Part shown: positions 1-64,000 of the stretch, piece after piece
Numbering within the stretch: the first letter of the stretch is position 1
How the letters are laid out: each line of letters begins with the position of its first letter
Virus record (IMG/VR): IMGVR_UViG_3300042923_000601
Span: 1 to 64,000 of that record
Length of the DNA stretch: 64,000 nucleotides
Strand: one strand, 5' to 3'
Program-made: the position numbers and the translations under genes
The notes under the pieces: model-generated
Databases searched by the model: none
What the model saw: only the letters and a program-made list of their open reading frames with translations
What the model was told of the DNA's origin: nothing

Positions 1-574
1 TCTTATCCATCAGTTTATTGAATTCCTCGAAAGCACCCTTCAGCGCCTGGAGATCAATGGAATGTGAGACGCCATTTAGCTTATCAATCTGAGACAAGTT
101 CTCTGCTATATACCGGCAAGCATAGTAGATTGTCTTCTCATACCCAACCATCGAGTATGGATTACGAACCTTAGGCTTATCCTTATAGGACTCATCCGGT
201 AATCGAGTTTTGAGTTCTTCCACGAGAAGCTTATTGCGTCTAAAGACGTTCTCGTATGTAAATACGAATGACGGGGAGTTTGCAATGGCGCGTAAACGCC
301 AGTCCATGATCGAATGTGCTGATGCATACCCGACCTGTTCAAGCTTAAGCACCACATCATAGACCACGTTCTCGTGTGTCTCGGATGGTACCTTGACATG
401 GACAAAGTAGCTCTTGGCATTCATTGCTTTGTGGACGTCAACCGACAGCTCACCATGCTTCTCAATGAGCGCATTATACCTAGGATCATAGACTGATCTC
501 CACTGTACAGCTTGAGATGCAGCTGACCCTTTACCCTGAGGGTTTCTTAAATACTGCTGAATTGTCAATTCCAT
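1..574 (-). CDS. Conserved hypothetical phage protein, 3' end outside window
   Basis: Not in the ORF track because it has no stop in the window. ATG at 574 after AAGGAGG; frame MELTIQQYLRNPQGKGS...YFVHVKVPSE...NSPSFVFTY...RNPYSMVGYEKTIYYA stays open to base 1. Confidence 0.8.
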   Translation of the reverse strand, partial: MELTIQQYLRNPQGKGSAASQAVQWRSVYDPRYNALIEKHGELSVDVHKAMNAKSYFVHVKVPSETHENVVYDVVLKLEQVGYASAHSIMDWRLRAIANSPSFVFTYENVFRRNKLLVEELKTRLPDESYKDKPKVRNPYSMVGYEKTIYYACRYIAENLSQIDKLNGVSHSIDLQALKGAFEEFNKLMDK

Positions 575-642
575 AATGTAACGCCTCCTTAATATAACGT
601 TAAAAAAGGGAGCCGAGAAATATACTCAGACTCCCTTGAAGT

Positions 643-1410
643 TTATTCAGCAGCCTTTGTAGGCATATACGTGAACCGAGGTGTGGAGGATCGGTCAAAT
701 GGCTGTGCTCCAACCTTGATGCGCTGAGAGAACATGGGTTCACTTCGAACGAATACTTCGCCGGTTTCGTTCTGCTTATATACAATCATTGGAATACCCG
801 TTTCAGTATCAGGTGCAATATGCAGCACCGTATACATCTTTTCTTTGAAATGCAGATATGCCTCACCCACTACAGGGGATGAGACATTGTATGGGTTGAT
901 AAATGTAATATCGCCCATCGTCATCTCATAGCCATCCGCATGGAATGTAAAGAGTGGGATACTTGTGTTAGCCAGACACTCCATGAAATGAGAGAGGGGC
1001 AGCGACCGGACATCGTTGGTGTCCAGGTATTTGAATTCGACAATACGGTCAAGCTCTGCGTCATCACCCACTTTGGTATCTTCAATGCTGACGAAACGCC
1101 CATCCCATCGACGCCATACTTCACCAGCTGTGGGGCAAAGTGGTTTAAGTGGCATATCAGGCACGACGATTGGTACAAGGATAGGTGTACCCACGAATGA
1201 CGTGCCTGTACTGATATCATCCAGATCATTAATCGTATGCTGTTCATATACTATCTCAGGACCGTCTTCTTTCTGAACGACAGATGCCACATGTGCAATA
1301 TGAGATATTGAACCGTCGAGGTTTTTATACTTACCGGCAAACGTATAGACCTTACCGGAAGAATCAACCCATTTTTGTTGGTGTGCGTTATCATGTGTAA
1401 TTCTCATCAT
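643..1410 (-). CDS. Hypothetical protein with C-terminal DUF1653-like domain
   Basis: HFKEKMYTVLHIAPDTETGIPMIVYK...VFVRSEPMF matches the DUF1653 pattern; AAGGAG RBS. Confidence 0.65.
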   Translation of the reverse strand: MMRITHDNAHQQKWVDSSGKVYTFAGKYKNLDGSISHIAHVASVVQKEDGPEIVYEQHTINDLDDISTGTSFVGTPILVPIVVPDMPLKPLCPTAGEVWRRWDGRFVSIEDTKVGDDAELDRIVEFKYLDTNDVRSLPLSHFMECLANTSIPLFTFHADGYEMTMGDITFINPYNVSSPVVGEAYLHFKEKMYTVLHIAPDTETGIPMIVYKQNETGEVFVRSEPMFSQRIKVGAQPFDRSSTPRFTYMPTKAAE

Positions 1411-1432
1411 TTACATCTCCTTTTTATAAATA

Positions 1433-1458
1433 GAGACTGTAGGATTACCTACAGTCTC
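1433..1458 (-). terminator. Intrinsic terminator after chaperonin
   Basis: 11-bp inverted repeat GAGACTGTAGG/CCTACAGTCTC followed by T-rich sequence on the minus strand. Confidence 0.65.
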
Positions 1459-1480
1459 CTGAATATAATGCTATGAGTGC

Positions 1481-3235
1481 TTATACTTCGCCTTCAAAAT
1501 CAACTGCGTCAACAAAGATCGTATTCGCTGTAGCCAGCACGATCGCTGTATCAATTGCACGCTCAACGATGTTGATATCCGTTTGGATTGGATTAATAAC
1601 ACGGTTCGTGGAATCGCCGCGAAGGTTGATAGGGCCCGCGAATACTGGAACTGGCACGGTGTAACGGCTCATATCAATGCGGCCATTTTCATCAACCAGT
1701 TTCTTACCGGCATTCGTTACGATCAGGTCCATAAATTCAGTGCGGCTTATTGCAGTGCGGTTTTGAACTAAGCGATAGTATACCTTGAGATAAGCTTCCA
1801 TCAGGGAATCCAGCAACAAACTGAATACGCTGATCTGCTGTTCTTGAGGTTTACCAGTGAAGCCGTCTTTCGTTTGAGCCATGAGTGAGAACAACGATGC
1901 AAGGGTGTCCACATTACATCCCACTCCGTAACCAGAGCGAAGTGCAGACTGAACAGCCTTCAATCCGTCCTCAACAAGGCGAAGGTTAATTGATTTGCGT
2001 TGCACAGAATCGCCGCCTACATAGATGGTACGAACACCATTCGTGATAACCTGAAGGCGTTTTTTGAGGGCGTTCAATTCCACCCCAGCACGGGTAACAT
2101 CTTCCTGCGGAAGCAGGCCGGACGCTACCGACGTGACGATCTCATTGATTTTTTCTTGAAGCCATGACACGTGACGATCCAGCGAGTCGGATTGTTTGAA
2201 CCCGGACAGCGTGATCTTACGGTCTCTGATTATGACAGTGTTAGCATAACCTTTGGCCAACCCAGCGATGTTATTGGCATCAATAGTCGTGTTTTCTTCA
2301 TACCCAGCAGCGCCAGTCACCTTGACCAGGTCGTTATAGTCGTCGCTGTCTTGAATGCTATTAGCACGAGTGTATACGATTGCCATATTCAGGAAAATCT
2401 CAGGCTGACTTTGATTGAGCGCTTCAATGAAGCGCACTGCATTCTGGTTTACACCGCTGCAGAAGATCACAAGCGATTTATCAGCAGCCTTCAGTTTACG
2501 AGCGTACTCGTACAGGCTGTTTTCAATGTTTACTTTACCGTCGATAACCAAGATTTCAGCATTCCGCAAGAAACTTGCATTGACACCGTCCTGATTAGCA
2601 AAGGCAGAATGCATCAATTGCCCGCTGATGTTAAGGCCACTTGTGGATTGGATGTAGGTATTACTGCCCATGCTGATATCCAGCAGCACATTCTCATTAG
2701 CCAAATCGTTATTACCGTTGTACAGTTCAACCAGGACATCAGCCAGTTCGCTATTACCGTCAACTGAAGTGAATGCCAGGTCGAAAACATCGGCTGCTGT
2801 GAGTGCTGTTGCACCGTTCTCCAGATCATTAACCAACGCACCGATAATGGTAGATGCAGCGTCCTGAATCTGGGATGGGGTGTATTTAGCAAACAGTTCC
2901 TTGTTATTGCGCAGTTCATGGTATACCGCAGCGGTTACCAGAATTGCAGTTGTTGTACCGTCACCTACATGGTGCGCCTGATGACCAGCCACTTCGAATA
3001 CCATCTGGTATACGGCCTCAGCTGTAGCGTCATCAAATCGTATCATGTTCAAGTTTTCGTAGCCGTCTTTCGACGCATTGATTTCGTTTTTGATTTTGAA
3101 GATGTTATGCGTCCCGAACGGTCCGTATGTAGCGCCAACTGTATTTTCAATAATCGACATAACTTGAGCCACTGTTCCGTGGAACGTGGTTTTAGGCGAA
3201 ACGTTTTGTTTAAAATAGCGACGATCCATTGGCAT
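1481..3235 (-). CDS. groEL: Phage chaperonin (GroEL/Cpn60-like)
   Basis: 584 aa; TYGPFG, SKDG, GDGTTTA nucleotide-binding motif, GYGVG; divergent, no GGM tail. Confidence 0.9.
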   Translation of the reverse strand: MPMDRRYFKQNVSPKTTFHGTVAQVMSIIENTVGATYGPFGTHNIFKIKNEINASKDGYENLNMIRFDDATAEAVYQMVFEVAGHQAHHVGDGTTTAILVTAAVYHELRNNKELFAKYTPSQIQDAASTIIGALVNDLENGATALTAADVFDLAFTSVDGNSELADVLVELYNGNNDLANENVLLDISMGSNTYIQSTSGLNISGQLMHSAFANQDGVNASFLRNAEILVIDGKVNIENSLYEYARKLKAADKSLVIFCSGVNQNAVRFIEALNQSQPEIFLNMAIVYTRANSIQDSDDYNDLVKVTGAAGYEENTTIDANNIAGLAKGYANTVIIRDRKITLSGFKQSDSLDRHVSWLQEKINEIVTSVASGLLPQEDVTRAGVELNALKKRLQVITNGVRTIYVGGDSVQRKSINLRLVEDGLKAVQSALRSGYGVGCNVDTLASLFSLMAQTKDGFTGKPQEQQISVFSLLLDSLMEAYLKVYYRLVQNRTAISRTEFMDLIVTNAGKKLVDENGRIDMSRYTVPVPVFAGPINLRGDSTNRVINPIQTDINIVERAIDTAIVLATANTIFVDAVDFEGEV

Positions 3236-3259
3236 TGATAAGACACTCCCTTAGTATGA

Positions 3260-3943
3260 TTAAATTTCGTTAGACAAAAACCCGCGAGTCGTATCATGCA
3301 GATTCGCGTATGCAAGGTTAAAGTTCAGCTCATCGCACAGGTCAAGTAGCACCGGGTGCTTGAGCTGAAGCTTTTCACCTACTGATTTAAAGTTGTACGT
3401 CAATTTAGAAAGAAAAAAAGAAACAGTTTCGATGTCAATCCGGCATCCGCACACAATGTCATAAACCATGTCGACATCGTGTATGAATACACTGGTAATA
3501 TCATTTGCTTCAATAAAAGACTCGACTGATCTTACATCGAAGATGTCGAGTACGACTTGTTCAGCGCGGGGTAATGTAGCTTCCACTTCAGGTAAAATCT
3601 CTACCCCGGCTATAACTAGTCGTTCAACAAACGTTTGCCCACAGGCAAGCTGTAACTGCTCGGCAATTTCTGTTTCAGGTGAAGATACGGTCACATCACG
3701 GTAGTGTTTTCGGATAAACTCGAAATACGAATCTTCTGTCACACCTGGATCGAGTAGACTCGCGGTATTCCGAGTTTCCGAACGTGCTGCAAGATAGATG
3801 TGCCCGAACTGGTCTACTTTGCTATACAAGGGATGTGTGAGACCAGCCCGAAGCATACGGTCAATGAACCCAACACTTTGGAAGAAGATTGTGTTGTAAT
3901 TGAGAACCAGTATTCGCTCAGGTCGTGTGCCGGTCATTGTCAT
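3260..3943 (-). CDS. Hypothetical protein
   Basis: 227-aa ORF collinear with neighbours in one operon. Confidence 0.7.
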   Translation of the reverse strand: MTMTGTRPERILVLNYNTIFFQSVGFIDRMLRAGLTHPLYSKVDQFGHIYLAARSETRNTASLLDPGVTEDSYFEFIRKHYRDVTVSSPETEIAEQLQLACGQTFVERLVIAGVEILPEVEATLPRAEQVVLDIFDVRSVESFIEANDITSVFIHDVDMVYDIVCGCRIDIETVSFFLSKLTYNFKSVGEKLQLKHPVLLDLCDELNFNLAYANLHDTTRGFLSNEI

Positions 3944-3970
3944 AATAGAGTACCCGGTACGTAAGTTATA

Positions 3971-4813
3971 TTACTGCTGCATTGCTGCAATCAGGTCATT
4001 AACTTCGCTTTCAGAGGTGTGAATGATTTCAGCACTGTACTTATTGGCATCGCGGTTTCCAGCATAGCGATTAGCATTACCAGCATCGGCATTGCCCCAG
4101 CTTGTGGATTGACGACCGCCAGAGCGGTTACCATTAGACGATTGGGAGAAGTCAACGCCAAGGGACGATGCAAGCTGCACCAAGCGGCCTTCCCAGATTT
4201 TACGATCAAACATTCCTTCTTCTTTGGCGGCATGTACACGGCCATTAGTCATACCGATAGCGTAGTCTTCGAGCGCGTCAAGGAACAGCTCGAATTCAAC
4301 GTTCTCAGCATCATGAGTGTAGCTGCCTGTTGCTGGATTGTAGTTCTTGATGTAAATGTCCGGATTGAAAACGTGTACCAGATACTTGTCTGTCTTTTTC
4401 TGATCGTCAACATCCGTATAAATAACAACTGCGATCGAGTCCGGATTTACATCCTGTAGCGACGCTGTAAGCGTTTCTTTCAGTTCACGGACTTGGATGA
4501 CCTGAATCAAGCCATGCGACAGACCAATTGCGAATCCTTCGAATTCACCGGTCTGTTCCAACTTTTCGAGCGCCTTGCGGCCGCGTTTAGCAATCTTTTT
4601 GCAATCCTTGGAGCCAATATATGCCTCAATACCTGATTTGTAGTCGAATTGGACAGGATTAGTGGACGCGTCTTTTGGCAGTCGGATTGCAATCTCAGCA
4701 GTTTTACTGAAGTAACGAATAGCCAGAGCTGTACGAGTCCGATTATTCTTGCTCTGAAAGCCAAACGTGTTACTTGTCCGTTCCTTCGAATTCTCATTGT
4801 TTGTAAATGCCAT
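3971..4813 (-). CDS. Hypothetical protein with low-complexity S/G/N tail
   Basis: 280 aa, AAGGAG RBS, AACA-N6-TG motif 44 nt upstream. Confidence 0.75.
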   Translation of the reverse strand: MAFTNNENSKERTSNTFGFQSKNNRTRTALAIRYFSKTAEIAIRLPKDASTNPVQFDYKSGIEAYIGSKDCKKIAKRGRKALEKLEQTGEFEGFAIGLSHGLIQVIQVRELKETLTASLQDVNPDSIAVVIYTDVDDQKKTDKYLVHVFNPDIYIKNYNPATGSYTHDAENVEFELFLDALEDYAIGMTNGRVHAAKEEGMFDRKIWEGRLVQLASSLGVDFSQSSNGNRSGGRQSTSWGNADAGNANRYAGNRDANKYSAEIIHTSESEVNDLIAAMQQ

Positions 4814-4856
4814 AACGTATCATTCTCCTTTTAAGTTGTGATTGTGGGTGAATCAT

Positions 4857-4868
4857 CAATAGCTTGTT
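4857..4868 (-). promoter_or_regulatory. Putative AACA-N6-TR promoter
   Basis: AACA-AGCTAT-TG on the minus strand, ahead of the 4813 start. Confidence 0.45.
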
Positions 4869-4955
4869 AGGGGAGTATCAATAAATAATGAGGGTGTATC
4901 GGGACTATGATATTTACCTCAATTTTGAAGTAAAAAATGAAAGGAGGTGATAAAA

Positions 4956-5339
4956 ATGGGTGCTGACACGCAGCTATTTTCATGGGAATCGCTAATGACG
5001 ATCAGTGGAGCGTCTCTATTAGTCTTTCTCATCGTGCAATACACCAAGCAACCCCTTCGTAAGATTCTTAAGTATGTCCCTACGGACTTGTACACCGCCT
5101 TTGTATCTTTCGTCATTTTAGTCACTGCTAGTCTTGCAGAAGACTCTAATACATGGTATGAATGGAAGATGTACGTACTGTGCTTCTTCAATTCATTCTT
5201 AATTGCATCAACGTCAAGTCACATTTACGCAAAAACAAAGAACCCTCCGGTATCCCGGAAGGCCAAAGAAGCAAAAAAAGAAGAGTCTGCCACCGAGAAT
5301 ACATATACGGAAAGCATAGAAGACTCCTCAGGATCATAG
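4956..5339 (+). CDS. Holin-like membrane protein
   Basis: ATG 4956 after AAAGGAGGTGA; three hydrophobic segments and a charged C-terminal tail. Confidence 0.55.
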   Translation: MGADTQLFSWESLMTISGASLLVFLIVQYTKQPLRKILKYVPTDLYTAFVSFVILVTASLAEDSNTWYEWKMYVLCFFNSFLIASTSSHIYAKTKNPPVSRKAKEAKKEESATENTYTESIEDSSGS

Positions 5340-5348
5340 AGAAAATTG

Positions 5349-5372
5349 CCCTCCACCGATTAAGGTGGAGGG
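5349..5372. terminator. Bidirectional terminator between convergent genes
   Basis: CCCTCCACC/GGTGGAGGG stem flanked by A and T tracts. Confidence 0.75.
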
Positions 5373-5400
5373 TTTTGCCGGTCTACCCGCCCAGAAGTCG

Positions 5401-5859
5401 TTATTCATCGTCTTCATCATGGTGTCCATATGGGCGTAGGTTCTTAAATATTCGAGGTGCGTGGATACCGATAAACATCAATACTAACGTTATAACCGCT
5501 AAATCCAGTACACCATACCCAAGGGATAACCCGATGGCTGATGTGATCCAGATGTTAGCAGCAGTGGTTAATCCGCGTTTAATACTATCCTTATCCATCC
5601 AGATTACACCGGCTCCGATAAACCCTATACCACTTACAACTTGTGCTGCAAGTCGCATAGGGTCTCGGTACTGGTTTGTGTCTAAGGTGGATAGAATCAT
5701 GATAAGAGCAGAGCCAAGACATACGAGGGAATGAGTTCGTATACCTGCTGCTTTATTTTTCGTCGCTCGTTCGTACCCGATAATAACGCCAAATACTAAA
5801 GCTAAGAATAGTCTGAGGTATAAGTGCCAGCCAAGATCAGATAGTATTAAAATTGTCAT
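5401..5859 (-). CDS. mgtC: MgtC/SapB family membrane protein
   Basis: IGYERATKNKAAGIRTHSLVCLGSAL, DPMRLAAQVVSGIGFIGAGVI, GLTTAANIW are the MgtC signature. Confidence 0.9.
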   Translation of the reverse strand: MTILILSDLGWHLYLRLFLALVFGVIIGYERATKNKAAGIRTHSLVCLGSALIMILSTLDTNQYRDPMRLAAQVVSGIGFIGAGVIWMDKDSIKRGLTTAANIWITSAIGLSLGYGVLDLAVITLVLMFIGIHAPRIFKNLRPYGHHDEDDE

Positions 5860-5913
5860 AATAAGTCCTCCGATTTCGTTTCTTTAGGGATCATAGAGAA
5901 AGCTACCCTCCGC

Positions 5914-6888
5914 CTAAACGGCGGAGGTATTTTTTATCGCAACGGATTGTCGGAAATCGTCCGGCCCAAACCCGCACTCTGGGAAGCAGTATACTGCCAT
6001 ATCATAGACAGACTTGAATATTGTGCGAGTAGGTCTTAGCATATTAGCAGACTGCAATCCATTAAATGACATCACTCGACGGATGGCATTTCGAGATGAT
6101 ATACCCTTACGCTCATATACATAATATCGGATACACATCTTTGCGCGTTCCTTTGCGGCTAGAACATCATTTTCATTATATTCTGACATGGTCCAAAATG
6201 ACGATGGGAGCTTTCCTCGTTTCCCTTCTAAAAGCTCTTTGTATATTGGGATCACATCACCGGAGTGCAGCATGTCATTAACATCAGCTGTGATATCTCT
6301 ACCGGCTTTGAACATCGCAACATCGAACTGGTATTCAGGAAATACGAATGAAAACATTGAATACAGCGTATCCCGCCCTGGATAGAGTCTGCGATATGCT
6401 ACATATGCACCCCAAATCCTATTCTCTCGAAGGAATATTACTTTGTCTGGGATGTTGTGAATTCCGCGTAGGTCTAGGTTTAAACGATCATGGATAACAG
6501 CCCGTACGTTGTGTTTGATCGTTTCAGGTGTCCAGTAATCTCTAGGACATCGCGGCATGTCAAGAGGCTGGATATCTAAGTCATCCACGCAGTAAGTAAG
6601 CAGTTCGATCATCGTGTGGAATACTTTACTCACCTCACCTGACAATCCAGATGCCAGTTTAATCTGCCGTAGTTGAGAGATGTCCAGCGCTGCAATTTCA
6701 GCTTTTGTCATTGGATTATACACAAATACATACCACCGGAAACAGATGCGATATCTCATTTTAGAATTCACATCATCCGGTGACCAGTATCCTTTGGGGA
6801 ACTGTTTCCGTGCTCCACTTAACACATCTCTGTACACTTTAATAATTTCTTCTTCACGATTGTCAAACTTGTTTGGGTCAACCATCAT
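5914..6888 (-). CDS. DUF4046-like repeat protein
   Basis: Two copies of the pattern: IIKVYRDVLSGARKQFPKGYW and IPIYKELLEGKRGKLPSSFW. Confidence 0.6.
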   Translation of the reverse strand: MMVDPNKFDNREEEIIKVYRDVLSGARKQFPKGYWSPDDVNSKMRYRICFRWYVFVYNPMTKAEIAALDISQLRQIKLASGLSGEVSKVFHTMIELLTYCVDDLDIQPLDMPRCPRDYWTPETIKHNVRAVIHDRLNLDLRGIHNIPDKVIFLRENRIWGAYVAYRRLYPGRDTLYSMFSFVFPEYQFDVAMFKAGRDITADVNDMLHSGDVIPIYKELLEGKRGKLPSSFWTMSEYNENDVLAAKERAKMCIRYYVYERKGISSRNAIRRVMSFNGLQSANMLRPTRTIFKSVYDMAVYCFPECGFGPDDFRQSVAIKNTSAV

Positions 6889-6925
6889 GCATACCTCCGT
6901 TATAGTAGGAATCGTTGTTCATATT

Positions 6926-6935
6926 TATGATATGT
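6926..6935 (-). promoter_or_regulatory. Putative early promoter (AYATATNAY class)
   Basis: ACATATCATA 38 nt before the 6888 start; leader ends CCTACTATAACGGAGGT. Confidence 0.6.
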
Positions 6936-6976
6936 AGTTGTAACATTGGCTTTTTACATGTAAAAAGAGAACCCCA

Positions 6977-8038
6977 TTAAGGGTTCTCTACAGGTTCATA
7001 ACGCTGGAGCATCAGTTGACTACGAATGTGTCTAGGCTCATGATTCATCACCCTCGATTGATCAGTAAACCATGAGTGTGGAAGACCAAGATATTCCATG
7101 GAGCCTTCGATATAAATAATCCCTGATGGTGCGTTCTTACTAAGAAGACTTTCAAGTTCATCATCCGTCAGGTCATAGAATGTATCATCCCATTTTAAGG
7201 AGTTGCGAATGAAGTTCTCCGCGTCCCATGCGTCGGAACGGTTTTCGGAGTATGCTGCCGCTGACGTGATAACCCTAAACGAATAACTACCGTCGTTAGC
7301 TGCACGTGCCTTGAACGATCCCATGTTCTTACATGATAACTGAGACAACCAGAACACGTTTTTATTGAACTCGACATCATTGTAGAAATGAACCGGGAAG
7401 TGGAGCTTGTCGGAGTACTCAAGCATCTCTGTGTTATTGCGTGGGATAAATGGAGACGCGATTTTATTCCCTAGTGTCTTATTATACTTATAGCGCCATG
7501 GATGTTCAGGGTCTGACCCGTTTTGAAGGGAGGGTTGCATATATGCAGGTAGATATCGCATCGTGTCTTCCAGTAACTCAAGCTTATGATTTGTATTTGC
7601 GCGATTCATGTCCATTAGACATATACCGCTTCGAACTGAGCCGAATAAATGAACCCATGACAATAATGCCAATGAAGACGTCACTCGACGCTGCTGACGA
7701 ACAGACACCAAATATTGATCCTGATTCTTCAGGGCGACATAGAAACTGGCCAGGTTCATTCGATTAAGCTCGAACCGACTCGGTCCTCCACAGTCAGGCA
7801 CGTATACACATTCCCGGAAATAGTACCATGGATTGATCGTACACTCCAGCATAATGCGCTGCCGCATTTCAGGTGACAGATTTGGATCGTGCGGGTCAAC
7901 ACCTTTCAACTTCCGATCGTACAATCTCAGGTGGAAATCAGAATTTTTGATCCCCAATTGTTGCTTAAGCAGATAAGCCAATTTAAGGAACGACGTGTTA
8001 GTAGTGGTATAATCTATGATGTAAGGTTTGCTTGGCAT
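6977..8038 (-). CDS. Terminase large-subunit ATPase-domain paralog with degenerate motifs
   Basis: ATG 8038 after AAAGGAGG; aligns by eye with TerL at 62024-64000 (NPWYYFRE/NYWYFLRE, LNRMNLA/LHRGNLA, LPAYMQ/LPLYLQ); Walker A reads VRQQRRVT; no nuclease domain. Confidence 0.8.
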   Translation of the reverse strand: MPSKPYIIDYTTTNTSFLKLAYLLKQQLGIKNSDFHLRLYDRKLKGVDPHDPNLSPEMRQRIMLECTINPWYYFRECVYVPDCGGPSRFELNRMNLASFYVALKNQDQYLVSVRQQRRVTSSLALLSWVHLFGSVRSGICLMDMNRANTNHKLELLEDTMRYLPAYMQPSLQNGSDPEHPWRYKYNKTLGNKIASPFIPRNNTEMLEYSDKLHFPVHFYNDVEFNKNVFWLSQLSCKNMGSFKARAANDGSYSFRVITSAAAYSENRSDAWDAENFIRNSLKWDDTFYDLTDDELESLLSKNAPSGIIYIEGSMEYLGLPHSWFTDQSRVMNHEPRHIRSQLMLQRYEPVENP

Positions 8039-8156
8039 GGTAAAACCTCCTTTGTAAATAGGGCGATAATCGCTCATTTCTACCATGTTTACCCAATACA
8101 CTTACATACAAAAAAAGAAGACGGGCTCCCGTCTTCTTTTAAGTATTAGCCGCAAA

Positions 8157-8396
8157 TTACCCTATAATTCGTACATGATCAGACCGATATGGGAATCCCA
8201 CAGCATCCATTAGTCGAACGAACCCTGAGGTTACAAGGATGCGCCGTTTAGAGTCGTCATCCATCTTTCCCCATAATTTCTGAAGAAGGTTTCGACGGGA
8301 AGTACTTTCCTTTGTAAAAACACTCGGTTCTCTGACCAGTACTGACACAAATAACTGGTAAATCTCATCTTGATCAAATTCTTCAGCCATAAACAC
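8157..8396 (-). CDS. Hypothetical protein
   Basis: 79-aa ORF with GGGTGG RBS, in operon. Confidence 0.55.
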   Translation of the reverse strand: MFMAEEFDQDEIYQLFVSVLVREPSVFTKESTSRRNLLQKLWGKMDDDSKRRILVTSGFVRLMDAVGFPYRSDHVRIIG

Positions 8397-8411
8397 GACC
8401 CACCCTTCTCG

Positions 8412-8807
8412 TTATCCCATTATCATGGGTAATTCAGCTATCGCATAGGCGTCATGGTCGAACATGAGCCACTGGACGCCTGTTGCTTGAGCAAATCGGT
8501 ATACGCGCATTAGGTCTTCTGGTAAACCAATTGGATCAGGGACATCAGGGTCGTCCAGTACGAGTATGGTGAATCCATACTCTGACTTTGCATAGACAAT
8601 CAACCCGGATACCCCGTCTTCCACTTCTTGACGTAACCATTCATACGTGTCGTCCGATATGTGAATTGATGATATAACCATCATTCGCTGAATGACGTTT
8701 TCGTGATCAACCGTCACAATCGGTGTGGATATACGGTGTTCCTTATAAATCTTGATCACGGGTTTCATCATCTCTTTCCGACGCGTTAGGGAAATGGGTT
8801 TCCCCAA
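8412..8807 (-). CDS. DUF5983-like hypothetical protein
   Basis: ISSIHIS...VYAKSEYGF...LPEDLMRVYRFAQATGVQWLMFDHDA..IAELP pattern; true start may be about 8770. Confidence 0.55.
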   Translation of the reverse strand: MGKPISLTRRKEMMKPVIKIYKEHRISTPIVTVDHENVIQRMMVISSIHISDDTYEWLRQEVEDGVSGLIVYAKSEYGFTILVLDDPDVPDPIGLPEDLMRVYRFAQATGVQWLMFDHDAYAIAELPMIMG

Positions 8808-8928
8808 ACTCGCTTAACGCGTCGAGGAATTCTGTCATCTGACCGGCTCTTTCCTCAGGTGTAGTGTTAGCTAACACCGTATTCCGCCGGTCAACAAGCT
8901 TCTGATACCGTTCTTCTGGTGTCGACAT
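8743..8928 (-). CDS. Hypothetical protein
   Basis: 61-aa ORF with AAGGAGGGG RBS. Confidence 0.55.
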   Translation of the reverse strand: MSTPEERYQKLVDRRNTVLANTTPEERAGQMTEFLDALSEFGETHFPNASERDDETRDQDL

Positions 8929-8945
8929 TGATTAACCCCTCCTTA

Positions 8946-9662
8946 TTAGCAGTTATCTTTAACCCATTGAATCACTTCTGGAAGTGGATTTTCAATCTCT
9001 CCTATTGCAGATGGGTTGGTTTGGACAATCATCATTTGGATTTCCAGGATGTTGCTCTCCAGTGCCTTCTCACCAGCGGGCGTTTGCGTAGCGAGATATC
9101 GCAATACTTCTAGGCATGGGTTTTGAATGTCTTCTAGATATTCCGATTCCTCACTGAGTAGCGACAGCTGTATATCATAATCCAAGTCCTTGATGGAGCC
9201 GACTATGCTCCACGCCGCGTTTTTAATTGCAAGCTGTTGCAATTCCTTAGATGGGTTTTTAACGTTTTCAATATCAGGTGGGCTTTTTTCAATTAGAACT
9301 CTTAAAACTTCAGGGGATGGATCAGGAACGTACGACAGAAGGGAGTTTTCATCCATGGATAACTCAATATATCGTATCTGTACTCGGTCGCTAGGATTTT
9401 TGATATACGCAAACACATGGTGTGGCCAACCCATTGTTCTTTCCATTGCTTCTATTAAGAAGTCATCGCTCAGATGCTCAAGCTTTTCAATGATATATCC
9501 CTCATACGGGTATTCACTGATCGATTTAAGGACAGCTTTGTGTTGAGCAGCCTCGGTTTGATTCTTAACCAATCGAAAATTCTCAACATTCTCGTCAATT
9601 ACCGCAAACTGTTCTTCTTCTGTAAGTATACCGTCACGTTTAATAATTTCAATAGCATTCAT
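8946..9662 (-). CDS. Helical repeat protein (about 24-aa I-x-N-P repeats)
   Basis: Repeats IKNPSDRVQ, VPDPSPEVL, VKNPSKELQ, IQNPCLEVL, IENPLPEVI; GGAGGT RBS. Confidence 0.75.
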   Translation of the reverse strand: MNAIEIIKRDGILTEEEQFAVIDENVENFRLVKNQTEAAQHKAVLKSISEYPYEGYIIEKLEHLSDDFLIEAMERTMGWPHHVFAYIKNPSDRVQIRYIELSMDENSLLSYVPDPSPEVLRVLIEKSPPDIENVKNPSKELQQLAIKNAAWSIVGSIKDLDYDIQLSLLSEESEYLEDIQNPCLEVLRYLATQTPAGEKALESNILEIQMMIVQTNPSAIGEIENPLPEVIQWVKDNC

Positions 9663-9698
9663 TATATTACCTCCAATTTAGTGAGTTTATTACACAGA

Positions 9699-9708
9699 TA
9701 TAATATGT
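9699..9708 (-). promoter_or_regulatory. Putative early promoter
   Basis: ACATATTATA 37 nt before the 9662 start. Confidence 0.6.
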
Positions 9709-9775
9709 AATTCATCATAGGGTTGACCTTTACATCAAAAAAAACAGAGCCATCGACGGGCCCTGTTTTATGAGG

Positions 9776-10228
9776 TTAACAATTGCTGATAAGCCATTTG
9801 ATCACTTCCGGATGTGGATTTTCAAAGAGTCCGATCACTGCTGGGTCAGTCTGAACCGCGAGTAGCTGAATCTCAGGGGTCAAGTTATCCTGTGACGCAA
9901 TTAACATCGGGTCGATTTGAGCAAGATACATCTGCACCTCAGGGCACATATTTGTAATATACGGCAGGTGCTCAGGATGATTGGCAAGAATGTCTAACTG
10001 AATGTCCTTATGTAAATCCTTGATGCAATCAATTGCCGTAGGGTCAATCTTATACACCAGTTGCTGTAATTCCTTGGACGGATTCTTGATCTTCAAGATG
10101 TCAGATAAGCTGGTTCCAATACGACTGCGGACAACGTCTGGTGATGTATATTGTATGCATCCAGACACAATACGACCCCTCTTGTTTACAGGTATTCCGT
10201 TATGATCATTAACTTCAACTGCACTCAC
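9776..10228 (-). CDS. Helical repeat protein, paralog of 8946-9662
   Basis: Shares KNPSKELQQL, IKDL..DIQL and ENP.PEVI.W...NC with the neighbour; GTG start after GGAGG. Confidence 0.75.
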   Translation of the reverse strand: MSAVEVNDHNGIPVNKRGRIVSGCIQYTSPDVVRSRIGTSLSDILKIKNPSKELQQLVYKIDPTAIDCIKDLHKDIQLDILANHPEHLPYITNMCPEVQMYLAQIDPMLIASQDNLTPEIQLLAVQTDPAVIGLFENPHPEVIKWLISNC

Positions 10229-10267
10229 CTTGGCATTCCTCCGTTATCGTTGGTTTATCTACCTATC

Positions 10268-10277
10268 TGTAATATAT
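10268..10277 (-). promoter_or_regulatory. Putative early promoter
   Basis: ATATATTACA (contains TATATTAC) 40 nt before the 10228 start. Confidence 0.6.
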
Positions 10278-10333
10278 ACCTGAAACTATGATCGACATAG
10301 AAAAGACAGAGCCCGAAGGCTCTGTCTAATCGT

Positions 10334-10534
10334 TCATTTCTTCATACGATCTTTGAGATCGCGGCAGGTGAACTCGTCACAAGTATACACATCCATACCT
10401 TCGTTATAGTAGTTAGGACCAAGTACATCATTGATCAACTGGCTAAAATGCTTTCGAAGGTTGGCGTACTGCAATAACTGTATGCCAGTATCGGATGGTG
10501 GGCTGGGTTTGTAATTCCCGATTCGTATACCCAT
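10334..10534 (-). CDS. Hypothetical protein
   Basis: 66 aa, TAGGAGGG RBS; followed by a hairpin with a C-TTCG-G loop at about 10307-10327. Confidence 0.65.
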   Translation of the reverse strand: MGIRIGNYKPSPPSDTGIQLLQYANLRKHFSQLINDVLGPNYYNEGMDVYTCDEFTCRDLKDRMKK

Positions 10535-10555
10535 TGGTATCCCTCCTAGGGTTAC

Positions 10556-13500
10556 CTACCCAATATTTACGATATTGGACAGGTAAGGATCAGATTTCTT
10601 ACGATACACTGGTCGTACACCGATCTCTTCAAGAATAGGTGTAACCAGTGACATGTTCTTATTGACCATAGTCTCTACATCCATAATCGCAAGTATCCAA
10701 TCGGGAACTTCTTCCTCAAGAGGAATGGCGATCTGGGTAATACCTGTACGGAGCTTAGGGTCTTTTAACAGCTCAACCATCCGTTCAAATTCTTCACGGT
10801 AGTCAAGGGCGATTGGGGCTAAATCCTTGGCCGACTTAATAGAAACCTTAACGGTATGAATACTATTCGGCATAGTGATATCATTATCTGGGTATAGTGC
10901 ATTCCAGACGTAGGTCGCCTTGAAGGAACCAGACTTCATTGGGTCGTCATAGGAGTCAATGGTATTCACCTTAGACTCTGTCAGAAAGTCCTTGTTACCA
11001 GACTTCACTTCACCTCTGATCTTATCCTCAAGCTTGAGCATCTTACGGAGTGCCTCCTGAATATCAACCTTATCGGTTACGATATGCTCAAAGAGGGTAT
11101 CTTCGATGTGCTTACGGACATATTTCGGCCCAAAGGACACCTTCTTAAAGTCAAAGCCTTTAATGTCGCGCTTTGGTGTTTTCATGTATTCACCTTCACG
11201 CAGGATGATTGAGTTAAGGTAACGTTTCTTGCCCGATGCCAGCAACAAGGCTGTCATGCCAAACTCGTTTTTCATCTGGTAGCTACCGAACGGATGCTTC
11301 TCAGCATTGGTATCGACTTTGAACTTGTCAAGTGCACGAGTGATCAACTCTGTCATGATGTAAGCCACTGTATTCATGGCTTTCAGTCTACGACCTTCAT
11401 CGATCTTATTTCCTTTCGATTTAGTATAGAGCACTGTATTATGAACCGGCTCCATGTACTGAGTGAAGATTTTCATCAGATCATGGATGGTGATGATATT
11501 ACTGTCGGTATCAATGACAACGACATTGTTACGACGGATATTAATCAGGCGGTCAACCCGTCCATAGTATGGATAGTTGTACTGGCAATATTCCAGAATA
11601 ATATTCGTCAATTTCTTAAGGTACTTCTCACCTTCCTGTGGTGGTTTATTTGGATTCAGGAAGAGAGGGGCATTGATGGAGAACTTGTTGATCATCTCAT
11701 GGATCAGTGGGTTCTCTTGGATAAATGCGTTCAGGTTGGACTTATAATATAAGCGATTAAGCGCCGTTTGAGGTACATGTTCCAGTAAAGCATCGAGGAT
11801 ACCTGCATCAAAGTTCTTGATCGCAGTACATTTACGCAGCAGGCGTTCACGCACATCCGACTTGGTTTTATTTGATGCCAGAATCTCACCGTCAATATAA
11901 GATACTTTCTCACTGATAATATTCTCACAATAGTGAAGAAGCTCATCCGTGTCATAGAACTGAATGGTGTCACTCAGGAAGTCCTCAAAGGTAGTCATGG
12001 CCAAAGAGATAAAGGTCTGACCCTTAGAGGTTGTAGACTGTGCGACATGGTACGAATAGAAGGTGGACGATCTCGTTCCTCCAACCCCGTACGCTGAGTT
12101 TACGTATGTCTTTACACGGTTCTGCTTCAGGTTGTACATCTTAGCATTTTCAGTATCACCGACTTTATCATACTCGATTTCGATCTTCTTCAGAACCTTA
12201 CGCTTCTTTAGGAGATTGTCAGTGATGATCAGACCCGGGCTAATTGGCCCTTCTTCGTGACGTTTGAAGAATGTACCAGATTCAGTCAGAATCGGACGCA
12301 CTTCAAGAATCCAGTCTACGATATCAAGCAGGGTCGTATTGTATTCGATATTCTCATAGCTATTAAACAGGATGCAGTCAGTGTTCTTCACATCACGCTT
12401 ATACACCCGTTTAAGGAAGGAATCGAAGTGCGACTCGCTCTCTGGGTGAATCATGCGCATAACTTTCTTCATCTTAAATGACCAGAGATCATAGAATCCA
12501 CCAAAGGATTTCTTCTTGGTAACGATCTTCGGTTCTTTGATATTCCGGTACAGAATGAACTCTTTGAGGTATTCATCTGTACGACGGAGTCCAAACCATT
12601 TAATACCCACCTTGATATAGTCACGAGTTTCGTAATCATCCACGAACTCACCACCACGAAGGTGAGGGTTAACGCTATACTCAAGCGGAGATACCCGGTC
12701 AAGGATAATCAGGCGACCATGCTGAGCAGAGTCAGACATGTTGTTCACCAGCTTAATTGATGGGTACATTGCCGTAGCATCAAGGTCAATAAGGTCAAGG
12801 AAGATGCGATTGCTCCGTTCAGTACCGAACAGCGTCGCACCCACATTGTTGATACCCGTAGGGTCACCAACAAGTGCACCTTTAAGAGTTTCTTCAAATC
12901 CACTTTCAGAGACCACATCCTCACCAGCATCTTCACCGAAGTCAAGGTAATTGGCATTGAGGTTGTTTCTCATGACTTGGCCGTTCTCAAAATGTCCAAC
13001 GTTCCACAAGTTCTTCAAGCTGACCGTTTGCCGGTTGGCTTTATCGACTTGAGTACCGGAGTCGTAACCTTTGAGGAATACGTCGTCGATATCTTCAACC
13101 TTGCGCTCAATCCCGACTTGAGACCACACGTCCACCATCGAGTAGAGAACAAAGTTTTCGTATTCTTCAAGTGCAGCGTTGATGACCGTTACACCTTTTC
13201 TGTCAAACTTACGTTTACCGAGCTTGAGTTCGATTGATGCAACGTTATCGAGGCCGTTAGAGCCAAAGTCTTGACCGCCTTTACGTCTGGCAGCATAATT
13301 CAACATTTGGTCTGTATACTTGGTGTAGGATAAGCAGTTAAAGGAGTCGCCACGGTTCTTAAAGTCACTGATAAACCGCTCGTCCACCTTATAGTACATT
13401 TCCGTTTTACCGAAGTCTGGGTGACAGAACAACGCTTTTGATGGGAGTCCCAACATCGTTGCTCTCTTGTCGATATATGGAATATCGTAGCTCATATTCC

Positions 13501-14353
13501 AGATACCGGTGAAGTCAGGCTTAAAGGCATGCTGAAGCTTAAAGATCGTCATGATCATCTCAGCTTCATCGTCATACATCATGACGTGGTAATCAGCCTT
13601 ACCGTACTTTTCATCAAATTCATCATGCAATCGCTCCATGAAGCGTGGTAGGTTACGTTCAAACTCCGCCTGCTGCTTATACCGTTTGTGATCACGGAGT
13701 AACAGGGTAAATACTTGCGGGAGTTTGACATTAGAACCCGGTGGAATATAGTCATAAATCAGCGTAACCGCTGAAATCGGGCATCTACCTGTCTCGTGAT
13801 CATACTTTGACCGACCGTAGATGTCGGTCTCGATATCGAGGTAGGACTTTGTCAGTGTGTACTTCTTAGGGTCGTAATGAAGTGCGGCTGTTGTGTACAC
13901 ATAGTCTTCGATGCCGCAGTCAGAGAAGTAGGCATGACGCCATTTGTGTACTTCTTTCCGACCATTCCACTTCCCAATCTCCTTAGCATAGTCAATCGTT
14001 TGCTTGACCTTCTTATCTTCTTCGGAGTATAGGTGATTGGAGAGTAATTTATATAGGTACCGTTCTCTCTCCTTATAGGTCACGGTATGTTTATCGAGCA
14101 GCTCGAACGGTACGGCCTCACGAGGCGTCTTCCAGTCGTGCATATGCTCTTCTTTTGTAACGTATATATCAGTCTGTGGGTTCTTGATGATTTGGAGCTT
14201 CTTTTCTCCAGTGTCGAAGTCTCGATAGACGATGAATAGTTCATCATCGGAATAGCTTCCGTCCGGCATTTTCTTTGACCGGCTGTACTGCACATTCAGG
14301 ATTAGGACATTTGCTCCTTTTTCTACCCCATGTAGTAGTGGTCTTGGGTACAT
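10556..14353 (-). CDS. Family B DNA polymerase with 3'-5' exonuclease, single 1265-aa ORF
   Basis: ExoI YLDIETD, ExoII WNMSYDIPYI, ExoIII YSMVD; polymerase motif A DLDATAMYPS, motif B KTYVNSAYG, motif C IDTDS. Confidence 0.92.
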   Translation of the reverse strand: MYPRPLLHGVEKGANVLILNVQYSRSKKMPDGSYSDDELFIVYRDFDTGEKKLQIIKNPQTDIYVTKEEHMHDWKTPREAVPFELLDKHTVTYKERERYLYKLLSNHLYSEEDKKVKQTIDYAKEIGKWNGRKEVHKWRHAYFSDCGIEDYVYTTAALHYDPKKYTLTKSYLDIETDIYGRSKYDHETGRCPISAVTLIYDYIPPGSNVKLPQVFTLLLRDHKRYKQQAEFERNLPRFMERLHDEFDEKYGKADYHVMMYDDEAEMIMTIFKLQHAFKPDFTGIWNMSYDIPYIDKRATMLGLPSKALFCHPDFGKTEMYYKVDERFISDFKNRGDSFNCLSYTKYTDQMLNYAARRKGGQDFGSNGLDNVASIELKLGKRKFDRKGVTVINAALEEYENFVLYSMVDVWSQVGIERKVEDIDDVFLKGYDSGTQVDKANRQTVSLKNLWNVGHFENGQVMRNNLNANYLDFGEDAGEDVVSESGFEETLKGALVGDPTGINNVGATLFGTERSNRIFLDLIDLDATAMYPSIKLVNNMSDSAQHGRLIILDRVSPLEYSVNPHLRGGEFVDDYETRDYIKVGIKWFGLRRTDEYLKEFILYRNIKEPKIVTKKKSFGGFYDLWSFKMKKVMRMIHPESESHFDSFLKRVYKRDVKNTDCILFNSYENIEYNTTLLDIVDWILEVRPILTESGTFFKRHEEGPISPGLIITDNLLKKRKVLKKIEIEYDKVGDTENAKMYNLKQNRVKTYVNSAYGVGGTRSSTFYSYHVAQSTTSKGQTFISLAMTTFEDFLSDTIQFYDTDELLHYCENIISEKVSYIDGEILASNKTKSDVRERLLRKCTAIKNFDAGILDALLEHVPQTALNRLYYKSNLNAFIQENPLIHEMINKFSINAPLFLNPNKPPQEGEKYLKKLTNIILEYCQYNYPYYGRVDRLINIRRNNVVVIDTDSNIITIHDLMKIFTQYMEPVHNTVLYTKSKGNKIDEGRRLKAMNTVAYIMTELITRALDKFKVDTNAEKHPFGSYQMKNEFGMTALLLASGKKRYLNSIILREGEYMKTPKRDIKGFDFKKVSFGPKYVRKHIEDTLFEHIVTDKVDIQEALRKMLKLEDKIRGEVKSGNKDFLTESKVNTIDSYDDPMKSGSFKATYVWNALYPDNDITMPNSIHTVKVSIKSAKDLAPIALDYREEFERMVELLKDPKLRTGITQIAIPLEEEVPDWILAIMDVETMVNKNMSLVTPILEEIGVRPVYRKKSDPYLSNIVNIG

Positions 14354-14416
14354 ACATCGAACCTCCCTAGATTTTGCTTCAATTTCGTGTTTAGCATTAG
14401 CTAATATTCTAATCCG

Positions 14417-14426
14417 GGTAATATAT
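14417..14426 (-). promoter_or_regulatory. Putative early promoter for DNA polymerase
   Basis: ATATATTACC 64 nt before the 14353 start. Confidence 0.5.
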
Positions 14427-14435
14427 CAATCGAAA

Positions 14436-14447
14436 AACAGAGCAATA
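14436..14447 (+). promoter_or_regulatory. Putative AACA-N6-TR promoter
   Basis: AACA-GAGCAA-TA 28 nt before the 14475 start. Confidence 0.5.
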
Positions 14448-14474
14448 AGACAATACTCTAAGGAGGAGTGCATC

Positions 14475-15767
14475 ATGGCACCAAGAAAGAAAACACTTGT
14501 CGCTACGAGTGAAGAGATCGAAGAAGCTGGCCTGAAAAAGGACTTCTTCTCTGATCGAAGAAATAGTGACGGTTATATCAAACTATCGTTTAATGAATAT
14601 GGAGCGCAGCGTATGGCTCAGGCGGCTGAGCGTCGTATCGAGCAGCGTCAAGCAGAAATCGATCAGCTCCGTTCCCAGCATAAGAAATTCGAGAAACTCG
14701 AAGACAAGCTGGAGACGAAGGCTAAGGAAGAGAATAAAAAAAAGAGTAAGAAGGATAAAAAGCGGGAGAAGAAAGAGAAGAAACGTCTCAAGAATCTTCC
14801 GGAATCGTCCCGTATTCTCTTTGCTGCTGTCGAGGAGTACACTGACAGACATCACAAATCCAAGAAAGACAGAAAGAAAGAGCGTGAGGAGTTTGAAGGT
14901 GTTTCGGAGAAGGTAAAACCAAACCGGGCTCCTAAAGAAAAGACTCCGGAGCAGGAAGAAGCCGAGCGTAAGCGTAAGGAAGCAAAGGATCAAATGGACT
15001 TCGAAATGAAGTTCGATGAACCGATCACGCTTCATCGGCAAACCATTATTGAAGTGGACAAGACGCTACAGGAGATCAGCATGATGCTGGAAGAAACCAA
15101 ACTTTCTCGTGCTCGTAACCGTAACGTTATGATTAAAGACTTGCTATCAGCCAAGGGCTCTCTCCTCGGGAACCGTATATCTAGTGCCAATGGTATTGCA
15201 AGTATTCAGAAAACCAAACTGGATGCTGCAGCCAAGAAAGCGGATGCTAGTAAGGGTGAGCAGAACGAGAAGAACCAAAATATCAACCTCTTGGCCAAAG
15301 CTTTCCCTCAGCTGGTCTCGGGTGGTCTTGCGTCGGCTAGTGTTAGTGCTGCTGGTGGAAAAGGCAAGGGTAAAGATAAAGATGATGTTAAGGATGACAA
15401 GGATAAGGACAAGGGGAAAGGCGGTAAGAAAAAAGAGAAGCGTCGCTCTCAGGAAGATGACGATGACTTCATGTCTACCGCAACCAAACTTATCAAATCC
15501 GGCGACTTTAAACTCACCCCGCACGAAGCTGCTATTGGTATCGAGGGTAAGTATAAGGTTGCAATCAAGAAAAGTTTCAGTACACAAGAATGGAAGTTCA
15601 TTGCAATCGACCATAATGGTAACGAGATTGCGAACTTCAAGGAAAAGCACCCGGGTGTCCTGCCTAAGCGGAAGGATCATGATATTCGGTTCGATGACGA
15701 TAAAGATATTGCACGTTGCCGCCGAACAGATCAGATGTTCCAGGTCATTCAGGTTCCGTACATGTAA
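14475..15767 (+). CDS. Lys/Glu-rich hypothetical protein
   Basis: 430 aa with TAAGGAGGAG RBS; long charged and coiled-coil tracts. Confidence 0.8.
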   Translation: MAPRKKTLVATSEEIEEAGLKKDFFSDRRNSDGYIKLSFNEYGAQRMAQAAERRIEQRQAEIDQLRSQHKKFEKLEDKLETKAKEENKKKSKKDKKREKKEKKRLKNLPESSRILFAAVEEYTDRHHKSKKDRKKEREEFEGVSEKVKPNRAPKEKTPEQEEAERKRKEAKDQMDFEMKFDEPITLHRQTIIEVDKTLQEISMMLEETKLSRARNRNVMIKDLLSAKGSLLGNRISSANGIASIQKTKLDAAAKKADASKGEQNEKNQNINLLAKAFPQLVSGGLASASVSAAGGKGKGKDKDDVKDDKDKDKGKGGKKKEKRRSQEDDDDFMSTATKLIKSGDFKLTPHEAAIGIEGKYKVAIKKSFSTQEWKFIAIDHNGNEIANFKEKHPGVLPKRKDHDIRFDDDKDIARCRRTDQMFQVIQVPYM

Positions 15768-15797
15768 AAAAAGAGAGGGGCGATGCCTCTCTCTTTT
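15766..15797. terminator. Bidirectional terminator
   Basis: AAAAAAAGAGAGGGG-CGATG-CCTCTCTCTTTT between convergent stop codons. Confidence 0.75.
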
Positions 15798-16261
15798 CAC
15801 CCGAATCTTACAATACCCCGAGGTGTGCGAATACCATTAACCAGACTGGAATCACGTTTGAAGGTGAATACTTCATAGCCGGTTCTGGATAGGAATGTTC
15901 TATTCTTTTCATTATCTGTAAGCACCCAGTTCGCAGCCATACTAACGAACTCTGCAACAGGACCTTCTATAAAGAGCATATCATCACATTCTTGCGTGGT
16001 TACTTTGATATCGCCGCATTCTATGTAAAATAAGAGACGCTTTAAGTCATTAACTGAGAAGGTGAAACGATCTGGGTAGGCCGACTGCTTGAAATGTGCG
16101 ACAAGAGTTTCAAATACAGTAGGTACCCATGACTCAACAGCGTTACGGGTTTGGACGTACGTGTCTTTCCATTCAACCGTATGGGTAAAGACGTCCGAAC
16201 CGAATCGAACTGTGCATCCAAATGTAACGCCATAGTGATTGTGCATCATAATATCAAACAT
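15797..16261 (-). CDS. Hypothetical protein
   Basis: Start revised to ATG 16261 (CGGAGGT RBS, promoter cassette upstream). Confidence 0.7.
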   Translation of the reverse strand: MFDIMMHNHYGVTFGCTVRFGSDVFTHTVEWKDTYVQTRNAVESWVPTVFETLVAHFKQSAYPDRFTFSVNDLKRLLFYIECGDIKVTTQECDDMLFIEGPVAEFVSMAANWVLTDNEKNRTFLSRTGYEVFTFKRDSSLVNGIRTPRGIVRFG

Positions 16262-16315
16262 GTCAACTACCTCCGATATAGTGGGAATATGAGTACGGTT
16301 ATGCTCATTCGTGAT

Positions 16316-16349
16316 TATGATATATACCCACCGGACAGAAAAATTACGG
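16316..16349 (-). promoter_or_regulatory. Bipartite early promoter
   Basis: CCGTAA-N18-ATATATCATA, 55 nt before the 16261 start. Confidence 0.7.
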
Positions 16350-16384
16350 TTAAAAGGAGAACCCATTTAAGGGTTCTCCATTGT

Positions 16385-17137
16385 TTAGTCAAAACCTTTG
16401 ACGGTTTTGAATCCAAGTTGTTTCACCGCGTCAGCATCCCAGGATTCATCAATATGCATACACCAAACCTTTGATCGAAGAGACTTCGGAATCAGCCGAG
16501 ATAACTCTTCCAATGGCAGGTGTACATAACCGTTATATGAGAACGACTGGGTGTCTTGATAGATGTAGTCCAACTCATCCGACCGCAACATTCGCAGGAT
16601 CACAGGCGGAATCGACCGGCTGTCCCCACTGTAATAAACCTTAGAGCCTTTAAAGAAGTCGATGAACTCGAAGAGGTATCCATAACATACTTTCAAGTCG
16701 TCATCATGCTCAGTACGAACCGGTGTTACGATGATCCGTCCCAGCTTCTCGCCAATGGTGACGATATTGCGATGACCGCCAAGGTCAAGTCGAACCAAAT
16801 TATACAACGTACTCTTGACACCCATGACATGGAATAAGTTGAGTACAGATTGGGTGTCAGGTGTGTATATGGTAACACCCGGACGGAACGCTCTATCTTT
16901 ATAATACATATTGAAAATCAGAGTGCCGAGACTTCCGACGTGATCGGGGTGAAAATGGGTAATGAATACGTGCACGTGACTTATACCCTGAAGTACATTA
17001 TACCGTTTCAGTCGATCATATGTAGTTTCACCACAATCGATCATGAATAGGTCCTTATCATCAGGGAATTTTAAGTACGCGCCGTTATTACCCAAGCGTG
17101 TGTTAAAAGCTGATCCAGTGCCAATAAATGATAACAT
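16385..17137 (-). CDS. MBL-fold metallo-hydrolase (RNase Z/Apyc1-like)
   Basis: Start ATG 17137 after GGAGG; IGTGSAF, IDCG, THFHPDHVGS (HxHxDH), YSGDS, WCMH. Confidence 0.88.
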   Translation of the reverse strand: MLSFIGTGSAFNTRLGNNGAYLKFPDDKDLFMIDCGETTYDRLKRYNVLQGISHVHVFITHFHPDHVGSLGTLIFNMYYKDRAFRPGVTIYTPDTQSVLNLFHVMGVKSTLYNLVRLDLGGHRNIVTIGEKLGRIIVTPVRTEHDDDLKVCYGYLFEFIDFFKGSKVYYSGDSRSIPPVILRMLRSDELDYIYQDTQSFSYNGYVHLPLEELSRLIPKSLRSKVWCMHIDESWDADAVKQLGFKTVKGFD

Positions 17138-17224
17138 TGATAATTCCTCCCATACGAATTTATCTAATGTACGGGAAATAATTATAAAAAAAGAGAGGTT
17201 GCCGAAGCAACCCCTCACGTAATG

Positions 17225-17626
17225 CTAGTTTACACAGGCGCGGTTTTCATCCAGCCGTCTCTTAGCCTCACGCAGTAAAGTCATGAGTTCGTCATGACTA
17301 TCACCGACAGGGAAGATGTTTGAGTACGTACCGGGTTTACCAATCTCAGCCACATAACCATACACTGGATGTGGCGCAAACTTAAGAGAATTGTTATGGG
17401 CAAGGTGCATGGTTGTGGCATGTTTAGTTTCAACCAGACCCGTTAAAGAGGCGATCTGACCCTCACCCATAGAACCATCATAGCGCATATTTGAGTTTGA
17501 TGTTGATTCATAAATCGTTGCGATCATACCAACTAAATCACCCATATCATACAGTTCAATCGAAAGCTGCCATTTAGGATTTGGGCCGATATTCACTGAT
17601 CCGATGTACGTGTCTCCAACTGCCAT
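17225..17626 (-). CDS. Hypothetical protein
   Basis: 133 aa with AAGGAGGT RBS; TTCG-loop terminator at about 17193-17217. Confidence 0.7.
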   Translation of the reverse strand: MAVGDTYIGSVNIGPNPKWQLSIELYDMGDLVGMIATIYESTSNSNMRYDGSMGEGQIASLTGLVETKHATTMHLAHNNSLKFAPHPVYGYVAEIGKPGTYSNIFPVGDSHDELMTLLREAKRRLDENRACVN

Positions 17627-17902
17627 TTACTGAACACCTCCTTGAATTTGTACGGGCTGTGTTTCTACGATATTACAGTTACGAGCGGCCTTCATCTGAT
17701 CATACTCACGCAGGTCATTGATTACTGCGACGGTCTGATCATGGTATGCCCGAATAGGGCATGCTTTACAGCTGCCATCAAAATTAATACCACGGGTAGT
17801 GCAGATATTGCAGGATACTTTAAATGCCTGCACTGCCTCACCGATAGTAGAGCAGTCCTGTTGAGCCTGAATTGCGATAGTCTGGAATTTAGTTTCGTAC
17901 AT
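17627..17902 (-). CDS. Small Cys-rich protein
   Basis: CNIC and CKAC pairs; CGGAGGT RBS. Confidence 0.7.
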   Translation of the reverse strand: MYETKFQTIAIQAQQDCSTIGEAVQAFKVSCNICTTRGINFDGSCKACPIRAYHDQTVAVINDLREYDQMKAARNCNIVETQPVQIQGGVQ

Positions 17903-17972
17903 AATAAAATACCTCCGATGTAGTAGGGTTATGTAAACGAATCACCTACAACGTAGGGTCCATTTACATGAT

Positions 17973-18006
17973 TATGATATATAGTCGCTACCACAAAAAA
18001 TTACGG
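17973..18006 (-). promoter_or_regulatory. Bipartite early promoter
   Basis: CCGTAA-N18-ATATATCATA. Confidence 0.7.
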
Positions 18007-18048
18007 AAGTAAATCCCGGGCCACGCCATAGGCGCTCCCGGGTATGAT

Positions 18049-18525
18049 TTATTCGTGACGAAATAGTTCTCCTAAGAGTGTGTTCACCAAGGTGGCAATC
18101 TCTGTGTAGGAGATATTATACATAATACCACTAAGCTCAGACGGATTAAGCACTTCACTCCAGTTTTCACCATCAATAGACGCATGGAGCCCACCTTTTA
18201 TGAAGGATAGCTTGGCATCTGGCCAAGTATAGTTTGAGATGGAACTGAGGAGTAAATCCTCTTCTTCATGGCGGGTCTGCACCGTGCGAGTCACAAAGTC
18301 ATGAAGCTCGCCTGGTACGTTTAATCTGAGATAGAACCACATGGCGGTATGACCGGTGGATAAGTATCGATCACCCTTAACCATGTATACAACATCGCTG
18401 ATGGTGGTAAAGGTCCCGTTGAGAGCAATGTCCAAGAACGTTAGGATCGAGTCTGTCATTCGAGCCTTCTCAGCATCAATAGGCGGTAGTTCTAGCTCAA
18501 TATAGGAATGGATTTCACTCGGCAT
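18049..18525 (-). CDS. Hypothetical protein
   Basis: 158 aa with GGAGGG RBS, coupled to upstream gene. Confidence 0.7.
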   Translation of the reverse strand: MPSEIHSYIELELPPIDAEKARMTDSILTFLDIALNGTFTTISDVVYMVKGDRYLSTGHTAMWFYLRLNVPGELHDFVTRTVQTRHEEEDLLLSSISNYTWPDAKLSFIKGGLHASIDGENWSEVLNPSELSGIMYNISYTEIATLVNTLLGELFRHE

Positions 18526-18529
18526 ATTT

Positions 18530-19144
18530 TCACCCTCCTTGTTTAGACATGCTCAACTCCAGTGATTCAAAATAGCCAATCAATCCGTCATGATGCTCTA
18601 AATATAGTACCATAGACCGGTGGAGGTCTAGCCACCGAGTATCATACCGGCTAATCTTTGGTTGAACCTCAACCTCAAGACCGTATTTACCCAGATATTC
18701 ATCGGCATAGGCTTGCAATTGATGCAGCAGTGCCAAATAGTTCTCAACGGGCTTCTGCATGAACTCAATACATTCCTCAACCATCGGTTTTGTAGCCCGA
18801 AGAATTTCAAGGATAGCGTCGACTTCAAATGGCTCAATGCTGATAAGCTGCCTTGCCGTCAATGAACCGGCAACCTTTGGCTTGTTCGGATAGGTGTATA
18901 TCTGATATGGCCCAAGCTCCATAGCCTTTTCAATGGATTTCAGGTAATAGGTAATCGATGAAATCTTCGTGATCACGTCAATCTCAGATACCTGACTACC
19001 TTCAACAAATTCACTGACTTGCTTGAGTAATGGCAGAAGGTCGTTACCTGTTATATACCTGCCAATATTGCAAAATTCAAGGTATGCGTCATACAGGTGT
19101 TTAGGCATAGGATCATGCTTCATATGTTTATTCTCCTCCCCCAA
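18530..19144 (-). CDS. Hypothetical protein
   Basis: 204 aa; start may be slightly downstream of the TTG given. Confidence 0.65.
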   Translation of the reverse strand: MGEENKHMKHDPMPKHLYDAYLEFCNIGRYITGNDLLPLLKQVSEFVEGSQVSEIDVITKISSITYYLKSIEKAMELGPYQIYTYPNKPKVAGSLTARQLISIEPFEVDAILEILRATKPMVEECIEFMQKPVENYLALLHQLQAYADEYLGKYGLEVEVQPKISRYDTRWLDLHRSMVLYLEHHDGLIGYFESLELSMSKQGG

Positions 19145-19706
19145 GTGTTACTGGTGTCATCCATCTAAACTCAACATGACTTTCCACAGGCTGGAGAGCC
19201 GCGTTATACAGGCGAACCCACTGCGTGTCTTCCTTCCGAGGTTTCACCTTGAGCTTGGACTCAACACCATATTTCTTGAGTGACATCTTAATACGCTGCT
19301 TCACTATCCGAATATCATCTTCCATTCGTTCCGCTGTTGGGCGGAGTGTATTGACGAGGATAGTGGCAATAGAATGAAGCGTGTTTGAGGTATCACGGAG
19401 ACCGATAAGGTTACCTTCTTCTACCTCGACGCTATAATACGTTATGCCCATCTCATCAACGCACGGCTTCATCTTTTTGAAGGCATCTTTAAGGATGGAT
19501 TTCATCAATGCCGGAGATGCATCGCCTTCTTTTGGATTCTCATAGTTGCGGATTATGGTGTGGATAATGTGGTTAGCACCCGGTGTTATTTCAGTCGGGA
19601 TACGCTGAGAAAAATCATGCCGACTAACCTCTTTGGTTAGTACGGTATGAAACGCATTTAAGGCTTCGATATAGTCGTGTTCTCTTTCAGTTAGGCGTAG
19701 TTCCAT
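19128..19706 (-). CDS. Hypothetical protein
   Basis: 192 aa with GGAG RBS and promoter motif upstream. Confidence 0.7.
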   Translation of the reverse strand: MELRLTEREHDYIEALNAFHTVLTKEVSRHDFSQRIPTEITPGANHIIHTIIRNYENPKEGDASPALMKSILKDAFKKMKPCVDEMGITYYSVEVEEGNLIGLRDTSNTLHSIATILVNTLRPTAERMEDDIRIVKQRIKMSLKKYGVESKLKVKPRKEDTQWVRLYNAALQPVESHVEFRWMTPVTLGGGE

Positions 19707-19751
19707 ACGTATTAAACAACTCCATTCAGTTAGGGTTTGTGTGTACTTAGG

Positions 19752-19761
19752 TATGATATAT
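19752..19761 (-). promoter_or_regulatory. Putative early promoter
   Basis: ATATATCATA 46 nt before the 19706 start. Confidence 0.55.
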
Positions 19762-19793
19762 AATCAAATACCTAGTTATTATACCAATGCGGA

Positions 19794-19976
19794 TCAGTGC
19801 ATCCGATTGATGACCTGGTTGGCATATGCAACCATGACATCCGAATACATTCCTTTGATCTGCTTGTCTGTCATGGATTCGTACCAACTTAGAGGATACT
19901 TATTGTCATGGTAATCCATCAAGTTGGTGATTCGAATTTGAATATCCATATCACGATCTCTGTAACTAGTAGACAT
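19794..19976 (-). CDS. Hypothetical protein
   Basis: 60 aa with AAGGAGAGGA RBS. Confidence 0.6.
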   Translation of the reverse strand: MSTSYRDRDMDIQIRITNLMDYHDNKYPLSWYESMTDKQIKGMYSDVMVAYANQVINRMH

Positions 19977-20002
19977 TAAGTATCCTCTCCTTTAAGTTGG
20001 GT

Positions 20003-22726
20003 TTAATATACTTTGATATAATCTTTCCCTGACGATTCCTTCAGGGTGTGACCCGGGAATAGAATGTAGCATACATCATACGGCTCATAATATTCTCTGG
20101 AGTGTGTAATAAAGAAGACCTGATTGATACCAATACGCTTCATTTGCTTCATTAAGATTGTACAGAAGAGTGCTTTGTTTTGCTCACTGAAGCCTGCATC
20201 GACTTCATCATAATTCAGGATACCATAGTTCGCCATGATTGGCTCCATGACAGCCATAGAGAGACAAGTAGAGATAAATGCTCGTTCAGAGGATGATGCA
20301 ATGGAAATGTCGGCACCCTTATCCCCGTTGTGTTGATATGGAATAGTAAATTCCTTATCGGTGATGTTGAATGTGTCGAGATAGAGTGAGCCATCGAAGG
20401 TTTCGCTGAGGAGGAGATTCGCGGAGCGGCGAATGTCTTCCACATACATATTCAGGATGCTAACCGGCATCCCTTTTGTAGTGGACATCGCCTTTTGTAT
20501 AAGTTCTAATATCCGCATGTTGTCCTCAAGCGTTTTCTTCTCTTTTTTATATTCAGCGATCTTCTGCTCTTGATACTTGTAACTATCGCGTTCAGCCGTC
20601 AACGGTTTCAGTCTGGCATCAACGGATTTGAGCTTTTGCTCACGCTCATAAATCTCATCCTTCAGCTCGCTGATTCGCTGACTAGCATCTTTAACCTTGT
20701 CAAAGTCATGAGACAAGGCAATGATTTCTTCCTTATTCTTATCCATCTCTTCCATCCGGTCTCGCATGTCCACCAGCATTTCTTCTTTATCTGCCAGATC
20801 GGAAATACGAGATTCAGTCTCAGCTTCTTCTCCTGACTCCGCTTGAATCCGGACAACTTCCTCATGATGCTTCAGTTTCATCCGCCCTAACTCATTGCGA
20901 AGTGATTGCACCAGATTATCGTTGTCAACCAGACTCTGGAGTTCTCTTTGGAGCAATGGGAGTTTGACGTTACGAACTTCGTCGATCTCCTCTTTGTCCT
21001 GCAGGATTTCAATCATATCATAGAAGTGATCATCGACACCTTTAAGCCGGTCTTCGAGCATCAGCGTCCGAAGTAGTCGATCTTCATTACTGTATTTCTC
21101 ATTGAACGGAAGCCTAGAGAGTAGAGTTAAGTTACTGCGGTAGAAGGTCAGCATGGATTCAACCTTTACCTTCAGTTTCTGTACTGTCGCAATCTCTTCC
21201 ATCTCACGGTGAAGCTTTTTGTATGATGCATTCAGGTCTGCCATCTGAGCATGGAATTCATTGATCTTCTCCTCGATGATGACCCACTTATGATAGTCCT
21301 GTAGGAAAGCACAATCGTCAATCACACAGTCTGCAGGACGTTTATCCAGTGTATCTTTCAAATGCTCATAGCCATTTAACTTGGCAATGTTAAGATCAAG
21401 TTCCGAAATCTTCTTATCAATCTCTTCAAGTGCAGCCTCTGTATCCCGGTAACGAGATTCAAAGTTAACACTGAACGCCGACTGACATGCTTCCTTGATA
21501 TCATCTTCGGTTTCAGAATGGACGATTACATCTTCCATGAATGTCCGAAGGTGGGATAAAACATCGAGACCCCGAACCAGATCGTCCGCAGACACCTTGG
21601 CCTTCAGGTCCTTAGACCGAGAATCGTAACTGTCAAGCTTATCTTGATAGTCTTTCAACAGCTCAACCAGATCATCTTTCGATCGGTCACCAGCCAACTG
21701 CCGAATCAGACTTTCCTTTTCCTCAATGGAGTCATAAATGGTATTCCGGAGATTCTTATGCGACTGTATTGAGGATCGCAGACCGATTAGCTTTTCCTTA
21801 AGGATAGCTTTCTCTGACCCTACAGCAAGAATAAGCTTCTCCAGATCAACCATTGAAGGGATTTCAAGCCCTCTCTCATATAGTACTCGATCGACTTTTG
21901 CTTTGAGCTTATCCTGTCTCGTATTCAGTTCACCAAGCGTATTGCGAATCATTTTGTATCTGTCAGATAGTTCACCTTCAGGGTCAATGGTCTTTAGTTC
22001 TGCTTTATGCTGATTGAGCTTTCCAATGTGCTTATCTCTCTTTTCAACCAACTCATTGGTGTCACGCTCAATAGCCCGGAGTCGCTCTGCAACCGTTACT
22101 TCATCTTCCATACGACCGAGCTTATCAATAATCGACGACAGGTAAGCTTTAACTGTAGAATACTTACGAGTAATCGTCTTACGGAAGGCAACAGGGTCGT
22201 CTGCTTTTGGAATGAAGTTATAGATATGATCTTTGCGGCTGGCACCTGTCATTTGAACCAGTGATACCATCTGGTCATTCTGAGCGGCGAGCTTCATGAA
22301 GTCCTCAGTGATGCCAAATAACTTCTCAATGGCTTCCTTGAAAGAGGAGACCAAGCTATTAGGATTGAGGTCAATTGTCTCGCCGTAGTATTCTTTGAAC
22401 AAGAAGCTCTTGGTTGAGTGGCTCGTCTTAGTCGGTATGTACACATGACGAACCCGAATCACTTCATTCGGGTCATCTTGGTTTTCATAGACCAGTTCCT
22501 TGTACCCTTCCTTCCCTTCACGAACAAACTTACTCCGACCATCTGTCGTACCATCAAACGGATGAATCAATGACAGGGCGGTTGATTTCCCTTTAGCATT
22601 TGTACCCAAAAAAATGAATACAGATTTGTCCCGATGCGGTCTGAGATCAAGCTCAAAGTGCTTTCTACCAAGACCGTTATATATTCCGATGATATTCTCA
22701 CATTCAAAATGGATTAAGCGATACAT
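20003..22726 (-). CDS. sbcC: SbcC/Rad50-like SMC-family ATPase
   Basis: Walker A GTNAKGKST, long coiled coil with central CxxxxC (CVIDDC), signature ASSSE, Walker B LNYDEVD, ITHS. Confidence 0.9.
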   Translation of the reverse strand: MYRLIHFECENIIGIYNGLGRKHFELDLRPHRDKSVFIFLGTNAKGKSTALSLIHPFDGTTDGRSKFVREGKEGYKELVYENQDDPNEVIRVRHVYIPTKTSHSTKSFLFKEYYGETIDLNPNSLVSSFKEAIEKLFGITEDFMKLAAQNDQMVSLVQMTGASRKDHIYNFIPKADDPVAFRKTITRKYSTVKAYLSSIIDKLGRMEDEVTVAERLRAIERDTNELVEKRDKHIGKLNQHKAELKTIDPEGELSDRYKMIRNTLGELNTRQDKLKAKVDRVLYERGLEIPSMVDLEKLILAVGSEKAILKEKLIGLRSSIQSHKNLRNTIYDSIEEKESLIRQLAGDRSKDDLVELLKDYQDKLDSYDSRSKDLKAKVSADDLVRGLDVLSHLRTFMEDVIVHSETEDDIKEACQSAFSVNFESRYRDTEAALEEIDKKISELDLNIAKLNGYEHLKDTLDKRPADCVIDDCAFLQDYHKWVIIEEKINEFHAQMADLNASYKKLHREMEEIATVQKLKVKVESMLTFYRSNLTLLSRLPFNEKYSNEDRLLRTLMLEDRLKGVDDHFYDMIEILQDKEEIDEVRNVKLPLLQRELQSLVDNDNLVQSLRNELGRMKLKHHEEVVRIQAESGEEAETESRISDLADKEEMLVDMRDRMEEMDKNKEEIIALSHDFDKVKDASQRISELKDEIYEREQKLKSVDARLKPLTAERDSYKYQEQKIAEYKKEKKTLEDNMRILELIQKAMSTTKGMPVSILNMYVEDIRRSANLLLSETFDGSLYLDTFNITDKEFTIPYQHNGDKGADISIASSSERAFISTCLSMAVMEPIMANYGILNYDEVDAGFSEQNKALFCTILMKQMKRIGINQVFFITHSREYYEPYDVCYILFPGHTLKESSGKDYIKVY

Positions 22727-22798
22727 AAGTTATCCTCCTACGACAAAGTTGATTTAATACTAAGTTTAGTTGCCAATTAAAAGCAAAAAAATTAAGAT

Positions 22799-22827
22799 AA
22801 AATAAGACCTCCCGAAGGAGGTCTTAT
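22799..22827 (-). terminator. Intrinsic terminator, copy 1 of a 29-bp repeat
   Basis: AAAATAAGACCTCCCGAAGGAGGTCTTAT; C-TTCG-G loop on the minus strand. Confidence 0.8.
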
Positions 22828-22834
22828 TTATAGT

Positions 22835-23482
22835 TTATGCGGGAAGCACTGCCTTGAATTCATCAGACGGGTAGAACCGAATATCGGTCATAGTGCTACC
22901 GTATGGGCCGTCAGTTGAGACTAGCTTATACTCACCTTCACCGGGGACGATAATCGATCTGTTTGCAACCAACCCCCGTAAGATAACAATGTCATGGCTT
23001 TGGAGCATAGTGGATGCAATAAAGTGATCGATGCATATCCCTCTCTCGATCTCGTCATGCCATTTATACAGGGAATCGACAGTGGCATACAATCCCGCAT
23101 TCATCACATGATGAGTAAGTAGCGTTGTGGGCGGATACAACCTATCCATATCAAAGTCATGAGCCAGCCAGTACTCGAAATCGTCCTCAGGGTCAAAACG
23201 ATACGGGCATTCAACCCGAATAAAGTCCTGATCCTCCCTCGGAAATGCATAATGGAACAGCCCGGATGAATAGGCGGTGATATAGCCGTCCGGCATAAAT
23301 TTTGTATCGCTGAAGAACCGATGGGTTACAGCAAGCCCGCGTGAGATCATTGTTCTGAGGGAGGTTGCAAGGTCCATCCCGACACTACTGTGGACATATT
23401 CTTCACCCTCCTTCATTTCTACACCGAAATTCGGTGCCAATAACACCATCAGATTCATATCAAACTCATTTACATTTTCCAT
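22835..23482 (-). CDS. Hypothetical protein, paralog family A (FYPSDEFK end)
   Basis: C-terminus IVPGEGEYKLV...DIRFYPSDEFK shared with two nearby genes. Confidence 0.75.
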   Translation of the reverse strand: MENVNEFDMNLMVLLAPNFGVEMKEGEEYVHSSVGMDLATSLRTMISRGLAVTHRFFSDTKFMPDGYITAYSSGLFHYAFPREDQDFIRVECPYRFDPEDDFEYWLAHDFDMDRLYPPTTLLTHHVMNAGLYATVDSLYKWHDEIERGICIDHFIASTMLQSHDIVILRGLVANRSIIVPGEGEYKLVSTDGPYGSTMTDIRFYPSDEFKAVLPA

Positions 23483-23527
23483 TACACGTCATCTCCAATA
23501 CCAATATAGTTTGTGGTCTTGCAAGTA

Positions 23528-23561
23528 TATAATATATACTCCAGTATCTGGTTTTATACGG
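23528..23561 (-). promoter_or_regulatory. Bipartite early promoter
   Basis: CCGTAT-N18-ATATATTATA, 46 nt before the 23482 start. Confidence 0.65.
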
Positions 23562-23566
23562 TATGA

Positions 23567-23595
23567 AAAATAAGACCTCCCGAAGGAGGTCTTAT
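23567..23595 (-). terminator. Intrinsic terminator, copy 2 of a 29-bp repeat
   Basis: Identical to 22799-22827. Confidence 0.8.
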
Positions 23596-23596
23596 G

Positions 23597-23839
23597 CTAA
23601 TCATAGTACGGATGATCCGGATGTAGCTCGTTATAATATTCATTTCTCGCTTGGAACCGCCAGCCGCAGTTACATCGTATGGCAATGTAGAGCATTTGGT
23701 TATGCTCGCCGCAACACCGGGCACCACAGTTAGGACAATCTCTCCAAAGTAATGGCGATATCCTTTTCTTTGGTGCATCATCGACCGGTTCTTCAGGTCT
23801 TTCTTCAGGTCTAAGCGCCCTCAACAATTTGCGTATCAT
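23597..23839 (-). CDS. Small zinc-ribbon-like protein
   Basis: Start revised to ATG 23839 (AGGAGGG RBS); CPNC...CNC. Confidence 0.6.
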   Translation of the reverse strand: MIRKLLRALRPEERPEEPVDDAPKKRISPLLWRDCPNCGARCCGEHNQMLYIAIRCNCGWRFQARNEYYNELHPDHPYYD

Positions 23840-23972
23840 AATATTATTTTCCCTCCTGTCAGTCGTCCATCTCAGAATTATCAAGGGTGCTATTATCCAC
23901 GTTAACGGCAACGATGATACCTGTCAATAGTATTAAATCGAGTATAATGTTGATTACCGTGTCGCCCATCGG

Positions 23973-24554
23973 TTACCACCGATTACGACGTTGGCGTTTA
24001 GCCTCGGCTCTACGTTGCGCACGGTTTACAATTGGAAGGTCCTTCATGACACTTTCTTTGATATGAAGCATCCGGTCCAGATCATCTTGTATTCGCACCG
24101 ACCCATCTTCCTGAGATGGCCGACTAGCTAGTTGCATAAGCGCCTGTCTCATTCCAAGCATATCTGCACCTGGCCCAGCGACCACAACTCTCGTCCCGGT
24201 AACTGTTACTGACGTATCATCGTTCTCATATAAAGAACCCAGTCGTTCCATGGTATCCTCAACGCTGTTTTCAAGACCAACTACGATAACTTTTCCATCC
24301 TCCAGACGGATAAACGGACTACCTGCGCCTTGCATAAGACCCACTTGTTCATTACTGAACTGATACAGTTCATCAAGAGCATTCTGCATAGTAGGATTAG
24401 CAGCCGCGCAATTCTCAAGTTCTTGTAGTGAATCTATTACTATTGATTTTCCAGATGACGGGTGTTCGACTTCACCGTAGAATTTAGGAATCTCAACTGC
24501 TTTACGTTGTCCCTTGGGTAAAAAGTACCCAACGATCGTTTCACTCTCTTTCAT
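23973..24554 (-). CDS. Hypothetical protein
   Basis: 193 aa with TAGGAGGT RBS; basic NRAQRR tail. Confidence 0.7.
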   Translation of the reverse strand: MKESETIVGYFLPKGQRKAVEIPKFYGEVEHPSSGKSIVIDSLQELENCAAANPTMQNALDELYQFSNEQVGLMQGAGSPFIRLEDGKVIVVGLENSVEDTMERLGSLYENDDTSVTVTGTRVVVAGPGADMLGMRQALMQLASRPSQEDGSVRIQDDLDRMLHIKESVMKDLPIVNRAQRRAEAKRQRRNRW

Positions 24555-24582
24555 TGTAACAACCTCCTATATAATATATGAA

Positions 24583-25188
24583 TTACAATCCGGCAAGTTT
24601 CTTGAACTCATCAGATGGATAAAAGTGTACCTGGTAAGTCTCGTCCTCAGTTAAAATATCTTCAACCTTAACTATGCGGTATTCACCTTCATTAGGCACC
24701 TCAATAGTCATGATTTCTTCATCCGAAATGGCCTCATAAATACCAGTGACAATTGCTTCATCATGGATAAATGCCAAATACGCGGCTCTCTCCGGCGTGA
24801 TTTCAAAATCGATCGCTGCCATTCGAATCGCACCGGTGTACATATTGTCAATATACTCATCCGGGTTTCCATATTCGTATATCAGTTCATTAAGTAAATG
24901 CTCATCATCCACATCAAGCAGATCATGCCGAACGGTAACGACCAAATGATCAGCGCTGGTTGGTAGATGATACTCCAGTAGAGGCGTTTTGAATGTTACT
25001 TTATGGCTACCGGCTGGGATCATGATCTTATTATAGCCACCGAACGTCACTGCAAGCCCCTTTGACGTTGCCTTTTGTAACGTCCCATAGACTTCTAACG
25101 GAGGGTGGTTACCAAGAAGTGTGTCCATGATGAACAGATTTGCCATTCTCGACATAAACGTTTCCGTGTACCACGGGGGTGTTGTCAT
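24583..25188 (-). CDS. Hypothetical protein, paralog family A
   Basis: Start revised to ATG 25188 (AAGGAG RBS); ends EVPNEGEYRIV...HFYPSDEFK. Confidence 0.75.
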   Translation of the reverse strand: MTTPPWYTETFMSRMANLFIMDTLLGNHPPLEVYGTLQKATSKGLAVTFGGYNKIMIPAGSHKVTFKTPLLEYHLPTSADHLVVTVRHDLLDVDDEHLLNELIYEYGNPDEYIDNMYTGAIRMAAIDFEITPERAAYLAFIHDEAIVTGIYEAISDEEIMTIEVPNEGEYRIVKVEDILTEDETYQVHFYPSDEFKKLAGL

Positions 25189-25264
25189 TTCAGGATTCTC
25201 CTTTTTAGTCAAGTAGTTCGGGCTAAAAATCAGTTTAAGCATCATATACCTCCAACTGGCTGAC

Positions 25265-25960
25265 CTATTTAAAGTCAGCCATATTCTTAAACTCATCGGA
25301 TGGGTAAAACCGAATGTCGTATTCAATATCATCCAGAGTAGAATCAAAGCCCGGCATAACTTGATATTCACCTTCATCTGGTACAGAGATTACTTTCTTG
25401 AAATCAGATGAATTTATGATCTCTGCAATCCGGTTGACGAGTATAACGTCATGTATGATCGCGAGAACCGATAGGTTCTCCGGAGTAGCATATACACCCG
25501 GGACTGATAAGCCAATAGCAGTTAGGTATAAACTGTCCGTATAATCTTCCGGTTCACAATACATCTCCAGCATCTCATTGAGCGTATCCATGTTATACCG
25601 GTATTCAAGAACATCCGATATCACTTTAACGGTCATATATTCCGTTCCGGCTGAAGGCATTTTGTATTCGAAATGCGGAGTTGCAAACACAAACGCCTGT
25701 TTATCAACGTCCTCATTCCCTACTTTCTTACAGATACGATCTACTAGTTGCTGGTGTTGACCGATCGCGGTCGCAAGGCCGGTTGTCACGGCAGACTGTA
25801 ATTTAGAGCATAGTGCCACCCGCCCCTTATCATCGGGCGGCGGGCTGTCCAGTATACTCCAAAGACTATCTGTGAATCGCATAGTGTAATCAGAATTCAT
25901 CATCTCCTTATTTTTCTTTTTACCAGATTTGTATTTTGGGTTAATAATCAATCTAAACAT
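25265..25960 (-). CDS. Hypothetical protein, paralog family A
   Basis: GGAGGTG RBS; ends SVPDEGEYQVM...DIRFYPSDEFK. Confidence 0.75.
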   Translation of the reverse strand: MFRLIINPKYKSGKKKNKEMMNSDYTMRFTDSLWSILDSPPPDDKGRVALCSKLQSAVTTGLATAIGQHQQLVDRICKKVGNEDVDKQAFVFATPHFEYKMPSAGTEYMTVKVISDVLEYRYNMDTLNEMLEMYCEPEDYTDSLYLTAIGLSVPGVYATPENLSVLAIIHDVILVNRIAEIINSSDFKKVISVPDEGEYQVMPGFDSTLDDIEYDIRFYPSDEFKNMADFK

Positions 25961-25974
25961 AGAACACCTCCAAG

Positions 25975-26307
25975 TTATTTATTTGTAACTACAGCAGGGA
26001 TATCGAATTTCATGATATCACCAGCGACACATAAACTCATGAGTTCTAAAAACTGACGTGCGAAACGATATTCAGCAGGTGGTAATTGGGTGTCACCCAT
26101 TAAGTATTCAACAACTTTATCCTTCACAGCTGAGAGTACACCACGGGTTAGTACAAGCTGAGCCCCTTTAGTGGTCTCGTGATTAGCAGGTGAGCCTGAT
26201 CCACCATCTATGAATAGATACTGTACCAGTCTATCAAAGTATTCGCTTTTCAAAGCAGATAATGTCTCTACGATTTCCCCATTTCTAATGATAATAAATG
26301 CTTTCAT
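25975..26307 (-). CDS. Hypothetical protein
   Basis: 110 aa with GGGGT RBS and promoter motif upstream. Confidence 0.65.
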   Translation of the reverse strand: MKAFIIIRNGEIVETLSALKSEYFDRLVQYLFIDGGSGSPANHETTKGAQLVLTRGVLSAVKDKVVEYLMGDTQLPPAEYRFARQFLELMSLCVAGDIMKFDIPAVVTNK

Positions 26308-26344
26308 GAACGCTACCCCCGGATCGGTTAGTATGATTCACTAC

Positions 26345-26354
26345 TATAATATAT
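26345..26354 (-). promoter_or_regulatory. Putative early promoter
   Basis: ATATATTATA 38 nt before the 26307 start. Confidence 0.55.
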
Positions 26355-26482
26355 ATTTCCATTTACCTGTATATGCCGTGCAAAAAAAATAATTGCTTTT
26401 TAATAGGTTGTACAGAAAGGCAAAAATAATTGAAGGATCATAGAGAAAGGAGGCGGATTTCCGCCTCCCACTCTGTGTCCTA

Positions 26483-27064
26483 TTATCTTGCGTCTTGTAC
26501 CTCACCTTGGAATTCTTGGGTAGCACCAGCTGCTTCCTCTGAGAATGCGGCGGCTTCGTCACCCAGTTCGAGTCCGGCGGTTTTGATAACAACAGTGTTC
26601 AGTTTCTTAGTAAGTTCAATGAGCGATTCCTTAAGAGGTTCAACCACGCGTTCAACCATAGGTTTAACGGTATGGAACACCGCTTTCAATCCACCAAGCA
26701 TGATCGCAAGTTTGAACTTGTTCTTCTCAGTGAAGTCAACCACAACGTCAACCATTTCATCTGTGATGTCCAGCATCATCATAATGAAGTCTTCACTGTA
26801 TTCCAGAGTGACGAGGACTGCATCGTTCTCGCCATCCTCAACACTTAGGGAGATACTACCAGCCATCGACCCAGGCAGTTCAGCGAAAGCAGCTGTGGTA
26901 GCCTCGACCCATACAAGAACATCTTCCTTTGTAACTTCGCCTTCGAACGCAGGGAAGATTGGAACGTTGATCTCGTCGTCGATGGTTTTGTTGATGGCGG
27001 CGACGATCCGGTTATTCAGTACCACGATGCGATTGATTTCTTTCAGGGATGCTGTCAGTTTCAT
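26483..27064 (-). CDS. Acidic hypothetical protein
   Basis: 193 aa with CGGAGGT RBS, own promoter cassette and downstream terminator. Confidence 0.75.
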   Translation of the reverse strand: MKLTASLKEINRIVVLNNRIVAAINKTIDDEINVPIFPAFEGEVTKEDVLVWVEATTAAFAELPGSMAGSISLSVEDGENDAVLVTLEYSEDFIMMMLDITDEMVDVVVDFTEKNKFKLAIMLGGLKAVFHTVKPMVERVVEPLKESLIELTKKLNTVVIKTAGLELGDEAAAFSEEAAGATQEFQGEVQDAR

Positions 27065-27120
27065 AATTAATTACCTCCGATATAGTGGGTGTATGATATA
27101 GGTTTGTACCTATTCGTGAT

Positions 27121-27154
27121 TATGATATATAGCCGGATATTGAAGAAATTACGG
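27121..27154 (-). promoter_or_regulatory. Bipartite early promoter
   Basis: CCGTAA-N18-ATATATCATA, then ATCACGAAT and a hairpin leader. Confidence 0.7.
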
Positions 27155-27159
27155 AAAGA

Positions 27160-27393
27160 TTAGCGGGCGGATTCAGTACGCATTACCCGCATGATATTTT
27201 GACGCATCGGCCCATTAACTGTACAGGTACCGTTGCATCTTGTGCACTTAGCCTGAGTGTCATAGCCAGGAACCATACGTAAAAGAGTCTCGCCTTTACG
27301 ATTGTAGTGATAGCAGCCTTGATATAGTACAGCATGTTTATACCAGTTACCTAAGCTTTGAATAATGGCTTTCGTTGGTTTTGATCTCTTCAT
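27160..27393 (-). CDS. Small C/H zinc-finger-like protein
   Basis: CYH...G..LL..VPG....AKCTRC; CGGAGGT RBS. Confidence 0.65.
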   Translation of the reverse strand: MKRSKPTKAIIQSLGNWYKHAVLYQGCYHYNRKGETLLRMVPGYDTQAKCTRCNGTCTVNGPMRQNIMRVMRTESAR

Positions 27394-27421
27394 TTTAGTT
27401 ACCTCCGATATAGTATAATTC

Positions 27422-27826
27422 TTAGCGCTTATGTTTATGACGACCCGGGCTGCTATCCATAAGAGACTTTACGTGAGGGAGAACTTCCGTCTCCAAAATT
27501 TCAAGCGCATGGATGATATGCTCAGGAATGTGGCCATACCCTACATGACAGGCCCGAATTTCACTAGATATTGTACGCATCATATTAACGGTATCATCCA
27601 GATGATCTTCAATATGCGCCACATCGATCAGAACTTCAGCGCCACACTTCCCGCATATTGCCATAAGAGGATTACTACCTGCAACTGGTTGCAGAAGACT
27701 CTTCCCTTTCTTTTTAATATGACAACATGGACGAACCCGTTCAGGCGCGCCCTCAATAGTAACAGCTGCATCGTCATATTTCAAGATAATTTCCTTTACA
27801 CCTTTAATATCCAACTTCTTTTCCAT
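27422..27826 (-). CDS. C/H zinc-finger-like protein, paralog of 27160-27393
   Basis: CCH...G..LL..VAG....AICGKC. Confidence 0.7.
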   Translation of the reverse strand: MEKKLDIKGVKEIILKYDDAAVTIEGAPERVRPCCHIKKKGKSLLQPVAGSNPLMAICGKCGAEVLIDVAHIEDHLDDTVNMMRTISSEIRACHVGYGHIPEHIIHALEILETEVLPHVKSLMDSSPGRHKHKR

Positions 27827-27880
27827 TCTAATTACCTCCGTTATAGTAGGATTCTGAATAAGCTTGTGCTTATTCGTGAT

Positions 27881-27914
27881 TATGATATGTAGTCGATTCT
27901 AAAGAAAATTACGG
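27881..27914 (-). promoter_or_regulatory. Bipartite early promoter
   Basis: CCGTAA-N18-ACATATCATA, then ATCACGAAT and a hairpin leader. Confidence 0.7.
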
Positions 27915-27951
27915 AAACGCGCAAGCAAAAAATAGGAGACAATGAGGTCTC

Positions 27952-28575
27952 CTATTGTTCGATACGATACGCTTTCAGGATCGTAGACAAAATATCTTGT
28001 GCAGAAGACTTAGGGATAGTTACCCATTTATAGTACATTGTCACAGGGCCTTTCTTAACAAGATGGCTGTGGACCGGGTATTGATCCGGGTGAATGTTGC
28101 TGAGGATAAGTCTCTGTACAACGCGATCAGTCGCATACTGCTCACACGCAGCGTCATCCAATTCGCCGAAGTTGGCATTCTGTGCAACGAATGTGTATTT
28201 GCCTTCTAATTGTCTCTCTATATTAAGAAGTGACATGTTGACATATTGAGGTTCAATGGATATGACTTCATCGAACGTCGTCCCAATTAATGAGTCATAG
28301 GTAATGCCGTCATATAGGGTATTAATGACTGGGCCAATGCCATCGCGGATTGTTTTGATCGTTGCTTGCAGTTCAACGATACGGGCGGACTGATACATAC
28401 CCGGTAATAGGTATTCTGCTTGAATTAACGCATATGCCAGGTTCTGCCTAGCGACCTTAACACAATCTGTGGATAATGTGTCATCATTAAAGCACTTCCG
28501 TGCGGCTTGCTGGTATGCGTGAAAACGAATGTCTAGCCGATTGAGTAGTCTCGCCGACTCTATTTCGATATGCAC
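27952..28575 (-). CDS. Hypothetical protein
   Basis: 207 aa, GTG start after GGAGGG. Confidence 0.7.
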   Translation of the reverse strand: MHIEIESARLLNRLDIRFHAYQQAARKCFNDDTLSTDCVKVARQNLAYALIQAEYLLPGMYQSARIVELQATIKTIRDGIGPVINTLYDGITYDSLIGTTFDEVISIEPQYVNMSLLNIERQLEGKYTFVAQNANFGELDDAACEQYATDRVVQRLILSNIHPDQYPVHSHLVKKGPVTMYYKWVTIPKSSAQDILSTILKAYRIEQ

Positions 28576-28614
28576 TATTTATCCCTCCAGATAATCATAG
28601 TATATTTTCATATC

Positions 28615-28624
28615 GATAATATGT
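28615..28624 (-). promoter_or_regulatory. Putative early promoter
   Basis: ACATATTATC 40 nt before the 28575 start. Confidence 0.45.
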
Positions 28625-28685
28625 CATTCGAAATCCAAGTAGCAAAAAAAGAAGGAACTCCGAAGAGTTCCTTGGTATGTATGTC

Positions 28686-29306
28686 TTAGACGGCTTTAGC
28701 ATTAGCCTTAAGGGATGCAACCATGCGTTCCACACTTCTCCAGATGTCATCACCTTCGCCACGTAAAGCTTCAGCTTCTTCTTGATTAGTCGTTTGTGCG
28801 GCCATCAGATTGCATTCGGTATACGCGAGAGCGCCTTGCTTTTTGGTCAGCCAGATGACAAACCCATACTCTGGTCTAGTCACGATTTTGACCTTCTCCT
28901 GTTCTGTCATATCATTCATGATGTTGAACGTGTACTGGAGAACGTCAGCGGCGAAATCCTGGAAATGATGAACCAGTGCTAGTAAGTTCTCCAGTCCATT
29001 TGGAGTGCGACCAAGGCGTAGCGTCACATTCTTCAGCCGGAAAGCTTCAGCCAATTTGATTTTCTTGTACACGTAATCCAGCATCTTATAGTCGCAGTGA
29101 CGGGCGTACATCGCCGGTGTACTACGAATCATGTTAGCAAACTGCTTATACACGATACTGTCATGCTCAATCAGACCAAGCGCAGCCAGATCATTCAACC
29201 CTGCGATGAAACAATCCTCAATAAATGAAGATTTATTATGCGGCGATACCACAATTAAGAATGAGTCCTTGAGTGCAATGGTGTTCAATTTAATCTTTTT
29301 AGACAT
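28686..29306 (-). CDS. Hypothetical protein
   Basis: 206 aa with AGGGAGGA RBS. Confidence 0.7.
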   Translation of the reverse strand: MSKKIKLNTIALKDSFLIVVSPHNKSSFIEDCFIAGLNDLAALGLIEHDSIVYKQFANMIRSTPAMYARHCDYKMLDYVYKKIKLAEAFRLKNVTLRLGRTPNGLENLLALVHHFQDFAADVLQYTFNIMNDMTEQEKVKIVTRPEYGFVIWLTKKQGALAYTECNLMAAQTTNQEEAEALRGEGDDIWRSVERMVASLKANAKAV

Positions 29307-29337
29307 GTGTAAATCCTCCCTAAAAATATACTATGAG

Positions 29338-29371
29338 TATCATATATAACCAACTTAGCACTTTTTTACGG
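29338..29371 (-). promoter_or_regulatory. Bipartite early promoter
   Basis: CCGTAA-N18-ATATATGATA, 32 nt before the 29306 start. Confidence 0.6.
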
Positions 29372-29434
29372 AGTGCGAATTTGAATGTTATCGTGATACT
29401 CATAGAAATGATATATCATTGTCGAACCTGATTC

Positions 29435-29875
29435 TTACGGTTTCTTGGAAGCCTTGGGGCTCATGGGTGAAGGTACGATAACCTTCGAGTTTGAGCGGCT
29501 TAAGATAGCCTGACGATCCTTCACGATCTGTGCGATTACCTTACGCGGGATACCAAGCTTGCTTGAAATGTACGTCATGGTCAACCCCTGAGTGTACATT
29601 TTAAAGATTTTGTCAGTCTGGCCCTCATCCAGGTTGGCGGCTACCGCTGGCTCGTTTGGACGGACAATCGTCATATGCACAATAGACCCATCTGGCATAT
29701 CACGATGAACTTCCACCATTGATCCTGCAACGGTTATTTTTGCAGGCCCTACCAGTTCGCCAACCGTTAAATTAACAATAGAATTCGGTATAATAGGCCC
29801 AGTCGGCCCTTTCTTTTTAGCCATTATAATCATTCTCCTTGTATTAAGATGGTATTGTATAGTTTTACCATTCAT
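29435..29875 (-). CDS. Putative HTH DNA-binding protein
   Basis: IFKMYTQGLTMTYISSKLGIPRKVIAQIV looks like a helix-turn-helix; start probably near 29824 (AAGGAG). Confidence 0.55.
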   Translation of the reverse strand: MNGKTIQYHLNTRRMIIMAKKKGPTGPIIPNSIVNLTVGELVGPAKITVAGSMVEVHRDMPDGSIVHMTIVRPNEPAVAANLDEGQTDKIFKMYTQGLTMTYISSKLGIPRKVIAQIVKDRQAILSRSNSKVIVPSPMSPKASKKP

Positions 29876-29940
29876 ACATTAATACCGGATGTAACTACAA
29901 AAAAGAAGACCTCATGAGAGGTCTTCTCTACTACCAGGTA

Positions 29941-32379
29941 TTAGTATCTCATTCTGTCGGATTTCGATTTCTTACCCTTCTTGTCTTTCTTAAATTTAGG
30001 GTACATATTCATACTCATAAGAAGGTTCTTCAGTTCTTTACGATCTTTCTTGGACAGATCAGGAAACAAGTCCTTAATCGAACCGAATTCACTCTTCTTA
30101 TTATCAGTCGGTTCTTGGTCCGGTGTATCACCTTTAATCACAACGAGAGATTTAATCTTCCGAAGTTTATTGAGGCTTGCCACCTCGATCAGAGAATCCG
30201 TACGACTGGCCTCAGTGTACACCCGAGAGATAATGGAGGTCTGTTCAGGTACACTAAGCATGCTGAACACATTAGGGACGAGCTTCTCTACCTCGATCGG
30301 TTCACCCCATGCCACGTTGGTTTCCACCTTCTCAAGAATAGCAATGTACACCAGATTGAGCAGGCGGGATGGATTAAAGAGGCGAAGATTTGTAAATGTA
30401 TCCGAATCAATGTTAAGTTCACCAAGCGCTCCAATTAAAACACCCAATTGGGTTCTTGGGAAGTAGTATGGATGCACAATATCACCGTCAATATCAGCCT
30501 GTGCTCGAAGTACTTCGGCCGCAGAGTGAGTTGCCCCGTGAATAAAGGTGGATGCTAGGCCGGTATTTGAATACCAGACTTGCTTATCATCAGAACGTAT
30601 TGGTTTTGGGGCACTGCTGATTCTTGCATCGATATAGTTAATCAGCCCCTGACGTTCGTCTGGGTATAAGATGTCGCTTACCGCAGCAACGTCTGGGTTC
30701 TGTGCAGTAATACGAATTGTACCAGCATCCTTATCCAACCATGACACCCGAATGGCGGACTCGTCATCCCATACATAAGTATGCGCACCCGTGTCACCTG
30801 GCGTTGACAGTGCTGTCATCAACCAGCGATGGATGTTATCACATGCGATGCTGAAGTACGTCATAACCTTCGTATCGGTATCACCGTCAGGTTCGTCGGA
30901 ATCAACATCGACACTACCATGTGTAGCACCGGCCATCGTGAAGTAGAAGGACCCAGCTCCATCATATTCAAGGCCGAATACCGACGTGCCCGTATTGTAC
31001 ACTCTGGAGCCCGGAGGGTTGAGCGAATCATACCCGGAGTCGGATTCAGTTAGCTCATCGTCAGGCTCTTCATCTGGGGCAACCAGATCAACAGCCTCGG
31101 TAGTCATTGTACCAACTTGGTATGCGATAAGCTCAGATAGACAGTTTACCACGTTGGAAACTTCGTCCGCAGTCATACGAATGCCAATTTCAGTCTGCTG
31201 CACTGAGTTCAAATTCTCACTATTATGACCAACGACAGTTAGAATGATGTCTCCGTTGTCACCATGCTCGGTTATAGCAACCTGACTAGCGGGCGCAATC
31301 CATACAATACGTGCGATCAATGCTGTTTGCCAGTCTTCAGTCAGAAGGGCATGGAGATCAACCAGCTGAGGAGTTGTCGGTTTCATCTCAATGATACCGG
31401 CGGCCATATGGATAACATCACCATCAATAGTAAACGACAGGTGCTGCCCACTACGGAGTGGGATTACCTGTGTCTCGGATGATGGCTGCGGATCGATTGG
31501 GTTCCCTTCCGCATCAATGATATGCAAGTACCGCGCGTTGATCAGTTTCTTCACAGCTGCACTCAACCGCTCAACATCTTCAGTTGTTGCAGCCGCAGCA
31601 TAATTATCAATCTCAACGACGTGCATATCAGGACCCAGAGACCGAACTGCCCATTGCGCGCCACTCAGTTCCGGTATATTGCTACTGAACGCTGCACTTT
31701 TCAATGCACGTCTGAATACGATAAGATCATATCCAGTGAAGACTGCGGACGCAGTATCAGTTGCGACCAGATACCCACGAACCAAAGCTGCGTTCTCAGG
31801 GTCTGTTTCAAACCAAACCTGAGTCCCACTTGCGAACTCGGTTCCGTATTCAAACATTTCCTTCACCGTCTGCTTTTGATTATTCATCTCGCCCTCATCC
31901 TCATCGTCAGTATTTTGTGTTAGTACCGATTCAAAAGACGACACTGTGAGTTCATCGTCGTTGATGGATTCGATATGCTGGATCGCAGAGGAAATAGTTG
32001 CAATCACGCTCTCAATTCCGGATACGTTGAATTTAGTATTGAATGAGATGAAAGAACTTTCGCCTTCACCAATCCATACAAAGTGTACCCGGGTAAGTCC
32101 ACCATAAATGAGCTCGCTCCGCATTTCAATATCGTCGGTGAGCTTAAGCGTGCGTTCTGGGCGATCCTTCCGGTCAACGAATACATCCATAATCATTCTG
32201 AGCATTGTAGGTTTAACCTGAACGAGGTAGCTGTTATACAGCTCTTTGCCGGACCGACCACGTACATACCCACTTCTAGGAGTGTAGAAATATAGGGATA
32301 CGGGCTTGCTGTTCCCATGCATTTTAGTACCTGCAGGGACGACGATTTCAACAAACGGTTTATTCTTTGTAGCTGGCAT
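29941..32379 (-). CDS. Large acidic hypothetical protein
   Basis: 812-aa ORF with TAGGAGG RBS; no recognised motif. Confidence 0.8.
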   Translation of the reverse strand: MPATKNKPFVEIVVPAGTKMHGNSKPVSLYFYTPRSGYVRGRSGKELYNSYLVQVKPTMLRMIMDVFVDRKDRPERTLKLTDDIEMRSELIYGGLTRVHFVWIGEGESSFISFNTKFNVSGIESVIATISSAIQHIESINDDELTVSSFESVLTQNTDDEDEGEMNNQKQTVKEMFEYGTEFASGTQVWFETDPENAALVRGYLVATDTASAVFTGYDLIVFRRALKSAAFSSNIPELSGAQWAVRSLGPDMHVVEIDNYAAAATTEDVERLSAAVKKLINARYLHIIDAEGNPIDPQPSSETQVIPLRSGQHLSFTIDGDVIHMAAGIIEMKPTTPQLVDLHALLTEDWQTALIARIVWIAPASQVAITEHGDNGDIILTVVGHNSENLNSVQQTEIGIRMTADEVSNVVNCLSELIAYQVGTMTTEAVDLVAPDEEPDDELTESDSGYDSLNPPGSRVYNTGTSVFGLEYDGAGSFYFTMAGATHGSVDVDSDEPDGDTDTKVMTYFSIACDNIHRWLMTALSTPGDTGAHTYVWDDESAIRVSWLDKDAGTIRITAQNPDVAAVSDILYPDERQGLINYIDARISSAPKPIRSDDKQVWYSNTGLASTFIHGATHSAAEVLRAQADIDGDIVHPYYFPRTQLGVLIGALGELNIDSDTFTNLRLFNPSRLLNLVYIAILEKVETNVAWGEPIEVEKLVPNVFSMLSVPEQTSIISRVYTEASRTDSLIEVASLNKLRKIKSLVVIKGDTPDQEPTDNKKSEFGSIKDLFPDLSKKDRKELKNLLMSMNMYPKFKKDKKGKKSKSDRMRY

Positions 32380-32398
32380 AATTAATTCCTCCTAGTAT

Positions 32399-32842
32399 TT
32401 AGCGTTGAACAAGTGAATTATCCGACACGACGGTTGGGATGAGCTGTTCATTGATGAAGTACTCAACACCCGTTGCAATGGTCTTAGCCGTATCAGCGTC
32501 AACCACGTAGTTAGACATGAGGTAATCCGTGAAATACTTGCGTATGGTAACATGTTGAAAATCGTCAATGCCGCGAGTGTCGAGAAGTTCAGGCATGGGG
32601 GAATTGGCGTTTAGTTGATTCAACACGTCCCGTACATTTAACCCAGCCGGTACGTAGTCAGGAACCTCCGCCTCAGTGATATTTTCATAATCAGCATTGA
32701 AGCTATCCTCAACGTACTCCAGTCCTTCAGTCGGAAGATCACTAGCTAACGCTTCCGCATATGCATCATCAACATCTGCTGCTTCAATCCGCATGGTGGT
32801 TGCCACCTGCCATGACACTGGCACCTCAAATACTTTACTCAA
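32399..32842 (-). CDS. Hypothetical protein
   Basis: Start revised to TTG 32842 after TAGGAGGAG. Confidence 0.7.
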   Translation of the reverse strand: MSKVFEVPVSWQVATTMRIEAADVDDAYAEALASDLPTEGLEYVEDSFNADYENITEAEVPDYVPAGLNVRDVLNQLNANSPMPELLDTRGIDDFQHVTIRKYFTDYLMSNYVVDADTAKTIATGVEYFINEQLIPTVVSDNSLVQR

Positions 32843-32898
32843 TATAACTCCTCCTAAATAGTAGTATATAGTAATGACCTGGTGGTCTGTTACTCGGG

Positions 32899-32908
32899 TA
32901 TAATATAT
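32899..32908 (-). promoter_or_regulatory. Putative early promoter
   Basis: ATATATTATA 57 nt before the 32842 start. Confidence 0.55.
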
Positions 32909-32959
32909 ATCCTGAACCAAAGATTACCCAACATGGACTTTTCCATGTTGGGTATAAGG

Positions 32960-33274
32960 TTAACCAATGTAATCAGTTAAACCTGCTGTATAGTTGATAT
33001 ATAGGATCACTGCTGTCAGTGCCATCAACACATCAGGTCTCGCTAACCGATCAAACATTGGGTGGTGGTCCTCCTCGGCATCCGACGCAATCATACATAC
33101 AACTACGATGGGAACAAGGAGTATACCACTTGCTACGATAGCCATCATCTGTGGTGTATTGGCTGAACCTCGGACACATGCGACTAAAAGCAGCACTCCG
33201 ACGATGGTCCAGCCCAGATGACGAACAACAAAATCCAAAATCGAAGCCCAATTCACACGTCTTAGCAAGGTCAT
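32960..33274 (-). CDS. Small membrane protein
   Basis: Three hydrophobic segments; AAGGAGAG RBS. Confidence 0.65.
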   Translation of the reverse strand: MTLLRRVNWASILDFVVRHLGWTIVGVLLLVACVRGSANTPQMMAIVASGILLVPIVVVCMIASDAEEDHHPMFDRLARPDVLMALTAVILYINYTAGLTDYIG

Positions 33275-33313
33275 AAATCAATCTCTCCTTCATAGTGGGT
33301 GTGGGTGCATCAA

Positions 33314-33347
33314 TATAATATGTAACTCTACTTATACGTTTGTACGG
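33314..33347 (-). promoter_or_regulatory. Bipartite early promoter
   Basis: CCGTAC-N18-ACATATTATA, 40 nt before the 33274 start. Confidence 0.65.
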
Positions 33348-33397
33348 CTGTAGAAAAAAAGAGAAAACTGGACTACCACGGTAGTCCAGTTGAATGT

Positions 33398-33937
33398 TTA
33401 CGAGAATAGTTCCAATAATGCAGGTTCATCGCGTGTAAAATTCGGTGAGGCTGGATCAGGTAAAATCACATTCCGGATATACCGCACCGGCTTACGTGTA
33501 TCGTTGAGGATAACCTGTTTACCCCGTATGCATATCGTCGTGAATCCTTTACGAACCACTATAATTCGGTTTGACCCTGTGTACTTTGAGGCTACACTGA
33601 GTTTACCATCTGAATTCACGTGTGGTTCAGGGAATAACACCTTGATAGCATCCTCTATTCTCGAATTGGTAAAGAGAACACGTTCTTTACCCTCACGTGC
33701 TTTGTGTAGCTTGTCAGAATACGTTACGTGTTCTTCGATTGTAGTACCCATCCATATCGGACGAACGGCGGCTTGAGCTTCATCATCCGAAAGGTGTGAA
33801 TCGTTAATGATCACCCTCCCTGAACGTATAAAGATCATCCGCCCGTCATATATGCGTAGTTGTACCACCATGGGACGGTCAGCCCCATGCATGATACTGA
33901 AATGATAGCCCGGTCGATTTACTCGAAATGCTGGCAT
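33398..33937 (-). CDS. Hypothetical protein, paralog family B
   Basis: Shares SRIEDA.K..F and RIIVVRKGF...IRGK..ILN with 34624-35175. Confidence 0.7.
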   Translation of the reverse strand: MPAFRVNRPGYHFSIMHGADRPMVVQLRIYDGRMIFIRSGRVIINDSHLSDDEAQAAVRPIWMGTTIEEHVTYSDKLHKAREGKERVLFTNSRIEDAIKVLFPEPHVNSDGKLSVASKYTGSNRIIVVRKGFTTICIRGKQVILNDTRKPVRYIRNVILPDPASPNFTRDEPALLELFS

Positions 33938-33954
33938 CTTAAATAGCAGCTCCT

Positions 33955-34578
33955 TTATTTAATTAGTGATTTGCCATCATCAATGATGAAGATAAATTCG
34001 CGATCGACATCGTCATTGACTTCGATGATACGTCGGGTTTCAGCCTCCACATCATCTACACGGTGGAATACTGCAATGTAGCGATTAACCCATTCTTTCG
34101 ATTTTCCGGTGATACTGCACAGCCACGCTCTCGTAATAGATAAGTGACTGTCAAAGATGACAATCATAGTATTTTCATGCATCATCTCAACTGCTATTGA
34201 GATTGCCAGTCGGGTTTTCATGTGCCCGGCCAGTCCTAAAATAACATTAAGCGCACTTCCTGGTAAACTAAAGGAAACTGCAATCTTCTTAATGCCTTCC
34301 GGGATAGCCACAGGTCCCTTACCCATTGTCATGATGGGAATATCATTCTCAATAAGATTCTCACCGTGAGACTTTACAATGCTCGCAGTCGTAACATCTC
34401 GTGTCGTACGAGTGATAACTGCGGAGCCAGCGGCACTTAATAGCGGTGCGCTACCAGACGGAAGATCACTGGTGAAAGACAGACTATTCTCAGCCATGCG
34501 GGTGTATGAGGAAAGCTCCAAATTCACAATCAGCTTATGACGAGCCATAACTGTTTCATTTGTTGAGTTAAACGCCAT
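33955..34578 (-). CDS. Degenerate RecA/DnaB-like P-loop protein
   Basis: GLAGHMKTRLAISIA (Walker A-like) and FIFIIDD (Walker B-like). Confidence 0.45.
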   Translation of the reverse strand: MAFNSTNETVMARHKLIVNLELSSYTRMAENSLSFTSDLPSGSAPLLSAAGSAVITRTTRDVTTASIVKSHGENLIENDIPIMTMGKGPVAIPEGIKKIAVSFSLPGSALNVILGLAGHMKTRLAISIAVEMMHENTMIVIFDSHLSITRAWLCSITGKSKEWVNRYIAVFHRVDDVEAETRRIIEVNDDVDREFIFIIDDGKSLIK

Positions 34579-34623
34579 TATAAATCTCTCCTTTAAATAT
34601 GGTATTAATTACATGTATCCCCA

Positions 34624-35175
34624 CTATTTCGAAAATATCTTCGTCACCAGCCACTCTGTCAGCTCAGGTATGGGTTGCTCAGTTTCCATCGCCGCATTAA
34701 CAATGGTCATGATATCAGTGTCTGATTTATTACTGGTATTAAGTAGCATCTTCTTCCCACGAATGACCACACTGTCGTAGCCTTTACGTATGATAATCAT
34801 TCGTTTAGTACCTTGCTCTACAGTTAGGCTATGCTCCAAACGAAGTTCATGCACGCCTTTGAATACCGTTTTGGCTGCATCCCGTATACGACTTTCCGAA
34901 AGTATATCCGGCGTCTTACGAGGCTGATTGTTTAACTGCCGGTTATGGTTGACTTGTGTTTCAAGCGCAGTATCTACCCAAATACGCTGGATTTCTTTCC
35001 GGATAATAATTGGTGGTAATACAGTATCGTTGATCAGAATTTCCTTTCCCCTCATAAGGACAGTGCGACCATCACCCTTTGACCGAAGCAGGTACACAGT
35101 CTTCTTACCACTATAATCCATTTGAAATACAAACTCTCCATTATCAAATCTGTAAACTCCCAATTGACTACACAC
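34624..35175 (-). CDS. Hypothetical protein, paralog family B
   Basis: SRIRDAAKTVF and RMIIIRKGY...IRGKKMLLN. Confidence 0.7.
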   Translation of the reverse strand: MCSQLGVYRFDNGEFVFQMDYSGKKTVYLLRSKGDGRTVLMRGKEILINDTVLPPIIIRKEIQRIWVDTALETQVNHNRQLNNQPRKTPDILSESRIRDAAKTVFKGVHELRLEHSLTVEQGTKRMIIIRKGYDSVVIRGKKMLLNTSNKSDTDIMTIVNAAMETEQPIPELTEWLVTKIFSK

Positions 35176-35228
35176 CCTTTAATTTAATATAGTAAAAAGA
35201 CTACCCAGTTAAGGGTAGTCTAATTGTA

Positions 35229-35843
35229 TTATTGCATGCCTGTGTGACCAAATCCATTGACACCGCGTTCGGTTTCGGAAAACTCTTCGCGGGATTTGGG
35301 TGTAAATTGCCCTTTAATCCGGTTCTGGATGACCAGTTGGCATATCCGGTCTCCATACTTGATGGTAAATGGTTCATCAGAGAGATTCTTCAGTGCCACT
35401 TTAACCTCTCCCCGATAATCGGGGTCGATGGTCGAAGTACCAGTCAGAAGAATAACTTGAAGCTTACTTGCAAGCCCACTGCGGGCCCGGATTTGGGCTT
35501 CAAGGTGCTCTGGAATTTCCATAAAGATACCCAGCGAGATCAGCGTTTTAGCGCCGGGTTCCAGTACGATTTCATCAATCGGTGTTTCAGAGCCGTCAAG
35601 TTCCTCGATAACGAGGTATGCTTTGGCATCTGCACCGACAGCAAATTCATTGGAGTATTTAGGCATGAAATTAGGGTCTTTCGCAGCAACCCCAATCTCA
35701 TAAGACGGGATACCGAGTTTACGGCTCATGAGGAGGTCGAAACCGTCCTCAAGGTCGTCAACGGCGCGCATTATATTGTGCATATCGCGCCGAAGTGCTC
35801 TCCACTGACGTGGAAAACTTGTAATGTCTTTGATCAGTCCCAT
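35229..35843 (-). CDS. dut: Trimeric dUTPase with N-terminal extension
   Basis: AVGADA (I), RSGLA (II), TIDPDYRGEV (III), GDRICQLV (IV), RGVNGFGHTG (V). Confidence 0.95.
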   Translation of the reverse strand: MGLIKDITSFPRQWRALRRDMHNIMRAVDDLEDGFDLLMSRKLGIPSYEIGVAAKDPNFMPKYSNEFAVGADAKAYLVIEELDGSETPIDEIVLEPGAKTLISLGIFMEIPEHLEAQIRARSGLASKLQVILLTGTSTIDPDYRGEVKVALKNLSDEPFTIKYGDRICQLVIQNRIKGQFTPKSREEFSETERGVNGFGHTGMQ

Positions 35844-35846
35844 GAA

Positions 35847-36623
35847 TTAATCTACATCCTCTCCCATGATATCGTTCACATCCGTAATGACCATAATGTT
35901 AGGATCATTAATCGGATAGACTTCGTCGTCAAACACGACGATTGCTTTCCCCTCCGGAGATAACGGATCGCGGGCTCCTTTCTTATCGAAGAAAATGAGT
36001 CCAACGTTCAGGTCGAATATCCCGGAATACTCATCCATCTTGTTGAATGTCATGCGGCTCTGATGCTCAAGGTGTTTCCTTGCATTCGCCTTGTCCGACA
36101 CTTTTGCCCAGCGAGGGCTGTAGGCATTGAAATCAAGCTGCTTCATCCATAGTGCAATGCGCAGTGCTTTCATACCAAGATCATCGTGTTCGGTAATTTT
36201 CGGGCGGAAGGTTTCACTGACCTTCAGGTCCATGGCATCAACATCTTTCAAGTGCTGAATGAGACTACTATTAATTGTCTCTGGCGTGATAGAAAATATT
36301 CTGTCGATGTGGTAGATTTTCTTTTCCTTATCTGTCCGAGGTCTAGCCACGAACATGTTTTCACCATCCATGTAGATACCGGGCTCGTGAATTTGCTTCG
36401 GCTTCTTCCCACGGAATGGTAAGATAAATGGTAAGCGAGCGACCAGTCCTCCCGGTGCTGTAAATCCAAAGGTATATGCGTTTCCTTCCTGCAAATCAGC
36501 TTCTGTGGTGTAGGGGTATACCCGGTACATAAATTCACCAAAGCTGATAATTTTGTTAGACAACTTCACTTCATTCGCCCCCAATAGTAGACTGTCACCA
36601 GCCCCGATCATGATGATTGCCAC
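35847..36623 (-). CDS. Hypothetical protein
   Basis: 258-aa ORF coupled to neighbours. Confidence 0.7.
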   Translation of the reverse strand: MAIIMIGAGDSLLLGANEVKLSNKIISFGEFMYRVYPYTTEADLQEGNAYTFGFTAPGGLVARLPFILPFRGKKPKQIHEPGIYMDGENMFVARPRTDKEKKIYHIDRIFSITPETINSSLIQHLKDVDAMDLKVSETFRPKITEHDDLGMKALRIALWMKQLDFNAYSPRWAKVSDKANARKHLEHQSRMTFNKMDEYSGIFDLNVGLIFFDKKGARDPLSPEGKAIVVFDDEVYPINDPNIMVITDVNDIMGEDVD

Positions 36624-37383
36624 CTAATGATGACCGGGTCTGGAGTTTGGATATGGATGATTCCTCTTGCTTTTTCGGTTCCTTATAGACCGGTACCATA
36701 TCGACGTCGAAATCTGTCAGAAAGGATTCTGAGATTTCTACTTCATGTACTCCGATTTCTGCGCTCTGCAAATAGGTTACCGCTATTAACCCTGCTAAAT
36801 GGAAATCGAATCGGTCAACTTCTCGAACCAATGTGTCAAAGGTGTTAATAGGTATTTGTATCGGATTATAGGATCGCGCATCAAGTGTTATTGACACGCC
36901 TTCTTCCCCATGGTCTTCACCCTCTCTTTTAATCACACAAGGCTTCAAGGTCACCACTTTACCCTTGTAGGGCTGGAATTGTGACTGAAAGCTTCTGTAT
37001 TTAGAATTAATCTTTACTGGACGGTCATCGTCATCATACTCAATGAGGTCGTCCATTTTAAGAACGTTTTGAATATACTCTTTACATACAGCTACAAAGA
37101 AGTCTCGGTTATTGAGATTGATAACGACAGACTCCAAGTATCCTTCCCCTTCCTTATTCTCTAAAACGAGAATAGAGGAATGCGTGAGCCGAAGTGTCGA
37201 CACACGCGGAGGGTCTTTATACGTTGACTTTCGTTTAAATTCAGCATGATAGTATAGCCGTTTCCCTTCTTTATCCGCATAGGACAGCCTAACTTTATGG
37301 GTAAGGTTAATTCGCCTGCCTAGATAAAGAGGAATAACTGTATTAATGCTATCTACATACTCCCTCGGTGTCAGTTTGATCAT
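36595..37383 (-). CDS. Hypothetical protein
   Basis: 262-aa ORF coupled to neighbours. Confidence 0.7.
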   Translation of the reverse strand: MIKLTPREYVDSINTVIPLYLGRRINLTHKVRLSYADKEGKRLYYHAEFKRKSTYKDPPRVSTLRLTHSSILVLENKEGEGYLESVVINLNNRDFFVAVCKEYIQNVLKMDDLIEYDDDDRPVKINSKYRSFQSQFQPYKGKVVTLKPCVIKREGEDHGEEGVSITLDARSYNPIQIPINTFDTLVREVDRFDFHLAGLIAVTYLQSAEIGVHEVEISESFLTDFDVDMVPVYKEPKKQEESSISKLQTRSSLGGNHHDRGW

Positions 37384-37687
37384 TCGGTTCCTCCGTTGGT
37401 GATAAGGTTAACGTCAATACATGTAAGATTTCCTCAGCTCCAGCTAATGCTTCCAATACTCTCGGGTGAGTTGCGTCAAGCTGTTGACAAAAATCCAGAT
37501 ACCATTCTGCAATGATAGGTGGAGTTGAGAACGCTGACGGGATACCGAGTTTAAACCGCCACTCCAGTATATCCTCGTAAGTAGTTACGTTCATGTCTAA
37601 TAAGTAGTAGATCAACTCTTCAGACCTAGACTTAAACGGCTGTCCCGTCGACTTGTACCAATTTTCAGACGGTACTAACCTTAGCAT
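37349..37687 (-). CDS. Hypothetical protein
   Basis: Probable start ATG 37687 overlapping the stop of the upstream small ORF. Confidence 0.6.
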   Translation of the reverse strand: MLRLVPSENWYKSTGQPFKSRSEELIYYLLDMNVTTYEDILEWRFKLGIPSAFSTPPIIAEWYLDFCQQLDATHPRVLEALAGAEEILHVLTLTLSPTEEPNDQTDTEGVCR

Positions 37688-37827
37688 GCGCCAAACCACC
37701 ATGGGTATGGCATGTATCTCGGACCTGTACCATATAGCTTGGCATAAACCATCGTCATATCCGGACGAGGTTGGGCTGTATTACATCCCGTGCTTATCAC
37801 ATAGAACGTTCGGGTACCTTTTCTCAT
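37681..37827 (-). CDS. 48-aa protein missing from the ORF track
   Basis: AAGGAG RBS; MRKGTRTFYVISTGCNTAQPRPDMTMVYAKLYGTGPRYMPYPWWFGAC; promoter motif 41 nt upstream. Confidence 0.55.
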   Translation of the reverse strand: MRKGTRTFYVISTGCNTAQPRPDMTMVYAKLYGTGPRYMPYPWWFGAC

Positions 37828-37867
37828 CAGTGGACAACTCCTTTAGGGTCGATTTCACGTTCATTAC

Positions 37868-37877
37868 TATAATATAT
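37868..37877 (-). promoter_or_regulatory. Putative early promoter
   Basis: ATATATTATA 41 nt before the 37827 start. Confidence 0.55.
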
Positions 37878-37909
37878 TATTTAATATTGTGTCTCGACCC
37901 CTATTATTT

Positions 37910-39484
37910 TTAATTACGCCCGTGTAGGTAGCTTTCCTTCCATTTTAAAACAATCCGCCCTTGATCATCTCTGACATAAGGTGCGGCCTTAGGTTTCGGT
38001 GCAATAGGTTCGTCGCCTACGTCAATTGTGATGATTTTACCCTGTTTAGCCTTCTTCCCAAGGTAAGGAAGACGATTCTGATACTGCGCATATGCTTCTT
38101 GGAAGTCAGAATTCAGTACTTCCATATAATAAACTGACTTGTTATTCTTCCGAAGACGACCGGGTAACTGGTCAGCATAAATCTTATTGCTATACGGGAT
38201 GGTGTTAATCATAAATTGAAGATTATAAATATCGGCACCTGTACCAAGTCCTTTTTCTGTACCTAAAATGATATCCTTCTCAAGCTCTCGCTCACGGTCC
38301 TTCTTCGGAATATCACTTGTATACATCCCGACGCTATACTCCGGGAAATTTCTCTCTAAAAACTTAGCCACTACCGTTAGGAATGCCTTAGTAGACCCGA
38401 GAATCAGGAGCTTACCCCCATCTTCTCTATACGGCACCATAATGGTATTGATGGCTTTATAAATCGCATTAAAAAAGGGAACCCGTGCGCCTTGGTGTTC
38501 GACGAGATAGTCCGAATACTTGGCTGCCGATAGTCCATCCTTTGTCTTACAGTTGATTCGTTGCTTTGTGGTTGGTTTATGGTGAAACGTGAATATGATC
38601 ATAATGATATGGTTCGTCTCAATAGTGGCGAACTCTTTACCGATGATAGGCACTCGGCTAAAGAGCCGCTGGAAGATGCGATCTTCATCACGGTCGCCTC
38701 GTCCTGCAGAGGATGTAAGGTAGAAGTTCCGTTTGACGTTAGTGTAGCAGTCGATCTTCACATTGGTTGCAAAGTCCCAGTGCGCTTCATCAATAACCTT
38801 AATCCCGGCTTTGGTCTTCTCAATCACCTTCTGGAAAGTATCCCAGCCGTGTTGACGGGCAAAGGAACGAACTGTCGCTCGGTTAAAGATAAAAATATCC
38901 ACGTCTTCCCTTTCACCTTTTAGGATAGAAAGGCAGTCTTTAGAACCCTTTACAATCATGACTGAGGACTTAGTCTTTGTGGTAGCTTCGAGTATACCCT
39001 CATACCATTGATCAGCGATTCGACTTGCTTGACCGGGTGTAAAGATAACCGCCTTATGCCCAAAGTAGGACATGGCTGCTGTCATACAATAGGTTTTACC
39101 CTTACCGGTATCAAGGTCACAGTATAGCTGGGAATGCCCCTTGGTGTATTGATACCTCTTATTCCCTCCGCAGAAAAAAGAAATAACTTCAAGCTGCAAA
39201 GGCTCACGTGGCTCACGGAGGAGTTGAATATCCATCCGCTCGTATGCTTGAGGTTTTGTGTTCACCTCAACAGTTCGGTCTAATGTAGAGGCAAGCTTAT
39301 CAGCTGAATATCCTCTTGGGATGCGAAGCTCGCGTTTATCTTCGTCATACGCGAACCCTACAATTTCTCTTTGATAAATCCGGTTATTGAAGACTGACAA
39401 TTGATTCTCAATCGTGGTACAGTCTCCTAAGTCATAGTTGGGAATGACATAATGCGAAAAATTAGCAATCACTGTATCTGGCAT
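37910..39484 (-). CDS. Superfamily 2 (DEAH-type) helicase
   Basis: Start revised to ATG 39484 (TAGGAGGT); DTGKGKT, VIDEAH, LTSS, QLPGRLR. Confidence 0.9.
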   Translation of the reverse strand: MPDTVIANFSHYVIPNYDLGDCTTIENQLSVFNNRIYQREIVGFAYDEDKRELRIPRGYSADKLASTLDRTVEVNTKPQAYERMDIQLLREPREPLQLEVISFFCGGNKRYQYTKGHSQLYCDLDTGKGKTYCMTAAMSYFGHKAVIFTPGQASRIADQWYEGILEATTKTKSSVMIVKGSKDCLSILKGEREDVDIFIFNRATVRSFARQHGWDTFQKVIEKTKAGIKVIDEAHWDFATNVKIDCYTNVKRNFYLTSSAGRGDRDEDRIFQRLFSRVPIIGKEFATIETNHIIMIIFTFHHKPTTKQRINCKTKDGLSAAKYSDYLVEHQGARVPFFNAIYKAINTIMVPYREDGGKLLILGSTKAFLTVVAKFLERNFPEYSVGMYTSDIPKKDRERELEKDIILGTEKGLGTGADIYNLQFMINTIPYSNKIYADQLPGRLRKNNKSVYYMEVLNSDFQEAYAQYQNRLPYLGKKAKQGKIITIDVGDEPIAPKPKAAPYVRDDQGRIVLKWKESYLHGRN

Positions 39485-39572
39485 GACTAACCTCCTAAGA
39501 AAGAAAAAATAACGAGCAGAGTAGAGAAGGGCAATTACGCCCTTCTCCATCTGTTTTATACCCGATAGGTTA

Positions 39573-39923
39573 CTACTCTTTGCGATATACCATTGGATGC
39601 CGATGAATATGCATACACACAACATCTCGTGGCGATAATACCCATTTAGCATCTTCGACAAAACTGGCCTTGAACTCGTCCACTGTGAAATCTAACTCGG
39701 ATTCCAGAATTAATTCACGGTATGACTCGTCCTCGGTTTCAAATGTAATAATCCACGCGGGGTCTACATTTGTCCGGAATCCTTCTACAAAATGTATAGT
39801 AACGATGTCCGGATTATCAACGTCCACACCCTCAGGTGGTTCATACATCGCTCTTAAATAGTTCTGCAGTGCACATTCAATTTTTATGAATTTTTCATTA
39901 TCAATACTATTCATAATAAACAC
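39573..39923 (-). CDS. Hypothetical protein
   Basis: 116 aa, acidic; GAGGTG RBS near second Met. Confidence 0.65.
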   Translation of the reverse strand: MFIMNSIDNEKFIKIECALQNYLRAMYEPPEGVDVDNPDIVTIHFVEGFRTNVDPAWIITFETEDESYRELILESELDFTVDEFKASFVEDAKWVLSPRDVVCMHIHRHPMVYRKE

Positions 39924-39936
39924 CTCAGTGCTATGT

Positions 39937-40530
39937 TTAAAAGTTGAAAGTACCAGTCAGATGTGGACTTTTTGTTCGCACATATGCCATGCCGGTATTC
40001 TTTAAATAATGCATTGGGTCAGCAGTTTTCTTAAGAGAATGAAGTGCTTGTGATGCTTTTGATACGAAGGTGGCCATGTATCCCGAAGTTGTCTCCTCAA
40101 CAATGTACGGGTCAAGACCATATTCAAATGCCGCCTGTACCATCGCTTTGATATCACTTCTAGCGATTGTTATACCGGATGCTAACCCATCAACTGGGCG
40201 AACTTCAATCAGTGGTTTATTGTTTAGTGATATCATGTAGCCTTTTGGCATACGAGTAGCTACATAGTCAGTTGCAGCATTGATGTATTTATCATAGACA
40301 TCGTTTGTAATCATCCTTACAATCGAGTCAATATTAGGGATTGTGCGGCTTTCCAAATAGATCAGCCGTGTCCAGGCAGAGACCGAATGGTAGTATACAA
40401 TTTGAATCTGACCATTTATTCTTACCATTGCCCGGATACGGCTACCCTCAGCAATGTCAATTTTCCAACCCGGTGGAAGTTTAGTTTCTACTTGAGATAA
40501 TGTATCGAGTATCATTTCCTCACTTGCCAT
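39937..40530 (-). CDS. Hypothetical protein
   Basis: 197 aa with TAGGAGGG RBS. Confidence 0.7.
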   Translation of the reverse strand: MASEEMILDTLSQVETKLPPGWKIDIAEGSRIRAMVRINGQIQIVYYHSVSAWTRLIYLESRTIPNIDSIVRMITNDVYDKYINAATDYVATRMPKGYMISLNNKPLIEVRPVDGLASGITIARSDIKAMVQAAFEYGLDPYIVEETTSGYMATFVSKASQALHSLKKTADPMHYLKNTGMAYVRTKSPHLTGTFNF

Positions 40531-40587
40531 TACTATAACCCTCCTAAAATAAAGTAAAGAAGAGCGGGAAAAATCCCGCTCTTCAAA

Positions 40588-40887
40588 TTATGCCTCAGGG
40601 GCGGATTCTTCTTTGATATACATGATGACAGTATCCTGTGTTTCGGACGTGTTCTTGAACCGAATCAAGACCGTCGATTGGTTAGGCTTGAGGGAACCGC
40701 CAGCCATTTTGATCAGTCGAGTCCGCATGTCCCGGATGGTGTACGCTTGTGCACCAGTTACCTGAGACGGCAGGTTTTCTTCGACCGAAAGATATTTTCT
40801 AGCAGCGATAAGACCACGTGTAGCCCCAATCGATGGTTCTTCACCAGGGATATTCAGATCATTACGAACGTCATTTACGATTGCCAT
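40588..40887 (-). CDS. Hypothetical protein
   Basis: 99 aa with AAGGAGG RBS. Confidence 0.7.
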   Translation of the reverse strand: MAIVNDVRNDLNIPGEEPSIGATRGLIAARKYLSVEENLPSQVTGAQAYTIRDMRTRLIKMAGGSLKPNQSTVLIRFKNTSETQDTVIMYIKEESAPEA

Positions 40888-40889
40888 TG

Positions 40890-41372
40890 TTAAATTCCTC
40901 CTTTAGGTTGTCCAAGTGTTTTGGATTCTTCAGTTTTTTTAAGATAATGCTGACCTGCGGCGTGTATAATCTGCCTATCAACATCACTGATACCATGACG
41001 TACTACGATACCATGAGCACGAGCTAATGCTTGTTCGCGTCTGGTAAGTTGCTCCTTATACCCTGGCGAGTTGCGATGCTCATCAAGCCCAGGGAGAGCT
41101 TCGTTGAATCTGGCTAACAGGCCGTCTGCAATGCATTCGATTGCAAATTCAGGCTCATGGCCTAACTTTATGCATTCGGTATAGGTTGGTTCAACATCAG
41201 CTTCGAGTGTCATAATCATGATACCTTCAGTCAGTTCAGATATCAGAATACGATTACGATTCATTCTCTGCGGCATAAATAACGACGTGGAGTTTGCACA
41301 CCAACCAGCTGGAAGGGATTGATTCAATCGTTCAGCGACCTTGTTAATTATTCCATCCATTAGCGCCACCAT
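40890..41372 (-). CDS. Hypothetical protein
   Basis: 160 aa, overlaps upstream gene end. Confidence 0.65.
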   Translation of the reverse strand: MVALMDGIINKVAERLNQSLPAGWCANSTSLFMPQRMNRNRILISELTEGIMIMTLEADVEPTYTECIKLGHEPEFAIECIADGLLARFNEALPGLDEHRNSPGYKEQLTRREQALARAHGIVVRHGISDVDRQIIHAAGQHYLKKTEESKTLGQPKGGI

Positions 41373-41637
41373 CCCTCTTCACCCAGCTATTCCGGCATAT
41401 GGTATACATTTCAAACAGCTGCTCCTCAGTCATCGTTTCCAGTACGTGAGGATTCCAGTCCCAGTGACCATACGATGCCCTGAAAAACCCACATTTATCA
41501 ATCAGTGGGTTACCCATAACGCCGTAGTTCGGTTGAGTTCCAATAACCAGAGACATCAAGTCTCTCTTATCCAGCTCAACAGTGAGCTTCCTTGCAGTTT
41601 CGGGTGTTCCAGTTGTCTCAGCATCCATCGTTTTCAT
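41344..41637 (-). CDS. Hypothetical protein
   Basis: 97 aa with AAGGAGG RBS. Confidence 0.65.
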   Translation of the reverse strand: MKTMDAETTGTPETARKLTVELDKRDLMSLVIGTQPNYGVMGNPLIDKCGFFRASYGHWDWNPHVLETMTEEQLFEMYTICRNSWVKRDGGANGWNN

Positions 41638-41649
41638 CCTCCTTATATT

Positions 41650-42831
41650 CTACAGCGGGCGGTTAATAGCATACCGACGGCCGAAGATGTTACATGTACC
41701 AGCACATTTCAGATTCGGGATTTGAACCTTCGATTTCAGGTCAGCGCCTGATTGAAGTTTCGGATAATCCAGATGAATCTGGGAATGCTCATCCGAGTTA
41801 TTCAGGTATTCGCGGAACGTATCAGCCGTTTGCATAGCGATTTCGCGCTGAGCATTGCAGCAGATGCGCTCGAACGTTTTCAAGATAAAGTGCTCGTATG
41901 TACCGCGTTCAACGATGTCAACCATCGTCGCCTGTGGGTAGGACAAAGCGCCTCTGTAATTAAGGTCAACACGCCATTCGTCCTCAAATGGTTTGACGAT
42001 CTCAGGAACGTAATAGTCCTCAGCATCTTCATCCAGATAGAAGGAGTGATTCAGGGTACGATGCCGCTGCGCTTGAGCATATTGAGCTAAACTGCCCTTA
42101 TACGTCGTGCAATAGACATCCCCATAGTATGGTGTGAACTTCCGTTCATGCAGATGAAGCATGGACAGCTTCCGGTTTTTGAGCCTAGCATTCAGCTCGT
42201 CCACCCGGAATGGCTGCAGTGTATCCAGAAATTCTGGGATATAACTTGCAAGCTTCCCGCCGAATCCGCCGTCATATTTACCCGTAGAGGCGTCGATGTT
42301 GGCATCGTGGAAGTCTTCCAGCATATGAATCAGATAATTCAGTTGATGCAGGTTAGTTGTGTATACCATCGTTGTAGGTGTAAATACACTGAGTTGATAA
42401 CGAGCGTTTTCAATCGCGTATTTTGTCACCTGCAGTGGTGTAAGTTTAGGAAACTGTTCAGCAATGATCGGTGTCAGCTTGTCAATCCATTTACGATAGA
42501 CTACGCCTTCGTCACCCATTGCCTTCATCGTTGTATAACGTGCAGACTTCTCCGAGGTCGTATACATACCTTCGTTGTTCAGCAGCATGGCAAGCGCCTT
42601 CGGGATATCCGAAAAAACAAAGGTGTAATTCACATGACCATACACCGAGTGGTGTCCACTACCCAGTGTCTGGTCGATACGCCGCTGTGTGCGCTCGGTG
42701 TCTTCAGCCATAATAGCTTCGACGGTATCCTTCATGTAACATACTCCTGCGGCATGAGACGAGAACCCAAGGGCCTCGTCCAATGGCAGGATAAATTGCG
42801 GCTTCGTTGAGCCCATAACCACTGTCTTCAT
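41650..42831 (-). CDS. thyX: FAD-dependent thymidylate synthase ThyX (long form)
   Basis: GHHSVYGH, SEKSARYT, QAQRHRT, ERICCNAQREI. Confidence 0.85.
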   Translation of the reverse strand: MKTVVMGSTKPQFILPLDEALGFSSHAAGVCYMKDTVEAIMAEDTERTQRRIDQTLGSGHHSVYGHVNYTFVFSDIPKALAMLLNNEGMYTTSEKSARYTTMKAMGDEGVVYRKWIDKLTPIIAEQFPKLTPLQVTKYAIENARYQLSVFTPTTMVYTTNLHQLNYLIHMLEDFHDANIDASTGKYDGGFGGKLASYIPEFLDTLQPFRVDELNARLKNRKLSMLHLHERKFTPYYGDVYCTTYKGSLAQYAQAQRHRTLNHSFYLDEDAEDYYVPEIVKPFEDEWRVDLNYRGALSYPQATMVDIVERGTYEHFILKTFERICCNAQREIAMQTADTFREYLNNSDEHSQIHLDYPKLQSGADLKSKVQIPNLKCAGTCNIFGRRYAINRPL

Positions 42832-42834
42832 CGG

Positions 42835-43083
42835 TTATTCTCCTCCATTTAGTTGTACCACACTCCATGAATCTTGAATAAAATCCATCATCATGGAGGT
42901 GACTTTGGTTTGGAGAGGCTTGCTCTCTGGGTAAACCACGAGCACGCCGTCCCCGTTTTCAATAATATGTGTACCGGGAAAGGTATCTGGTGGATACATT
43001 TTCCCTCGTTTACTATGTATGACGCCGGTATCTTCTAAACTAGCGCCACGCATGAATAGAGCAACTTCGCCGCTGATATCCAA
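42835..43083 (-). CDS. Hypothetical protein
   Basis: 82 aa, TTG start after GAAGGGG. Confidence 0.5.
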   Translation of the reverse strand: MDISGEVALFMRGASLEDTGVIHSKRGKMYPPDTFPGTHIIENGDGVLVVYPESKPLQTKVTSMMMDFIQDSWSVVQLNGGE

Positions 43084-43152
43084 GCGGTATTTCCCCTTCC
43101 ATATATCGTTTTAGCCTATTCACTTTTTTATTCCCTAAATTCACCAATAGAC

Positions 43153-43164
43153 CAATAGCTTGTT
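43153..43164 (-). promoter_or_regulatory. Putative AACA-N6-TR promoter
   Basis: AACAAGCTATTG, identical to the 12-mer at 4857-4868. Confidence 0.4.
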
Positions 43165-43175
43165 CGTACCATTTG

Positions 43176-43913
43176 TTAAATGACACCGGTATCGTCACTT
43201 GTTGTTGCATCCCATAAGTGGTACAGATGATACTTCTTTGTAAAGAGTGCGTATGCAACCCGAAGCACCGTCTTACGTTGACGCAGTGGGAACTCCACCG
43301 TTTGGCGAGGACTGAGAACCAATAGCGCATTCGATGTCATTCGAACTTCGATATAGTCAACGTCTCGCCTTACGGTAGGGTCATCTTGTTTAATAAGATA
43401 TGGGAAGTCGGTGTTGATAGCTGGCAGTGAACGAAGTGAATGGTGCAGATACTCCGTGTCCGTCAGATACAAGAAGAACGAAAAGACAGTGGACTTCCCA
43501 AGAAGATTGTTCAAGATATACGAACCAAGGATGTCAAGCTTGGCTATATTGTCCAGTACATCCAAGTACGTTCCTTTAGCAATGATCTCGGATGACTGGT
43601 ACAGAATTTTATCGAATAACGCGAAGCACTCGTGCGTATCGTCACGATACTTACGCAGCATCGTATCGGCATGACGACGAACCTCCGCCTCATAGGTTTC
43701 CTTTGTAGATAGCAGTTCCTTATTGGTAATACGCACGGTCATATGACCTTCCGGCGCTTTGCGTTCCATGCGAGCCAGCGTACGTTTCATATCCGATAGC
43801 TGACGTTCAGCTGCTTCGAGCTTGGTTTCAGTAACTGCCAGTTGAGTAACGAGCCCGTCTTTCTCTCTGGTTGCTTCTGTTGCAACTCTCTTCCATCCAA
43901 AAATACTCGTCAT
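43176..43913 (-). CDS. Hypothetical protein with N-terminal coiled coil
   Basis: 245 aa with AAGGGGAG RBS. Confidence 0.7.
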   Translation of the reverse strand: MTSIFGWKRVATEATREKDGLVTQLAVTETKLEAAERQLSDMKRTLARMERKAPEGHMTVRITNKELLSTKETYEAEVRRHADTMLRKYRDDTHECFALFDKILYQSSEIIAKGTYLDVLDNIAKLDILGSYILNNLLGKSTVFSFFLYLTDTEYLHHSLRSLPAINTDFPYLIKQDDPTVRRDVDYIEVRMTSNALLVLSPRQTVEFPLRQRKTVLRVAYALFTKKYHLYHLWDATTSDDTGVI

Positions 43914-44014
43914 AGTAGTAGTCTCCCTTTATTATAGAATAAGGTCAGAGGGCTGATTCCCTCTGACCTTTCAGTATCTATTCGTCGTTCCAAAGGTTCA
44001 TAAGAGTATACCTC

Positions 44015-45205
44015 CTACTCGTTGATGAATAGGAGACTGTAGCTTGAAGACTTTGTCTTCTTGTAGGTCAGTGGATTCTTAAGCTGTTGTTTAACCTTCT
44101 CAAACATCAGTCCTGCGATAACAGAACCGCTTAGGATTGCAGCGTCATTCATGCTGACCATCCGGTAGTTAGAAGGTTCCTGTTTAACCGTCCAGTCTGG
44201 GATATCAAGCTCATTATTCTTATCCCGGATCAGGTTACGGATAATCATTTCAATGTGTACCGAAGGCGTCTGGATTCCCCCTTGACGGAAGAGCTTGTTC
44301 AGCACCTTGATGAATTCGTTATAGTCAGTTACACCATCCAGCATCTTCTTACCCTTCTGGATAAACTTCGTAAGCTGCTTGATTGGTTTAGTCAACTCGT
44401 TATTACTAACGCGCAGGAAGAAGAACGGCTCAGTAGCATCAATGTGCTTCAGTTCGATCAGGCATTCCTCTTCATCCGAGTCGATGCTGAAGAACTGACT
44501 GTCACGAAGAAGTCCATACATCTGCTTACTGAGGTATAGGTGCATGCCGGTTTCTTCCCGGATTTCAATCATCTCACCGGTTTTCTTGTCACGGAGCGTA
44601 ACCTTCTCCATGTAATAGTTGTCATATTTATCATAGGCTTCTTCCGACTCCATCTTGATGTCTTGCCGTAACATGACAATCACATACTTGGACTCTTTGA
44701 TCTCAGGGTTGAGCTTAAAGAGCCAGCCGTTTGTGTTGACCAAGATGTTGTAGGTGTCAATGAGCACAACCTTGGCGCTGTTTGTAGCAAGCGCATGTCG
44801 AGCAGATAGCCCCAGCTGCGTCTTTGCTTCATTTGTGTCGATACCTGCGAATTTACCTGCATGCATACCATAGTTTACGTTATAGAGTAAGCCGTAGCAT
44901 ACCTTGCAGATTTTACCGTTCTTCACACCGCAAGTAGCCGGTGATCGGAGTTCCACATTCTTACCAATAAGATGTGTATCCTTGGTGCTGATAACCTTGA
45001 ATTTCTTAGGGCCGACTTTCATAAACCGGCCGTCATAGCTTGTCAGATCAGCCTGCGAGTCAATACGTGTAGAGTACAGATTCACAGTGTCGCAGGAATA
45101 GTGTGGGTCTTCATTAAGCGTCACGTTCTCCGTTGCGAAGTTAATGTGGCGACCAAAGTACCCAGCTTCTGCTACACCCATCTGCATGATACTTGCCTTC
45201 CTACC
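44015..45205 (-). CDS. Multisubunit RNA polymerase beta-prime (C-terminal part), exon 2
   Basis: GRKA...AGYFGRH (bridge helix), LRSPATC...ICKVCYG zinc site, EAKTQLGLSARH (trigger loop), VHIEMIIRNL. Confidence 0.88.
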   Translation of the reverse strand, partial: GRKASIMQMGVAEAGYFGRHINFATENVTLNEDPHYSCDTVNLYSTRIDSQADLTSYDGRFMKVGPKKFKVISTKDTHLIGKNVELRSPATCGVKNGKICKVCYGLLYNVNYGMHAGKFAGIDTNEAKTQLGLSARHALATNSAKVVLIDTYNILVNTNGWLFKLNPEIKESKYVIVMLRQDIKMESEEAYDKYDNYYMEKVTLRDKKTGEMIEIREETGMHLYLSKQMYGLLRDSQFFSIDSDEEECLIELKHIDATEPFFFLRVSNNELTKPIKQLTKFIQKGKKMLDGVTDYNEFIKVLNKLFRQGGIQTPSVHIEMIIRNLIRDKNNELDIPDWTVKQEPSNYRMVSMNDAAILSGSVIAGLMFEKVKQQLKNPLTYKKTKSSSYSLLFINE

Positions 45206-46551
45206 TGGTACCTTCACATAGTTCATTACACTATGCAGTTCGCACGGTTTATACGCCGTTGAACTTCTCCGGTTTTTCTCCGGATGTCGAGACTATATCT
45301 TGTCCATAGGGAGACATAAGTCTTCCCCTTAGGACCCTGCCATTTCCATTTAAGAGCATCTCACTCACCCATTTGGGCCGTACGCCTGTTGCCGAATTGC
45401 ACGGCTACTCACTGTTGTCACAGCTTTCGGCTAGTCGTTGAACGTGCTACTATCATATCTTTGCAGATTCACGGAGTGGTTAGTCCCGTTAGTCTACTCC
45501 CCTTAAACTTTTATACAATGAATATATTTCTTCTTTGGTGAAGTATTGGTCTGATATACCTGGCTGAACTCGTTTTCGGTATACATTTTCCACAAAACCT
45601 ATATCAATAGCTAGTCGGCCTGCGATATAGTTATGAGGTCTTCCGGCTACCAAATATCTACAAACTGCATGAACTGTCTCGTCGTCATACTTTCGCTGAC
45701 GTTTGCGGTTTGGTTTGATATTGTATTGATCAGATATTGATTTGTACTTCTTACCAATTGCTATCTCAACCAATAGTGAGAAAAATCGTTTGTTGTCTTT
45801 AACGTTAGATGTGCCAATTATAGCGAGTCCAATCTGACCATAATCCCAATTATCAACTTCCATCATCTTACAGACCTGGTGTACTTGGTCATATGTTAAC
45901 TGGGATTTGATCAAACCATACTCTATGGCATGCATAGTGTTTCTATGAAACGATGCCCATTCCAGATTCTTGTAGTAGTTGTACGTTGAATCACCGCTTA
46001 GATGATTCACTATTGGTAAGTTATCGGGGTTAGGGATAAATGCTAGTGCAACAAGCCGACTGACCATGTAATATGACATGCCATTCGTAGTCCCAACCTC
46101 GCTCAATTTAACAACTACCTTAGGATAACCGGATTTATCAACTTTAGTTTGGAATTTTCTCTCTATACCACGGTCTTTAGAGTATAACCGACCATGGTTT
46201 GATATTAAATAACGTCCACTTATTGCATTGCCGTCTTTGGCGTCATATACCAGAGGACGCCATTCTTCTCTGTCTTTCGGTATCAATCTTAACATGATGT
46301 AATGTCATCCTCTCGTATTAACCTCCATCTCCAACTAGATTCATGATCATAGGGGGATATGATAATACTTCGCTGCTGATAGCACATTTGTTGCAACCCT
46401 TAGACTTACTATCGTCAATAGGTTAGACCTCACCTTGTTTCTGGTTTCCCTCCTGCATCCCGACCAAGGGATTAGGTGTGAGGATTAAGCGCGTCCCAGC
46501 AATTAGACAGGTTATTCAACTGAGCGTTTCCACCCAGAGGGGGCAGTTCTT
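45206..46551 (-). mobile_element. Group I (IA-type) self-splicing intron with HNH gene
   Basis: P AATTGCTGGGA 46494-46504, Q ATCAGCAGCG 46371-46380, R GTTCAACGACTA 45432-45443, S AAGATATAGTCT 45290-45301; P1 GGGU/GCCC with U.G wobble; extra helices between P7 and P3. The 3' boundary is uncertain by one base. Confidence 0.88.
45489..46295 (-). CDS. Intron-encoded NUMOD4-HNH homing endonuclease
   Basis: EEWRP...YLISNHGR (NUMOD4); VSRLVALAFIPNPDNLPIVNHLSGD...NLEW...N (HNH); lies in a loop closed by TATCATATC/GATATGATA. Confidence 0.9.
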   Translation of the reverse strand: MLRLIPKDREEWRPLVYDAKDGNAISGRYLISNHGRLYSKDRGIERKFQTKVDKSGYPKVVVKLSEVGTTNGMSYYMVSRLVALAFIPNPDNLPIVNHLSGDSTYNYYKNLEWASFHRNTMHAIEYGLIKSQLTYDQVHQVCKMMEVDNWDYGQIGLAIIGTSNVKDNKRFFSLLVEIAIGKKYKSISDQYNIKPNRKRQRKYDDETVHAVCRYLVAGRPHNYIAGRLAIDIGFVENVYRKRVQPGISDQYFTKEEIYSLYKSLRGVD

Positions 46552-47421
46552 ACCCACTGCATCTACATACGCTGACTGAGGAGTGTTCAAACCATCACCC
46601 ATAAGGCTGCTGTTTGTTACATTCGGAATGGTGTCTCCGGACAGTGTCGGTTTAAATCCAACGTTAACGAAGACCTCTTGAGCTTGATGTTTGTTGATTA
46701 CACCTGCACGAATCATTGGTTTGAGCGGGTTGTTATCATCCATTTCATTCAGCAAGATATCAAAGAGCCGATCTGTTTGTCCCCGTAGGAATTGTTCGGC
46801 TTCGTCCACCCGGAATTTATCTGGGTCATCCTCAATATGCGTATTAAGAATATCGTTCACTTCTTTATTGCGACGAGCCATCTTAAGCATATCAAAGATT
46901 GAAATGGAGTTACCGAACAGTGGCCCCATTGCGGTTGCCAGCTTATTCATGAAGACTTGTGTATCGTGATAGATTTCAGATAACCCAGCTGCTGTAAACT
47001 GATCTTTATGGTTATCGGCAAATCGGTCAAAGAACTTCTTATACTCCGCATTCGTAAAGTGTTTCGGTGCAAAGATATCATCCTCTGTAACCGCAATACC
47101 GGTTACGATGTATGGCCGCCACATAATCATATTGAAGACGAAATGCACAAACGGCATTTCGAGTAGTGGACCATCACTGTCAAGCTTATATGCCATTTTA
47201 AGTTGTCCCAAATCTTCCATTGAGATGGACATGTCTTTGCGAGTTTCGGTGATGAGCATATTTACATAAGACTCGTACTCGGAGACCTCTGCAAACTCAT
47301 TGATTACCGGACACAGCTTCATTCCGTTATCTGCTGCGCCATATGCACGTAGTCTACCTTCGATATCCGACAAGCTGTAGTTCCAGCCTGCTAATACCGA
47401 CCCCTTTTTCTTCTTACCCAT
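46552..47421 (-). CDS. RNA polymerase beta-prime (C-terminal part), exon 1
   Basis: Ends NSSLMGDGLN..SAYVDAVG, which continues into GRKA of exon 2; spliced product about 686 aa; no DFDGD motif. Confidence 0.82.
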
Positions 47422-47522
47422 TCTGTTACCTCCCGTAATAGTAGTCGAAACGAGTGCGCCTAGATGATCAGTTACGATTTATTGTCATCTATGAAGTAGG
47501 TTAATATTGCACTCGGCATGGA

Positions 47523-47532
47523 TATAATATAT
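47523..47532 (-). promoter_or_regulatory. Putative early promoter for the RNAP gene
   Basis: ATATATTATA 102 nt before the 47421 start. Confidence 0.55.
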
Positions 47533-47618
47533 ATCTGAAGGATAAGATAGAGACGCCGAAAAGGAAACACCCTTCCAAACCGGAAGGGTGTTCGTATTTG
47601 ACCTAGGAGGGTCGTAAA

Positions 47619-48155
47619 TTAAGCATCCTGCAGCTTCACGCGGCTTGCTTTGATCATTGCAGCCTTTGCTTCCGGGTTTTGAACCAGCTTGAAGCGTTGA
47701 CGGCGAACGATCTGTTCCGCTTTCGCATAGCGGCTGTTCGACCGGATTTGCGTCAGGTATTTCTTCAGGATCATACGTGCCGCAACGACCTTACGGTATG
47801 CCGGGTCACCAGCAGCCTTAGCCATGCGGATTTTCATCAAGTTAATTGCCTTTTGTCTCCGCGCCTCCGGGGACAGTACCACATAAGATTTACTAGCTGC
47901 GTCCTCAGTCAGCAGTTGGTCGCGGATAAACATGGAGCCGTGTTCGGCCAGGAATGCCTGCATCCCGTCAGGACCGATTTCAGCCTCCAGCAATGCCATA
48001 GTGGCCTCCGCCATCAGTTCATCATCAAATTCATCGAAATCAAGGGCGTCATCATCGACGTCTTCGCCTGTGATGTCGTCCTCATAATCGGTGTCAGTCG
48101 CTTCAGCAACGTATGCGCCTTCTTGGATGGCGCGAAGGTGTGCCAATACATCCAT
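47619..48155 (-). CDS. Probable virion head protein with acidic propeptide
   Basis: Acidic N-half with several x-x-E sites, basic C-half; AACA-N6-TA motif upstream. Confidence 0.55.
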   Translation of the reverse strand: MDVLAHLRAIQEGAYVAEATDTDYEDDITGEDVDDDALDFDEFDDELMAEATMALLEAEIGPDGMQAFLAEHGSMFIRDQLLTEDAASKSYVVLSPEARRQKAINLMKIRMAKAAGDPAYRKVVAARMILKKYLTQIRSNSRYAKAEQIVRRQRFKLVQNPEAKAAMIKASRVKLQDA

Positions 48156-48194
48156 TTTTTACTTCTCCTTTCGCAGTACAAATTTGTTCTTGAT

Positions 48195-48206
48195 TAATAT
48201 GCTGTT
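48195..48206 (-). promoter_or_regulatory. Putative AACA-N6-TR promoter
   Basis: AACA-GCATAT-TA 40 nt before the 48155 start. Confidence 0.55.
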
Positions 48207-48273
48207 GGTTTGTTGAATCTATACTTGCAGGATCGCAGACGAAGTCGTATTCTATTCGACTGAAAACTGTATT

Positions 48274-48283
48274 ATATATTATA
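48274..48283 (+). promoter_or_regulatory. Putative early promoter (plus strand)
   Basis: ATATATTATA 37 nt before the 48320 start; orientation follows gene direction. Confidence 0.6.
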
Positions 48284-48319
48284 CTAATGAACTCATACTA
48301 TTAAAGGAGAGATTTATTT

Positions 48320-49117
48320 ATGACAGAAGAACGTCGTTCCATCGTCTTACCTAAAAGCCAAGTGGCTATTATGGTACACACGAAATCTAAGCGGCATTTA
48401 AGATCAACAGACTCTATCCTAAACGCCGGGGCAATTAAGGTGACAGAAGAGCCTATCGGGGTGCTCGGTACAATACCTCACGACCCAGTTTCAGGCATGT
48501 CGGTATTACAAAATATGATAGGAGATGAACGGTTCAATCCCAATCTCGCCAAGTCAGTGCGCATAGCAGTTAAATATATTCGTGATAAATACGGGTTCAT
48601 GCCGCATGATGTCATCATCAAACCGTCTTTTGAAGACGACACACTACTGGTTAAATCGGGTGGTGGATATTTTGACAGTAAACCTGTTAGCTATACAACT
48701 AACAAGACGAAGAAGAGTCCTGACCTTCTGATAGGTACAATCACCATGTCCGCCAACGTTGAGAAGACTATGAACCAATCGGGTGTTACCTATAGAAAAG
48801 GTGAATACCAAGAGATGCTGAAAACTCTTGGTATCCGGTCAACAGCTCCTAGTCTGTTTGTAGCAATGCTGCTACACGAGCTTGGACATGCTTATACGTT
48901 GTATCTATTCTTCAAGGAAGACCTGCAAGAAAACTTTGATATCCTGAACCAGCATGTCAACACCGGACAACGGTTCACATTCTCTGGATTGGCAGCTGAC
49001 GATATTGACCCAATGATGTGGAATTACATCGACTACGATGAAGCTCGGGCTGACTTATTCATGTGGGCTAATATGCGATCGGTATGGAATATCATTTCTG
49101 AGGAGGTTGGGTATTAA
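48320..49117 (+). CDS. Putative zincin metallopeptidase
   Basis: LLHELGH (HExxH) with downstream EARAD. Confidence 0.6.
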   Translation: MTEERRSIVLPKSQVAIMVHTKSKRHLRSTDSILNAGAIKVTEEPIGVLGTIPHDPVSGMSVLQNMIGDERFNPNLAKSVRIAVKYIRDKYGFMPHDVIIKPSFEDDTLLVKSGGGYFDSKPVSYTTNKTKKSPDLLIGTITMSANVEKTMNQSGVTYRKGEYQEMLKTLGIRSTAPSLFVAMLLHELGHAYTLYLFFKEDLQENFDILNQHVNTGQRFTFSGLAADDIDPMMWNYIDYDEARADLFMWANMRSVWNIISEEVGY

Positions 49118-49752
49118 TGACTATATCTAAACATGAATTTTCTGAGGAAGCTGTAAAAAGAGCGCGTCATATCACGGCACTATCCATGTACGCGATTAAT
49201 TGGCATTACGGCGTGAACGGTACTCCAAATATCGAATCCCGGAGAGAAACGTATTACCGGGATATGATAGTAAAATGGGCGCTTAAATATGGCTACCCAG
49301 AGCTTATCACAGCTGCCCGCACCTTCAATCGCACTAAAAACCGTCGAATCAGGAAGAAGGCATGGAAGTATATTAGACGGGTGCATACTCGGCTGTTGGG
49401 TACTGTGGCTATGGAAGATGCCTTTAAGGTAGATAACCCCAGACGCAGGAGGCGCTTGATTAGGAAAGCATACAAAGCATCACATTTACTTATTATGCGG
49501 AAAATCAAGTTAACTGCGCGGAAACCGTATCATCGCGAGGTACCACTTAATCTCACCGAGGTTGATGCATCTGGCCTGTACCCGAATATCAACCTTACAG
49601 GTGATACACCTGAACCAGTATCTGCTGATCTCAACGACATTGAAGAGTCTGGTGTATACGTCTACGACCGTAACGCTCCAAATGCACCACGGAGTAGCAG
49701 ATATATACTTCAAGTTACACCACAATCAGCTGGGCCGATTACCAATGAGTGA
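49117..49752 (+). CDS. Basic hypothetical protein
   Basis: 211 aa, Arg/Lys-rich; start overlaps upstream stop. Confidence 0.65.
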   Translation: MTISKHEFSEEAVKRARHITALSMYAINWHYGVNGTPNIESRRETYYRDMIVKWALKYGYPELITAARTFNRTKNRRIRKKAWKYIRRVHTRLLGTVAMEDAFKVDNPRRRRRLIRKAYKASHLLIMRKIKLTARKPYHREVPLNLTEVDASGLYPNINLTGDTPEPVSADLNDIEESGVYVYDRNAPNAPRSSRYILQVTPQSAGPITNE

Positions 49753-50218
49753 TACAGTGGTAGCTGTTGACCAGCCTAATATCTTTACGCTCGCATTCAT
49801 TCTAAACGAAACCGGTCAATACGTACTTCTAACTAGGCCAAAAGCCGAACACCATCCGTTCCAAGGAAAGTTGAATGGGATAGGTGGGAAGGTAAGGGTC
49901 GATGAACGCCCTATTGATGGGGTGGTTCGAGAAGTCGAGGAGGAGACCGGTATTATACTGGGTGCTAATGACCGATTCGAGCAGATTGTCTGTATGCGGT
50001 ACCCTAACGGGAACGAGATGCACGTATACTACATTGTACTAGAGAAGGCGGATGTGTTTCTTGAAGATCGAGAAGCACCCGAAGGTATTCTCAAGTGGTA
50101 TAACGTGCTAGACCCTAATGTCCTCAGTGCCTGTAACCCAGACATTGGAGGACACGGGGATGTCGCATACTTTATCAACTTTTCACGGATTTTATTTATC
50201 AGTAATACCTTAAGATAA
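49745..50218 (+). CDS. Nudix hydrolase (MutT-like)
   Basis: Start revised to ATG 49745; GGKVRVDERPIDGVVREVEEETG is a Nudix box. Confidence 0.9.
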   Translation: MSDTVVAVDQPNIFTLAFILNETGQYVLLTRPKAEHHPFQGKLNGIGGKVRVDERPIDGVVREVEEETGIILGANDRFEQIVCMRYPNGNEMHVYYIVLEKADVFLEDREAPEGILKWYNVLDPNVLSACNPDIGGHGDVAYFINFSRILFISNTLR

Positions 50219-50232
50219 TAGGAGGATTTGTA

Positions 50233-50760
50233 GTGGAAAATACAATTGTGTTGAACCATGAGTTATTCATGAAAAAATGTGCATCAGCGATGGCAACTGC
50301 AGCCAGTCCGCAAATACAGTTCCTGACCAAATACGCTAGATGGGTATTCCTGCGGGACCAGTATGGTATCGATATCAATGATACCTATTATATGTACGAT
50401 CCGGCAACGTGCACGATATACGCGGATACGAGTTTCCCACTTGTCCAACAGGTGGCCAATGAGTCCGTGCCTATTGAGGTTGTGATGGGCGTTGCATGTG
50501 AGATTATTATTAACCCATGGATAATACCCGAGACATCCGTGACTCACAGCATCGGACCATTTCAAATAAAACGTCCGCGTAAAAAATATACACTTGCAGC
50601 AAACGCAGCAGTCGGCGAATACACTGCACAATATCGTATCATATTCGACACTGATGAATCTGAGTTCAAGGTCGAGTTTCCTGGCGGTATTACACGATAT
50701 GTAGCCAGACTTATCCATGATAGTATCCAGCAAGCTTTGGATGCTGTCCAAACCAAATAG
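50233..50760 (+). CDS. Hypothetical protein, paralog family C
   Basis: YGIDINDTYY, VMGVACEIII, IIPET...IGPF shared with the next gene. Confidence 0.7.
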   Translation: MENTIVLNHELFMKKCASAMATAASPQIQFLTKYARWVFLRDQYGIDINDTYYMYDPATCTIYADTSFPLVQQVANESVPIEVVMGVACEIIINPWIIPETSVTHSIGPFQIKRPRKKYTLAANAAVGEYTAQYRIIFDTDESEFKVEFPGGITRYVARLIHDSIQQALDAVQTK

Positions 50761-50791
50761 CACTACACTTAGATAATAGGAGGAATTCATA

Positions 50792-51355
50792 ATGGAAAAT
50801 AGATTTATTCAAGGTCATAGTAGATTTACAGCTAAAGGTGTACTGGCGTTAGGCCATGTTGCAGAACGCGAAATGCGGTTTCTGGTTGGTCATTCCGACT
50901 GGATGCAGATGGGTGTTCGGTATGGTATCGTGATCAGCGATGTTCTATATACCTACAATACCGACATCCACAGTATCTATGTCGTAGAGGAAATACCACC
51001 ACACGCTACCCAGATCACATTTAAAGATATCCCTAATGATATCATGATGGGATTCGCGTTCAGTATTATTCTTGACCGGGATATTATCCCTGGCACTAAA
51101 CTGGTTAAGACAGTAGGTCCGTTCCCATACAGCGCTAATCTTGCTCCTCACATGAATGAAATCATGGGTGCGATTCCATACACAACAACTGTTGATCGAG
51201 ATGATCACACCTTCATGATTCAACTGAATGATGAGGTCATGGAATATGAGATTGATATACTGAAGCAGGCACTGCTTGCGTGCATCGAGGATGCTGAAAC
51301 GCTTGCCGGTAAGATAGCACCCAAGGGCACGTGGATTAACTTTGAAGTCAAATAA
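50792..51355 (+). CDS. Hypothetical protein, paralog family C
   Basis: YGIVISDVLY, MMGFAFSIIL, IIPGT...VGPF; TAGGAGG RBS. Confidence 0.7.
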   Translation: MENRFIQGHSRFTAKGVLALGHVAEREMRFLVGHSDWMQMGVRYGIVISDVLYTYNTDIHSIYVVEEIPPHATQITFKDIPNDIMMGFAFSIILDRDIIPGTKLVKTVGPFPYSANLAPHMNEIMGAIPYTTTVDRDDHTFMIQLNDEVMEYEIDILKQALLACIEDAETLAGKIAPKGTWINFEVK

Positions 51356-51426
51356 CTAAACCTTAGAGATTGTCCTATTGTGGGACAATCTCTTTATTTT
51401 TACATATCTTTAAATACCCTTTGCTC

Positions 51427-51438
51427 GACAATCTATTA
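51427..51438 (+). promoter_or_regulatory. Putative RACA-N6-TA promoter
   Basis: GACA-ATCTAT-TA 30 nt before the 51468 start. Confidence 0.35.
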
Positions 51439-51467
51439 ATCTTACTAATGAAGGAGAGTGTTTAAAG

Positions 51468-51815
51468 ATGTCGTTCAACGCATTGATCATCTTGTATTTC
51501 CTGATGACCAACTTCGGGATTTACTTGCTGGGTATCTTCGAGACTCGGAGGGTGAATATGTATGCAAAGGTACACGGGAAACTTCCGATGCCCACGTATA
51601 TTACCATCACATCAACCGCTCCGTTCGCGTACACAGCTCGCATCACATTGACATTGGGCCGGATTGCAACACAAGTTTTCAAACTGAAGTTCTCACAGAA
51701 GACGAATACGATATTTATGCATCTTACCATGTTTATACTGCTTATCACAACGGGGATGTTTCAATTTGCCTTTGGTTTAATGCGACACTTAGGATGGTTA
51801 GTCAAAAGAATCTAA
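51468..51815 (+). CDS. Small membrane protein
   Basis: Two hydrophobic segments; AAGGAG spacing fits 51468 rather than the GTG at 51458. Confidence 0.55.
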   Translation: MSFNALIILYFLMTNFGIYLLGIFETRRVNMYAKVHGKLPMPTYITITSTAPFAYTARITLTLGRIATQVFKLKFSQKTNTIFMHLTMFILLITTGMFQFAFGLMRHLGWLVKRI

Positions 51816-51838
51816 ATTGACCTATCGGGGGAAATTAA

Positions 51839-52195
51839 ATGATTACGACTTTATCCGCATCGTTAACGCTGTACATTTTGTACGTGGGACTTAATACCGT
51901 AATGGCAGCAGTCTCTAAACACACGCTTGACACACAGACCCGGATCACACTAAATAGTCGAACCGCTGTGTTGGTTATGCCCAGATTCTCAGCGTATAAA
52001 GCGGCTGGGATGATCGTATCTATACCAGCTATTCTATATTGCGCTGCCAGAAACAAATCTATTGGCGAACCATATAAGGTCACCAAAGGATTAGCTTCGA
52101 TAACGGCAGACATTCTGTTGACTCACATCTCTGTACCACTTGCGATCTACAATATCGTAAAGTATCAGTCAGAGCGTAAACGTAATTCCATTTAA
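51839..52195 (+). CDS. Small membrane protein
   Basis: Two hydrophobic segments; GGGGG RBS; terminator follows at about 52206-52232. Confidence 0.55.
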   Translation: MITTLSASLTLYILYVGLNTVMAAVSKHTLDTQTRITLNSRTAVLVMPRFSAYKAAGMIVSIPAILYCAARNKSIGEPYKVTKGLASITADILLTHISVPLAIYNIVKYQSERKRNSI

Positions 52196-52258
52196 ACGTG
52201 AATAAACCCATGGAGGAAATTCCTCCATGGGTATCTTATTTTTTGACTACAGGTGTTA

Positions 52259-52837
52259 CTATATTGTCATATTTGGGTACTTAAGTTGCCGCATTTTCCA
52301 ATCATGTTCCTTGATCGGATCAAAACCGTAATCCCGGTCAGGGCCGGACTTGTCGTTGAGGATTGCCGCTGCATCAGCCATAAAGGTTACGAAGGCTGAT
52401 GCCTTTGCTATATACGGGGGTATGTCCGCCCCGATATAGTTACCCTTTGCATCTTTACCTGGGTTAGTTTCACAAATCGTCTTTACAAAATCAAATGGCA
52501 TATGGGCTGGCCGGGTGGTACCATCCAGTGGGATATAAGGTTTCTTGACAGTTTCCTTTTCAGGTAATGATCGGTCGTCCTCAAACCCGGACAGCATGTA
52601 TTCAACGTAGTTCGGATAGCCTGGTGAGAACTTATCAGTAAACTTAAGATTCAATGATTCAATAGCCTGCTGGAAATTGCTGATTATTACGTTGGAAGCA
52701 AACATGTTACCCGGAAGACGGAGACGCACAAACCCGTTTTTAAGCAAATAAAACATTGCGTCGGGCATGTATGGCGTCTCAACTTCATTCTCAGGTAGTT
52801 CGCTAAATCTTTTAACAACTACTCCCATTATAATCAC
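52259..52837 (-). CDS. Hypothetical protein
   Basis: 192 aa; GAGGTG RBS; AACA motif upstream. Confidence 0.7.
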   Translation of the reverse strand: MIIMGVVVKRFSELPENEVETPYMPDAMFYLLKNGFVRLRLPGNMFASNVIISNFQQAIESLNLKFTDKFSPGYPNYVEYMLSGFEDDRSLPEKETVKKPYIPLDGTTRPAHMPFDFVKTICETNPGKDAKGNYIGADIPPYIAKASAFVTFMADAAAILNDKSGPDRDYGFDPIKEHDWKMRQLKYPNMTI

Positions 52838-52860
52838 CTCATTAGAATATTGGTAACTCT

Positions 52861-52872
52861 TATGCCTGTGTT
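52861..52872 (-). promoter_or_regulatory. Putative AACA-N6-TR promoter
   Basis: AACA-CAGGCA-TA just upstream of the 52837 gene. Confidence 0.5.
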
Positions 52873-52898
52873 TTAAAGTAGATATTTTAAAACGTCCA

Positions 52899-52908
52899 AT
52901 ATATTACC
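52899..52908 (+). promoter_or_regulatory. Putative early promoter (plus strand)
   Basis: ATATATTACC, identical to the motif before the DNA polymerase gene. Confidence 0.4.
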
Positions 52909-52926
52909 TGAAAGGAAGATGTTAGA

Positions 52927-53631
52927 ATGGAGTTCGATAAGAAATCTGTATTCGGCGGATTGATTAAGGTATGTGAAATCGTGGGTAAGATCACCACTGA
53001 GCCGATCATTGTATCCGAGGGAACATTTAGCTGGATGGCCGAAGGTGCGCTGGCTGTTGTGTTACTCTCACCTAAGGTAGAGAAGGAGGTCACACCTTTC
53101 TTAACCGGGAAATATGAGTTCGACCCTAAGCTTCCGATCTTTATGATGAAGTACTTTCAGTTTCAAGATATTGAATTTACCGATATCGGTGTTCGTCTTA
53201 CCTTTACAGGAGCATTATCCCCGGAAGCACTTGATGATAAGATGCTTATCAAATACATGGAGCAAATCGATCAGCCCGAGAAGGGTACGTTCGTTATACA
53301 TATCCGACATATCGGCGATAACCATAATTTGATGAATCGAATTCAGGGGATACTTACACGTGTTGGTGAGACTGCCGACTTTGATGCCAGCGTTATCGTA
53401 GATGATCTGGATAAGAATATGATTATGAAAGGTGATACGCCGCTGGATGTAGAGAAGGGGCCGTACCGGATTCGGGCATCTAAATCAATCTTTCAATCCG
53501 TTAATGCTTCTGATAGTATCGCACTTCGGTTTACTCCGTATCGAAATGATCCGAGTACCTTTCTATGTACGGCAACAGTCAGTAAACCCACTTGTATGCT
53601 AATCAACGTGTTCAATGGTTTACACCTGTAG
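52927..53631 (+). CDS. Hypothetical protein
   Basis: 234-aa ORF; hairpin terminator at about 53638-53660. Confidence 0.7.
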   Translation: MEFDKKSVFGGLIKVCEIVGKITTEPIIVSEGTFSWMAEGALAVVLLSPKVEKEVTPFLTGKYEFDPKLPIFMMKYFQFQDIEFTDIGVRLTFTGALSPEALDDKMLIKYMEQIDQPEKGTFVIHIRHIGDNHNLMNRIQGILTRVGETADFDASVIVDDLDKNMIMKGDTPLDVEKGPYRIRASKSIFQSVNASDSIALRFTPYRNDPSTFLCTATVSKPTCMLINVFNGLHL

Positions 53632-53685
53632 CCAAACGGGCTGTGGGCAACCACAGCCCTTATTTTTTTCTAGGGAGGAACGATC

Positions 53686-56139
53686 ATGGCAAAGAAAGAC
53701 GATCAAAGTTCGATAAGTGCGATTGCTGGTAACATCAAGCAGCTTATCAACACGCTTGGCAATACACAAAAAGCGACCAGCTATGCAACGTACGGCATTG
53801 AAAGAGACTTATTCGGCTCCACAGAATTGCTGGATAAAATCTCGGAATTGAATAAAAACAATAAGAACACGTTAGAGCGCACCGTTGAGGGTAACAGCTG
53901 GGCCAATAGCCGAATCAACGATTTCGGATTGTTATCTCCGTCTGAAAACGCCCGAAACCTTAGACAGAAACCTAAGGAGCAGCATGGTATCCATGACATT
54001 ATAACCAATAACAAGCAGCTCTTCAGCGAATTGCAGCAGATTATGATGATGGATAACCAGCTGTATGATACCATCGCCGACTATGAAATCCTCCGGCGGT
54101 CTATCCCGGAAATCTCCCGGGTTATCAATCTCCTGGTCAACGCAATCATCATCCCGGAGGTCATTACTTCAGATACCTTCACACTGGAGCATGACATCAA
54201 GAATAAAGGAAATGTTAACGCCGTTATGTCCCGGTTAGAAGAACGCTACGAGTTGGCGTCTAAACTGCGGACAATCGTAGAGAACTATCTGGTCATTGGT
54301 GTGGAGTATGTAACGGTTATCCCGTACAAGGCTGTCATCCAAGCGATCAAATCTGACCCAGATATTCAGAATCGTAGAAAGTCGCTCCTCAAGGAAAGTA
54401 CCCTTCAGGAAAGTGCTGGTATCACAGCTAAACTCACCACAGATGGCATCGGATCACTAAACGAATCGACCTTTATCGACGATTTAACCAACCGCATCAA
54501 GACTCACCTCGATGGGGAAGATGTCGTTGATACTGACACCCTTAAGCAACGGCTGGCTAAGGTTGCAACTGACCATGAAAGTAAAGAATTCAAAGATGGG
54601 CTGGGTCAGATGAATGAGAGTATCACGAAATGGATTGATGGTATCAATGTATACCAATCCAATCGTAAGCTCATTTACGACGCTGCCATTGTTGAATCCG
54701 TGCGTGAGGATAAATCGAAATTCATGTTCGAATCATCCTTTGAGGATTTCTTCTCTGACAATAAAAATATGAAAATCAAGAAAAAGAACGTTGATAGCGC
54801 GGCAGAGGGCATGAACGAGTTGGATGATAAAACGAATAAGGCATATGACCAGCTCGAAATCAATGGATGTAAGATCGAACGGCTTGACCCGGCGAGGGTA
54901 TACCCGCTGCGAATCAAGGATACCGTTATCGCTTATATCTACATGGAAGAACGTCGAGATAAGTCTCTTCGTTACAACCTCCAAGGAGAAATGCGTAACA
55001 ATTTCTCGTTCTATCGGACAGACAATCAGTCCTATGGCGAGTACAATGTTAAGATGATGGAAGACCGTATGATCAGAGAGATTGGTAACCGAGTACTCGC
55101 TAACCTTTCTCCTGAATTCCTTAAGGTCAATTTCGATGACATGGATGTCTTCTATGAGTTCATCCGGGATTCGAACATCCACCGCGAACGTCAAGATATT
55201 ATTATCCTTCACCCGGATGATGTGATTGAGTTCAAACGCCCAGATGGTTCTATCCTTAAAAATGCTACATTCTATGCTAAGATGTACCTGCTTATGGTAC
55301 TCAACAACATCCTAACCAAAGTGAGACGTGGCTCTGACCGTACGATTTACTATGTAAACACAGGTCTGACAAACAACGTTGAACAATCGGTTATGAATGC
55401 TATCGAAGCTATCCAGCATGGTGAAATCCGCGTATCCGACCTTGGGTCGATTGCGGGTATCATGGGTTCGGTTGGCTCGATCGTAGACTTGTTCCTACCT
55501 CAAACCGAGGATGGCGCACGCCCTGTATCACCTGAAGTCATTTCTGGACAATCAGTTGAGATGGATGAGCCATTCTTGCAGTTCCTAATCAAATCTATCA
55601 TTCTTTCCTTTAACGTACCTTCTGTTGTGGTGAACTATACGGATGAGGTTGAGTTCGCTCGTACCCTGTCCATGGCAAACCTCGACGTTGCAACATCAAG
55701 CGCACTGGCTCAAGGTGAAATCAACAAACCTTGGCAACGGTTGGTGCGCCGCATCATGACGTACGAGTATGACCTTGAGAAGGAGGAAGTTGAAACCATC
55801 TTCTCTTCCCTTATCCCATCAAAGAGCATGTTGATTCAGTTAACCAGTGACTTGATTGAAACCACCAAGAATCTGGCTGAATCATTTGCCAATATCCAGC
55901 TTGCAGGCAAAGACCAACTGGATAAACTGAAGCCATTATTCATTAAAGCATTCATGCGACAGAACTTTAATTATGATTGGGCAACAATCGATGCCATCGA
56001 AGAATCAATTAAAAGCGACGATATCGAGGATAAAGCACGAGCTAATGCACTCGACACCGCTGAAGCCGATGCTATGGAATCTGATGCAGCCGGTGGAGAC
56101 GCCGACATGGGCGACGGTAGCGGAGATGGCGGATTCTAA
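53686..56139 (+). CDS. Portal protein (phiKZ/AR9 type)
   Basis: 817 aa; YEILRRSIPEISRVINLLVNAII, YLVIGVEYVTVIPY, KVRRGSDRTIYYV segments as recalled from jumbo-phage portals; next to the tail genes. Confidence 0.72.
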   Translation: MAKKDDQSSISAIAGNIKQLINTLGNTQKATSYATYGIERDLFGSTELLDKISELNKNNKNTLERTVEGNSWANSRINDFGLLSPSENARNLRQKPKEQHGIHDIITNNKQLFSELQQIMMMDNQLYDTIADYEILRRSIPEISRVINLLVNAIIIPEVITSDTFTLEHDIKNKGNVNAVMSRLEERYELASKLRTIVENYLVIGVEYVTVIPYKAVIQAIKSDPDIQNRRKSLLKESTLQESAGITAKLTTDGIGSLNESTFIDDLTNRIKTHLDGEDVVDTDTLKQRLAKVATDHESKEFKDGLGQMNESITKWIDGINVYQSNRKLIYDAAIVESVREDKSKFMFESSFEDFFSDNKNMKIKKKNVDSAAEGMNELDDKTNKAYDQLEINGCKIERLDPARVYPLRIKDTVIAYIYMEERRDKSLRYNLQGEMRNNFSFYRTDNQSYGEYNVKMMEDRMIREIGNRVLANLSPEFLKVNFDDMDVFYEFIRDSNIHRERQDIIILHPDDVIEFKRPDGSILKNATFYAKMYLLMVLNNILTKVRRGSDRTIYYVNTGLTNNVEQSVMNAIEAIQHGEIRVSDLGSIAGIMGSVGSIVDLFLPQTEDGARPVSPEVISGQSVEMDEPFLQFLIKSIILSFNVPSVVVNYTDEVEFARTLSMANLDVATSSALAQGEINKPWQRLVRRIMTYEYDLEKEEVETIFSSLIPSKSMLIQLTSDLIETTKNLAESFANIQLAGKDQLDKLKPLFIKAFMRQNFNYDWATIDAIEESIKSDDIEDKARANALDTAEADAMESDAAGGDADMGDGSGDGGF

Positions 56140-56148
56140 ACGTAAAGA

Positions 56149-56174
56149 GACTACACCACAAATGTGGTGTAGTC
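56149..56174. terminator. Bidirectional terminator between portal and tube
   Basis: GACTACACCACA/TGTGGTGTAGTC stem with flanking A and T tracts. Confidence 0.8.
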
Positions 56175-56186
56175 CTTTTTTGGCGT

Positions 56187-56957
56187 TTACAGCGTGTATT
56201 CGCCAGTCAGCGGCTTAGCGTCATTACGCTCAGCGATATAGTTGATCAACAGGTTACGTTGATTCAGCAGTTCCTGTGCCTTCATGTCGATATAGTTACC
56301 GTACTGAAGAACGCCACGGAATGCCACATCATAACCCTCAACGATACCAATTTCGCCCGCATTCCAGTTATAGTGATCATTTGGAACACTTACTGGTGTA
56401 GCAGCTGTGATATAGTGAGCGCGACCCTGAATCTTCTGGTGAGTTTCATCAGTGGTCACGATGATGAAGGAAGCGGAGTGGTTCTCCAAGGAGTACTCCA
56501 GCTTATCATTACCGCTACCAGCGCGGCCCTTGTAATCCTGAATCTTGGAGCGAGGATCACCCATATTCTCGATCCAGTCACGGATCATTGTGTATACAGG
56601 CAAGCCCTTGAACTCCAGAAGCCGGATGGTCAGGGTGTCAAATGGCAGCTCGGAATAGGTGAAGTGTGGTACAAACCGATCAGAGAAACCATGGGTTTGG
56701 TTCTGAGAGTTTGCAGTCAATTCCGGAATACCAGTTGCAGACAGGGATGTCCGTTCCATGATAGCCTTGAACCGGAGATCATGAGTGTCCGGATAGAATT
56801 TCGTAAAGATTTTAGGCGTATTAACAACGAAGATTTGCACGTGACCGGTATATGCAGGGTCGAAAGTCTTGAGCATAGATGAACTCAAGTTCGGCACCCC
56901 CAGCCACAAGCTCGACGCTTCAATCGCCCGTGGTGTAGAACGTAGTACTTCTGTCAT
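56187..56957 (-). CDS. Tail tube protein
   Basis: 256 aa directly downstream of sheath; FDPAYTGHVQIFVVNTP pattern. Confidence 0.75.
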   Translation of the reverse strand: MTEVLRSTPRAIEASSLWLGVPNLSSSMLKTFDPAYTGHVQIFVVNTPKIFTKFYPDTHDLRFKAIMERTSLSATGIPELTANSQNQTHGFSDRFVPHFTYSELPFDTLTIRLLEFKGLPVYTMIRDWIENMGDPRSKIQDYKGRAGSGNDKLEYSLENHSASFIIVTTDETHQKIQGRAHYITAATPVSVPNDHYNWNAGEIGIVEGYDVAFRGVLQYGNYIDMKAQELLNQRNLLINYIAERNDAKPLTGEYTL

Positions 56958-56982
56958 TTTGGTTACCTCCTATTCAAGTTAT

Positions 56983-58737
56983 TTAGACAACGGTGTAGAA
57001 GAAGCTTGTGCCTTTGTTGATGTCTTTGAACTTCACTACGCCATCAACGCGAACACGGTTTCTTCCTGGGCCGATTTCATCTTCGCGCTGAGCAGTCAGC
57101 GTAAAGGAATCCAGTTTACCATCCAGCTGGAAGCCGATGTTCTGGATCAGGAATGCTTGGTATTTCTCGATGTCAGTATCCGTAGCGAAGTTCCAGCGTT
57201 GCTGTTTCGCAGTACGAAGACCGATACGAATGATCAGGTGCAGCAGGTACATGTTGTTCTTTTCAACCAGAGCCGAATCCTGCTTTTTAGCAGTGGACTG
57301 GTGAGCAGCAACATAACCGCCGACTTCTTCCATCGCAAAGTTAATGCGATTGTCAATGAAGGACTGTACAATATCCGAATTCTCATCATAGAATGCTGGT
57401 TTGTAAGAACCTGCAATCATGTTGGAGTATGGATAGTTTGCGCCAGCCTGTGGCCAGTGGCCGCCTCTGGAGTTGATCAGGTTCGGCAGAGCGAACGCGT
57501 CGAAGAAGGATAATGGCATTGTCAGACGTTTATTGGTGAACGGATCAGTGTACTGACCATATCCTGCCTGCAGATGCACTGCGGAAGAATCATAAGCCAG
57601 ATCACCGGATACACGCATCGCCAAGATAGTCGCGGCAGAGCCTTGGAGACCAAAGTCAATAACCGGTTTTGTGGTTTGACGTCTGCCAGCAAATGTGACC
57701 AGGGCGTCTTTAACCGCTTGTGTAGCACCGAAGTCAAACACGTAGTCCACAGTATAACGGTATTCATTCACCAGAAGGAGAGCAGGCTCCTCATTGTAAA
57801 TTTCCGCCATGCGGGCCATCATGTTAGTTACACGGTTAGGTTCAGTTCTTGCAAAGTCACCGTCGCCGCCACCAGCCAGTGCAAGGCCACCCACAGCTGT
57901 GAAGTCTACAGAGGTGTCTTGAATCTGGTAGTTAGGATAAGCGACATTTGCCTTTGTATTACCAAAGAAAATATCAGGATACTCTTCACCGGCAGGTACG
58001 TATGCAGCGATTGCAGCCAGGAAGGTGTCGTAGGTATCCAGCATACGGAAGAACACATCTGGAACGCGAGTTTCAACGTATTCGTCAGCGTAGATGCTGG
58101 TGCTGTCCAAAACAGCATCGATGTGTGTCGAGAAGGACACGGATTGAGGGCTGCTGCTGACCGATCTGCGAGACTCAAGGGTATATGCCCGCTGTGGGAT
58201 AACCTTTTCTGTCACGCGGTCAGGAACCAACCGCCAAGTGTACTTATTACCCTCAACACCAGTCCAGTTCAAACCGTGAACGGCGATAGGGTATGTCCGG
58301 TAACCATCAACGTCAGCTACAGTAGTAGCCAGTGCTTCGGCAGCTGTAATCAAGCTCTCCAGATTCACCGCGTCGTTGATTGTCTTGATTTCAAACTTCA
58401 CCTCAAATACGTCATCCTTCACACGGCCTTTTGCCAGAATAACATTGTGGGCATAGGTAGATGTTTTGGATGTAACACGATGGGTGATCACGTCACCGCC
58501 GCCACGAAGGAACTCGTAAGCGTAGTAGATTGGTGCCAGTGTGTTATTGAGGGAAGGTGTACCGTACCGATTCACCAGGGTAGACTGTGTATACCCTTGG
58601 TAAGTTGTCAGTTCAGTATCCTTACCGTAACCACGCGGCGAGAAGATAGGGATGAATGCTGTTGGCCGATCAACGTTTAGCGCCGCCGGAACCGGGGCGG
58701 TAATGGTCTGATCGACAATCGTAACCTTATCAAACAT
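56983..58737 (-). CDS. Contractile tail sheath protein
   Basis: Start revised to ATG 58737 (GAGGAGG); LAGGGDG, YVFDFG, RINF, C-terminal RVRVDGVVKF sheath pattern. Confidence 0.85.
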   Translation of the reverse strand: MFDKVTIVDQTITAPVPAALNVDRPTAFIPIFSPRGYGKDTELTTYQGYTQSTLVNRYGTPSLNNTLAPIYYAYEFLRGGGDVITHRVTSKTSTYAHNVILAKGRVKDDVFEVKFEIKTINDAVNLESLITAAEALATTVADVDGYRTYPIAVHGLNWTGVEGNKYTWRLVPDRVTEKVIPQRAYTLESRRSVSSSPQSVSFSTHIDAVLDSTSIYADEYVETRVPDVFFRMLDTYDTFLAAIAAYVPAGEEYPDIFFGNTKANVAYPNYQIQDTSVDFTAVGGLALAGGGDGDFARTEPNRVTNMMARMAEIYNEEPALLLVNEYRYTVDYVFDFGATQAVKDALVTFAGRRQTTKPVIDFGLQGSAATILAMRVSGDLAYDSSAVHLQAGYGQYTDPFTNKRLTMPLSFFDAFALPNLINSRGGHWPQAGANYPYSNMIAGSYKPAFYDENSDIVQSFIDNRINFAMEEVGGYVAAHQSTAKKQDSALVEKNNMYLLHLIIRIGLRTAKQQRWNFATDTDIEKYQAFLIQNIGFQLDGKLDSFTLTAQREDEIGPGRNRVRVDGVVKFKDINKGTSFFYTVV

Positions 58738-58775
58738 GGTCAAATGCCTCCTCTTCACTCTTAAGTAATGTAGAT

Positions 58776-58787
58776 TATTCTACTGTT
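58776..58787 (-). promoter_or_regulatory. Putative AACA-N6-TR promoter for sheath/tube
   Basis: AACA-GTAGAA-TA 39 nt before the 58737 start. Confidence 0.55.
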
Positions 58788-59562
58788 CAGATTCATCCAT
58801 CTGTTCCGGGCGTATCCGAATGCCTTTAATGACTTTTTCGATGTTTGTCAATGGGGCGGGGTTCTTACGGTCATCCCGGTTATCCGCCACCGTGAGCATG
58901 GACTTTACATCTTCGAAGCCAACCCCAGCCAGTGTGGAGGTAAACGCTGAACTCTCACGCATATTAATCCCTCTAATGATTTTAGAGTTGTCGGCATCCG
59001 GTTTGGCAACAAACCGAGCCAAGACAGACAGGTCACTGATCGACCGATATACAGCTGAGCTTACGATCTGCTGTACGGATTGATGGACGTTCAGTTTACT
59101 ATCATGAATCTTTTGCACTTTATTGACGACATCATTAACCTCGCTGCCGTAGTTGAGGCGAATCTTTCCTTCTGTCCACTGGGTAACAAACCGTTCGACG
59201 GAAGTTGGATTCTTTACAATCTCTGAATTGTAAATCAGTTCTGCGCCTCTGTAGTATACAAAGACTGTGAACCGTTCATTTGTACCATAAAGATTCATCT
59301 CCGCCCGCTTGACTTCATCTGGACGTGTAAGCAGCATGGTCGGAATCGCAAATTCAGAAAGTGGAACCTTAGCAATATCAGTCGCACCCTCAGGTACGAT
59401 TCGGTACTTTGCAATAAAGAGAAGATCGAAGATTTCACCGTCTTGTACAGCCAGCTTCGCATCGAAGTACTGGTCAGGCACATAGATTTCGCAACGGGGA
59501 GCATCTAAAATAATCTTAGACCCTTTGGCAACAAAGTAGCGTTCGTTCTGTTCATACGTCAT
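58780..59562 (-). CDS. Putative virion RNA polymerase beta-prime-C small subunit
   Basis: STLAGVGFEDVKSML matches SVIAGLMFEKVKQQL of the 44015 subunit and the bacterial beta-prime SAASFQETTRVL...KENVI region. Confidence 0.55.
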   Translation of the reverse strand: MTYEQNERYFVAKGSKIILDAPRCEIYVPDQYFDAKLAVQDGEIFDLLFIAKYRIVPEGATDIAKVPLSEFAIPTMLLTRPDEVKRAEMNLYGTNERFTVFVYYRGAELIYNSEIVKNPTSVERFVTQWTEGKIRLNYGSEVNDVVNKVQKIHDSKLNVHQSVQQIVSSAVYRSISDLSVLARFVAKPDADNSKIIRGINMRESSAFTSTLAGVGFEDVKSMLTVADNRDDRKNPAPLTNIEKVIKGIRIRPEQMDESEQ

Positions 59563-59581
59563 ATTTACCCTCCTTTCGCAT

Positions 59582-59593
59582 TACTTGTCTGTT
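59582..59593 (-). promoter_or_regulatory. Putative AACA-N6-TR promoter
   Basis: AACA-GACAAG-TA 20 nt before the 59562 start. Confidence 0.5.
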
Positions 59594-59638
59594 CGACACA
59601 CGAAAAAAGACACTTCCCGAAGGAAGTGTCTTGGTTTA

Positions 59639-61177
59639 TTATGGCGTGAGAACTCTGTAGAACTCAGCAAAGGCAGCGTGAGTGAATTCACGGTAACGGA
59701 CATTCATGGACTGTGTAAGGATGCTCATGGTGAATGATACCACGTATTTATTGTAGGTATCAGTCAGCTCAGTCGGCTTGTAAGCCCGAGCCATTACATA
59801 GCAGAATACCGTAGCGAAGCTCTCTGCCTGTCTGAGGTGGCTTTTGGTGATACTATGCTTCTCAGCGAAGAGTTTGAGGTTGTGAAGGCGTTCGTCAAAC
59901 GGCTCGCCTTCTTCATTATACTCAACCTTGGTTTGACCGGTAACAATGTTAGCCATGTCACCATAATCCAGATACGAGATTTCATCCAATACCGGGAACA
60001 TGCGATATGTTTCCAGCATGGCGATGAACATCATCCATACACTGGTCAGGTATTGAGGCGTAGCTTGCTTATCGGAAATATTCTTTGGAACCGGGAATTG
60101 CACTACGAAGGATGGATCATTGTTAAGCTTACCCACAAAGTCGTGGATTGCCCGCGCGACCATCTTCTTGTCTTTAAAGTCCTTTTGAATCTTGGACTTC
60201 AAGTTGAAGCCTTTTTCAATGATGCGGTGGAACGAGAACGCTTCGTCCAGCGCCTTAATCCGGCTTTCACAGGTTTCGATTTCAGTCTGAACGAACCGGT
60301 TTGTGAAGTGCAGCGGGTCGGATTTCAGACGTTCAACGTACCGTTTAAGATATTCTTTGTAGTGATGCAGTGGAGTAGGGTATGTATCCTCACCCTCCAT
60401 GCTGGCCTTGATTTCAAGCTCCATATCATTGATGCCTGCTTCTTGGAAGAACTTCATGGAGGCATTGACTTCATCAATTGCATTGATGATAGAGTTGCTT
60501 TCCGTAATCGAAGCCTTCAGATCAAGCAGGAATGCTTTAGCAGCCTTGATTGGTTTAGGGTTGAACTGCGTGATGCCTTTGTACAGCACATCACCAAGGA
60601 TCGTCTTCACCTGTTCGTCGCCGAGGTTTGTGATCTCGTTACGAGTCAGGCTACCCACTGTATCTTCCAATTTAGTTACAAGCTTATCAACTTCAGCATC
60701 CGGCGTATCGCTTGGGATCAGAAGCAGGATATTCTGGCGTGCGATTGCAGAGAACTGCTTGCGCACTTCCTCAGGGGTAGGAGGCTGGATGTCAGCCAGC
60801 GATTCAGGGGCGGTTTCATCGTCTTCACGAACCGGTACAATCGATTTCTCGCCGGTTAGAGCATCCACCTTAACCTGTGCACGAACCAGCTTTTCGCCTT
60901 CACCAAGCTGAGCAAGCATTTCTTCCCGGGTCATATTAAGCTCATCGTCCTCGACATCAAACGCCTTGATGTTAAGACCAAGGTCTTCCGGGTCAGCCAT
61001 TACATTGAATGGACTGGCCTCAGCTTCCAATGCAGCAGCTACGATTGGATTGGTTTTACCGGATTGTCTAGGGTAGTCAAGACCTGCGTCGTCTTGCGTG
61101 CCGCGAGCAGCAAACTGCGCGCCTTGATTCAAGATAGCTTTGAATTCATCAACTACGTTTTCTCTGGATTTAGACAT
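59639..61177 (-). CDS. Hypothetical protein, probably virion-associated
   Basis: 512 aa between terminase and sheath. Confidence 0.7.
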   Translation of the reverse strand: MSKSRENVVDEFKAILNQGAQFAARGTQDDAGLDYPRQSGKTNPIVAAALEAEASPFNVMADPEDLGLNIKAFDVEDDELNMTREEMLAQLGEGEKLVRAQVKVDALTGEKSIVPVREDDETAPESLADIQPPTPEEVRKQFSAIARQNILLLIPSDTPDAEVDKLVTKLEDTVGSLTRNEITNLGDEQVKTILGDVLYKGITQFNPKPIKAAKAFLLDLKASITESNSIINAIDEVNASMKFFQEAGINDMELEIKASMEGEDTYPTPLHHYKEYLKRYVERLKSDPLHFTNRFVQTEIETCESRIKALDEAFSFHRIIEKGFNLKSKIQKDFKDKKMVARAIHDFVGKLNNDPSFVVQFPVPKNISDKQATPQYLTSVWMMFIAMLETYRMFPVLDEISYLDYGDMANIVTGQTKVEYNEEGEPFDERLHNLKLFAEKHSITKSHLRQAESFATVFCYVMARAYKPTELTDTYNKYVVSFTMSILTQSMNVRYREFTHAAFAEFYRVLTP

Positions 61178-61178
61178 T

Positions 61179-61946
61179 CTAATTCTCTCCCATCGGTATA
61201 TTAAATGATCTGGTCAGGCGAGTTCCAAGTTCCACGACAATGTTATGATCGTAGATATTGTCCTTCATTTCTTGCATCAGACCAGCAAAAACACTGTCTT
61301 CGCTGCTTACATGGAGGATACTTTGACTATCCGGGCCATCAAGCGCGCTGTGAAGCTCATTGATACTGCGGATGTCACCGCCCATAACCGCGTACTGGAT
61401 AAACGTGTCGAAGCTGATGTTCATCGAGATGACGACATCGAGGACAGTACCCAGATTGGTAATGGTTAAGATCGCAGGCTCCAAATCCTCAGGGGTATCT
61501 GGACGCAGCTGAGACCGGTTAATCAATTCCGGGTCGATACTGTGGAGTATATTCTCATAGTTCTCCCGGATATAGTAGAACAAAAATGTCGTGATGGCAT
61601 CTTTCAAATCCAACACAAAGAATCGATACAGCTGACGAACCAGCGGTGCCAGATCGTCGCTATCGTAGCCGATTTCAACGTGATACTTGGATTCGATCCA
61701 TTGGATGATGTCGTTATGCAGGTGCTCACGGAAGTCTTCAATGTTGCCGTAATCGGCCTGATCATAATTCTCCGTGATGTATTTGTACTTGATGTTAAAC
61801 TCTTTCAGATAGTCAGTCGTGCTACAGTCGAGACCGCTCATGATTTGCTCCCGAATAGACTCCGTAAAGAACTGGTTGTCAATGATAGTCGCAATCTGAT
61901 GCAGCTTAGCCTCGTTACTGATACCCTCGTGATCGATGATAGCCAT
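61179..61946 (-). CDS. Hypothetical protein, probably virion-associated
   Basis: 255 aa with GAAGGGG RBS; GACA-N6-TA at 61980-61991. Confidence 0.7.
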   Translation of the reverse strand: MAIIDHEGISNEAKLHQIATIIDNQFFTESIREQIMSGLDCSTTDYLKEFNIKYKYITENYDQADYGNIEDFREHLHNDIIQWIESKYHVEIGYDSDDLAPLVRQLYRFFVLDLKDAITTFLFYYIRENYENILHSIDPELINRSQLRPDTPEDLEPAILTITNLGTVLDVVISMNISFDTFIQYAVMGGDIRSINELHSALDGPDSQSILHVSSEDSVFAGLMQEMKDNIYDHNIVVELGTRLTRSFNIPMGEN

Positions 61947-62023
61947 AAGTGCTTCCCCTTCCTATAAATGGGTCTTGTCTAATAATGTGTCTGCTGTATG
62001 GTAAAAAAGAAAGTAGCTGGTTT

Positions 62024-64000
62024 TCACCAGCTACTCCCACTGTACCGATCTCCTAAACCGAAAATCTGGTTAGTCGTACGGTCAAGCCTAACCGCTGAGC
62101 GTGCATTAAGCATTGCGATCGCATTTGGTTTCATGACCTTATTCATACCATGACCATCGGTTGTGAAGATGCTTGAGTTGTGATCGTTAGCCTCCAATTC
62201 CCACAGTTCCTTCTCGCTATTACGCTCTAAATCTTCTACGAAGAGAAGATCGTCGAACAGACCAGACAGGAATGGGTTATTCTTAGCTATCTTAGCGAAT
62301 TTGGTTTTACGAAGGACTTTATCGAGGACATCCTCTTGGTTGTAGTCCCGTTCTTCCAGTTCATCGCCATTGAAATTATACCGATTAAACAGACCAAACC
62401 GGCTAAGGTTACGCCCATAAAACATGACGTAGATACATGCCAAGTAAGCGAAGATGACGTCATCGTGCTTACCAGCTTGGTGATCGATGCGTTCTTCATT
62501 CTTGTACTCCAAATAACGGAGTTGATCAACGAAGTCACGGCAAGCGATCTTTTGTTTATACTTATTGTCAGACACAAACTTCAGCAGCAGGTCCATCATC
62601 TTCGGACGAGTGGCTGAGGTGACCTCATGACCATATACCAGCTTATCTTTATTCTTTGGCTTAATGACACCCTTCTTACGGCTCTCTTCAGCCAAGCGAT
62701 AAGCGAAGTCATAGTACATAAAGTTCTTCAGTGGTGTGCGGAGTAAGTCTTCAATAACAGCCGAACCGACATAGTTACTTTCAATAACCAGTACAGAGTT
62801 CGGGAAGTGTTCCATCATAAGCGTATATAAGAACCGCTTAAGTTCTGGAGATCGCATCGTGTTATTCTGGAACAAGGCAACCAGTTCAAGGGTTTCAGAG
62901 TCTACGATCGCAACAGCAGTCGCATCCTTACCTACACCCTTCGACACGTCGACACCGACCAGGTAACGTTTAAATGGATCGATCTCTCTATATACATCTA
63001 CATAGTAGTGACCGTTGATCCGAATCGTGCGGATAGGCTCAGTTGCCATTTCAACCAGCGCTTCGATATCCTCTGCACTAAATGGAGAGTTATTCGACGC
63101 TTTATTCCACTGGAGAAGCAACTCACGACGGATTTTAACCCAGTTATTATTGAGGTTCTCACACTGCTCCGTATACCATTCCATGGTCTTACCCAGTTGT
63201 AAGAATGAGAACTTAATGTAGACCATTTTGTTGGAAGAGTTCTTCCGGAGCCAGGTCTCAACATATTCTGCGTCTTCATCATACAGGTTCTCTGTAAACG
63301 GAGCCGCATTTTTGATAAGCGTAAAGGCATAGTCACCGTGAGTTGTACCAAGGTCACCCGGTGTAGAGGTGATACATACACCGTATGGTTTGCCGTTCTT
63401 CGCCGCGTTCTCAGATGCACGAGAGAACGCTGGCATTGCGGCAGCGTGGATAACTTCATTGAACAGCATGTGGCCCAACTCGTCAAACCACAGGGATGCA
63501 ACGGTGAGACCGCGACCCGCCCGCTCTGCGTTTTGGGTGTTACGGGCAGAGGCTTTAGTCAGAATCTTATTTCCAAGACGTTTATTCTTGATTTCGTTTA
63601 CGTTGTCCGTCTGACTCTTCAGCTCACCTGTCTTTTCATCGAAATCTTTATTGAACTGGAGGTAGAGAGGAAGCAAAGCACGGCTTTCTTTTAGACGGGC
63701 CAAGTTACTTACCGACGCTGCCTTATCCATATTCATAAAGATCGTTGTGGACGAGGTGGCATTGAAGTTAAACTGCCAGAGGTAACGCTGCACGGCACCT
63801 GTCGTCTTACCGAACTGACGAGGCAGCTCTAGGTAGTGAGAGAGGTTATGTTCAAAGCACCAAGCTTGTGCCAAGTTACCCCGGTGTAGCATAAAGGGGG
63901 TACCGCCACCGATATCCGTGGAAGCACCCTCTTCGGGGATTCTGGCAATTTCACGTAGGAAGTACCAATAATTTCGAGACACTTCGACAACGACCTTACT
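62024..64000 (-). CDS. terL: Terminase large subunit, 5' end outside window
   Basis: Frame open to base 64000; Walker A PRQFGKTT, Walker B WFDE, nuclease GVDVSKGVGKDATA and HDDVIFA. Confidence 0.93.
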   Translation of the reverse strand, partial: SKVVVEVSRNYWYFLREIARIPEEGASTDIGGGTPFMLHRGNLAQAWCFEHNLSHYLELPRQFGKTTGAVQRYLWQFNFNATSSTTIFMNMDKAASVSNLARLKESRALLPLYLQFNKDFDEKTGELKSQTDNVNEIKNKRLGNKILTKASARNTQNAERAGRGLTVASLWFDELGHMLFNEVIHAAAMPAFSRASENAAKNGKPYGVCITSTPGDLGTTHGDYAFTLIKNAAPFTENLYDEDAEYVETWLRKNSSNKMVYIKFSFLQLGKTMEWYTEQCENLNNNWVKIRRELLLQWNKASNNSPFSAEDIEALVEMATEPIRTIRINGHYYVDVYREIDPFKRYLVGVDVSKGVGKDATAVAIVDSETLELVALFQNNTMRSPELKRFLYTLMMEHFPNSVLVIESNYVGSAVIEDLLRTPLKNFMYYDFAYRLAEESRKKGVIKPKNKDKLVYGHEVTSATRPKMMDLLLKFVSDNKYKQKIACRDFVDQLRYLEYKNEERIDHQAGKHDDVIFAYLACIYVMFYGRNLSRFGLFNRYNFNGDELEERDYNQEDVLDKVLRKTKFAKIAKNNPFLSGLFDDLLFVEDLERNSEKELWELEANDHNSSIFTTDGHGMNKVMKPNAIAMLNARSAVRLDRTTNQIFGLGDRYSGSSW

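What the first reader, a model, noticed from the sequence alone, without database searches (positions are those of the whole stretch)
6888..27918. Repeated promoter-hairpin-RBS cassettes that could shuffle gene modules
Cassettes of about 90-100 bp recur before genes starting at 16261, 27064 and 27826, with partial copies at 6888, 17902 and 27393. They read CCGTAATTT...AYATATCATAATCACGAAT, then a hairpin, then CYACTATAWCGGAGGT. The stems differ but still pair (ATAGGT-ACAA-ACCTAT; GAATAAGC-ACAA-GCTTATTC; ATGAG...CTCAT), which argues for selected structure. This resembles the promoter-early stem-loop elements that drive modular shuffling in T4-type phages; I know of no such report for this phage group.
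Basis: partly seen in the sequence, partly recalled or inferred. Interest (0 to 1): 0.7.

Follow-up and report, generated by a model that had tools for sequence, protein, structure and literature searches.

The report
Repeated early promoter-leader cassettes, jumbo phage
The repeated 90-base cassettes are real: they are copies of a jumbo phage's own early promoter plus a hairpin-capped leader and ribosome site placed before small unknown genes, and whether they also help swap those genes is suggested but not shown.

Summary
Observation confirmed. On the minus strand, five near-full cassettes exist in the 246,689-bp genome. Four are in the window, with start codons at 16261, 17902, 27064 and 27826; the fifth is at about 104,602. 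A hairpin-less copy lies at 6888 and an RBS-box-only copy at 27393.

The genome is a soil-metagenome jumbo phage distantly related to Bacillus phage AR9, with two beta-like and two beta'-like RNA polymerase ORFs. The cassette promoter, TATATATCAT-N6-G, fits the mapped AR9 virion-RNA-polymerase early promoter, TATATATTAT-N6-G(+1). About 35 other genes in this genome carry the same motif.

With that start site, the hairpins sit at +1 of the transcript. They are stable in four of five copies, with two compensatory pairs but weak statistics. They are not terminators.

The PeSL comparison holds by analogy only: there is no sigma-70 promoter, the stem-loop is not in the promoter, and circles are untestable. 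Cargo genes do vary. One cassette-plus-gene is absent from a ~61-72% (protein-level) relative. A ~90% relative differs from the hairpin onward at 16261 and lacks detectable cargo between 27064 and 27826. Other replacements occur away from cassettes.

Verdict: a new variant of a known promoter class, of moderate interest.

The parts
27824..27914 (-). Full cassette before the 134-aa ORFan (27422-27826). CCGTA box 27910-27914; core TACATATCAT 27882-27891; predicted +1 G at 27875; 5'-terminal hairpin GAATAAGC-ACAA-GCTTATTC 27856-27875; CCTACTATAAC box; GGAGG 27835-27839; ATG 27824-27826. A rho-independent terminator lies upstream at 27931-27956.
27062..27154 (-). Full cassette before the 193-aa ORFan (26483-27064). 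CCGTA 27150-27154; core TATATATCAT 27122-27131; predicted +1 at 27115; hairpin GAATAGGT-ACAA-ACCTAT(A)TC 27095-27115; GGAGG 27074-27078; ATG 27062-27064. No terminator upstream: it follows directly on the 77-aa gene.
16259..16349 (-). Full cassette before the 154-aa ORFan (15797-16261). CCGTA 16345-16349; core 16317-16326; predicted +1 at 16310; weak, register-shifted hairpin 16289-16308; GGAGG 16270-16274; ATG 16259-16261. Upstream terminator at 16356-16379.
17900..18006 (-). Full cassette before the 91-aa ORFan (17627-17902). CCGTA 18002-18006; core 17974-17983; predicted +1 at 17967; 35-nt two-tier hairpin 17933-17967; CCCTACTACATC box; GGAGG 17912-17916; ATG 17900-17902. A terminator-like hairpin lies upstream at about 18015-18042.
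6886..6959 (-). Hairpin-less relative of the cassette before the 324-aa gene (5914-6888, DUF4046). ATGTA variant of the upstream box 6955-6959; core TACATATCAT 6927-6936; predicted +1 at 6920; 22-nt leader with CCTACTATAAC; GGAGG 6894-6898; ATG 6886-6888. The upstream terminator at 6967-6988 resembles the one at 16356-16379.
27391..27414 (-). RBS box only (ACTATATCGGAGGT, then ATG) between the 134-aa and 77-aa genes. No promoter and no hairpin.
15797..16261 (-). Cargo gene of cassette 16261 (154 aa, no Pfam or PHROG family). It is only 51% identical in relative L004 and absent from L005. It is not detected in X3 at 80% or more.
27160..27826 (-). Two ORFans (134 aa and 77 aa, both Cys-rich) bracketed by the direct-repeat cassettes 27826 and 27064. 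No coverage in the ~90% relative X3.

Best explanation
Each cassette is a complete early expression unit of an AR9-like jumbo phage. The five copies are paralogues of one another.

The parts, in order:
1. An upstream CCGTA(A/T)3 box at -39 to -31.
2. The AT-rich core TATATATCAT at -16 to -7. By homology with AR9, this is read by the phage's injected (virion) multisubunit RNA polymerase.
3. A start at the G six bases downstream.
4. A short stem-loop that begins at or within two bases of the 5' end of the transcript.
5. A CCYACTAT box 6-8 nt ahead of a strong GGAGG Shine-Dalgarno sequence, followed by the start codon of a small gene of unknown function.

Shown here: the repeats and their extent; the match to the AR9 early consensus; the fixed spacing of the upstream box here and in AR9; the presence of two sets of RNA polymerase subunit genes; the predicted folds; and the link between the ACTA box and early-promoter genes.

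Inferred: that the virion polymerase uses these sites early in infection, and that transcription starts at the predicted G. Also inferred, as the most likely role of the 5'-terminal hairpin, is protection of these mRNAs from 5'-end-dependent decay. In a Bacillota host that would be RNase J1 or RNase Y, as established for 5' stem-loops such as those of aprE and ermC. Together with the strong SD this would give high early expression.

The cassettes probably spread by duplication or recombination of the roughly 90-bp unit. As repeats, they may also serve as occasional crossover points.
For: - **Promoter motif.** AR9 early promoters mapped by dRNA-seq and primer extension are AAATATATATTAT-(6N)-G+1 and are read by the virion RNAP (PMC5312081). 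TATATATYAT-N6-G occurs 9 times in the window against 0.13 expected. Genome-wide there are about 35 sites followed within 70 nt by an SD and an ORF, nearly all with G at the predicted +1. The same motif precedes genes in the distant 257-kb relative L006. In AR9 it occurs 26 times against 1 in the control, coinciding with annotated early promoters.
- **Polymerases.** The genome has two beta-like and two beta'-like RNAP ORFs. One beta-like gene sits behind such a promoter (81303), as expected for an early non-virion RNAP gene.
- **Phage group.** The DNA polymerase is nearest to AR9, PBS1 and related phages.
- **Upstream box.** CCGTA lies exactly 23 nt (start to start) before the core in 12 promoters; every other spacing occurs at most once. 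Five lie in the window against 0 expected. AR9 has seven at the identical spacing against 0 in the control.
- **Not a sigma-70 promoter.** The sigma-70 scan does not pick up the cassettes and shows no enrichment.
- **Hairpins.** Four of five are stable and start at +1. RNAalifold gives the same 8-bp stem with two compensatory pairs. Unrelated +1 hairpins occur at other early promoters: 32909, 72647, 81303 and 140671.
- **ACTA box.** It lies 6-8 nt before the SD in 27 of 40 early-promoter genes against 26 of 156 others.
- **Terminators.** Canonical terminators lie upstream of four of five cassettes, so each is a separate transcription unit.
- **Paralogy.** Leaders 27826 and 104602 differ at 3 of 56 positions although they lie 77 kb apart before unrelated genes.
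Against: - No transcript data exist. The phage is known only from soil and silage metagenomes.
- The cassette core has C where AR9 has T at position 8. The AR9 paper reports that the virion RNAP tolerates deviations poorly. This C (or G) is, however, strongly tied to the CCGTA box: 8 of 9 against 5 of 30, p = 1.6e-4, a figure inflated by paralogy. It recurs in relatives and, by the design of the search pattern, in the IMG/VR matches.
- The last six bases of the core sit where a sigma-A -10 hexamer would sit, so use by the host polymerase is not excluded by sequence alone.
- 5'-terminal hairpins are only modestly enriched among early leaders: 7 of 33 against 9% background (p = 0.027), or 5 of 30 when paralogues are collapsed (p = 0.13). 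Most early leaders are short and unstructured.
- The 16261 stem is weak, and the copy at the same position in L004 carries a mismatch.
- The stabiliser role rests on knowledge of Bacillota mRNA decay, and the host itself is inferred.
Confidence: 0.7

Rival explanations
1. The cassettes work like PeSLs. As ~90-bp direct repeats they are preferred sites of homologous recombination, which inserts, deletes and swaps the early ORFans behind them. This role would come on top of their role in expression.
For: - All copies are direct repeats on one strand, and four cluster within 12 kb among ORFans.
- The relative L005 goes straight from the Apyc1-like gene to the convergent 420-aa gene. It lacks both cassette 16261 and its cargo.
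- In X3 (~90% identity), similarity after the Apyc1-side promoter stops at +4. X3 continues with the 27064-type hairpin, and the cargo is not detected. X3 shows a different C-terminus.
- L004 also has a 27064-type hairpin at this locus, and its cargo is only 51% identical while the flanking genes are 80-94% identical.
- X3 shows no coverage of the two genes between cassettes 27064 and 27826. It carries a 27826-type cassette in front of a gene start not found in this genome.
- The positional counterpart in L004 is no closer to 16261 (70%) than to 27064 (77%), which is compatible with exchange among copies.
Against: - Other replacements between the window and L005 lie inside operons with no cassette: 192/204 aa against 206 aa, and 133 aa against 140+138 aa. 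The 5.2-kb block at 5400-10550 is bounded by gene ends, not by cassettes.
- The 16261 cargo has a cassette on one side only.
- Three of five cassettes keep their cargo in X3.
- The X3 data are short k-mer contigs that break at the repeats.
- No chimeric junction or circle was observed or could be searched for.
Confidence: 0.27
2. The promoters are host sigma-A (sigma-70 type) early promoters, as in T4 or SPO1, and are not read by a phage polymerase.
For: TATTAT or TATCAT occupies -12 to -7 relative to the predicted start and matches TATAAT at 5 of 6 positions (sequence).
Against: - There is no -35 hexamer at 16-18 bp spacing, and the consensus scan does not list the cassettes.
- Conservation extends four more bases upstream of the hexamer and includes a fixed G at +1, exactly as in AR9. 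There, early transcription needs no new protein synthesis and is assigned to the virion RNAP.
- The genome encodes two multisubunit RNAPs.
Confidence: 0.08
3. The hairpin and leader are an operator for an RNA-binding regulator, such as a translational repressor or a nuclease that shuts these early genes off together. On this view it is not a passive stabiliser.
For: - The loop ACAA recurs in three copies, and as ACTA in L004.
- Leader sequence, not only structure, is nearly identical between 27826 and 104602.
- The ACTA box is specific to early leaders.
- The AR9 authors also noted an unexplained motif in early 5' UTRs.
Against: - Sequence identity can equally reflect recent duplication.
- Other early leaders carry unrelated +1 hairpins or none.
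- No candidate protein was identified.
Confidence: 0.15

Closest known systems
Early (virion-RNAP) promoters of Bacillus phage AR9 / PBS1 (Lavysh et al. 2017, PMC5312081)
   Same: An AT-rich decamer TATATATTAT centred near -10 with a G start 6 nt downstream. Dozens of copies precede early operons. The genome carries two multisubunit RNAPs. An optional CGTA(T/A) box lies 23 nt upstream of the core at identical spacing.
   Different: - The cassette copies have C at core position 8.
- The A-tract that precedes the AR9 core is absent.
- A whole 36-51-nt leader with a +1 hairpin and a CCYACTAT box is duplicated along with the promoter.
- The AR9 leaders inspected show no such hairpins.
- The upstream box is not mentioned in the text of the AR9 paper.
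PeSL (promoter-early stem-loop) cassettes of T4-type phages (Arbiol et al. 2010, PMC2839356; Comeau et al. 2014, PMC4122927)
   Same: Roughly 100-bp repeated regulatory cassettes that end in an SD and a start codon. They precede ORFans in variable regions, are associated with terminators, and show some cargo differences between relatives that begin at the cassette.
   Different: - PeSLs use sigma-70-like -35/-10 promoters.
- Their stem-loop sits between or over the promoter hexamers and acts as a terminator.
- Recombination and mini-circles were shown experimentally for PeSLs.
- Here the promoter is of the phage-RNAP type, the stem-loop is transcribed at +1 and lacks a U-tract, the terminators are separate and mostly unrelated in sequence, and recombination is not shown.
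5'-terminal stabiliser stem-loops of bacterial mRNAs (e.g. B. subtilis aprE and ermC leaders, E. coli ompA; from established knowledge)
   Same: A stem that begins within 0-2 nt of the 5' end, followed by a strong SD.
   Different: The stems here are short (6-8 bp in the main type) and have not been tested. The host and its RNases are inferred.

Membership tests
AR9-type virion-RNAP early promoter | Conserved AT-rich core TATATATTAT centred near -10 | tested here: met
   The cassettes carry TATATATCAT or TACATATCAT, one or two deviations. About 30 other sites carry the exact core.
AR9-type virion-RNAP early promoter | Transcription start at a G 6 nt downstream of the core | tested here: inconclusive
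   A G is present at that position in all five cassettes and in nearly all genome-wide sites. No RNA data exist to map 5' ends.
AR9-type virion-RNAP early promoter | Phage encodes virion and non-virion multisubunit RNA polymerases | tested here: met
   There are two beta-like ORFs (79508-80548 and 169006-169536) and two beta'-like ORFs (234349-234456 and 146115-146513). The beta' hits and one beta hit fall below Pfam cut-offs. Which set is packaged in the virion is unknown.
AR9-type virion-RNAP early promoter | Early transcription that is independent of the host RNAP and of new protein synthesis | not testable with these tools
   The phage is uncultured and metagenomic.
PeSL (T4-type promoter-early stem-loop) | Strong sigma-70-like promoter with -35 and -10 hexamers and an AT-rich upstream region | tested here: not met
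   No -35 hexamer. The consensus scan does not list the cassettes, and the region shows no enrichment: 39 found against 33.5 expected.
PeSL (T4-type promoter-early stem-loop) | Stem-loop placed between or over the promoter hexamers and acting as a terminator or attenuator | tested here: not met
   The stem-loop lies at +1 to +21, downstream of the predicted start, with no U-tract. Separate terminators lie upstream of four of five copies.
PeSL (T4-type promoter-early stem-loop) | Cassette ends in an SD and a start codon and precedes ORFans in variable regions | tested here: met
   Each cassette ends in GGAGG plus ATG. The cargo proteins have no Pfam or PHROG family. The region is mosaic compared with L005.
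PeSL (T4-type promoter-early stem-loop) | Indels and replacements between close relatives bounded by the cassettes | tested here: inconclusive
   Two of five loci differ from the cassette onward in X3, and one cassette-plus-gene is absent from L005. Other replacements lie away from cassettes, and the X3 data are fragmentary contigs.
PeSL (T4-type promoter-early stem-loop) | Recombination between flanking cassettes yields mini-circles | not testable with these tools
   Only assembled contigs of the runs are held, not raw reads.
5'-terminal mRNA stabiliser stem-loop | Stable stem beginning within a few nt of the 5' end | tested here: met
   Given the predicted start, the stems begin at +1 in 27826, 27064, 17902 and 104602, with energies of -6.1 to -14 kcal/mol. 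Copy 16261 is weak.
5'-terminal mRNA stabiliser stem-loop | Lengthens mRNA half-life | not testable with these tools
   Needs an experiment.

The most novel reading that the evidence does not exclude
AR9-like jumbo phages possess their own analogue of PeSLs. These would be mobile ~90-bp early-expression cassettes built on a distinct subclass of virion-RNAP promoter, with a -39 CCGTA box and C or G at core position 8, plus a +1 hairpin leader. They would be exchanged among loci and would carry early ORFans in and out of the genome by recombination at the cassette.
Probability: 0.25. Interest if true: 0.55.

Novelty: new variant of a known kind. Interest (0 to 1): 0.4.

Why it matters
- **Annotation.** The result places an uncultured soil jumbo phage in the AR9 transcription scheme. 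It gives a ready map of about 35 early promoters and the genes they drive.
- **A lead on promoter recognition.** Some virion-RNAP promoters have a second, fixed upstream element (CCGTA at -39), conserved between this phage and AR9. How virion RNAPs recognise promoters without a known sigma-like factor is still open, so a bipartite promoter subclass offers a concrete handle for biochemistry.
- **A design idea.** The hairpin-capped leaders suggest compact early-expression cassettes for Bacillota phage engineering.
- **Gene shuffling.** The idea would matter for how jumbo phages turn over their early ORFans, which may include host-takeover or anti-defence genes. It remains unproven.

Tried and rejected
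- **Megablast of 15 kb against GenBank phages:** no match.
- **DNA polymerase as a query in IMG/VR:** no close relative.
- **Exact promoter 18-mer in IMG/VR:** three hits; the one read (L001) lies in an unrelated context, and no related cassette turned up.
- **Bipartite promoter pattern in IMG/VR and JGI metagenomes:** 157 matches. Only nine, from one distantly related lineage, are followed by an SD and a start.
- **RBS-box pattern in IMG/VR:** no match had a promoter core upstream; no related cassette found.
- **Homologue searches:** the 193-aa cargo found only itself, and the 812-aa neighbour found nothing. The region between cassettes 27064 and 27826 could therefore not be compared in assembled relatives.
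- **Rfam at a permissive threshold over 5-30 kb:** nothing.
- **Pfam, PHROGs and ESM Atlas on cargo proteins:** no convincing family. The atlas hits are below useful thresholds and the models have low confidence.
- **Hairpin as intrinsic terminator:** rejected. There is no U-tract and it lies after the start site.
- **Hairpin as RNase III site:** rejected. The stems are 6-8 bp.
- **ACTAT box as extended anti-SD pairing:** rejected by inspection against the Bacillus 16S 3' end (from my own knowledge).
- **ACTAT box as an AR9-type late promoter (AACA-N6-TA/G):** does not fit.
- **Apyc1-like gene in the 17902 operon:** I first assumed it was, but a terminator at 17193-17216 separates them. I make no claim either way.
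- **First test of +1 hairpin enrichment:** with a loose criterion it was not significant, p = 0.15.

Full report
**What is there**

The genes in this region run on the minus strand, so the cassettes are read as reverse complement. In that sense each unit reads:

(terminator) - CCGTAATTT - 14 nt - TAYATATCAT - AATCAC - G AAT... hairpin ... CCYACTATAWC - GGAGG - 7-9 nt - ATG

Both conserved boxes occur far more often than chance allows. The RBS box gives 12 hits against 0.7 expected, and the promoter box 5 against 0.1.

The window is the first 64 kb of a single 246,689-bp contig with 44.6% G+C. A profile built from the copies finds exactly five full cassettes in that genome, at 16259-16352, 17901-18009, 27063-27158, 27824-27919 and 104593-104686. 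All are on the minus strand. Two partial copies also exist. One at 6891-6940 lacks the hairpin. One at 27392-27424 is the RBS box alone, between two cistrons.

Pairwise identity over 87 nt is 72-83%. The leaders of 27826 and 104602 differ at only 3 of 56 positions. Yet they lie 77 kb apart in front of unrelated genes, and their flanks are unrelated.

**Whose genome**

No GenBank phage matches at the DNA level. The 1265-aa family-B DNA polymerase (10556-14353) is closest, at about 30% identity, to the polymerases of Bacillus phages AR9 and PBS1, the Staphylococcus jumbo phages and Yersinia phiR1-37.

The genome carries two beta-like and two beta'-like RNA polymerase ORFs. This is the hallmark of jumbo phages with one virion and one non-virion multisubunit RNAP.

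The sequence comes from a soil metagenome. A near-identical copy sits in a second soil run, and a ~90% relative in a silage run. Homologues of the neighbouring MBL-fold hydrolase are mostly from Bacillota and Bacillus phages. With the strong GGAGG ribosome sites, this suggests a Bacillota host, which is an inference.

**The promoter**

AR9 early promoters were mapped by dRNA-seq and primer extension. Their consensus is AAATATATATTAT-(6N)-G+1. They are used without new protein synthesis, so they are assigned to the injected virion RNAP (PMC5312081).

This genome has the same motif. TATATATYAT-N6-G occurs 9 times in the window against 0.13 expected. About 35 sites genome-wide are followed within 70 nt by an SD and an ORF, and nearly all have G at the predicted start. 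One of them precedes a beta-like RNAP gene, as expected for an early non-virion polymerase gene.

The motif also precedes genes in a distant 257-kb relative, L006. In AR9 itself it occurs 26 times against 1 in the control, coinciding with annotated early promoters.

A sigma-70-type scan neither lists the cassettes nor shows any enrichment in the region. I therefore read the cassette promoter, TATATATCAT-AATCAC-G, as a member of this class. Transcription would start at window positions 27875, 27115, 16310 and 17967.

**The upstream box**

CCGTA lies exactly 23 nt (start to start) before the core in 12 promoters, and every other spacing occurs at most once. Five lie in the window against 0 expected.

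AR9 has seven early promoters with (C)CGTAT at the identical spacing, against 0 in the control. So do L006 and a distantly related IMG/VR lineage. The text of the AR9 paper does not mention this box.

In this genome the box goes with a non-T base at core position 8: 8 of 9 against 5 of 30, p = 1.6e-4. Paralogy among the cassettes inflates that figure. The cassettes therefore belong to a promoter subclass, which may be a separate regulatory or strength class.

**The hairpin**

With the predicted start, the stems begin at +1 in four copies:

| Copy | Stem | Energy (kcal/mol) | z |
|---|---|---|---|
| 27826 | GAAUAAGC-ACAA-GCUUAUUC | -9.7 | -6.2 |
| 104602 | as 27826, with one G.U pair | -7.6 | -2.9 |
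| 27064 | GAAUAGGU-ACAA-ACCUAU(A)UC | -6.1 | -2.95 |
| 17902 | 35-nt two-tier stem | -14 | -3.05 |
| 16261 | register-shifted | -3.1 | -1.5 |

On six aligned leaders (four from this genome, plus L004 and L005), RNAalifold predicts the same 8-bp stem. 87.5% of cells pair, against 18-56% when the partners are slid. Two pairs change on both sides: A-U to G-C, and C-G through U.G to U-A. Only 11 of 500 shuffles reach the observed pairing, and 51 of 500 reach the covariation score. That supports a selected structure but is not strong.

Unrelated +1 hairpins occur at other early promoters: 32909, 72647, 81303 and 140671. Overall enrichment is modest: 7 of 33 against 9% in random windows (p = 0.027), or 5 of 30 with paralogues collapsed (p = 0.13). 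The signal is sharpest at the predicted start and the base before it.

Most early leaders are short (15-22 nt) and unstructured. The long leaders look like the short type with a 5' hairpin added. For example, L005's counterpart of 17902 has no hairpin.

The stems have no U-tract, and real terminators lie upstream of four of five cassettes, so they are not terminators. A stem at the very 5' end followed by a strong SD is the arrangement known to protect mRNAs from 5'-end-dependent decay in Bacillus. That is my preferred reading. It is inferred, not shown.

**The RBS box**

ACTA lies 6-8 nt before the SD in 27 of 40 genes with an early promoter, against 26 of 156 others. It also occurs without a promoter at 27393, and after a different hairpin at 114491 and 115186. 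It is anchored to the SD rather than to the start site. Its role is unknown. The AR9 authors also reported an unexplained motif in early 5' UTRs.

**Does it shuffle genes?**

The cargo genes are ORFans.

*Relative L005* (a 27.7-kb contig, proteins 61-72% identical):
- The Apyc1-like gene runs straight into the convergent 420-aa gene. Cassette 16261 and its cargo are absent.
- It also lacks the 5.2-kb block at 5400-10550, which here holds at least three early units (promoters at 10278, 9709 and 6936).
- It has different genes at two places inside operons, with no cassette at those junctions.

*Relative L004* (~75% nt identity):
- It has the cassette, but with a 27064-type hairpin carrying one mismatch.
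- Its cargo is only 51% identical, while the flanking genes are 80-94% identical.

*Silage relative X3* (~90% nt identity):
- Cassettes 17902, 27064 and 104602 keep their cargo.
- After the Apyc1-side promoter, similarity stops at +4. X3 continues with the perfect 27064-type hairpin.
- The 154-aa cargo is not detected, and the gene in its place ends differently.
- There is no coverage of the two ORFans between cassettes 27064 and 27826.
- A 27826-type cassette leads into a gene start not found in this genome.

The X3 contigs end at -12 and +18 of the cassettes. That is the 30-nt overlap expected if the assembly graph used 31-mers (my assumption), which would mean the repeats themselves break the graph. 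Adjacency cannot be read from these contigs, and holes prove nothing.

Taken together, the cassettes sit at variable spots, and at least one replacement begins inside a cassette. Plasticity here does not need cassettes, however, and no recombinant junction was seen.

**Comparison with PeSLs**

PeSLs are sigma-70-type early promoters. Their stem-loop lies between or over the hexamers and terminates upstream transcription. Recombination between them and the resulting mini-circles were shown by experiment (PMC2839356, PMC4122927).

Here the promoter type and the position and role of the stem-loop both fail those criteria. The shared features are a ~100-bp repeat, an SD-ATG end, ORFan cargo and a variable region. 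So this may work like a PeSL at the level of genome evolution, but it is not one.

**Verdict**

The promoter-hairpin-RBS reading is supported and sharpened to an AR9-type early promoter subclass with a -39 box and a +1 hairpin leader. The shuffling role is plausible at about one chance in four. This is a new variant of a known kind, of moderate interest.

Noticed in passing
window 16385-17137 (-): MBL-fold hydrolase whose closest homologues carry Pfam PF23023 (Anti-Pycsar Apyc1). It is likely a cyclic-nucleotide-degrading anti-defence gene. The ORF list gives a 277-aa reading, but relatives and an upstream terminator at 17193-17216 point to a 250-aa gene starting at 17137.
   Followed up: partly
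window 16345-16349, 18002-18006, 27150-27154, 27910-27914, 29367-29371 (-); also AR9 (KU878088.1), e.g. 39689, 56740, 139387: A CCGTA / CGTAT box lies at a fixed 23-nt distance upstream of the early promoter core. It is shared by this phage, AR9, L006 and an IMG/VR lineage. The text of the AR9 transcriptome paper does not mention it. Here it is linked to C or G at core position 8.
   Followed up: yes
window 5400-10550 (-): A 5.2-kb block of about eight small genes, with at least three early promoters (10278, 9709, 6936), lies between the DNA polymerase gene and the next conserved gene. It is absent from relative L005, where the two conserved genes are adjacent.
   Followed up: partly
window 10556-14353 (-): The family-B DNA polymerase is one 1265-aa ORF here and in L005. 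In AR9 the matching parts are annotated as separate genes (g132 and g152), and tblastn gives two places per record.
   Followed up: no
genome 113768-115900 (+), outside the window: The RBS boxes at 113796, 114491 and 115186 are spaced exactly 695 nt apart, suggesting three tandem paralogous genes (not checked). The second and third are preceded by a GGTGAGGGG...CTCCTCACC hairpin and the ACTATATAGGAGGA box, with no promoter.
   Followed up: no
genome 118531-118590 and 119131-119190 (+), outside the window: Two early promoters 600 nt apart share the same 45 nt of upstream sequence, which includes the end of a terminator-like stem and its T-run. This looks like a recent tandem duplication of a terminator-promoter unit.
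   Followed up: no
genome 111138-111200, outside the window: Back-to-back divergent early promoters (TATATATGAT on both strands) whose CCGTA boxes overlap in a near-palindromic 60-bp intergenic region.
   Followed up: no
genome 140689-144051 (-), outside the window; L006 13902-16283: A 1040-aa early gene behind promoter 144103 is 69% identical by tblastx (over an ~830-nt stretch) to the L006 gene carrying polyphosphate kinase domains. Both jumbo phages therefore seem to encode a PPK-like enzyme.
   Followed up: no
window 1484-3235 (-): Homologue (49% identity) of an L005 protein with a Cpn60/TCP1 chaperonin domain, i.e. a phage-encoded GroEL-like chaperonin.
   Followed up: no
window 6967-6988 and 16356-16379: The two terminators upstream of promoter 6936 and cassette 16261 are near-copies of each other (GAGAACCC-loop-GGGTTCTC). 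At these two loci the repeat therefore extends into the terminator.
   Followed up: partly

What the first reader, a model, noticed from the sequence alone, without database searches (positions are those of the whole stretch)
6977..8038. Nuclease-less terminase paralog with dead-looking ATPase motifs
It aligns with the N-terminal half of the true TerL in the same window, but Walker A PRQFGKTT has become VRQQRRVT and Walker B WFDE has become FYND. It has no RuvC-like domain and lies 54 kb from the packaging genes. It could be a dominant-negative or regulatory motor subunit, a decoy for terminase-sensing defences such as Avs-type sensors, or a repurposed DNA-binding protein (all inference).
Basis: partly seen in the sequence, partly recalled or inferred. 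Interest (0 to 1): 0.62.

Follow-up and report, generated by a model that had tools for sequence, protein, structure and literature searches.

The report
Catalytically dead terminase ATPase-domain paralog
A soil jumbo phage carries, besides its normal DNA-packaging enzyme, a conserved extra copy of only that enzyme's motor domain in which every ATP-burning residue has been lost; such "dead" copies have arisen repeatedly in giant phages, often next to the real enzyme, so they probably do a non-enzymatic job that is still unknown.

Summary
Walker A has changed from PRQFGKTT to VRQQRRVT and Walker B from WFDE to FYND. The arginine before Walker B and the C-motif are also lost, and there is no nuclease domain.

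It is not a pseudogene.
- One syntenic ortholog (62% identity, same length, equally dead motifs) gives pN/pS 0.30 with saturated synonymous sites.
- The AF2 model (pLDDT 93.5) matches the whole T4 gp17 ATPase domain (Z 20.6) and stops at the domain boundary.

It is also not a one-off. Among the best 150 database relatives, about 31 proteins of 320-400 aa share the architecture and the dead motifs, while 104 full-length TerLs keep them. These proteins arose at least 4-5 times. In five lineages they sit beside or within 1.3 kb of an intact TerL. An unrelated analogue (CBB_274 of Rak2-like phages) is already noted in the literature as a "truncated terminase".

Residues outside the ATP site stay as conserved as in real TerLs: the N-terminal ~100 residues and the C-terminal ~60. 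My best reading (about 0.4) is a non-catalytic partner or regulator of the packaging machinery. Decoy, poison-subunit and repurposed roles remain open. The co-fold with TerL gave no answer.

The parts
6977..8038 (-). CDS of the 353-aa TerL ATPase-domain paralog (P0001), stop codon included
   Evidence: ORF list and translation. TerL homology. AF2 pLDDT 93.5. T4 gp17 ATPase domain at Z 20.6. Ortholog P0003 at 62% identity.
7679..7702 (-). Degenerate Walker A (residues 113-120, VRQQRRVT; TerL has PRQFGKTT). The Lys that is invariant in 104/104 active TerLs is Arg here.
   Evidence: The T4 gp17 SRQLGKT aligns with this column.
7376..7411 (-). Degenerate Arg-finger position and Walker B (residues 210-221). 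D210 replaces an Arg invariant in active TerLs. N220-D221 replace the invariant Asp-Glu.
   Evidence: Column statistics for 31 dead against 104 active proteins. Alignment to T4 gp17 VRGNSFAMIYI(DE).
7253..7267 (-). Degenerate C-motif / motif III (residues 258-262, TSAAA; TerL has TSTPG). The invariant Thr260 of active TerLs is Ala.
7739..8038 (-). N-terminal ~100 residues. This is the most constrained part (75% identity to the ortholog, pN/pS 0.20). Residues T12, N14, S16, F17, N32, F35, L44, D48, P49, E65, N69, W71, Y72, R75 and E76 are as conserved as in catalytically active TerLs.
8046..8053 (-). Shine-Dalgarno AAAGGAGG, 8 nt before the ATG
   Evidence: AGGAGG is the top enriched upstream hexamer genome-wide.
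8076..8090 (-). Conserved upstream block AAACAtGgTAGAAAt, a possible promoter for the phage's non-virion RNA polymerase. It is not of the early TATATTA type.
   Evidence: The same block (AAACAgGtTAGAAAg) stands upstream of the ortholog despite saturated synonymous divergence. The match to the genome's AACA-N6-TAAT late motif is weak (PWM score 4.3, reached by 13% of random windows). This is inferred, not shown.
8113..8140 (-). Intrinsic terminator-like hairpin (12-bp stem plus T-run) just upstream, which isolates the gene from the gene before it
   Evidence: sequence. An equivalent hairpin stands upstream of the ortholog.
6966..6989 (-). Terminator-like hairpin overlapping the stop codon. With the upstream hairpin it makes the gene a monocistronic unit.
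   Evidence: An equivalent hairpin follows the ortholog.
62024..64000 (-). The phage's catalytically intact TerL (723 aa). It continues to genome base 64195, outside the window.
   Evidence: It has Walker A PRQFGKTT, Walker B WFDE, and a weak Terminase_6C hit.

Best explanation
The gene encodes a pseudoenzyme. It is a folded, selectively maintained copy of the terminase large-subunit ATPase domain (both subdomains, as in T4 gp17 residues 1-360). It has lost the nuclease domain and every residue needed to bind and hydrolyse ATP or to activate a neighbour's ATP site.

Shown:
- homology to TerL, and the fold;
- loss of the motifs;
- purifying selection;
- membership of a recurrent class of such proteins in jumbo phages.

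Inferred: the class keeps only the TerL-conserved residues that lie outside the ATP site. These are the N-terminal ~100 and C-terminal ~60 residues, which in T4 gp17 form subdomain II, the part implicated in portal and small-terminase contacts. The class is also often encoded directly beside an intact TerL. I therefore propose that it still docks onto a partner of TerL (the portal vertex, TerL itself, or an unidentified small-terminase equivalent). There it would act as a non-catalytic accessory or regulator of packaging, for example by controlling when or where the active terminase assembles or cuts.

In this phage it is transcribed as its own unit from a non-early promoter, 54 kb from TerL.
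For: - Homology and fold.
- Dead site: in 104 full-length relatives R114, Q115, K118, R210, G211, D220, E221 and T260 (P0001 numbering) are 97-100% conserved. In 31 short relatives these columns are degenerate, and P0001 has R118, D210, K211, N220, D221 and A260.
- Retained constraint elsewhere: N14, F17, N32, L44, E65, N69, Y72, R75, E76 and P164 are invariant in the dead set, and D289, W323 and others match the active set.
- Selection: the ortholog P0003 is 62% identical, in synteny (paralog, then DUF4046, then MgtC) and without frameshifts. pN 0.23 against pS 0.76, with 0.20 in the N-terminal third.
- Link to packaging: a dead paralog abuts or lies within 1.3 kb of an intact TerL in L006/L007, L014, L047, L039/L040 and L099. 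The unrelated Rak2-like phage CBB has the same arrangement, where CBB_274 overlaps the TerL start (PMC5259590).
- Recurrence: at least 4-5 origins under a site-heterogeneous model.
- Own transcription unit, no early TATATTA motif, conserved AAACA block.
Against: - No result shows binding to anything. The co-fold with TerL 1-640 gave no answer, and the portal was not identified.
- Adjacency to TerL could simply be the trace of tandem duplication.
- In this genome and in L009, L097 and L102 the paralog is not near TerL.
- Cultured relatives (AR9, PBS1, BpSp, phiKZ-like phages) have no such paralog, so it cannot be a general requirement of this packaging machinery.
- In the syntenic slot of L006 and L014 the paralogs are only 27% identical while their TerLs are 69% identical. 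That pace suits an arms race at least as well as a housekeeping subunit.
- The subdomain-II / portal argument rests on analogy with T4, not on a test.
Confidence: 0.42

Rival explanations
1. Anti-defence decoy or shield. The dead domain mimics TerL towards host sensors that recognise terminase (Avs-type STAND NTPases and the like). It would either soak them up without allowing productive oligomerisation or mask TerL.
For: - The pattern is typical of conflict genes: patchy distribution, repeated independent origins, variable genomic position, occasional tandem copies (L008) and fast divergence. Paralogs are 27% identical where TerLs are 69%.
- It is absent from cultured relatives.
- TerL-sensing immunity is established, and weak TerL sensing by Avs5 against jumbo phages has been reported (10.1101/2025.07.08.663546).
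Against: - No decoy of this kind turned up in the literature searches.
- A ligand that binds a STAND sensor would be expected to activate it rather than block it.
- From my own knowledge of the Avs3-TerL structure, that sensor reads the ATPase and nuclease active sites. These are exactly what this protein has lost, so it would more likely be invisible than a mimic.
- The strongest constraint is on residues shared with TerL outside the active site, which a decoy does not obviously need.
Confidence: 0.18
2. Repurposed protein with a role outside packaging, such as a DNA- or protein-binding factor in replication, recombination or host takeover, that keeps only the TerL scaffold.
For: - In this genome and its relative the gene sits in a block with chaperonin, MgtC-like and DUF4046 genes next to the DNA polymerase, 54 kb from TerL. 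It has its own terminators.
- P0016 lies next to an RNA-polymerase subunit gene.
- The P-loop is replaced by an Arg-rich stretch.
Against: - The residues under the strongest constraint are those also conserved in genuine TerLs. That argues for a retained TerL-type contact rather than a new function.
- Half of the informative contexts are in the packaging module.
- The pI is neutral (7.1), which gives no sign of a strong DNA binder.
Confidence: 0.17
3. Poison subunit directed at competitors. A dead ATPase domain joins the packaging ring of a co-infecting related jumbo phage, or docks on its portal, and stalls it. The phage's own, divergent TerL is unaffected.
For: P0001 does not group with its own TerL. 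By path length its nearest active relatives are TerLs of another lineage (P0006/P0007/L014). Dominant-negative effects of inactive subunits in ring ATPases are well known (general knowledge).
Against: - The identity differences are small (31% to its own TerL against 33-34% to the others) and the deep branches are unresolved.
- Paralogs such as L047_366 and L039_268 are closest to their own TerL, which is the opposite of what this model needs.
- The trans-acting Arg position is lost, which suggests the ring interface is not maintained.
Confidence: 0.08
4. Decaying duplicate or mis-called fragment with no function.
For: All catalytic motifs are lost, and it evolves faster than three of its four syntenic neighbours (62% against 76-87% identity).
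Against: - The ORF is intact and of conserved length after synonymous sites have saturated, with pN/pS 0.30.
- There is a strong SD, and the flanking terminators and upstream block are conserved.
- The fold prediction is very confident.
- All family members end precisely at the domain boundary.
- Some columns are invariant across 31 divergent members.
Confidence: 0.04

Closest known systems
Terminase large subunit (TerL) of phiKZ/AR9/PBS1-type jumbo phages, and the T4 gp17 ATPase domain (PDB 2O0H/2O0J)
   Same: Homologous over the whole N-terminal ATPase domain: 26-34% identity to jumbo-phage TerLs, and Z 20.6 to gp17 residues 40-360. It shares their conserved N-terminal motifs (TxNxSF, NPWYxxRE) and the LP.Y and YD motifs.
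   Different: - No RNase H-like nuclease domain.
- The Walker A Lys, the Arg before Walker B, the Walker B Asp-Glu and the C-motif Thr are all replaced.
- It is encoded in addition to an intact TerL.
'Truncated large terminase' of Rak2-like jumbo phages (CBB_274 and its GAP32, 121Q and RaK2 homologs), also reported in Sinorhizobium phages phiM12/phiN3 (PMC5259590, PMC7760394)
   Same: An extra, short, nuclease-less TerL ATPase-domain paralog in a jumbo phage. I checked that CBB_274 is also dead (GKT to GLS, DE to DS). It is 22% identical to its own TerL, CBB_275, whose start it overlaps. Its function is unknown too.
   Different: - No detectable sequence similarity to P0001 (E 1.4). It derives from a T4-type gp17, not from the phiKZ/AR9-type TerL.
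- It is shorter (235 aa), lacks the long N-terminal region, and keeps the Arg before Walker B.
- It is always adjacent to TerL, whereas P0001 is 54 kb away.
Non-catalytic paralogous subunits of oligomeric P-loop ATPases (for example clamp-loader delta/delta-prime, F1 alpha). This is recalled from general knowledge and is an analogy only.
   Same: A duplicated ATPase fold that has lost hydrolysis and serves a structural or regulatory role beside active paralogs.
   Different: Those subunits demonstrably sit in the complex, and some donate an Arg finger. Here co-assembly is not shown and the Arg-finger position is lost in P0001.
Small terminase (TerS)
   Same: Several dead paralogs occupy the position just upstream of TerL that TerS genes usually hold (L006, L014, CBB_274). 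According to PMC7824862 the classical TerS is a feature of the T4-related jumbo-phage group only.
   Different: The fold and size are completely different. There is no evidence of DNA recognition or ring formation. In this genome it is not next to TerL.

Membership tests
Terminase large subunit (functional TerL) | ASCE P-loop ATPase-domain fold of the terminase type | tested here: met
   AF2 pLDDT 93.5. T4 gp17 ATPase domain at Foldseek E 4e-10 and VIA Z 20.6 over 259 residues. PHROG TerL families.
Terminase large subunit (functional TerL) | Walker A with the invariant Lys (R-Q-x-G/x-K-T/S) | tested here: not met
   VRQQRRVT. Lys is present in 104/104 full-length relatives and is Arg here.
Terminase large subunit (functional TerL) | Walker B Asp plus the catalytic Glu | tested here: not met
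   FYND (N220, D221) against the invariant D-E. The ortholog has FYNN.
Terminase large subunit (functional TerL) | C-terminal RNase H-like nuclease domain | tested here: not met
   The protein ends at the ATPase-domain boundary with a terminator at the stop codon. All 29 aligned family members end at the same column.
Terminase large subunit (functional TerL) | ATP hydrolysis and DNA translocation | not testable with these tools
   Needs a biochemical assay. The sequence predicts no hydrolysis.
Short, dead TerL-N paralogs of phiKZ/AR9-type jumbo phages (the class delineated here) | 320-400 aa, TerL ATPase domain only, catalytic motifs degenerate, and co-resident with an intact TerL | tested here: met
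   P0001 meets all four features. About 31 such representatives stand among the best 150 hits. Co-residence with an intact TerL was seen directly in G000, L006, L014, L039, L047 and L099.
Short, dead TerL-N paralogs of phiKZ/AR9-type jumbo phages (the class delineated here) | A single common origin (a true family rather than a convergent class) | tested here: not met
   FastTree grouped 30 of them (SH 94). With LG+C20 PMSF at least 5 label changes are forced by well-supported branches: L047_par366 with the window's TerL clade at 99, P0150 at 97 and P0153 at 100. The placement of P0001/P0003 is unresolved.
Rak2-like 'truncated terminase' (CBB_274 type) | Sequence homology to CBB_274 / gp17-type terminase | tested here: not met
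   BLASTP of P0001 against CBB_274 gives E 1.4. This is an analogue, not a family member.
Rak2-like 'truncated terminase' (CBB_274 type) | Encoded immediately upstream of TerL | tested here: not met
   It is 54 kb from TerL in this genome. The feature is met by other members of the class (L006, L014).
Anti-defence decoy of terminase sensors | Binds or blocks a TerL-sensing immune protein | not testable with these tools
   No host or sensor is known. No such decoy was found in the literature searches.

The most novel reading that the evidence does not exclude
Nuclease-less, ATPase-dead TerL domains are a recurrently invented weapon of giant phages. Under this reading they are molecular mimics of the terminase that either blunt host immune sensors which recognise TerL, or poison the packaging motors of competing phages. 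P0001 would be one such mimic that has moved away from the packaging module. An alternative reading is equally unexcluded and almost as novel: they are the missing regulatory 'small-terminase-like' subunit of jumbo phages that lack a classical TerS.
Probability: 0.2. Interest if true: 0.85.

Novelty: new variant of a known kind. Interest (0 to 1): 0.6.

Why it matters
TerL is the most conserved protein of tailed phages. It is a phylogenetic marker and a major target of bacterial innate immunity.

This work points to a class of selectively maintained, catalytically dead TerL domains that:
- has arisen several times in giant phages;
- keeps only the non-catalytic conserved surfaces;
- often sits beside the real enzyme.

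That implies an unrecognised layer either in how very large genomes are packaged or in phage-host and phage-phage conflict.

There are also practical consequences.
- These paralogs will be mis-annotated as "terminase large subunit". The PHROG families already hit them.
- They can distort TerL-based phylogenies and completeness checks.
- The contrast between dead and active sets marks which conserved TerL residues serve ATP chemistry and which serve something else. That gives a ready-made mutational map for the still poorly understood phiKZ/AR9-type terminase.

Tried and rejected
- Pfam scans of P0001 and of eight other family members found no family.
- Megablast of the region against cultured phages found no match.
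- tblastn of P0001 and P0012 against 50,697 phage records hit only genuine TerLs, essentially one place per record. No cultured phage of this TerL type has the paralog.
- The word-index protein search found only one ortholog. A close-relative scan of IMG/VR found only a foreign TerL.
- Complex prediction with TerL 1-640 plus P0001 gave a verdict of 'no answer' (runs 0.00, 0.55, 0.00). I do not use it for or against binding.
- Portal: I looked for it among the large ORFs but could not identify it with confidence. The 885-aa protein conserved in AR9-like phages is annotated only as hypothetical. No portal co-fold was therefore attempted.
- Expression: no RNA run holds the sequence, only two soil DNA metagenomes.
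- Late-promoter assignment: a PWM built from the genome's AACA-N6-TAAT sites scores the upstream region only weakly (13% of random windows do as well). I report only a conserved AAACA block, not a late promoter.
- Single origin of the family: suggested by FastTree but rejected with the better model.
- Extra domains in the longer dead members (P0030, P0051, P0066) gave no Pfam clue.
- Pseudogene reading: rejected on selection and conservation.

Full report
WHAT IS THERE

The window is the first 64 kb of a 246,689-bp viral record that is rated complete and is found in soil metagenomes. On the minus strand, 6977-8038 encodes a 353-aa protein, P0001. The ATG at 8038 follows an AAAGGAGG Shine-Dalgarno sequence and coincides with the start of the only ortholog. 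The alternative GTG at 8101 lies inside a terminator region.

P0001 aligns with the phage's own large terminase. BLASTP gives 26% identity, E 2e-22. HMMER gives 31% identity over residues 5-346, E 7e-36. PHROG terminase-large-subunit profiles hit it (E 9e-39 and 4e-23), while Pfam sees nothing.

The true TerL (P0004, 723 aa) lies at 62024-64195 (-), so its N-terminus is outside the window.

WHAT KIND OF PHAGE

- The genome has a split multisubunit RNA polymerase beta subunit, type II topoisomerase, NAD ligase and SbcC, plus a GroEL-like chaperonin.
- Its TerL and an 885-aa conserved protein find AR9, PBS1, BpSp, phiR1-37 and Staphylococcus S6-type jumbo phages at 22-30% identity.
- Two promoter-like motifs are strongly enriched upstream of genes. 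TATATTA[CT] occurs in 41 upstream regions, including that of the DNA polymerase. AACA-N6-TAAT stands 30-57 nt before many large structural genes, 33 observed against 7.5 expected.
- This matches the early/late programme I recall for phiKZ and AR9; that recollection is my own and was not tested.
- The strong AGGAGG ribosome-binding sites suggest a Bacillota host. This is an inference.

FOLD AND DOMAIN LIMITS

An AlphaFold2 model built on a 29-sequence alignment is very confident (pLDDT 93.5, pTM 0.92). Its best structural matches are the T4 gp17 ATPase domain, followed by other TerL ATPase domains.

- Foldseek gives E 4e-10 for the gp17 domain.
- VIA-align gives Z 20.6, rmsd 3.9 Å over 259 residues. 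Model residues 22-350 align to gp17 40-360.

The protein therefore corresponds to the complete gp17-type ATPase domain and stops at the hinge that precedes the nuclease domain. A terminator-like hairpin overlaps its stop codon and another stands just upstream of it. The same arrangement flanks the ortholog. The gene is therefore an isolated transcription unit.

It lacks the early TATATTA motif that its neighbours carry. It has an AAACAnGnTAGAAA block that is conserved in the ortholog, but this block scores poorly against the late-promoter matrix. I conclude only that expression is probably not early.

NOT A PSEUDOGENE

The single ortholog is P0003 (346 aa, 62% identity), on a 6.4-kb soil contig. 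It lies in the same gene order: paralog, DUF4046 protein, MgtC-like protein, then three further shared genes. Its motifs are equally dead (VPQHGRVT, FYNN).

Synonymous sites are saturated (pS 0.76) while pN is 0.23, a ratio of 0.30. The ratio is 0.20 in the first 112 codons, 0.32 in the middle and 0.43 in the last 64 codons. For comparison:

| Syntenic gene | aa identity | pN/pS |
|---|---|---|
| MgtC-like, 280-aa and 227-aa neighbours | 76-87% | 0.11-0.20 |
| P0001 paralog | 62% | 0.30 |
| DUF4046 | 35% | 0.55 |

The gene is thus under purifying selection. It evolves faster than three of its neighbours and slower than DUF4046.

A RECURRENT CLASS

An exhaustive profile-free search gave 961 relatives. 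I aligned the best 150 and scored 144 of them after dropping fragments.

- 104 are full-length proteins (about 560-1000 aa) that keep the Walker A Lys and the Walker B Asp-Glu.
- About 31 are proteins of 320-400 aa in which one or both motifs are lost.
- All 29 aligned members of the short set start at their own Met and end within a few residues of the same column, RELLL[QK]R, which is the domain boundary. They are therefore not contig-end fragments.

A column-by-column comparison of 31 dead against 104 active proteins is clear-cut.

- In the active set R114, Q115, K118, A205, R210, G211, D220, E221 and T260 (P0001 numbering) are 97-100% conserved. In the dead set these columns are degenerate.
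- R210 lies ten residues before Walker B. It aligns with the Arg of T4 gp17 'VRGNS'. This is the position where a trans-acting arginine finger was described for P74-26 TerL. The R139A mutant appears in the PDB list, but the mapping itself is an analogy.
- Outside the ATP site the dead set is as conserved as the active set, or more so. This holds for T12, N14, S16, F17, L24, N32, F35, L44, D48, P49, E65, N69, W71, Y72, R75, E76, A97, P164, Y166, Y288, D289, W323 and the R/E/L motif at 340-344.
- By the T4 structure, the N-terminal and C-terminal segments of the ATPase domain together form subdomain II. The literature I recall implicates that subdomain in contacts with the portal and the small terminase. 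I could not test this here.

ORIGINS

FastTree put most short proteins in one group. A site-heterogeneous IQ-TREE model did not.

- The paralog of L047 is sister to the clade of the window's own TerL plus L047's TerL (support 99).
- P0150 and P0153 are nested in other active clades (97 and 100).
- At least five changes of state are forced by well-supported branches.
- P0001 and P0003 sit on a long, unresolved branch, away from their own TerL.
- L047 comes from a close relative of this phage, with TerL 62% identical. It carries a different dead paralog directly downstream of TerL: 39% identical to that TerL and 29% to P0001. The window genome has no copy of that one.

The architecture has therefore been invented or retained several times.

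GENOMIC CONTEXT

A dead paralog lies beside an intact TerL in five lineages.

| Locus | Arrangement |
|---|---|
| L006/L007 | 346 aa, then a 22-nt gap, then TerL of 685 aa |
| L014 | 327 aa abutting TerL of 736 aa |
| L047 | TerL, then 366 aa |
| L039/L040 | 268 aa, then TerL |
| L099 | 341 aa, one gene, then TerL of 701 aa |

- It is not near TerL in this genome, nor in L009/L010, L097 or L102.
- Other contigs are too short to tell.
- L008 has two or three TerL-N-like genes in tandem.
- In the syntenic slot of L006 and L014 the paralogs share 27% identity while the adjacent TerLs share 69%.
- L085 and L087 are a different case: genuine TerLs split into two exon-like ORFs with intact motifs.

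PRECEDENT

[quoted passage not shown] They call it unusual and assign no function (PMC5259590, PMC7760394).

I checked CBB_274. It is 235 aa and overlaps the start of TerL CBB_275. It is 22% identical to the ATPase domain of CBB_275, and it is also dead (GKT to GLS, DE to DS). It shows no sequence similarity to P0001, so it is an independent analogue derived from a T4-type terminase. I found no paper that describes such paralogs for phiKZ/AR9-type terminases, that analyses their motif decay, or that proposes a terminase decoy.

INTERPRETATION

Shown:
- P0001 is a folded, selected TerL ATPase-domain homolog without a nuclease domain and without any of the residues of the ATP site.
- It belongs to a recurrent class in jumbo phages.

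Inferred: what the protein keeps is what TerL uses for something other than ATP chemistry. Together with the repeated adjacency to TerL, this most simply suggests that it still docks on a TerL partner (portal, TerL or an unknown small-terminase equivalent) and acts as a non-catalytic accessory or regulator of packaging. I put this at about 0.4.

The rivals and my estimates:
- An immune decoy or shield is suggested by fast evolution, patchiness and recurrence. It is weakened because the protein has lost the active-site features that I recall the Avs3-type sensor reading (0.18).
- A repurposed role outside packaging is suggested by its position in this genome (0.17).
- A poison subunit aimed at competitor phages (0.08).
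- A functionless remnant is largely refuted (0.04).

The one direct test I could run, a co-fold with TerL 1-640, returned no answer and counts neither way.

VERDICT

The main added value is that this is one member of an unrecognised, repeatedly evolved class of terminase pseudoenzymes, for which only a passing annotation precedent exists in another phage group.

Noticed in passing
window 62024-64000 (-), continuing to genome base 64195: The intact TerL gene runs off the end of the window. Its first 65 residues are outside, including the TxNxSF and DP motifs shared with the paralog. An in-window alignment therefore misses the N-terminal homology.
   Followed up: yes
Whole genome G000; for example window 14354-14480 (DNA polymerase upstream), 10229-10330, 9663-9775: Two enriched upstream motifs. 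TATATTA[CT] occurs in 41 upstream regions. AACA-N6-TAAT stands 30-57 nt before the starts of many large structural genes (33 observed against 7.5 expected). They look like the early and late promoter classes of AR9/phiKZ-type phages with two phage RNA polymerases, and they may hint at uracil-containing DNA.
   Followed up: partly
window 5401-5859 (-), 5914-6888 (-), 1481-3235 (-): The phage encodes an MgtC-like membrane protein (87% identical in the relative), a fast-evolving DUF4046 protein (31-35% identical in the relative) and a GroEL-like chaperonin. All are syntenic with the paralog in the related contig L004.
   Followed up: partly
window 8946-9662 (-) and 9776-10228 (-): Two neighbouring genes are paralogs of each other (phrog_5925/17056, unknown function; shared repeats such as 'IKNPSKELQQL'). 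Each has an early-type TATATTA motif and is preceded by a terminator.
   Followed up: no
L008 1127-3404 (Logan SRR29074717 contig): A tandem array of TerL-N-like genes: 275 aa (middle of the domain missing), 346 aa (dead motifs) and a 100-aa fragment. This suggests local amplification of the paralog in some phages.
   Followed up: partly
L085 9995-13076 and L087 9995-12449 (IMG/VR contigs): Genuine TerL genes split into two ORFs (217/226 aa and 476 aa) with intact Walker A and B, separated by about 1 kb or 0.35 kb. These are probably intron- or homing-endonuclease-interrupted terminases and should not be confused with the dead paralogs.
   Followed up: partly
L047 2281-5674 (IMGVR_UViG_3300025526_000024): A close relative of this phage (TerL 62% identical) carries a different dead paralog (366 aa) directly downstream of TerL. 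That paralog is absent from the window's genome, so related phages carry non-orthologous dead copies.
   Followed up: yes
Protein P0066 (572 aa, metagenomic): A dead ATPase domain preceded by about 170 residues that resemble the start of the TerL nuclease domain, with its first catalytic Asp replaced (GVSVS). This is a permuted or fused dead terminase. Pfam finds nothing.
   Followed up: no
L096 47177-47884 (Pectobacterium phage CBB, CBB_274): The published 'truncated terminase' of Rak2-like phages is also catalytically dead (GLS for GKT, DS for DE). It overlaps the TerL start by 14 nt, which suggests translational coupling.
   Followed up: yes
L002 2602-3837 (genome 64208-65443) and homologs in L006, L014, L047, L099: A protein of about 400-425 aa and unknown function is always encoded immediately upstream of TerL, or of the paralog-TerL pair. 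It is a candidate packaging partner that was not examined further.
   Followed up: no

Follow-up and report, generated by a model that had tools for sequence, protein, structure and literature searches.

An uncultured 246-kb soil jumbo phage carries early and late promoter sequences of the same consensus as those of the uracil-DNA phage AR9, along with a sigma-like RNA polymerase subunit of the AR9 type, yet it encodes a dUTPase, a ThyX-family thymidylate synthase candidate and a thymidylate kinase, and it has lost the valine that makes the AR9 polymerase reject thymine. Thymine DNA in this phage is thus a well-supported inference, although not a demonstration in the absence of chemical or transcript data. 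We started from a window consisting of the first 64 kb (64,000 nucleotides) of a circular, CheckV-complete 246.7-kb IMG/VR genome (IMGVR_UViG_3300042923_000601), in which a first-pass annotation of positions 35229-42831 had noted AACA-N6-TR motifs before structural genes together with dUTPase and ThyX genes in DNA that is not AT-rich by eye, and had proposed that the phage polymerase reads a thymine version of the AR9 late promoter. Every testable element of this proposal was borne out and independent lines of evidence were added, while the annotated interval itself was found to hold the nucleotide genes and one early-type promoter, but no late promoter.

Late and early promoter motifs

To determine if the AACA-N6-TR motif exceeds chance, we first counted it as a bare pattern and found that it is not enriched in the window (60 matches versus 82 ± 9 in shuffles), and that none of the matches lies in a promoter position inside 35229-42831. 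The motif could not have been shown to exceed chance from the window alone. By contrast, genome-wide in upstream intergenic DNA it occurs 39 times in sense and 17 times in antisense, compared to 17.1 ± 3.6 in shuffles, mostly 31-57 nt before the ATG. It also came out on top of an unbiased search over all X4-Nk-Y2 dyads (AACA-N7-AA, 34 versus 6.3, z 12.7; AACA-N6-TA, 28 versus 6.9) and of an unbiased EM search (aAACA-N4-AtTAAt, about 64 sites in 136 regions). Of 127 hits to the resulting matrix, 56 are in intergenic sense positions within 150 nt of a start, where about 7.5 are expected, with a median predicted 5'UTR of 31 nt, and the motif is about two-fold depleted inside genes. As a control, the same pipeline recovered the published AR9 motifs, giving aAACA-N4-ATTA at 82 sites in AR9 (94 published, PMC5312081), and it found the same motif in two relatives, G001 and G004. 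The early promoter of AR9 (AAATATATATTAT-N6-G; PMC5312081) also has a counterpart of the same core and spacing, TATATTAT-N6-G, which occurs 29 times versus about 4 expected. The phage organises its genes behind two promoter classes, an early TATATATTATA-N5-G and a late AACA-N6-TA class, the latter presumably recognised by the non-virion RNA polymerase (nvRNAP) together with its sigma-like subunit.

Within the window, the late motif precedes the tail sheath gene 56983-58737 (phrog_19666; gAACAGTAGAATAAT at 58773-58788, minus strand, 39 nt before the gene, 13.2 bits), the gene 58780-59562 encoding a homolog of an AR9 virion structural protein (59579-59594, minus strand, 13.3 bits; tblastn to AR9 99739-100449) and ten other genes. 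The best-scoring late promoter of the window (cAACAGCATATTAAT at 48192-48207, minus strand, 16.1 bits) lies before 47619-48155. Late-type sites on the minus strand were found at 14377-14392 before the family B DNA polymerase gene 10556-14353 (11.8 bits), at 4854-4869 before 3971-4813 (12.2 bits), at 8075-8090 before the terminase-like ORF 6977-8038 (13.0 bits) and at 34603-34618 before 33955-34578 (11.6 bits), just outside the annotated interval. On the plus strand they occur at 14435-14450 before 14475-15767 (11.5 bits), divergent from the site of the polymerase gene, and at 51426-51441 before 51468-51815 (13.8 bits). Early-type promoters were located at 48275-48289 (plus strand) before 48320-49117 and, on the minus strand, at 32893-32907 before 32399-32842, at 23522-23536 before 22835-23482 and at 26339-26353 before 25975-26307, which also has a late-type site at 26398-26413.

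Genes for thymidine nucleotide synthesis

The dUTPase gene (35229-35843, minus strand) encodes a canonical trimeric enzyme of 204 aa with a ~55-aa N-terminal extension. It matches PF00692 (E 3.6e-22) and passes two NCBIfam cut-offs (NF001862, 128.4 bits against 103; TIGR00576, 124.8 against 102.55). Motifs RSGLA, TIDPDYRGE, GDRICQ and RGVNGFGHTG (motifs 2-5) align to solved dUTPases, and motif 1 (AVGAD) is seen in the sequence. The gene is the last of an operon (37349-37702, 36595-37383, 35847-36611, dUTPase) headed by an early-type TATATTAT-N6-G promoter at 37862-37876 (minus strand, predicted TSS at 37862), and an intrinsic-terminator-like hairpin with a 9-bp stem followed by a T run lies directly after its stop codon (35198-35221, minus strand).

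The ThyX-family flavin-dependent thymidylate synthase candidate (41650-42831, minus strand) is a divergent long form of 393 aa. PF02511 matches with E 5.6e-17, but only over residues 25-170; TIGR02170 gives 38.6 bits, below the 87.9 equivalog cut-off, no PDB sequence match was found, and the RHR triad (256-258) is in a non-canonical place. Nevertheless, SGHHS, SEKSxRY, RHR and AQxE are invariant in the family alignment, and the AF2 model (pLDDT 81.6) has the predicted ThyX fold: 49 of the 50 Foldseek PDB matches listed are ThyX and one (rank 47) is the ThyX-fold methylase PolB, albeit with a TM-score of at most 0.49. The long-form ThyX-family candidate is, moreover, the sole thymidylate synthase candidate in 17 of 20 Clostridia genomes. 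Its transcription unit is headed by an early-type promoter at 47517-47531 (minus strand), upstream of the first piece of the nvRNAP beta' C-terminal subunit gene, runs through ThyX and ends at a strong terminator-like hairpin (40559-40584, minus strand; 11-bp stem with 7 GC pairs). A thymidylate kinase (Tmk; PF02223, 78.9 bits) is encoded elsewhere in the genome. The dUTPase would remove dUTP and supply dUMP, ThyX would convert dUMP to dTMP, and Tmk dTMP to dTDP.

Three complete relatives also carry such a set: G001 has dUTPase, ThyA (E 2e-73) and Tmk, whereas G002 and G003 have dUTPase, ThyX and Tmk. AR9, BpSp, LPJP1 and phiR1-37 have no dUTPase, ThyX or Tmk, and AR9, LPJP1 and phiR1-37 have no ThyA. 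The gene set is not obligatory for the lineage, however, as G004 has Gly206 in its sigma-like subunit and the AACA motif but no dUTPase, thymidylate synthase or Tmk, and the co-occurrence rests on essentially two clades, representing one or two evolutionary events. No tblastn homolog of AR9 Ugi, dCMP deaminase, gp150, RNR or kinases, nor any detectable homolog of the AR9 deoxyribonucleotidase, was found, although absence by BLAST is weak evidence for Ugi-type inhibitors, which are small and fast-evolving. GC content is 0.43-0.48 across the window and 44.6% for the genome, compared to 27.8% in AR9. The genome was assembled from ordinary soil metagenomes (of unknown library method) and is also present in a second soil run and in silage runs, whereas U-DNA phages fail PCR-based library preparation (bioRxiv 10.1101/2020.12.14.422802).

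Relationship to AR9 and the sigma-like subunit

The phage belongs to a deep sister lineage to the AR9/PBS1 group (Takahashivirus). Of its 233 proteins, 54 hit AR9 in syntenic order at only about 21-35% identity, including all four nvRNAP and the virion RNAP (vRNAP) subunit homologs, and its nearest RNAP relatives are AR9/PBS1, the S6 group and phiR1-37. The nvRNAP beta' C-terminal subunit is encoded in two pieces, 46516-47421 (minus strand; tblastn to AR9 127982-128575; phrog_3015) and 44015-45187 (minus strand; 27% identity over 383 aa to AR9 128609-129679; phrog_3015, E 9.5e-41), interrupted by an HNH endonuclease ORF (45489-46295, minus strand; phrog_59, E 1e-26) for which no Rfam intron match was found. 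AR9 likewise has genes interrupted by HNH endonucleases and an early promoter before its nvRNAP beta'C gene. Synteny extends to the neighbouring SF2 helicase (37910-39484, minus strand; ResIII/Helicase_C; 29% identity over 477 aa, E 6e-52, to AR9 130457-131836) and to a GroEL-like chaperonin (1481-3235, minus strand; phrog_5725, E 4e-57), which as in AR9 lies upstream of the sigma-like nvRNAP subunit gene (three genes downstream here, two in AR9). The latter sits across the contig junction at genome 244636-246141 (minus strand), outside the window. Unlike AR9, the phage has a tubulin-like gene.

The sigma-like subunit shows 24% identity over 453 aa to AR9 gp226 (E 8e-22; phrog_25005, E 6e-24), and the best PDB matches of its AF2 model are the gp226 chains 7S01_A (E 1.5e-16) and 7UM0_A, with a short helix at 226-234 in the 2.1bis position. 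Importantly, residue 206, the valine that sterically excludes the thymine methyl group at template position -10 in AR9 (PMC9209446), is Val in all four uracil-side phages, Gly in 9 of 11 members of the close clade (D-S/P/A-G-M-W) and Arg, with Gly just before it, in this phage and Arg in P0001. Ile207 is Met, and Tyr210, which stacks on -9G, is Arg. The engineered V206G change makes AR9 nvRNAP accept -10T (PMC9209446), and the nearest relatives of the phage naturally carry Gly at exactly this position, albeit in a lineage in which neighbouring contacts have also changed. The effect of Arg on the pocket is unknown, and since thymine at -11 is excluded in AR9 by the DNA backbone conformation rather than by a side chain, the substitution explains only -10, whereas a thymine genome also needs T at -11.

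Alternative readings and related systems

It remains possible, though unlikely, that the phage has uracil DNA like AR9 and that the dUTPase, ThyX-like protein and Tmk serve other purposes, such as moonlighting or regulatory dUTPase functions, a ThyX homolog with another substrate, or a Tmk acting as dUMP kinase. Its closest characterised relatives are all uracil-DNA or presumed uracil-DNA phages (PMC7598289), the late promoter keeps A at both positions that are template U in AR9, the ThyX scores below the equivalog cut-off and G004, in the same broad lineage, lacks the whole gene set. However, a dUTPase with all catalytic motifs would destroy the dUTP such a phage needs, and the conservation of the trio in four complete genomes, with ThyA substituting for ThyX, points to selection for dTMP synthesis itself. 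Moreover, none of the trio occurs in four uracil-side phages, Val206, described as absolutely conserved in uracil phages (PMC9209446), is lost, and the GC content is 44.6%.

Equally unlikely is that thymine DNA and the late promoter are as proposed but that recognition has changed mechanism, for example by reading the non-template AACA or duplex DNA, as sigma factors and phiKZ gp68 do. Key AR9 contacts are not conserved (V206 to R/G, I207 to M, Y210 to R; betaN R363 to K and K375 to I in a gappy alignment), the -11 thymine clash in AR9 arises from the DNA conformation itself (PMC9209446), and extra conserved positions (A at +2, T at +3) are seen here but not in AR9. Conversely, the same motif, spacing and 2.1bis helix with the invariant Trp are retained, and the fold match to gp226 covers the full length. 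A slightly less likely possibility still is that the DNA carries another thymine replacement or a hypermodified pyrimidine accommodated by the remodelled pocket: Arg at 206 and 210 are unusual and could contact a modified group, about three quarters of the proteins have no AR9 homolog, most of the ORFs scanned individually have no family hit, and the ThyX-fold enzyme PolB methylates UMP/dUMP in another pathway. Yet no ThyA-type hydroxymethylase (PF00303) or dCMP deaminase was found, the pathway present is exactly the canonical dTTP branch, one relative uses a standard ThyA, and the genome assembled normally from metagenomes. That the AACA-N6-TR matches are chance occurrences, as the low window-wide count and the 71 of 127 matrix hits lying elsewhere in the genome might suggest, is very improbable given the strand- and position-specific enrichment (z about 6-13), the top rank in two unbiased searches, the same motif in two relatives and in AR9, where it is experimentally validated, and its depletion inside genes.

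Among known systems, the AR9-related phages phiR1-37, the S6/MarsHill group, LPJP1 and BpSp (uracil DNA shown for phiR1-37, BpSp and S6 and presumed for the MarsHill group; we found no such statement for LPJP1) share the RNAP family and the gp226-type subunit, but those tested keep Val206 and lack dUTPase, ThyX and Tmk. The phiKZ-like Chimalliviridae resemble the phage in having thymine DNA (inferred here), two phage RNAPs, a distantly related fifth subunit (8QUE_B is the third-best fold match) and a PhuZ-like tubulin gene. Here, however, no chimallin is detectable, the promoter consensus is AR9-type rather than TATG, the sigma-like subunit is clearly of the gp226 type and the RNAP subunits are closer to the AR9 group. 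We favour, with reasonable though not full confidence, the explanation that this phage very probably replicates ordinary thymine DNA while using an AR9-type transcription system. Its polymerase would read the template as 3'-TTGT-5' instead of 3'-UUGU-5', such that the phage looks like a natural thymine-reading version of the AR9 system.

Genome context and relationship to AR9

The 246,689-bp contig is an IMG/VR viral record that CheckV rates as 100% complete and, although it is listed as linear, its ends (1-176 and 246514-246689) overlap by about 176 nt (not perfectly identical), so that the sequence is circular or circularly permuted, with a 288-aa ORF (246221-574) spanning the junction. GC content is 44.6%, and a simple gene call based on ORFs and codon usage gave 233 genes with strong AGGAGG ribosome-binding sites. 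The window holds a divergent family B DNA polymerase, an SbcC-like ATPase, a GroEL-like chaperonin, a tail sheath, terminase-like genes and a fragment of an RNA polymerase (RNAP) beta' subunit. Two of these ORFs resemble the terminase large subunit and lie 54 kb apart: the short one, 6977-8038(-), matches only the N-terminal ATPase part (AR9 terminase exon 1, 34.5% identity), while the long one, 62024-64195(-), matches the rest and also part of the N-terminal family. The nearest database relatives of the beta' subunit, at only 26-29% identity, are AR9/PBS1, BpSp, the Staphylococcus S6/MarsHill group, Listeria LPJP1 and Yersinia phiR1-37, and reviews list uracil DNA for PBS2/AR9, BpSp, phiR1-37 and S6 (PMC7598289). 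Megablast of the interval 35229-42831 against GenBank phages and tblastn with the ThyX protein found nothing, so there is no close cultured relative. However, when we compared the genome locally with the annotated AR9 genome, we found that 54 of the 233 proteins have AR9 homologs in largely conserved order, including homologs of all four non-virion RNAP (nvRNAP) subunits, the virion RNAP subunits, both DNA polymerase parts, helicases, the major head protein and many virion proteins. The gene for the nvRNAP beta' C-terminal subunit, within 44015-47421(-), is in two ORFs (46516-47421 and 44015-45187) separated by an HNH endonuclease ORF (45489-46295) and about 520 nt of non-coding DNA, resembling the intron/homing-endonuclease-interrupted genes of AR9, but Rfam found no group I intron even at E<=1. 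Elsewhere, at genome 140929-144051(-), a 1,040-aa phage-encoded polyphosphate kinase (all four PPK1 Pfam domains, E down to 3e-65) with an N-terminal region of about 370 aa of unknown nature lies behind an early promoter.

Late and early promoter motifs

The first-pass annotation had noted the AR9 late promoter motif AACA-N6-TR before structural genes, an observation that we confirm, although the bare pattern is under-represented in the window (60 matches vs 82 +/- 9 in shuffles), which by itself would suggest chance. Position and strand reverse that reading: in intergenic DNA upstream of genes the motif occurs 39 times in sense, 17 times in antisense and 17.1 +/- 3.6 times after shuffling, mostly 31-57 nt before the start codon. 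The window-wide count was misleading because the motif is about two-fold depleted inside genes on both strands in this phage, AR9 and the two complete relatives G001 and G004, relative to a first-order Markov model that ignores codon structure, consistent with selection against spurious late promoters. To determine if the motif also emerges without prior assumption, we searched all X4-Nk-Y2 dyads after masking the ribosome-binding site and the early promoter core and found that AACA-N7-AA ranks first (34 vs 6.3), closely followed by AACA-N6-TA (28 vs 6.9). An EM motif search, which converged on terminator T-runs until these were masked and the search was restricted to proximal DNA, gave aAACA-N4-A-t-T-A-A-t with about 64 sites in 136 regions. 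When the genome was scanned with this matrix, 56 of 127 hits were located in intergenic, sense-oriented positions within 150 nt of a start, whereas about 7.5 would be expected from the 11.8% intergenic fraction, and the predicted 5'UTR has a median of 31 nt. The downstream genes include the tail sheath, the tape-measure-like giant ORFs, virion protein homologs and the virion RNAP subunits, but also the DNA polymerase and SbcC. Importantly, the same pipeline applied to AR9 recovered its published late consensus (82 sites, against 94 published in PMC5312081) and found the same motif in G001 and G004.

A second motif, not mentioned in the first-pass annotation, is even clearer. TATATATTATA-N5-G (TATATTAT-N6-G) occurs 29 times against about 4 expected, nearly always 25-100 nt upstream of a gene in the correct orientation, and corresponds to the early, virion-RNAP promoter of AR9, AAATATATATTAT-N6-G (PMC5312081). 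The same pattern gave 43 matches in AR9, 27 in G001 and 18 in G004, while sigma-70-like promoters are not enriched in the region scanned (28 vs 28.2). In 5' leaders genome-wide (for example at 48290-48320) we also detected an element, ACTA/CTACTA, of unknown function that sits a few bases upstream of the Shine-Dalgarno sequence (ACTA-N4-GG in 30 upstream regions vs 3.5 in shuffles; CCTACTA 8 vs 0.56).

The only promoter inside the interval 35229-42831 is an early one, at 37862-37876(-), which heads an operon that ends with the dUTPase gene and a terminator at 35198-35221. The ThyX gene lies in a unit that begins at the early promoter 47517-47531(-) before the nvRNAP beta'C gene and ends at a strong terminator at 40559-40584. 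Both enzymes are therefore predicted to be made early, before replication. Seven ORFs co-transcribed with the dUTPase and ThyX genes, within 35847-37702 and 39937-41628(-) (for example 35847-36611, 36595-37383, 39937-40530 and 40890-41372), have no AR9 homolog and no hit in the family libraries they were scanned against (Pfam and PHROGs for most, NCBIfam for some, with 41344-41628 not included in these scans), and are candidates for further nucleotide-pool or host-takeover functions.

Nucleotide-pool genes and their co-occurrence

The dUTPase and ThyX genes sit exactly where the first-pass annotation placed them. The product of 35229-35843(-) is a genuine trimeric dUTPase that passes two NCBIfam cut-offs (NF001862 and TIGR00576) and has all five motifs (AVGAD, RSGLA, TIDPDYRGE, GDRICQ and RGVNGFGHTG). 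A dCTP deaminase, which would have favoured uracil DNA, can be dismissed on these motifs and on the score of the corresponding model (40 bits vs a cut-off of 92.8). The product of 41650-42831(-) carries a Thy1 domain above the Pfam gathering score (62.6 bits vs 24.8), but it is not a standard ThyX: it is 393 aa long, has no sequence match in the PDB or in GenBank phages, scores 38.6 bits against the TIGR02170 thyX equivalog cut-off of 87.9 and lacks the contiguous signature RHRxxSxxxxSxR, as S-E-K-S-A-R-Y is present at 93-99 while the RHR is at 256-258. It belongs to a family of more than 3,900 long ThyX-domain proteins, whose invariant residues include SGHHS, SEKSxRY, an RHR triad moved to the C-terminal half, suggesting a fused pseudo-dimeric ThyX, and AQxE. 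The AlphaFold model (pLDDT 81.6) matches ThyX-family structures almost exclusively, as 49 of the 50 Foldseek matches listed (E down to 3.5e-5) are ThyX and one is the ThyX-fold methylase PolB, albeit with modest TM-scores of at most 0.49. The long form (about 380 aa) is widespread in bacteria, being found in 561 species genomes, mostly small-genome gut Clostridia. In 20 small Clostridia genomes that carry it, it is the only Thy1 gene, and 17 of the 20 have no ThyA. It is therefore probably their working thymidylate synthase, although this evidence is indirect and both MAG incompleteness and thymidine salvage remain caveats.

In addition to dUTPase and ThyX, the genome encodes a thymidylate kinase (Tmk) at 199025-199681, which would complete the branch from dUTP to dUMP, dTMP and dTDP. 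The AR9 annotation has none of these and instead has Ugi, dCMP deaminase and a deoxyribonucleotidase. None of the AR9 nucleotide-pool genes has a tblastn homolog here (no hit to AR9 Ugi or dCMP deaminase at E 0.01), and none of the trio of this phage has one in AR9. PF00383 is also absent, but Ugi-type proteins are too divergent for absence by BLAST to be more than weak evidence, and the NT5C Pfam model was uninformative, as it did not detect the annotated deoxyribonucleotidase of AR9 itself. No UDG gene was found in any clade genome, which argues neither way, whereas pathways of the known 5-hydroxymethyl-dU type were rejected because there is no ThyA-family enzyme. Among the relatives, G001 has dUTPase, Tmk and a canonical ThyA (E 2e-73) in place of ThyX, and G002 and G003 have dUTPase, ThyX and Tmk. 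By contrast, AR9, BpSp, LPJP1 and phiR1-37 have no dUTPase, ThyX or Tmk, and the three tested for ThyA have none. Replacement of ThyX by the unrelated ThyA while dUTPase and Tmk are kept argues that dTMP synthesis itself is the selected function, and the literature treats dUTPase and thymidylate synthase as the activities that a uracil-DNA phage must suppress (PMC8150378). The more distant G004 has neither set, showing that Gly206 (see below) and the AACA promoter can exist without a phage-encoded dTTP pathway, which is unsurprising for a thymine phage that relies on its host but is not informative. Softer support comes from the GC content, which is far above the 27.8% of AR9, and from the assembly of the genome from ordinary soil metagenomes and its recurrence in others (only DNA metagenomes, from soil and silage), whereas uracil phage DNA resists PCR-based library preparation (bioRxiv 10.1101/2020.12.14.422802).

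The sigma-like subunit and its base pocket

Guided by synteny with AR9 (GroEL, an intervening hypothetical gene or two, then the sigma-like subunit behind an early promoter), we found a 501-aa ORF across the contig junction, at genome 244636-246141(-), that is 24% identical to AR9 gp226 over 453 residues (BLASTP E 8e-22) and matches phrog_25005 (E 5.8e-24, positions 18-443 of 464). The best PDB hits of its predicted structure are the AR9 gp226 chains 7S01_A (Foldseek E 1.5e-16, 497 columns) and 7UM0_A, followed by phiKZ gp68, and the model keeps a short helix at 226-234, between helices 206-224 and 239-257, in the 2.1bis position. In AR9, the template -10 uracil sits in a pocket formed by this helix, the C-beta of Val206 leaves no room for a thymine methyl group, and V206G makes the enzyme accept thymine; the valine is reported as absolutely conserved in uracil-phage homologs (PMC9209446). 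In a 22-sequence alignment, in which the flanking Asp and the invariant Trp (Trp229 here, Trp208 in AR9) fix the register without gaps, AR9, BpSp, LPJP1 and phiR1-37 read D-x-V-I-W-x-Y/F, nine of the eleven members of the clade of the window phage read D-S/P/A-G-M-W-x-R, and the window phage and its closest relative P0001 read D-G-R-M-W-E-R. Thus, neither Val206 nor the Tyr/Phe210 that stacks on -9G is conserved. The clade therefore naturally carries the substitution that was engineered to relax uracil specificity, and the window phage has moved on from it to Arg. In the tree, the valine-bearing isolates lie on one side of a well-supported branch and the Arg form is nested within the Gly clade, while a sister group of the clade, represented by the sigma-like homologs P0016-P0018 on contigs of 5-26 kb, has Val or Ala at this position (D-K-V/A-L/M-W) and could mark a second uracil lineage or the ancestral state. 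The betaN pocket residues R363 and K375 align to K and I, but in a gappy region, and we treat this as weak evidence.

Several independent computational lines thus support the interpretation of the first-pass annotation that the polymerase would read a thymine version of the AR9 promoter, and on sequence evidence alone the loss of Val206 and the presence of the dTTP pathway argue against a requirement for template-strand uracil at -11 and -10. Thymine DNA nonetheless remains an inference, as neither the DNA nor the transcripts have been measured, and the correlation between genes and residue amounts to one or two evolutionary events. The substitution accounts for -10 only, since thymine at -11 is excluded in AR9 by the DNA backbone conformation. 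Moreover, Arg at 206 and at 210 could act in ways that we cannot predict, and recognition may have shifted to duplex or non-template DNA.

All five clade genomes also encode a tubulin/PhuZ-like protein that is absent from AR9, BpSp, LPJP1 and phiR1-37. In this genome the gene (84530-85732(-)) lies behind an early promoter and its product scores weakly (PF00091 20-22 bits against a cut-off of 33; phrog_4733 E 7e-6), but the genuine PhuZ of 201phi2-1 also reaches only 27.8 bits and the orthologs in G004 and G002 are above the cut-off. No chimallin (PF25677, phrog_4795) was detectable in this genome or in G001-G004, whereas the 201phi2-1 control gave E 3e-241.

AR9 nvRNAP is the only known multisubunit RNAP that reads its promoter on the template strand and demands uracil there. 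The published view ties gp226-type subunits to uracil-DNA phages (PMC9209446), the papers that we could search describe gp226 homologs only in such phages, and reviews divide RNAP-encoding jumbo phages into uracil-DNA AR9-like and thymine-DNA, nucleus-forming phiKZ-like groups (PMC7598289). The system is best described as an AR9-type transcription system in a lineage equipped for thymine DNA, and with a polymerase pocket compatible with it, and a lineage with the promoters and subunit of AR9 but a thymine-making gene set and a natural Gly or Arg at position 206 breaks this dichotomy. It supplies natural variants for asking how uracil specificity arose, including the unexplained -11 position, and gives a simple genomic predictor (residue 206 plus the dUTPase/thymidylate synthase/Tmk set) for calling uracil versus thymine DNA in uncultured jumbo phages. 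It also reopens the question of how such a short promoter is kept from firing on host DNA when the uracil mark is absent, for which some form of spatial organisation is one candidate answer. In a bolder reading, which we consider about as likely as not, the clade is a natural thymine-reading counterpart of the template-strand promoter recognition of AR9, with a remodelled base pocket (Val206 to Gly or Arg, Tyr210 to Arg) in phages that make their own dTTP and that carry a PhuZ-like tubulin without a recognisable chimallin. This would make it an evolutionary intermediate between the uracil-DNA AR9 group and the thymine-DNA, nucleus-forming phiKZ group, and would show that uracil dependence is a lineage-specific add-on (or loss) rather than intrinsic to this polymerase family.
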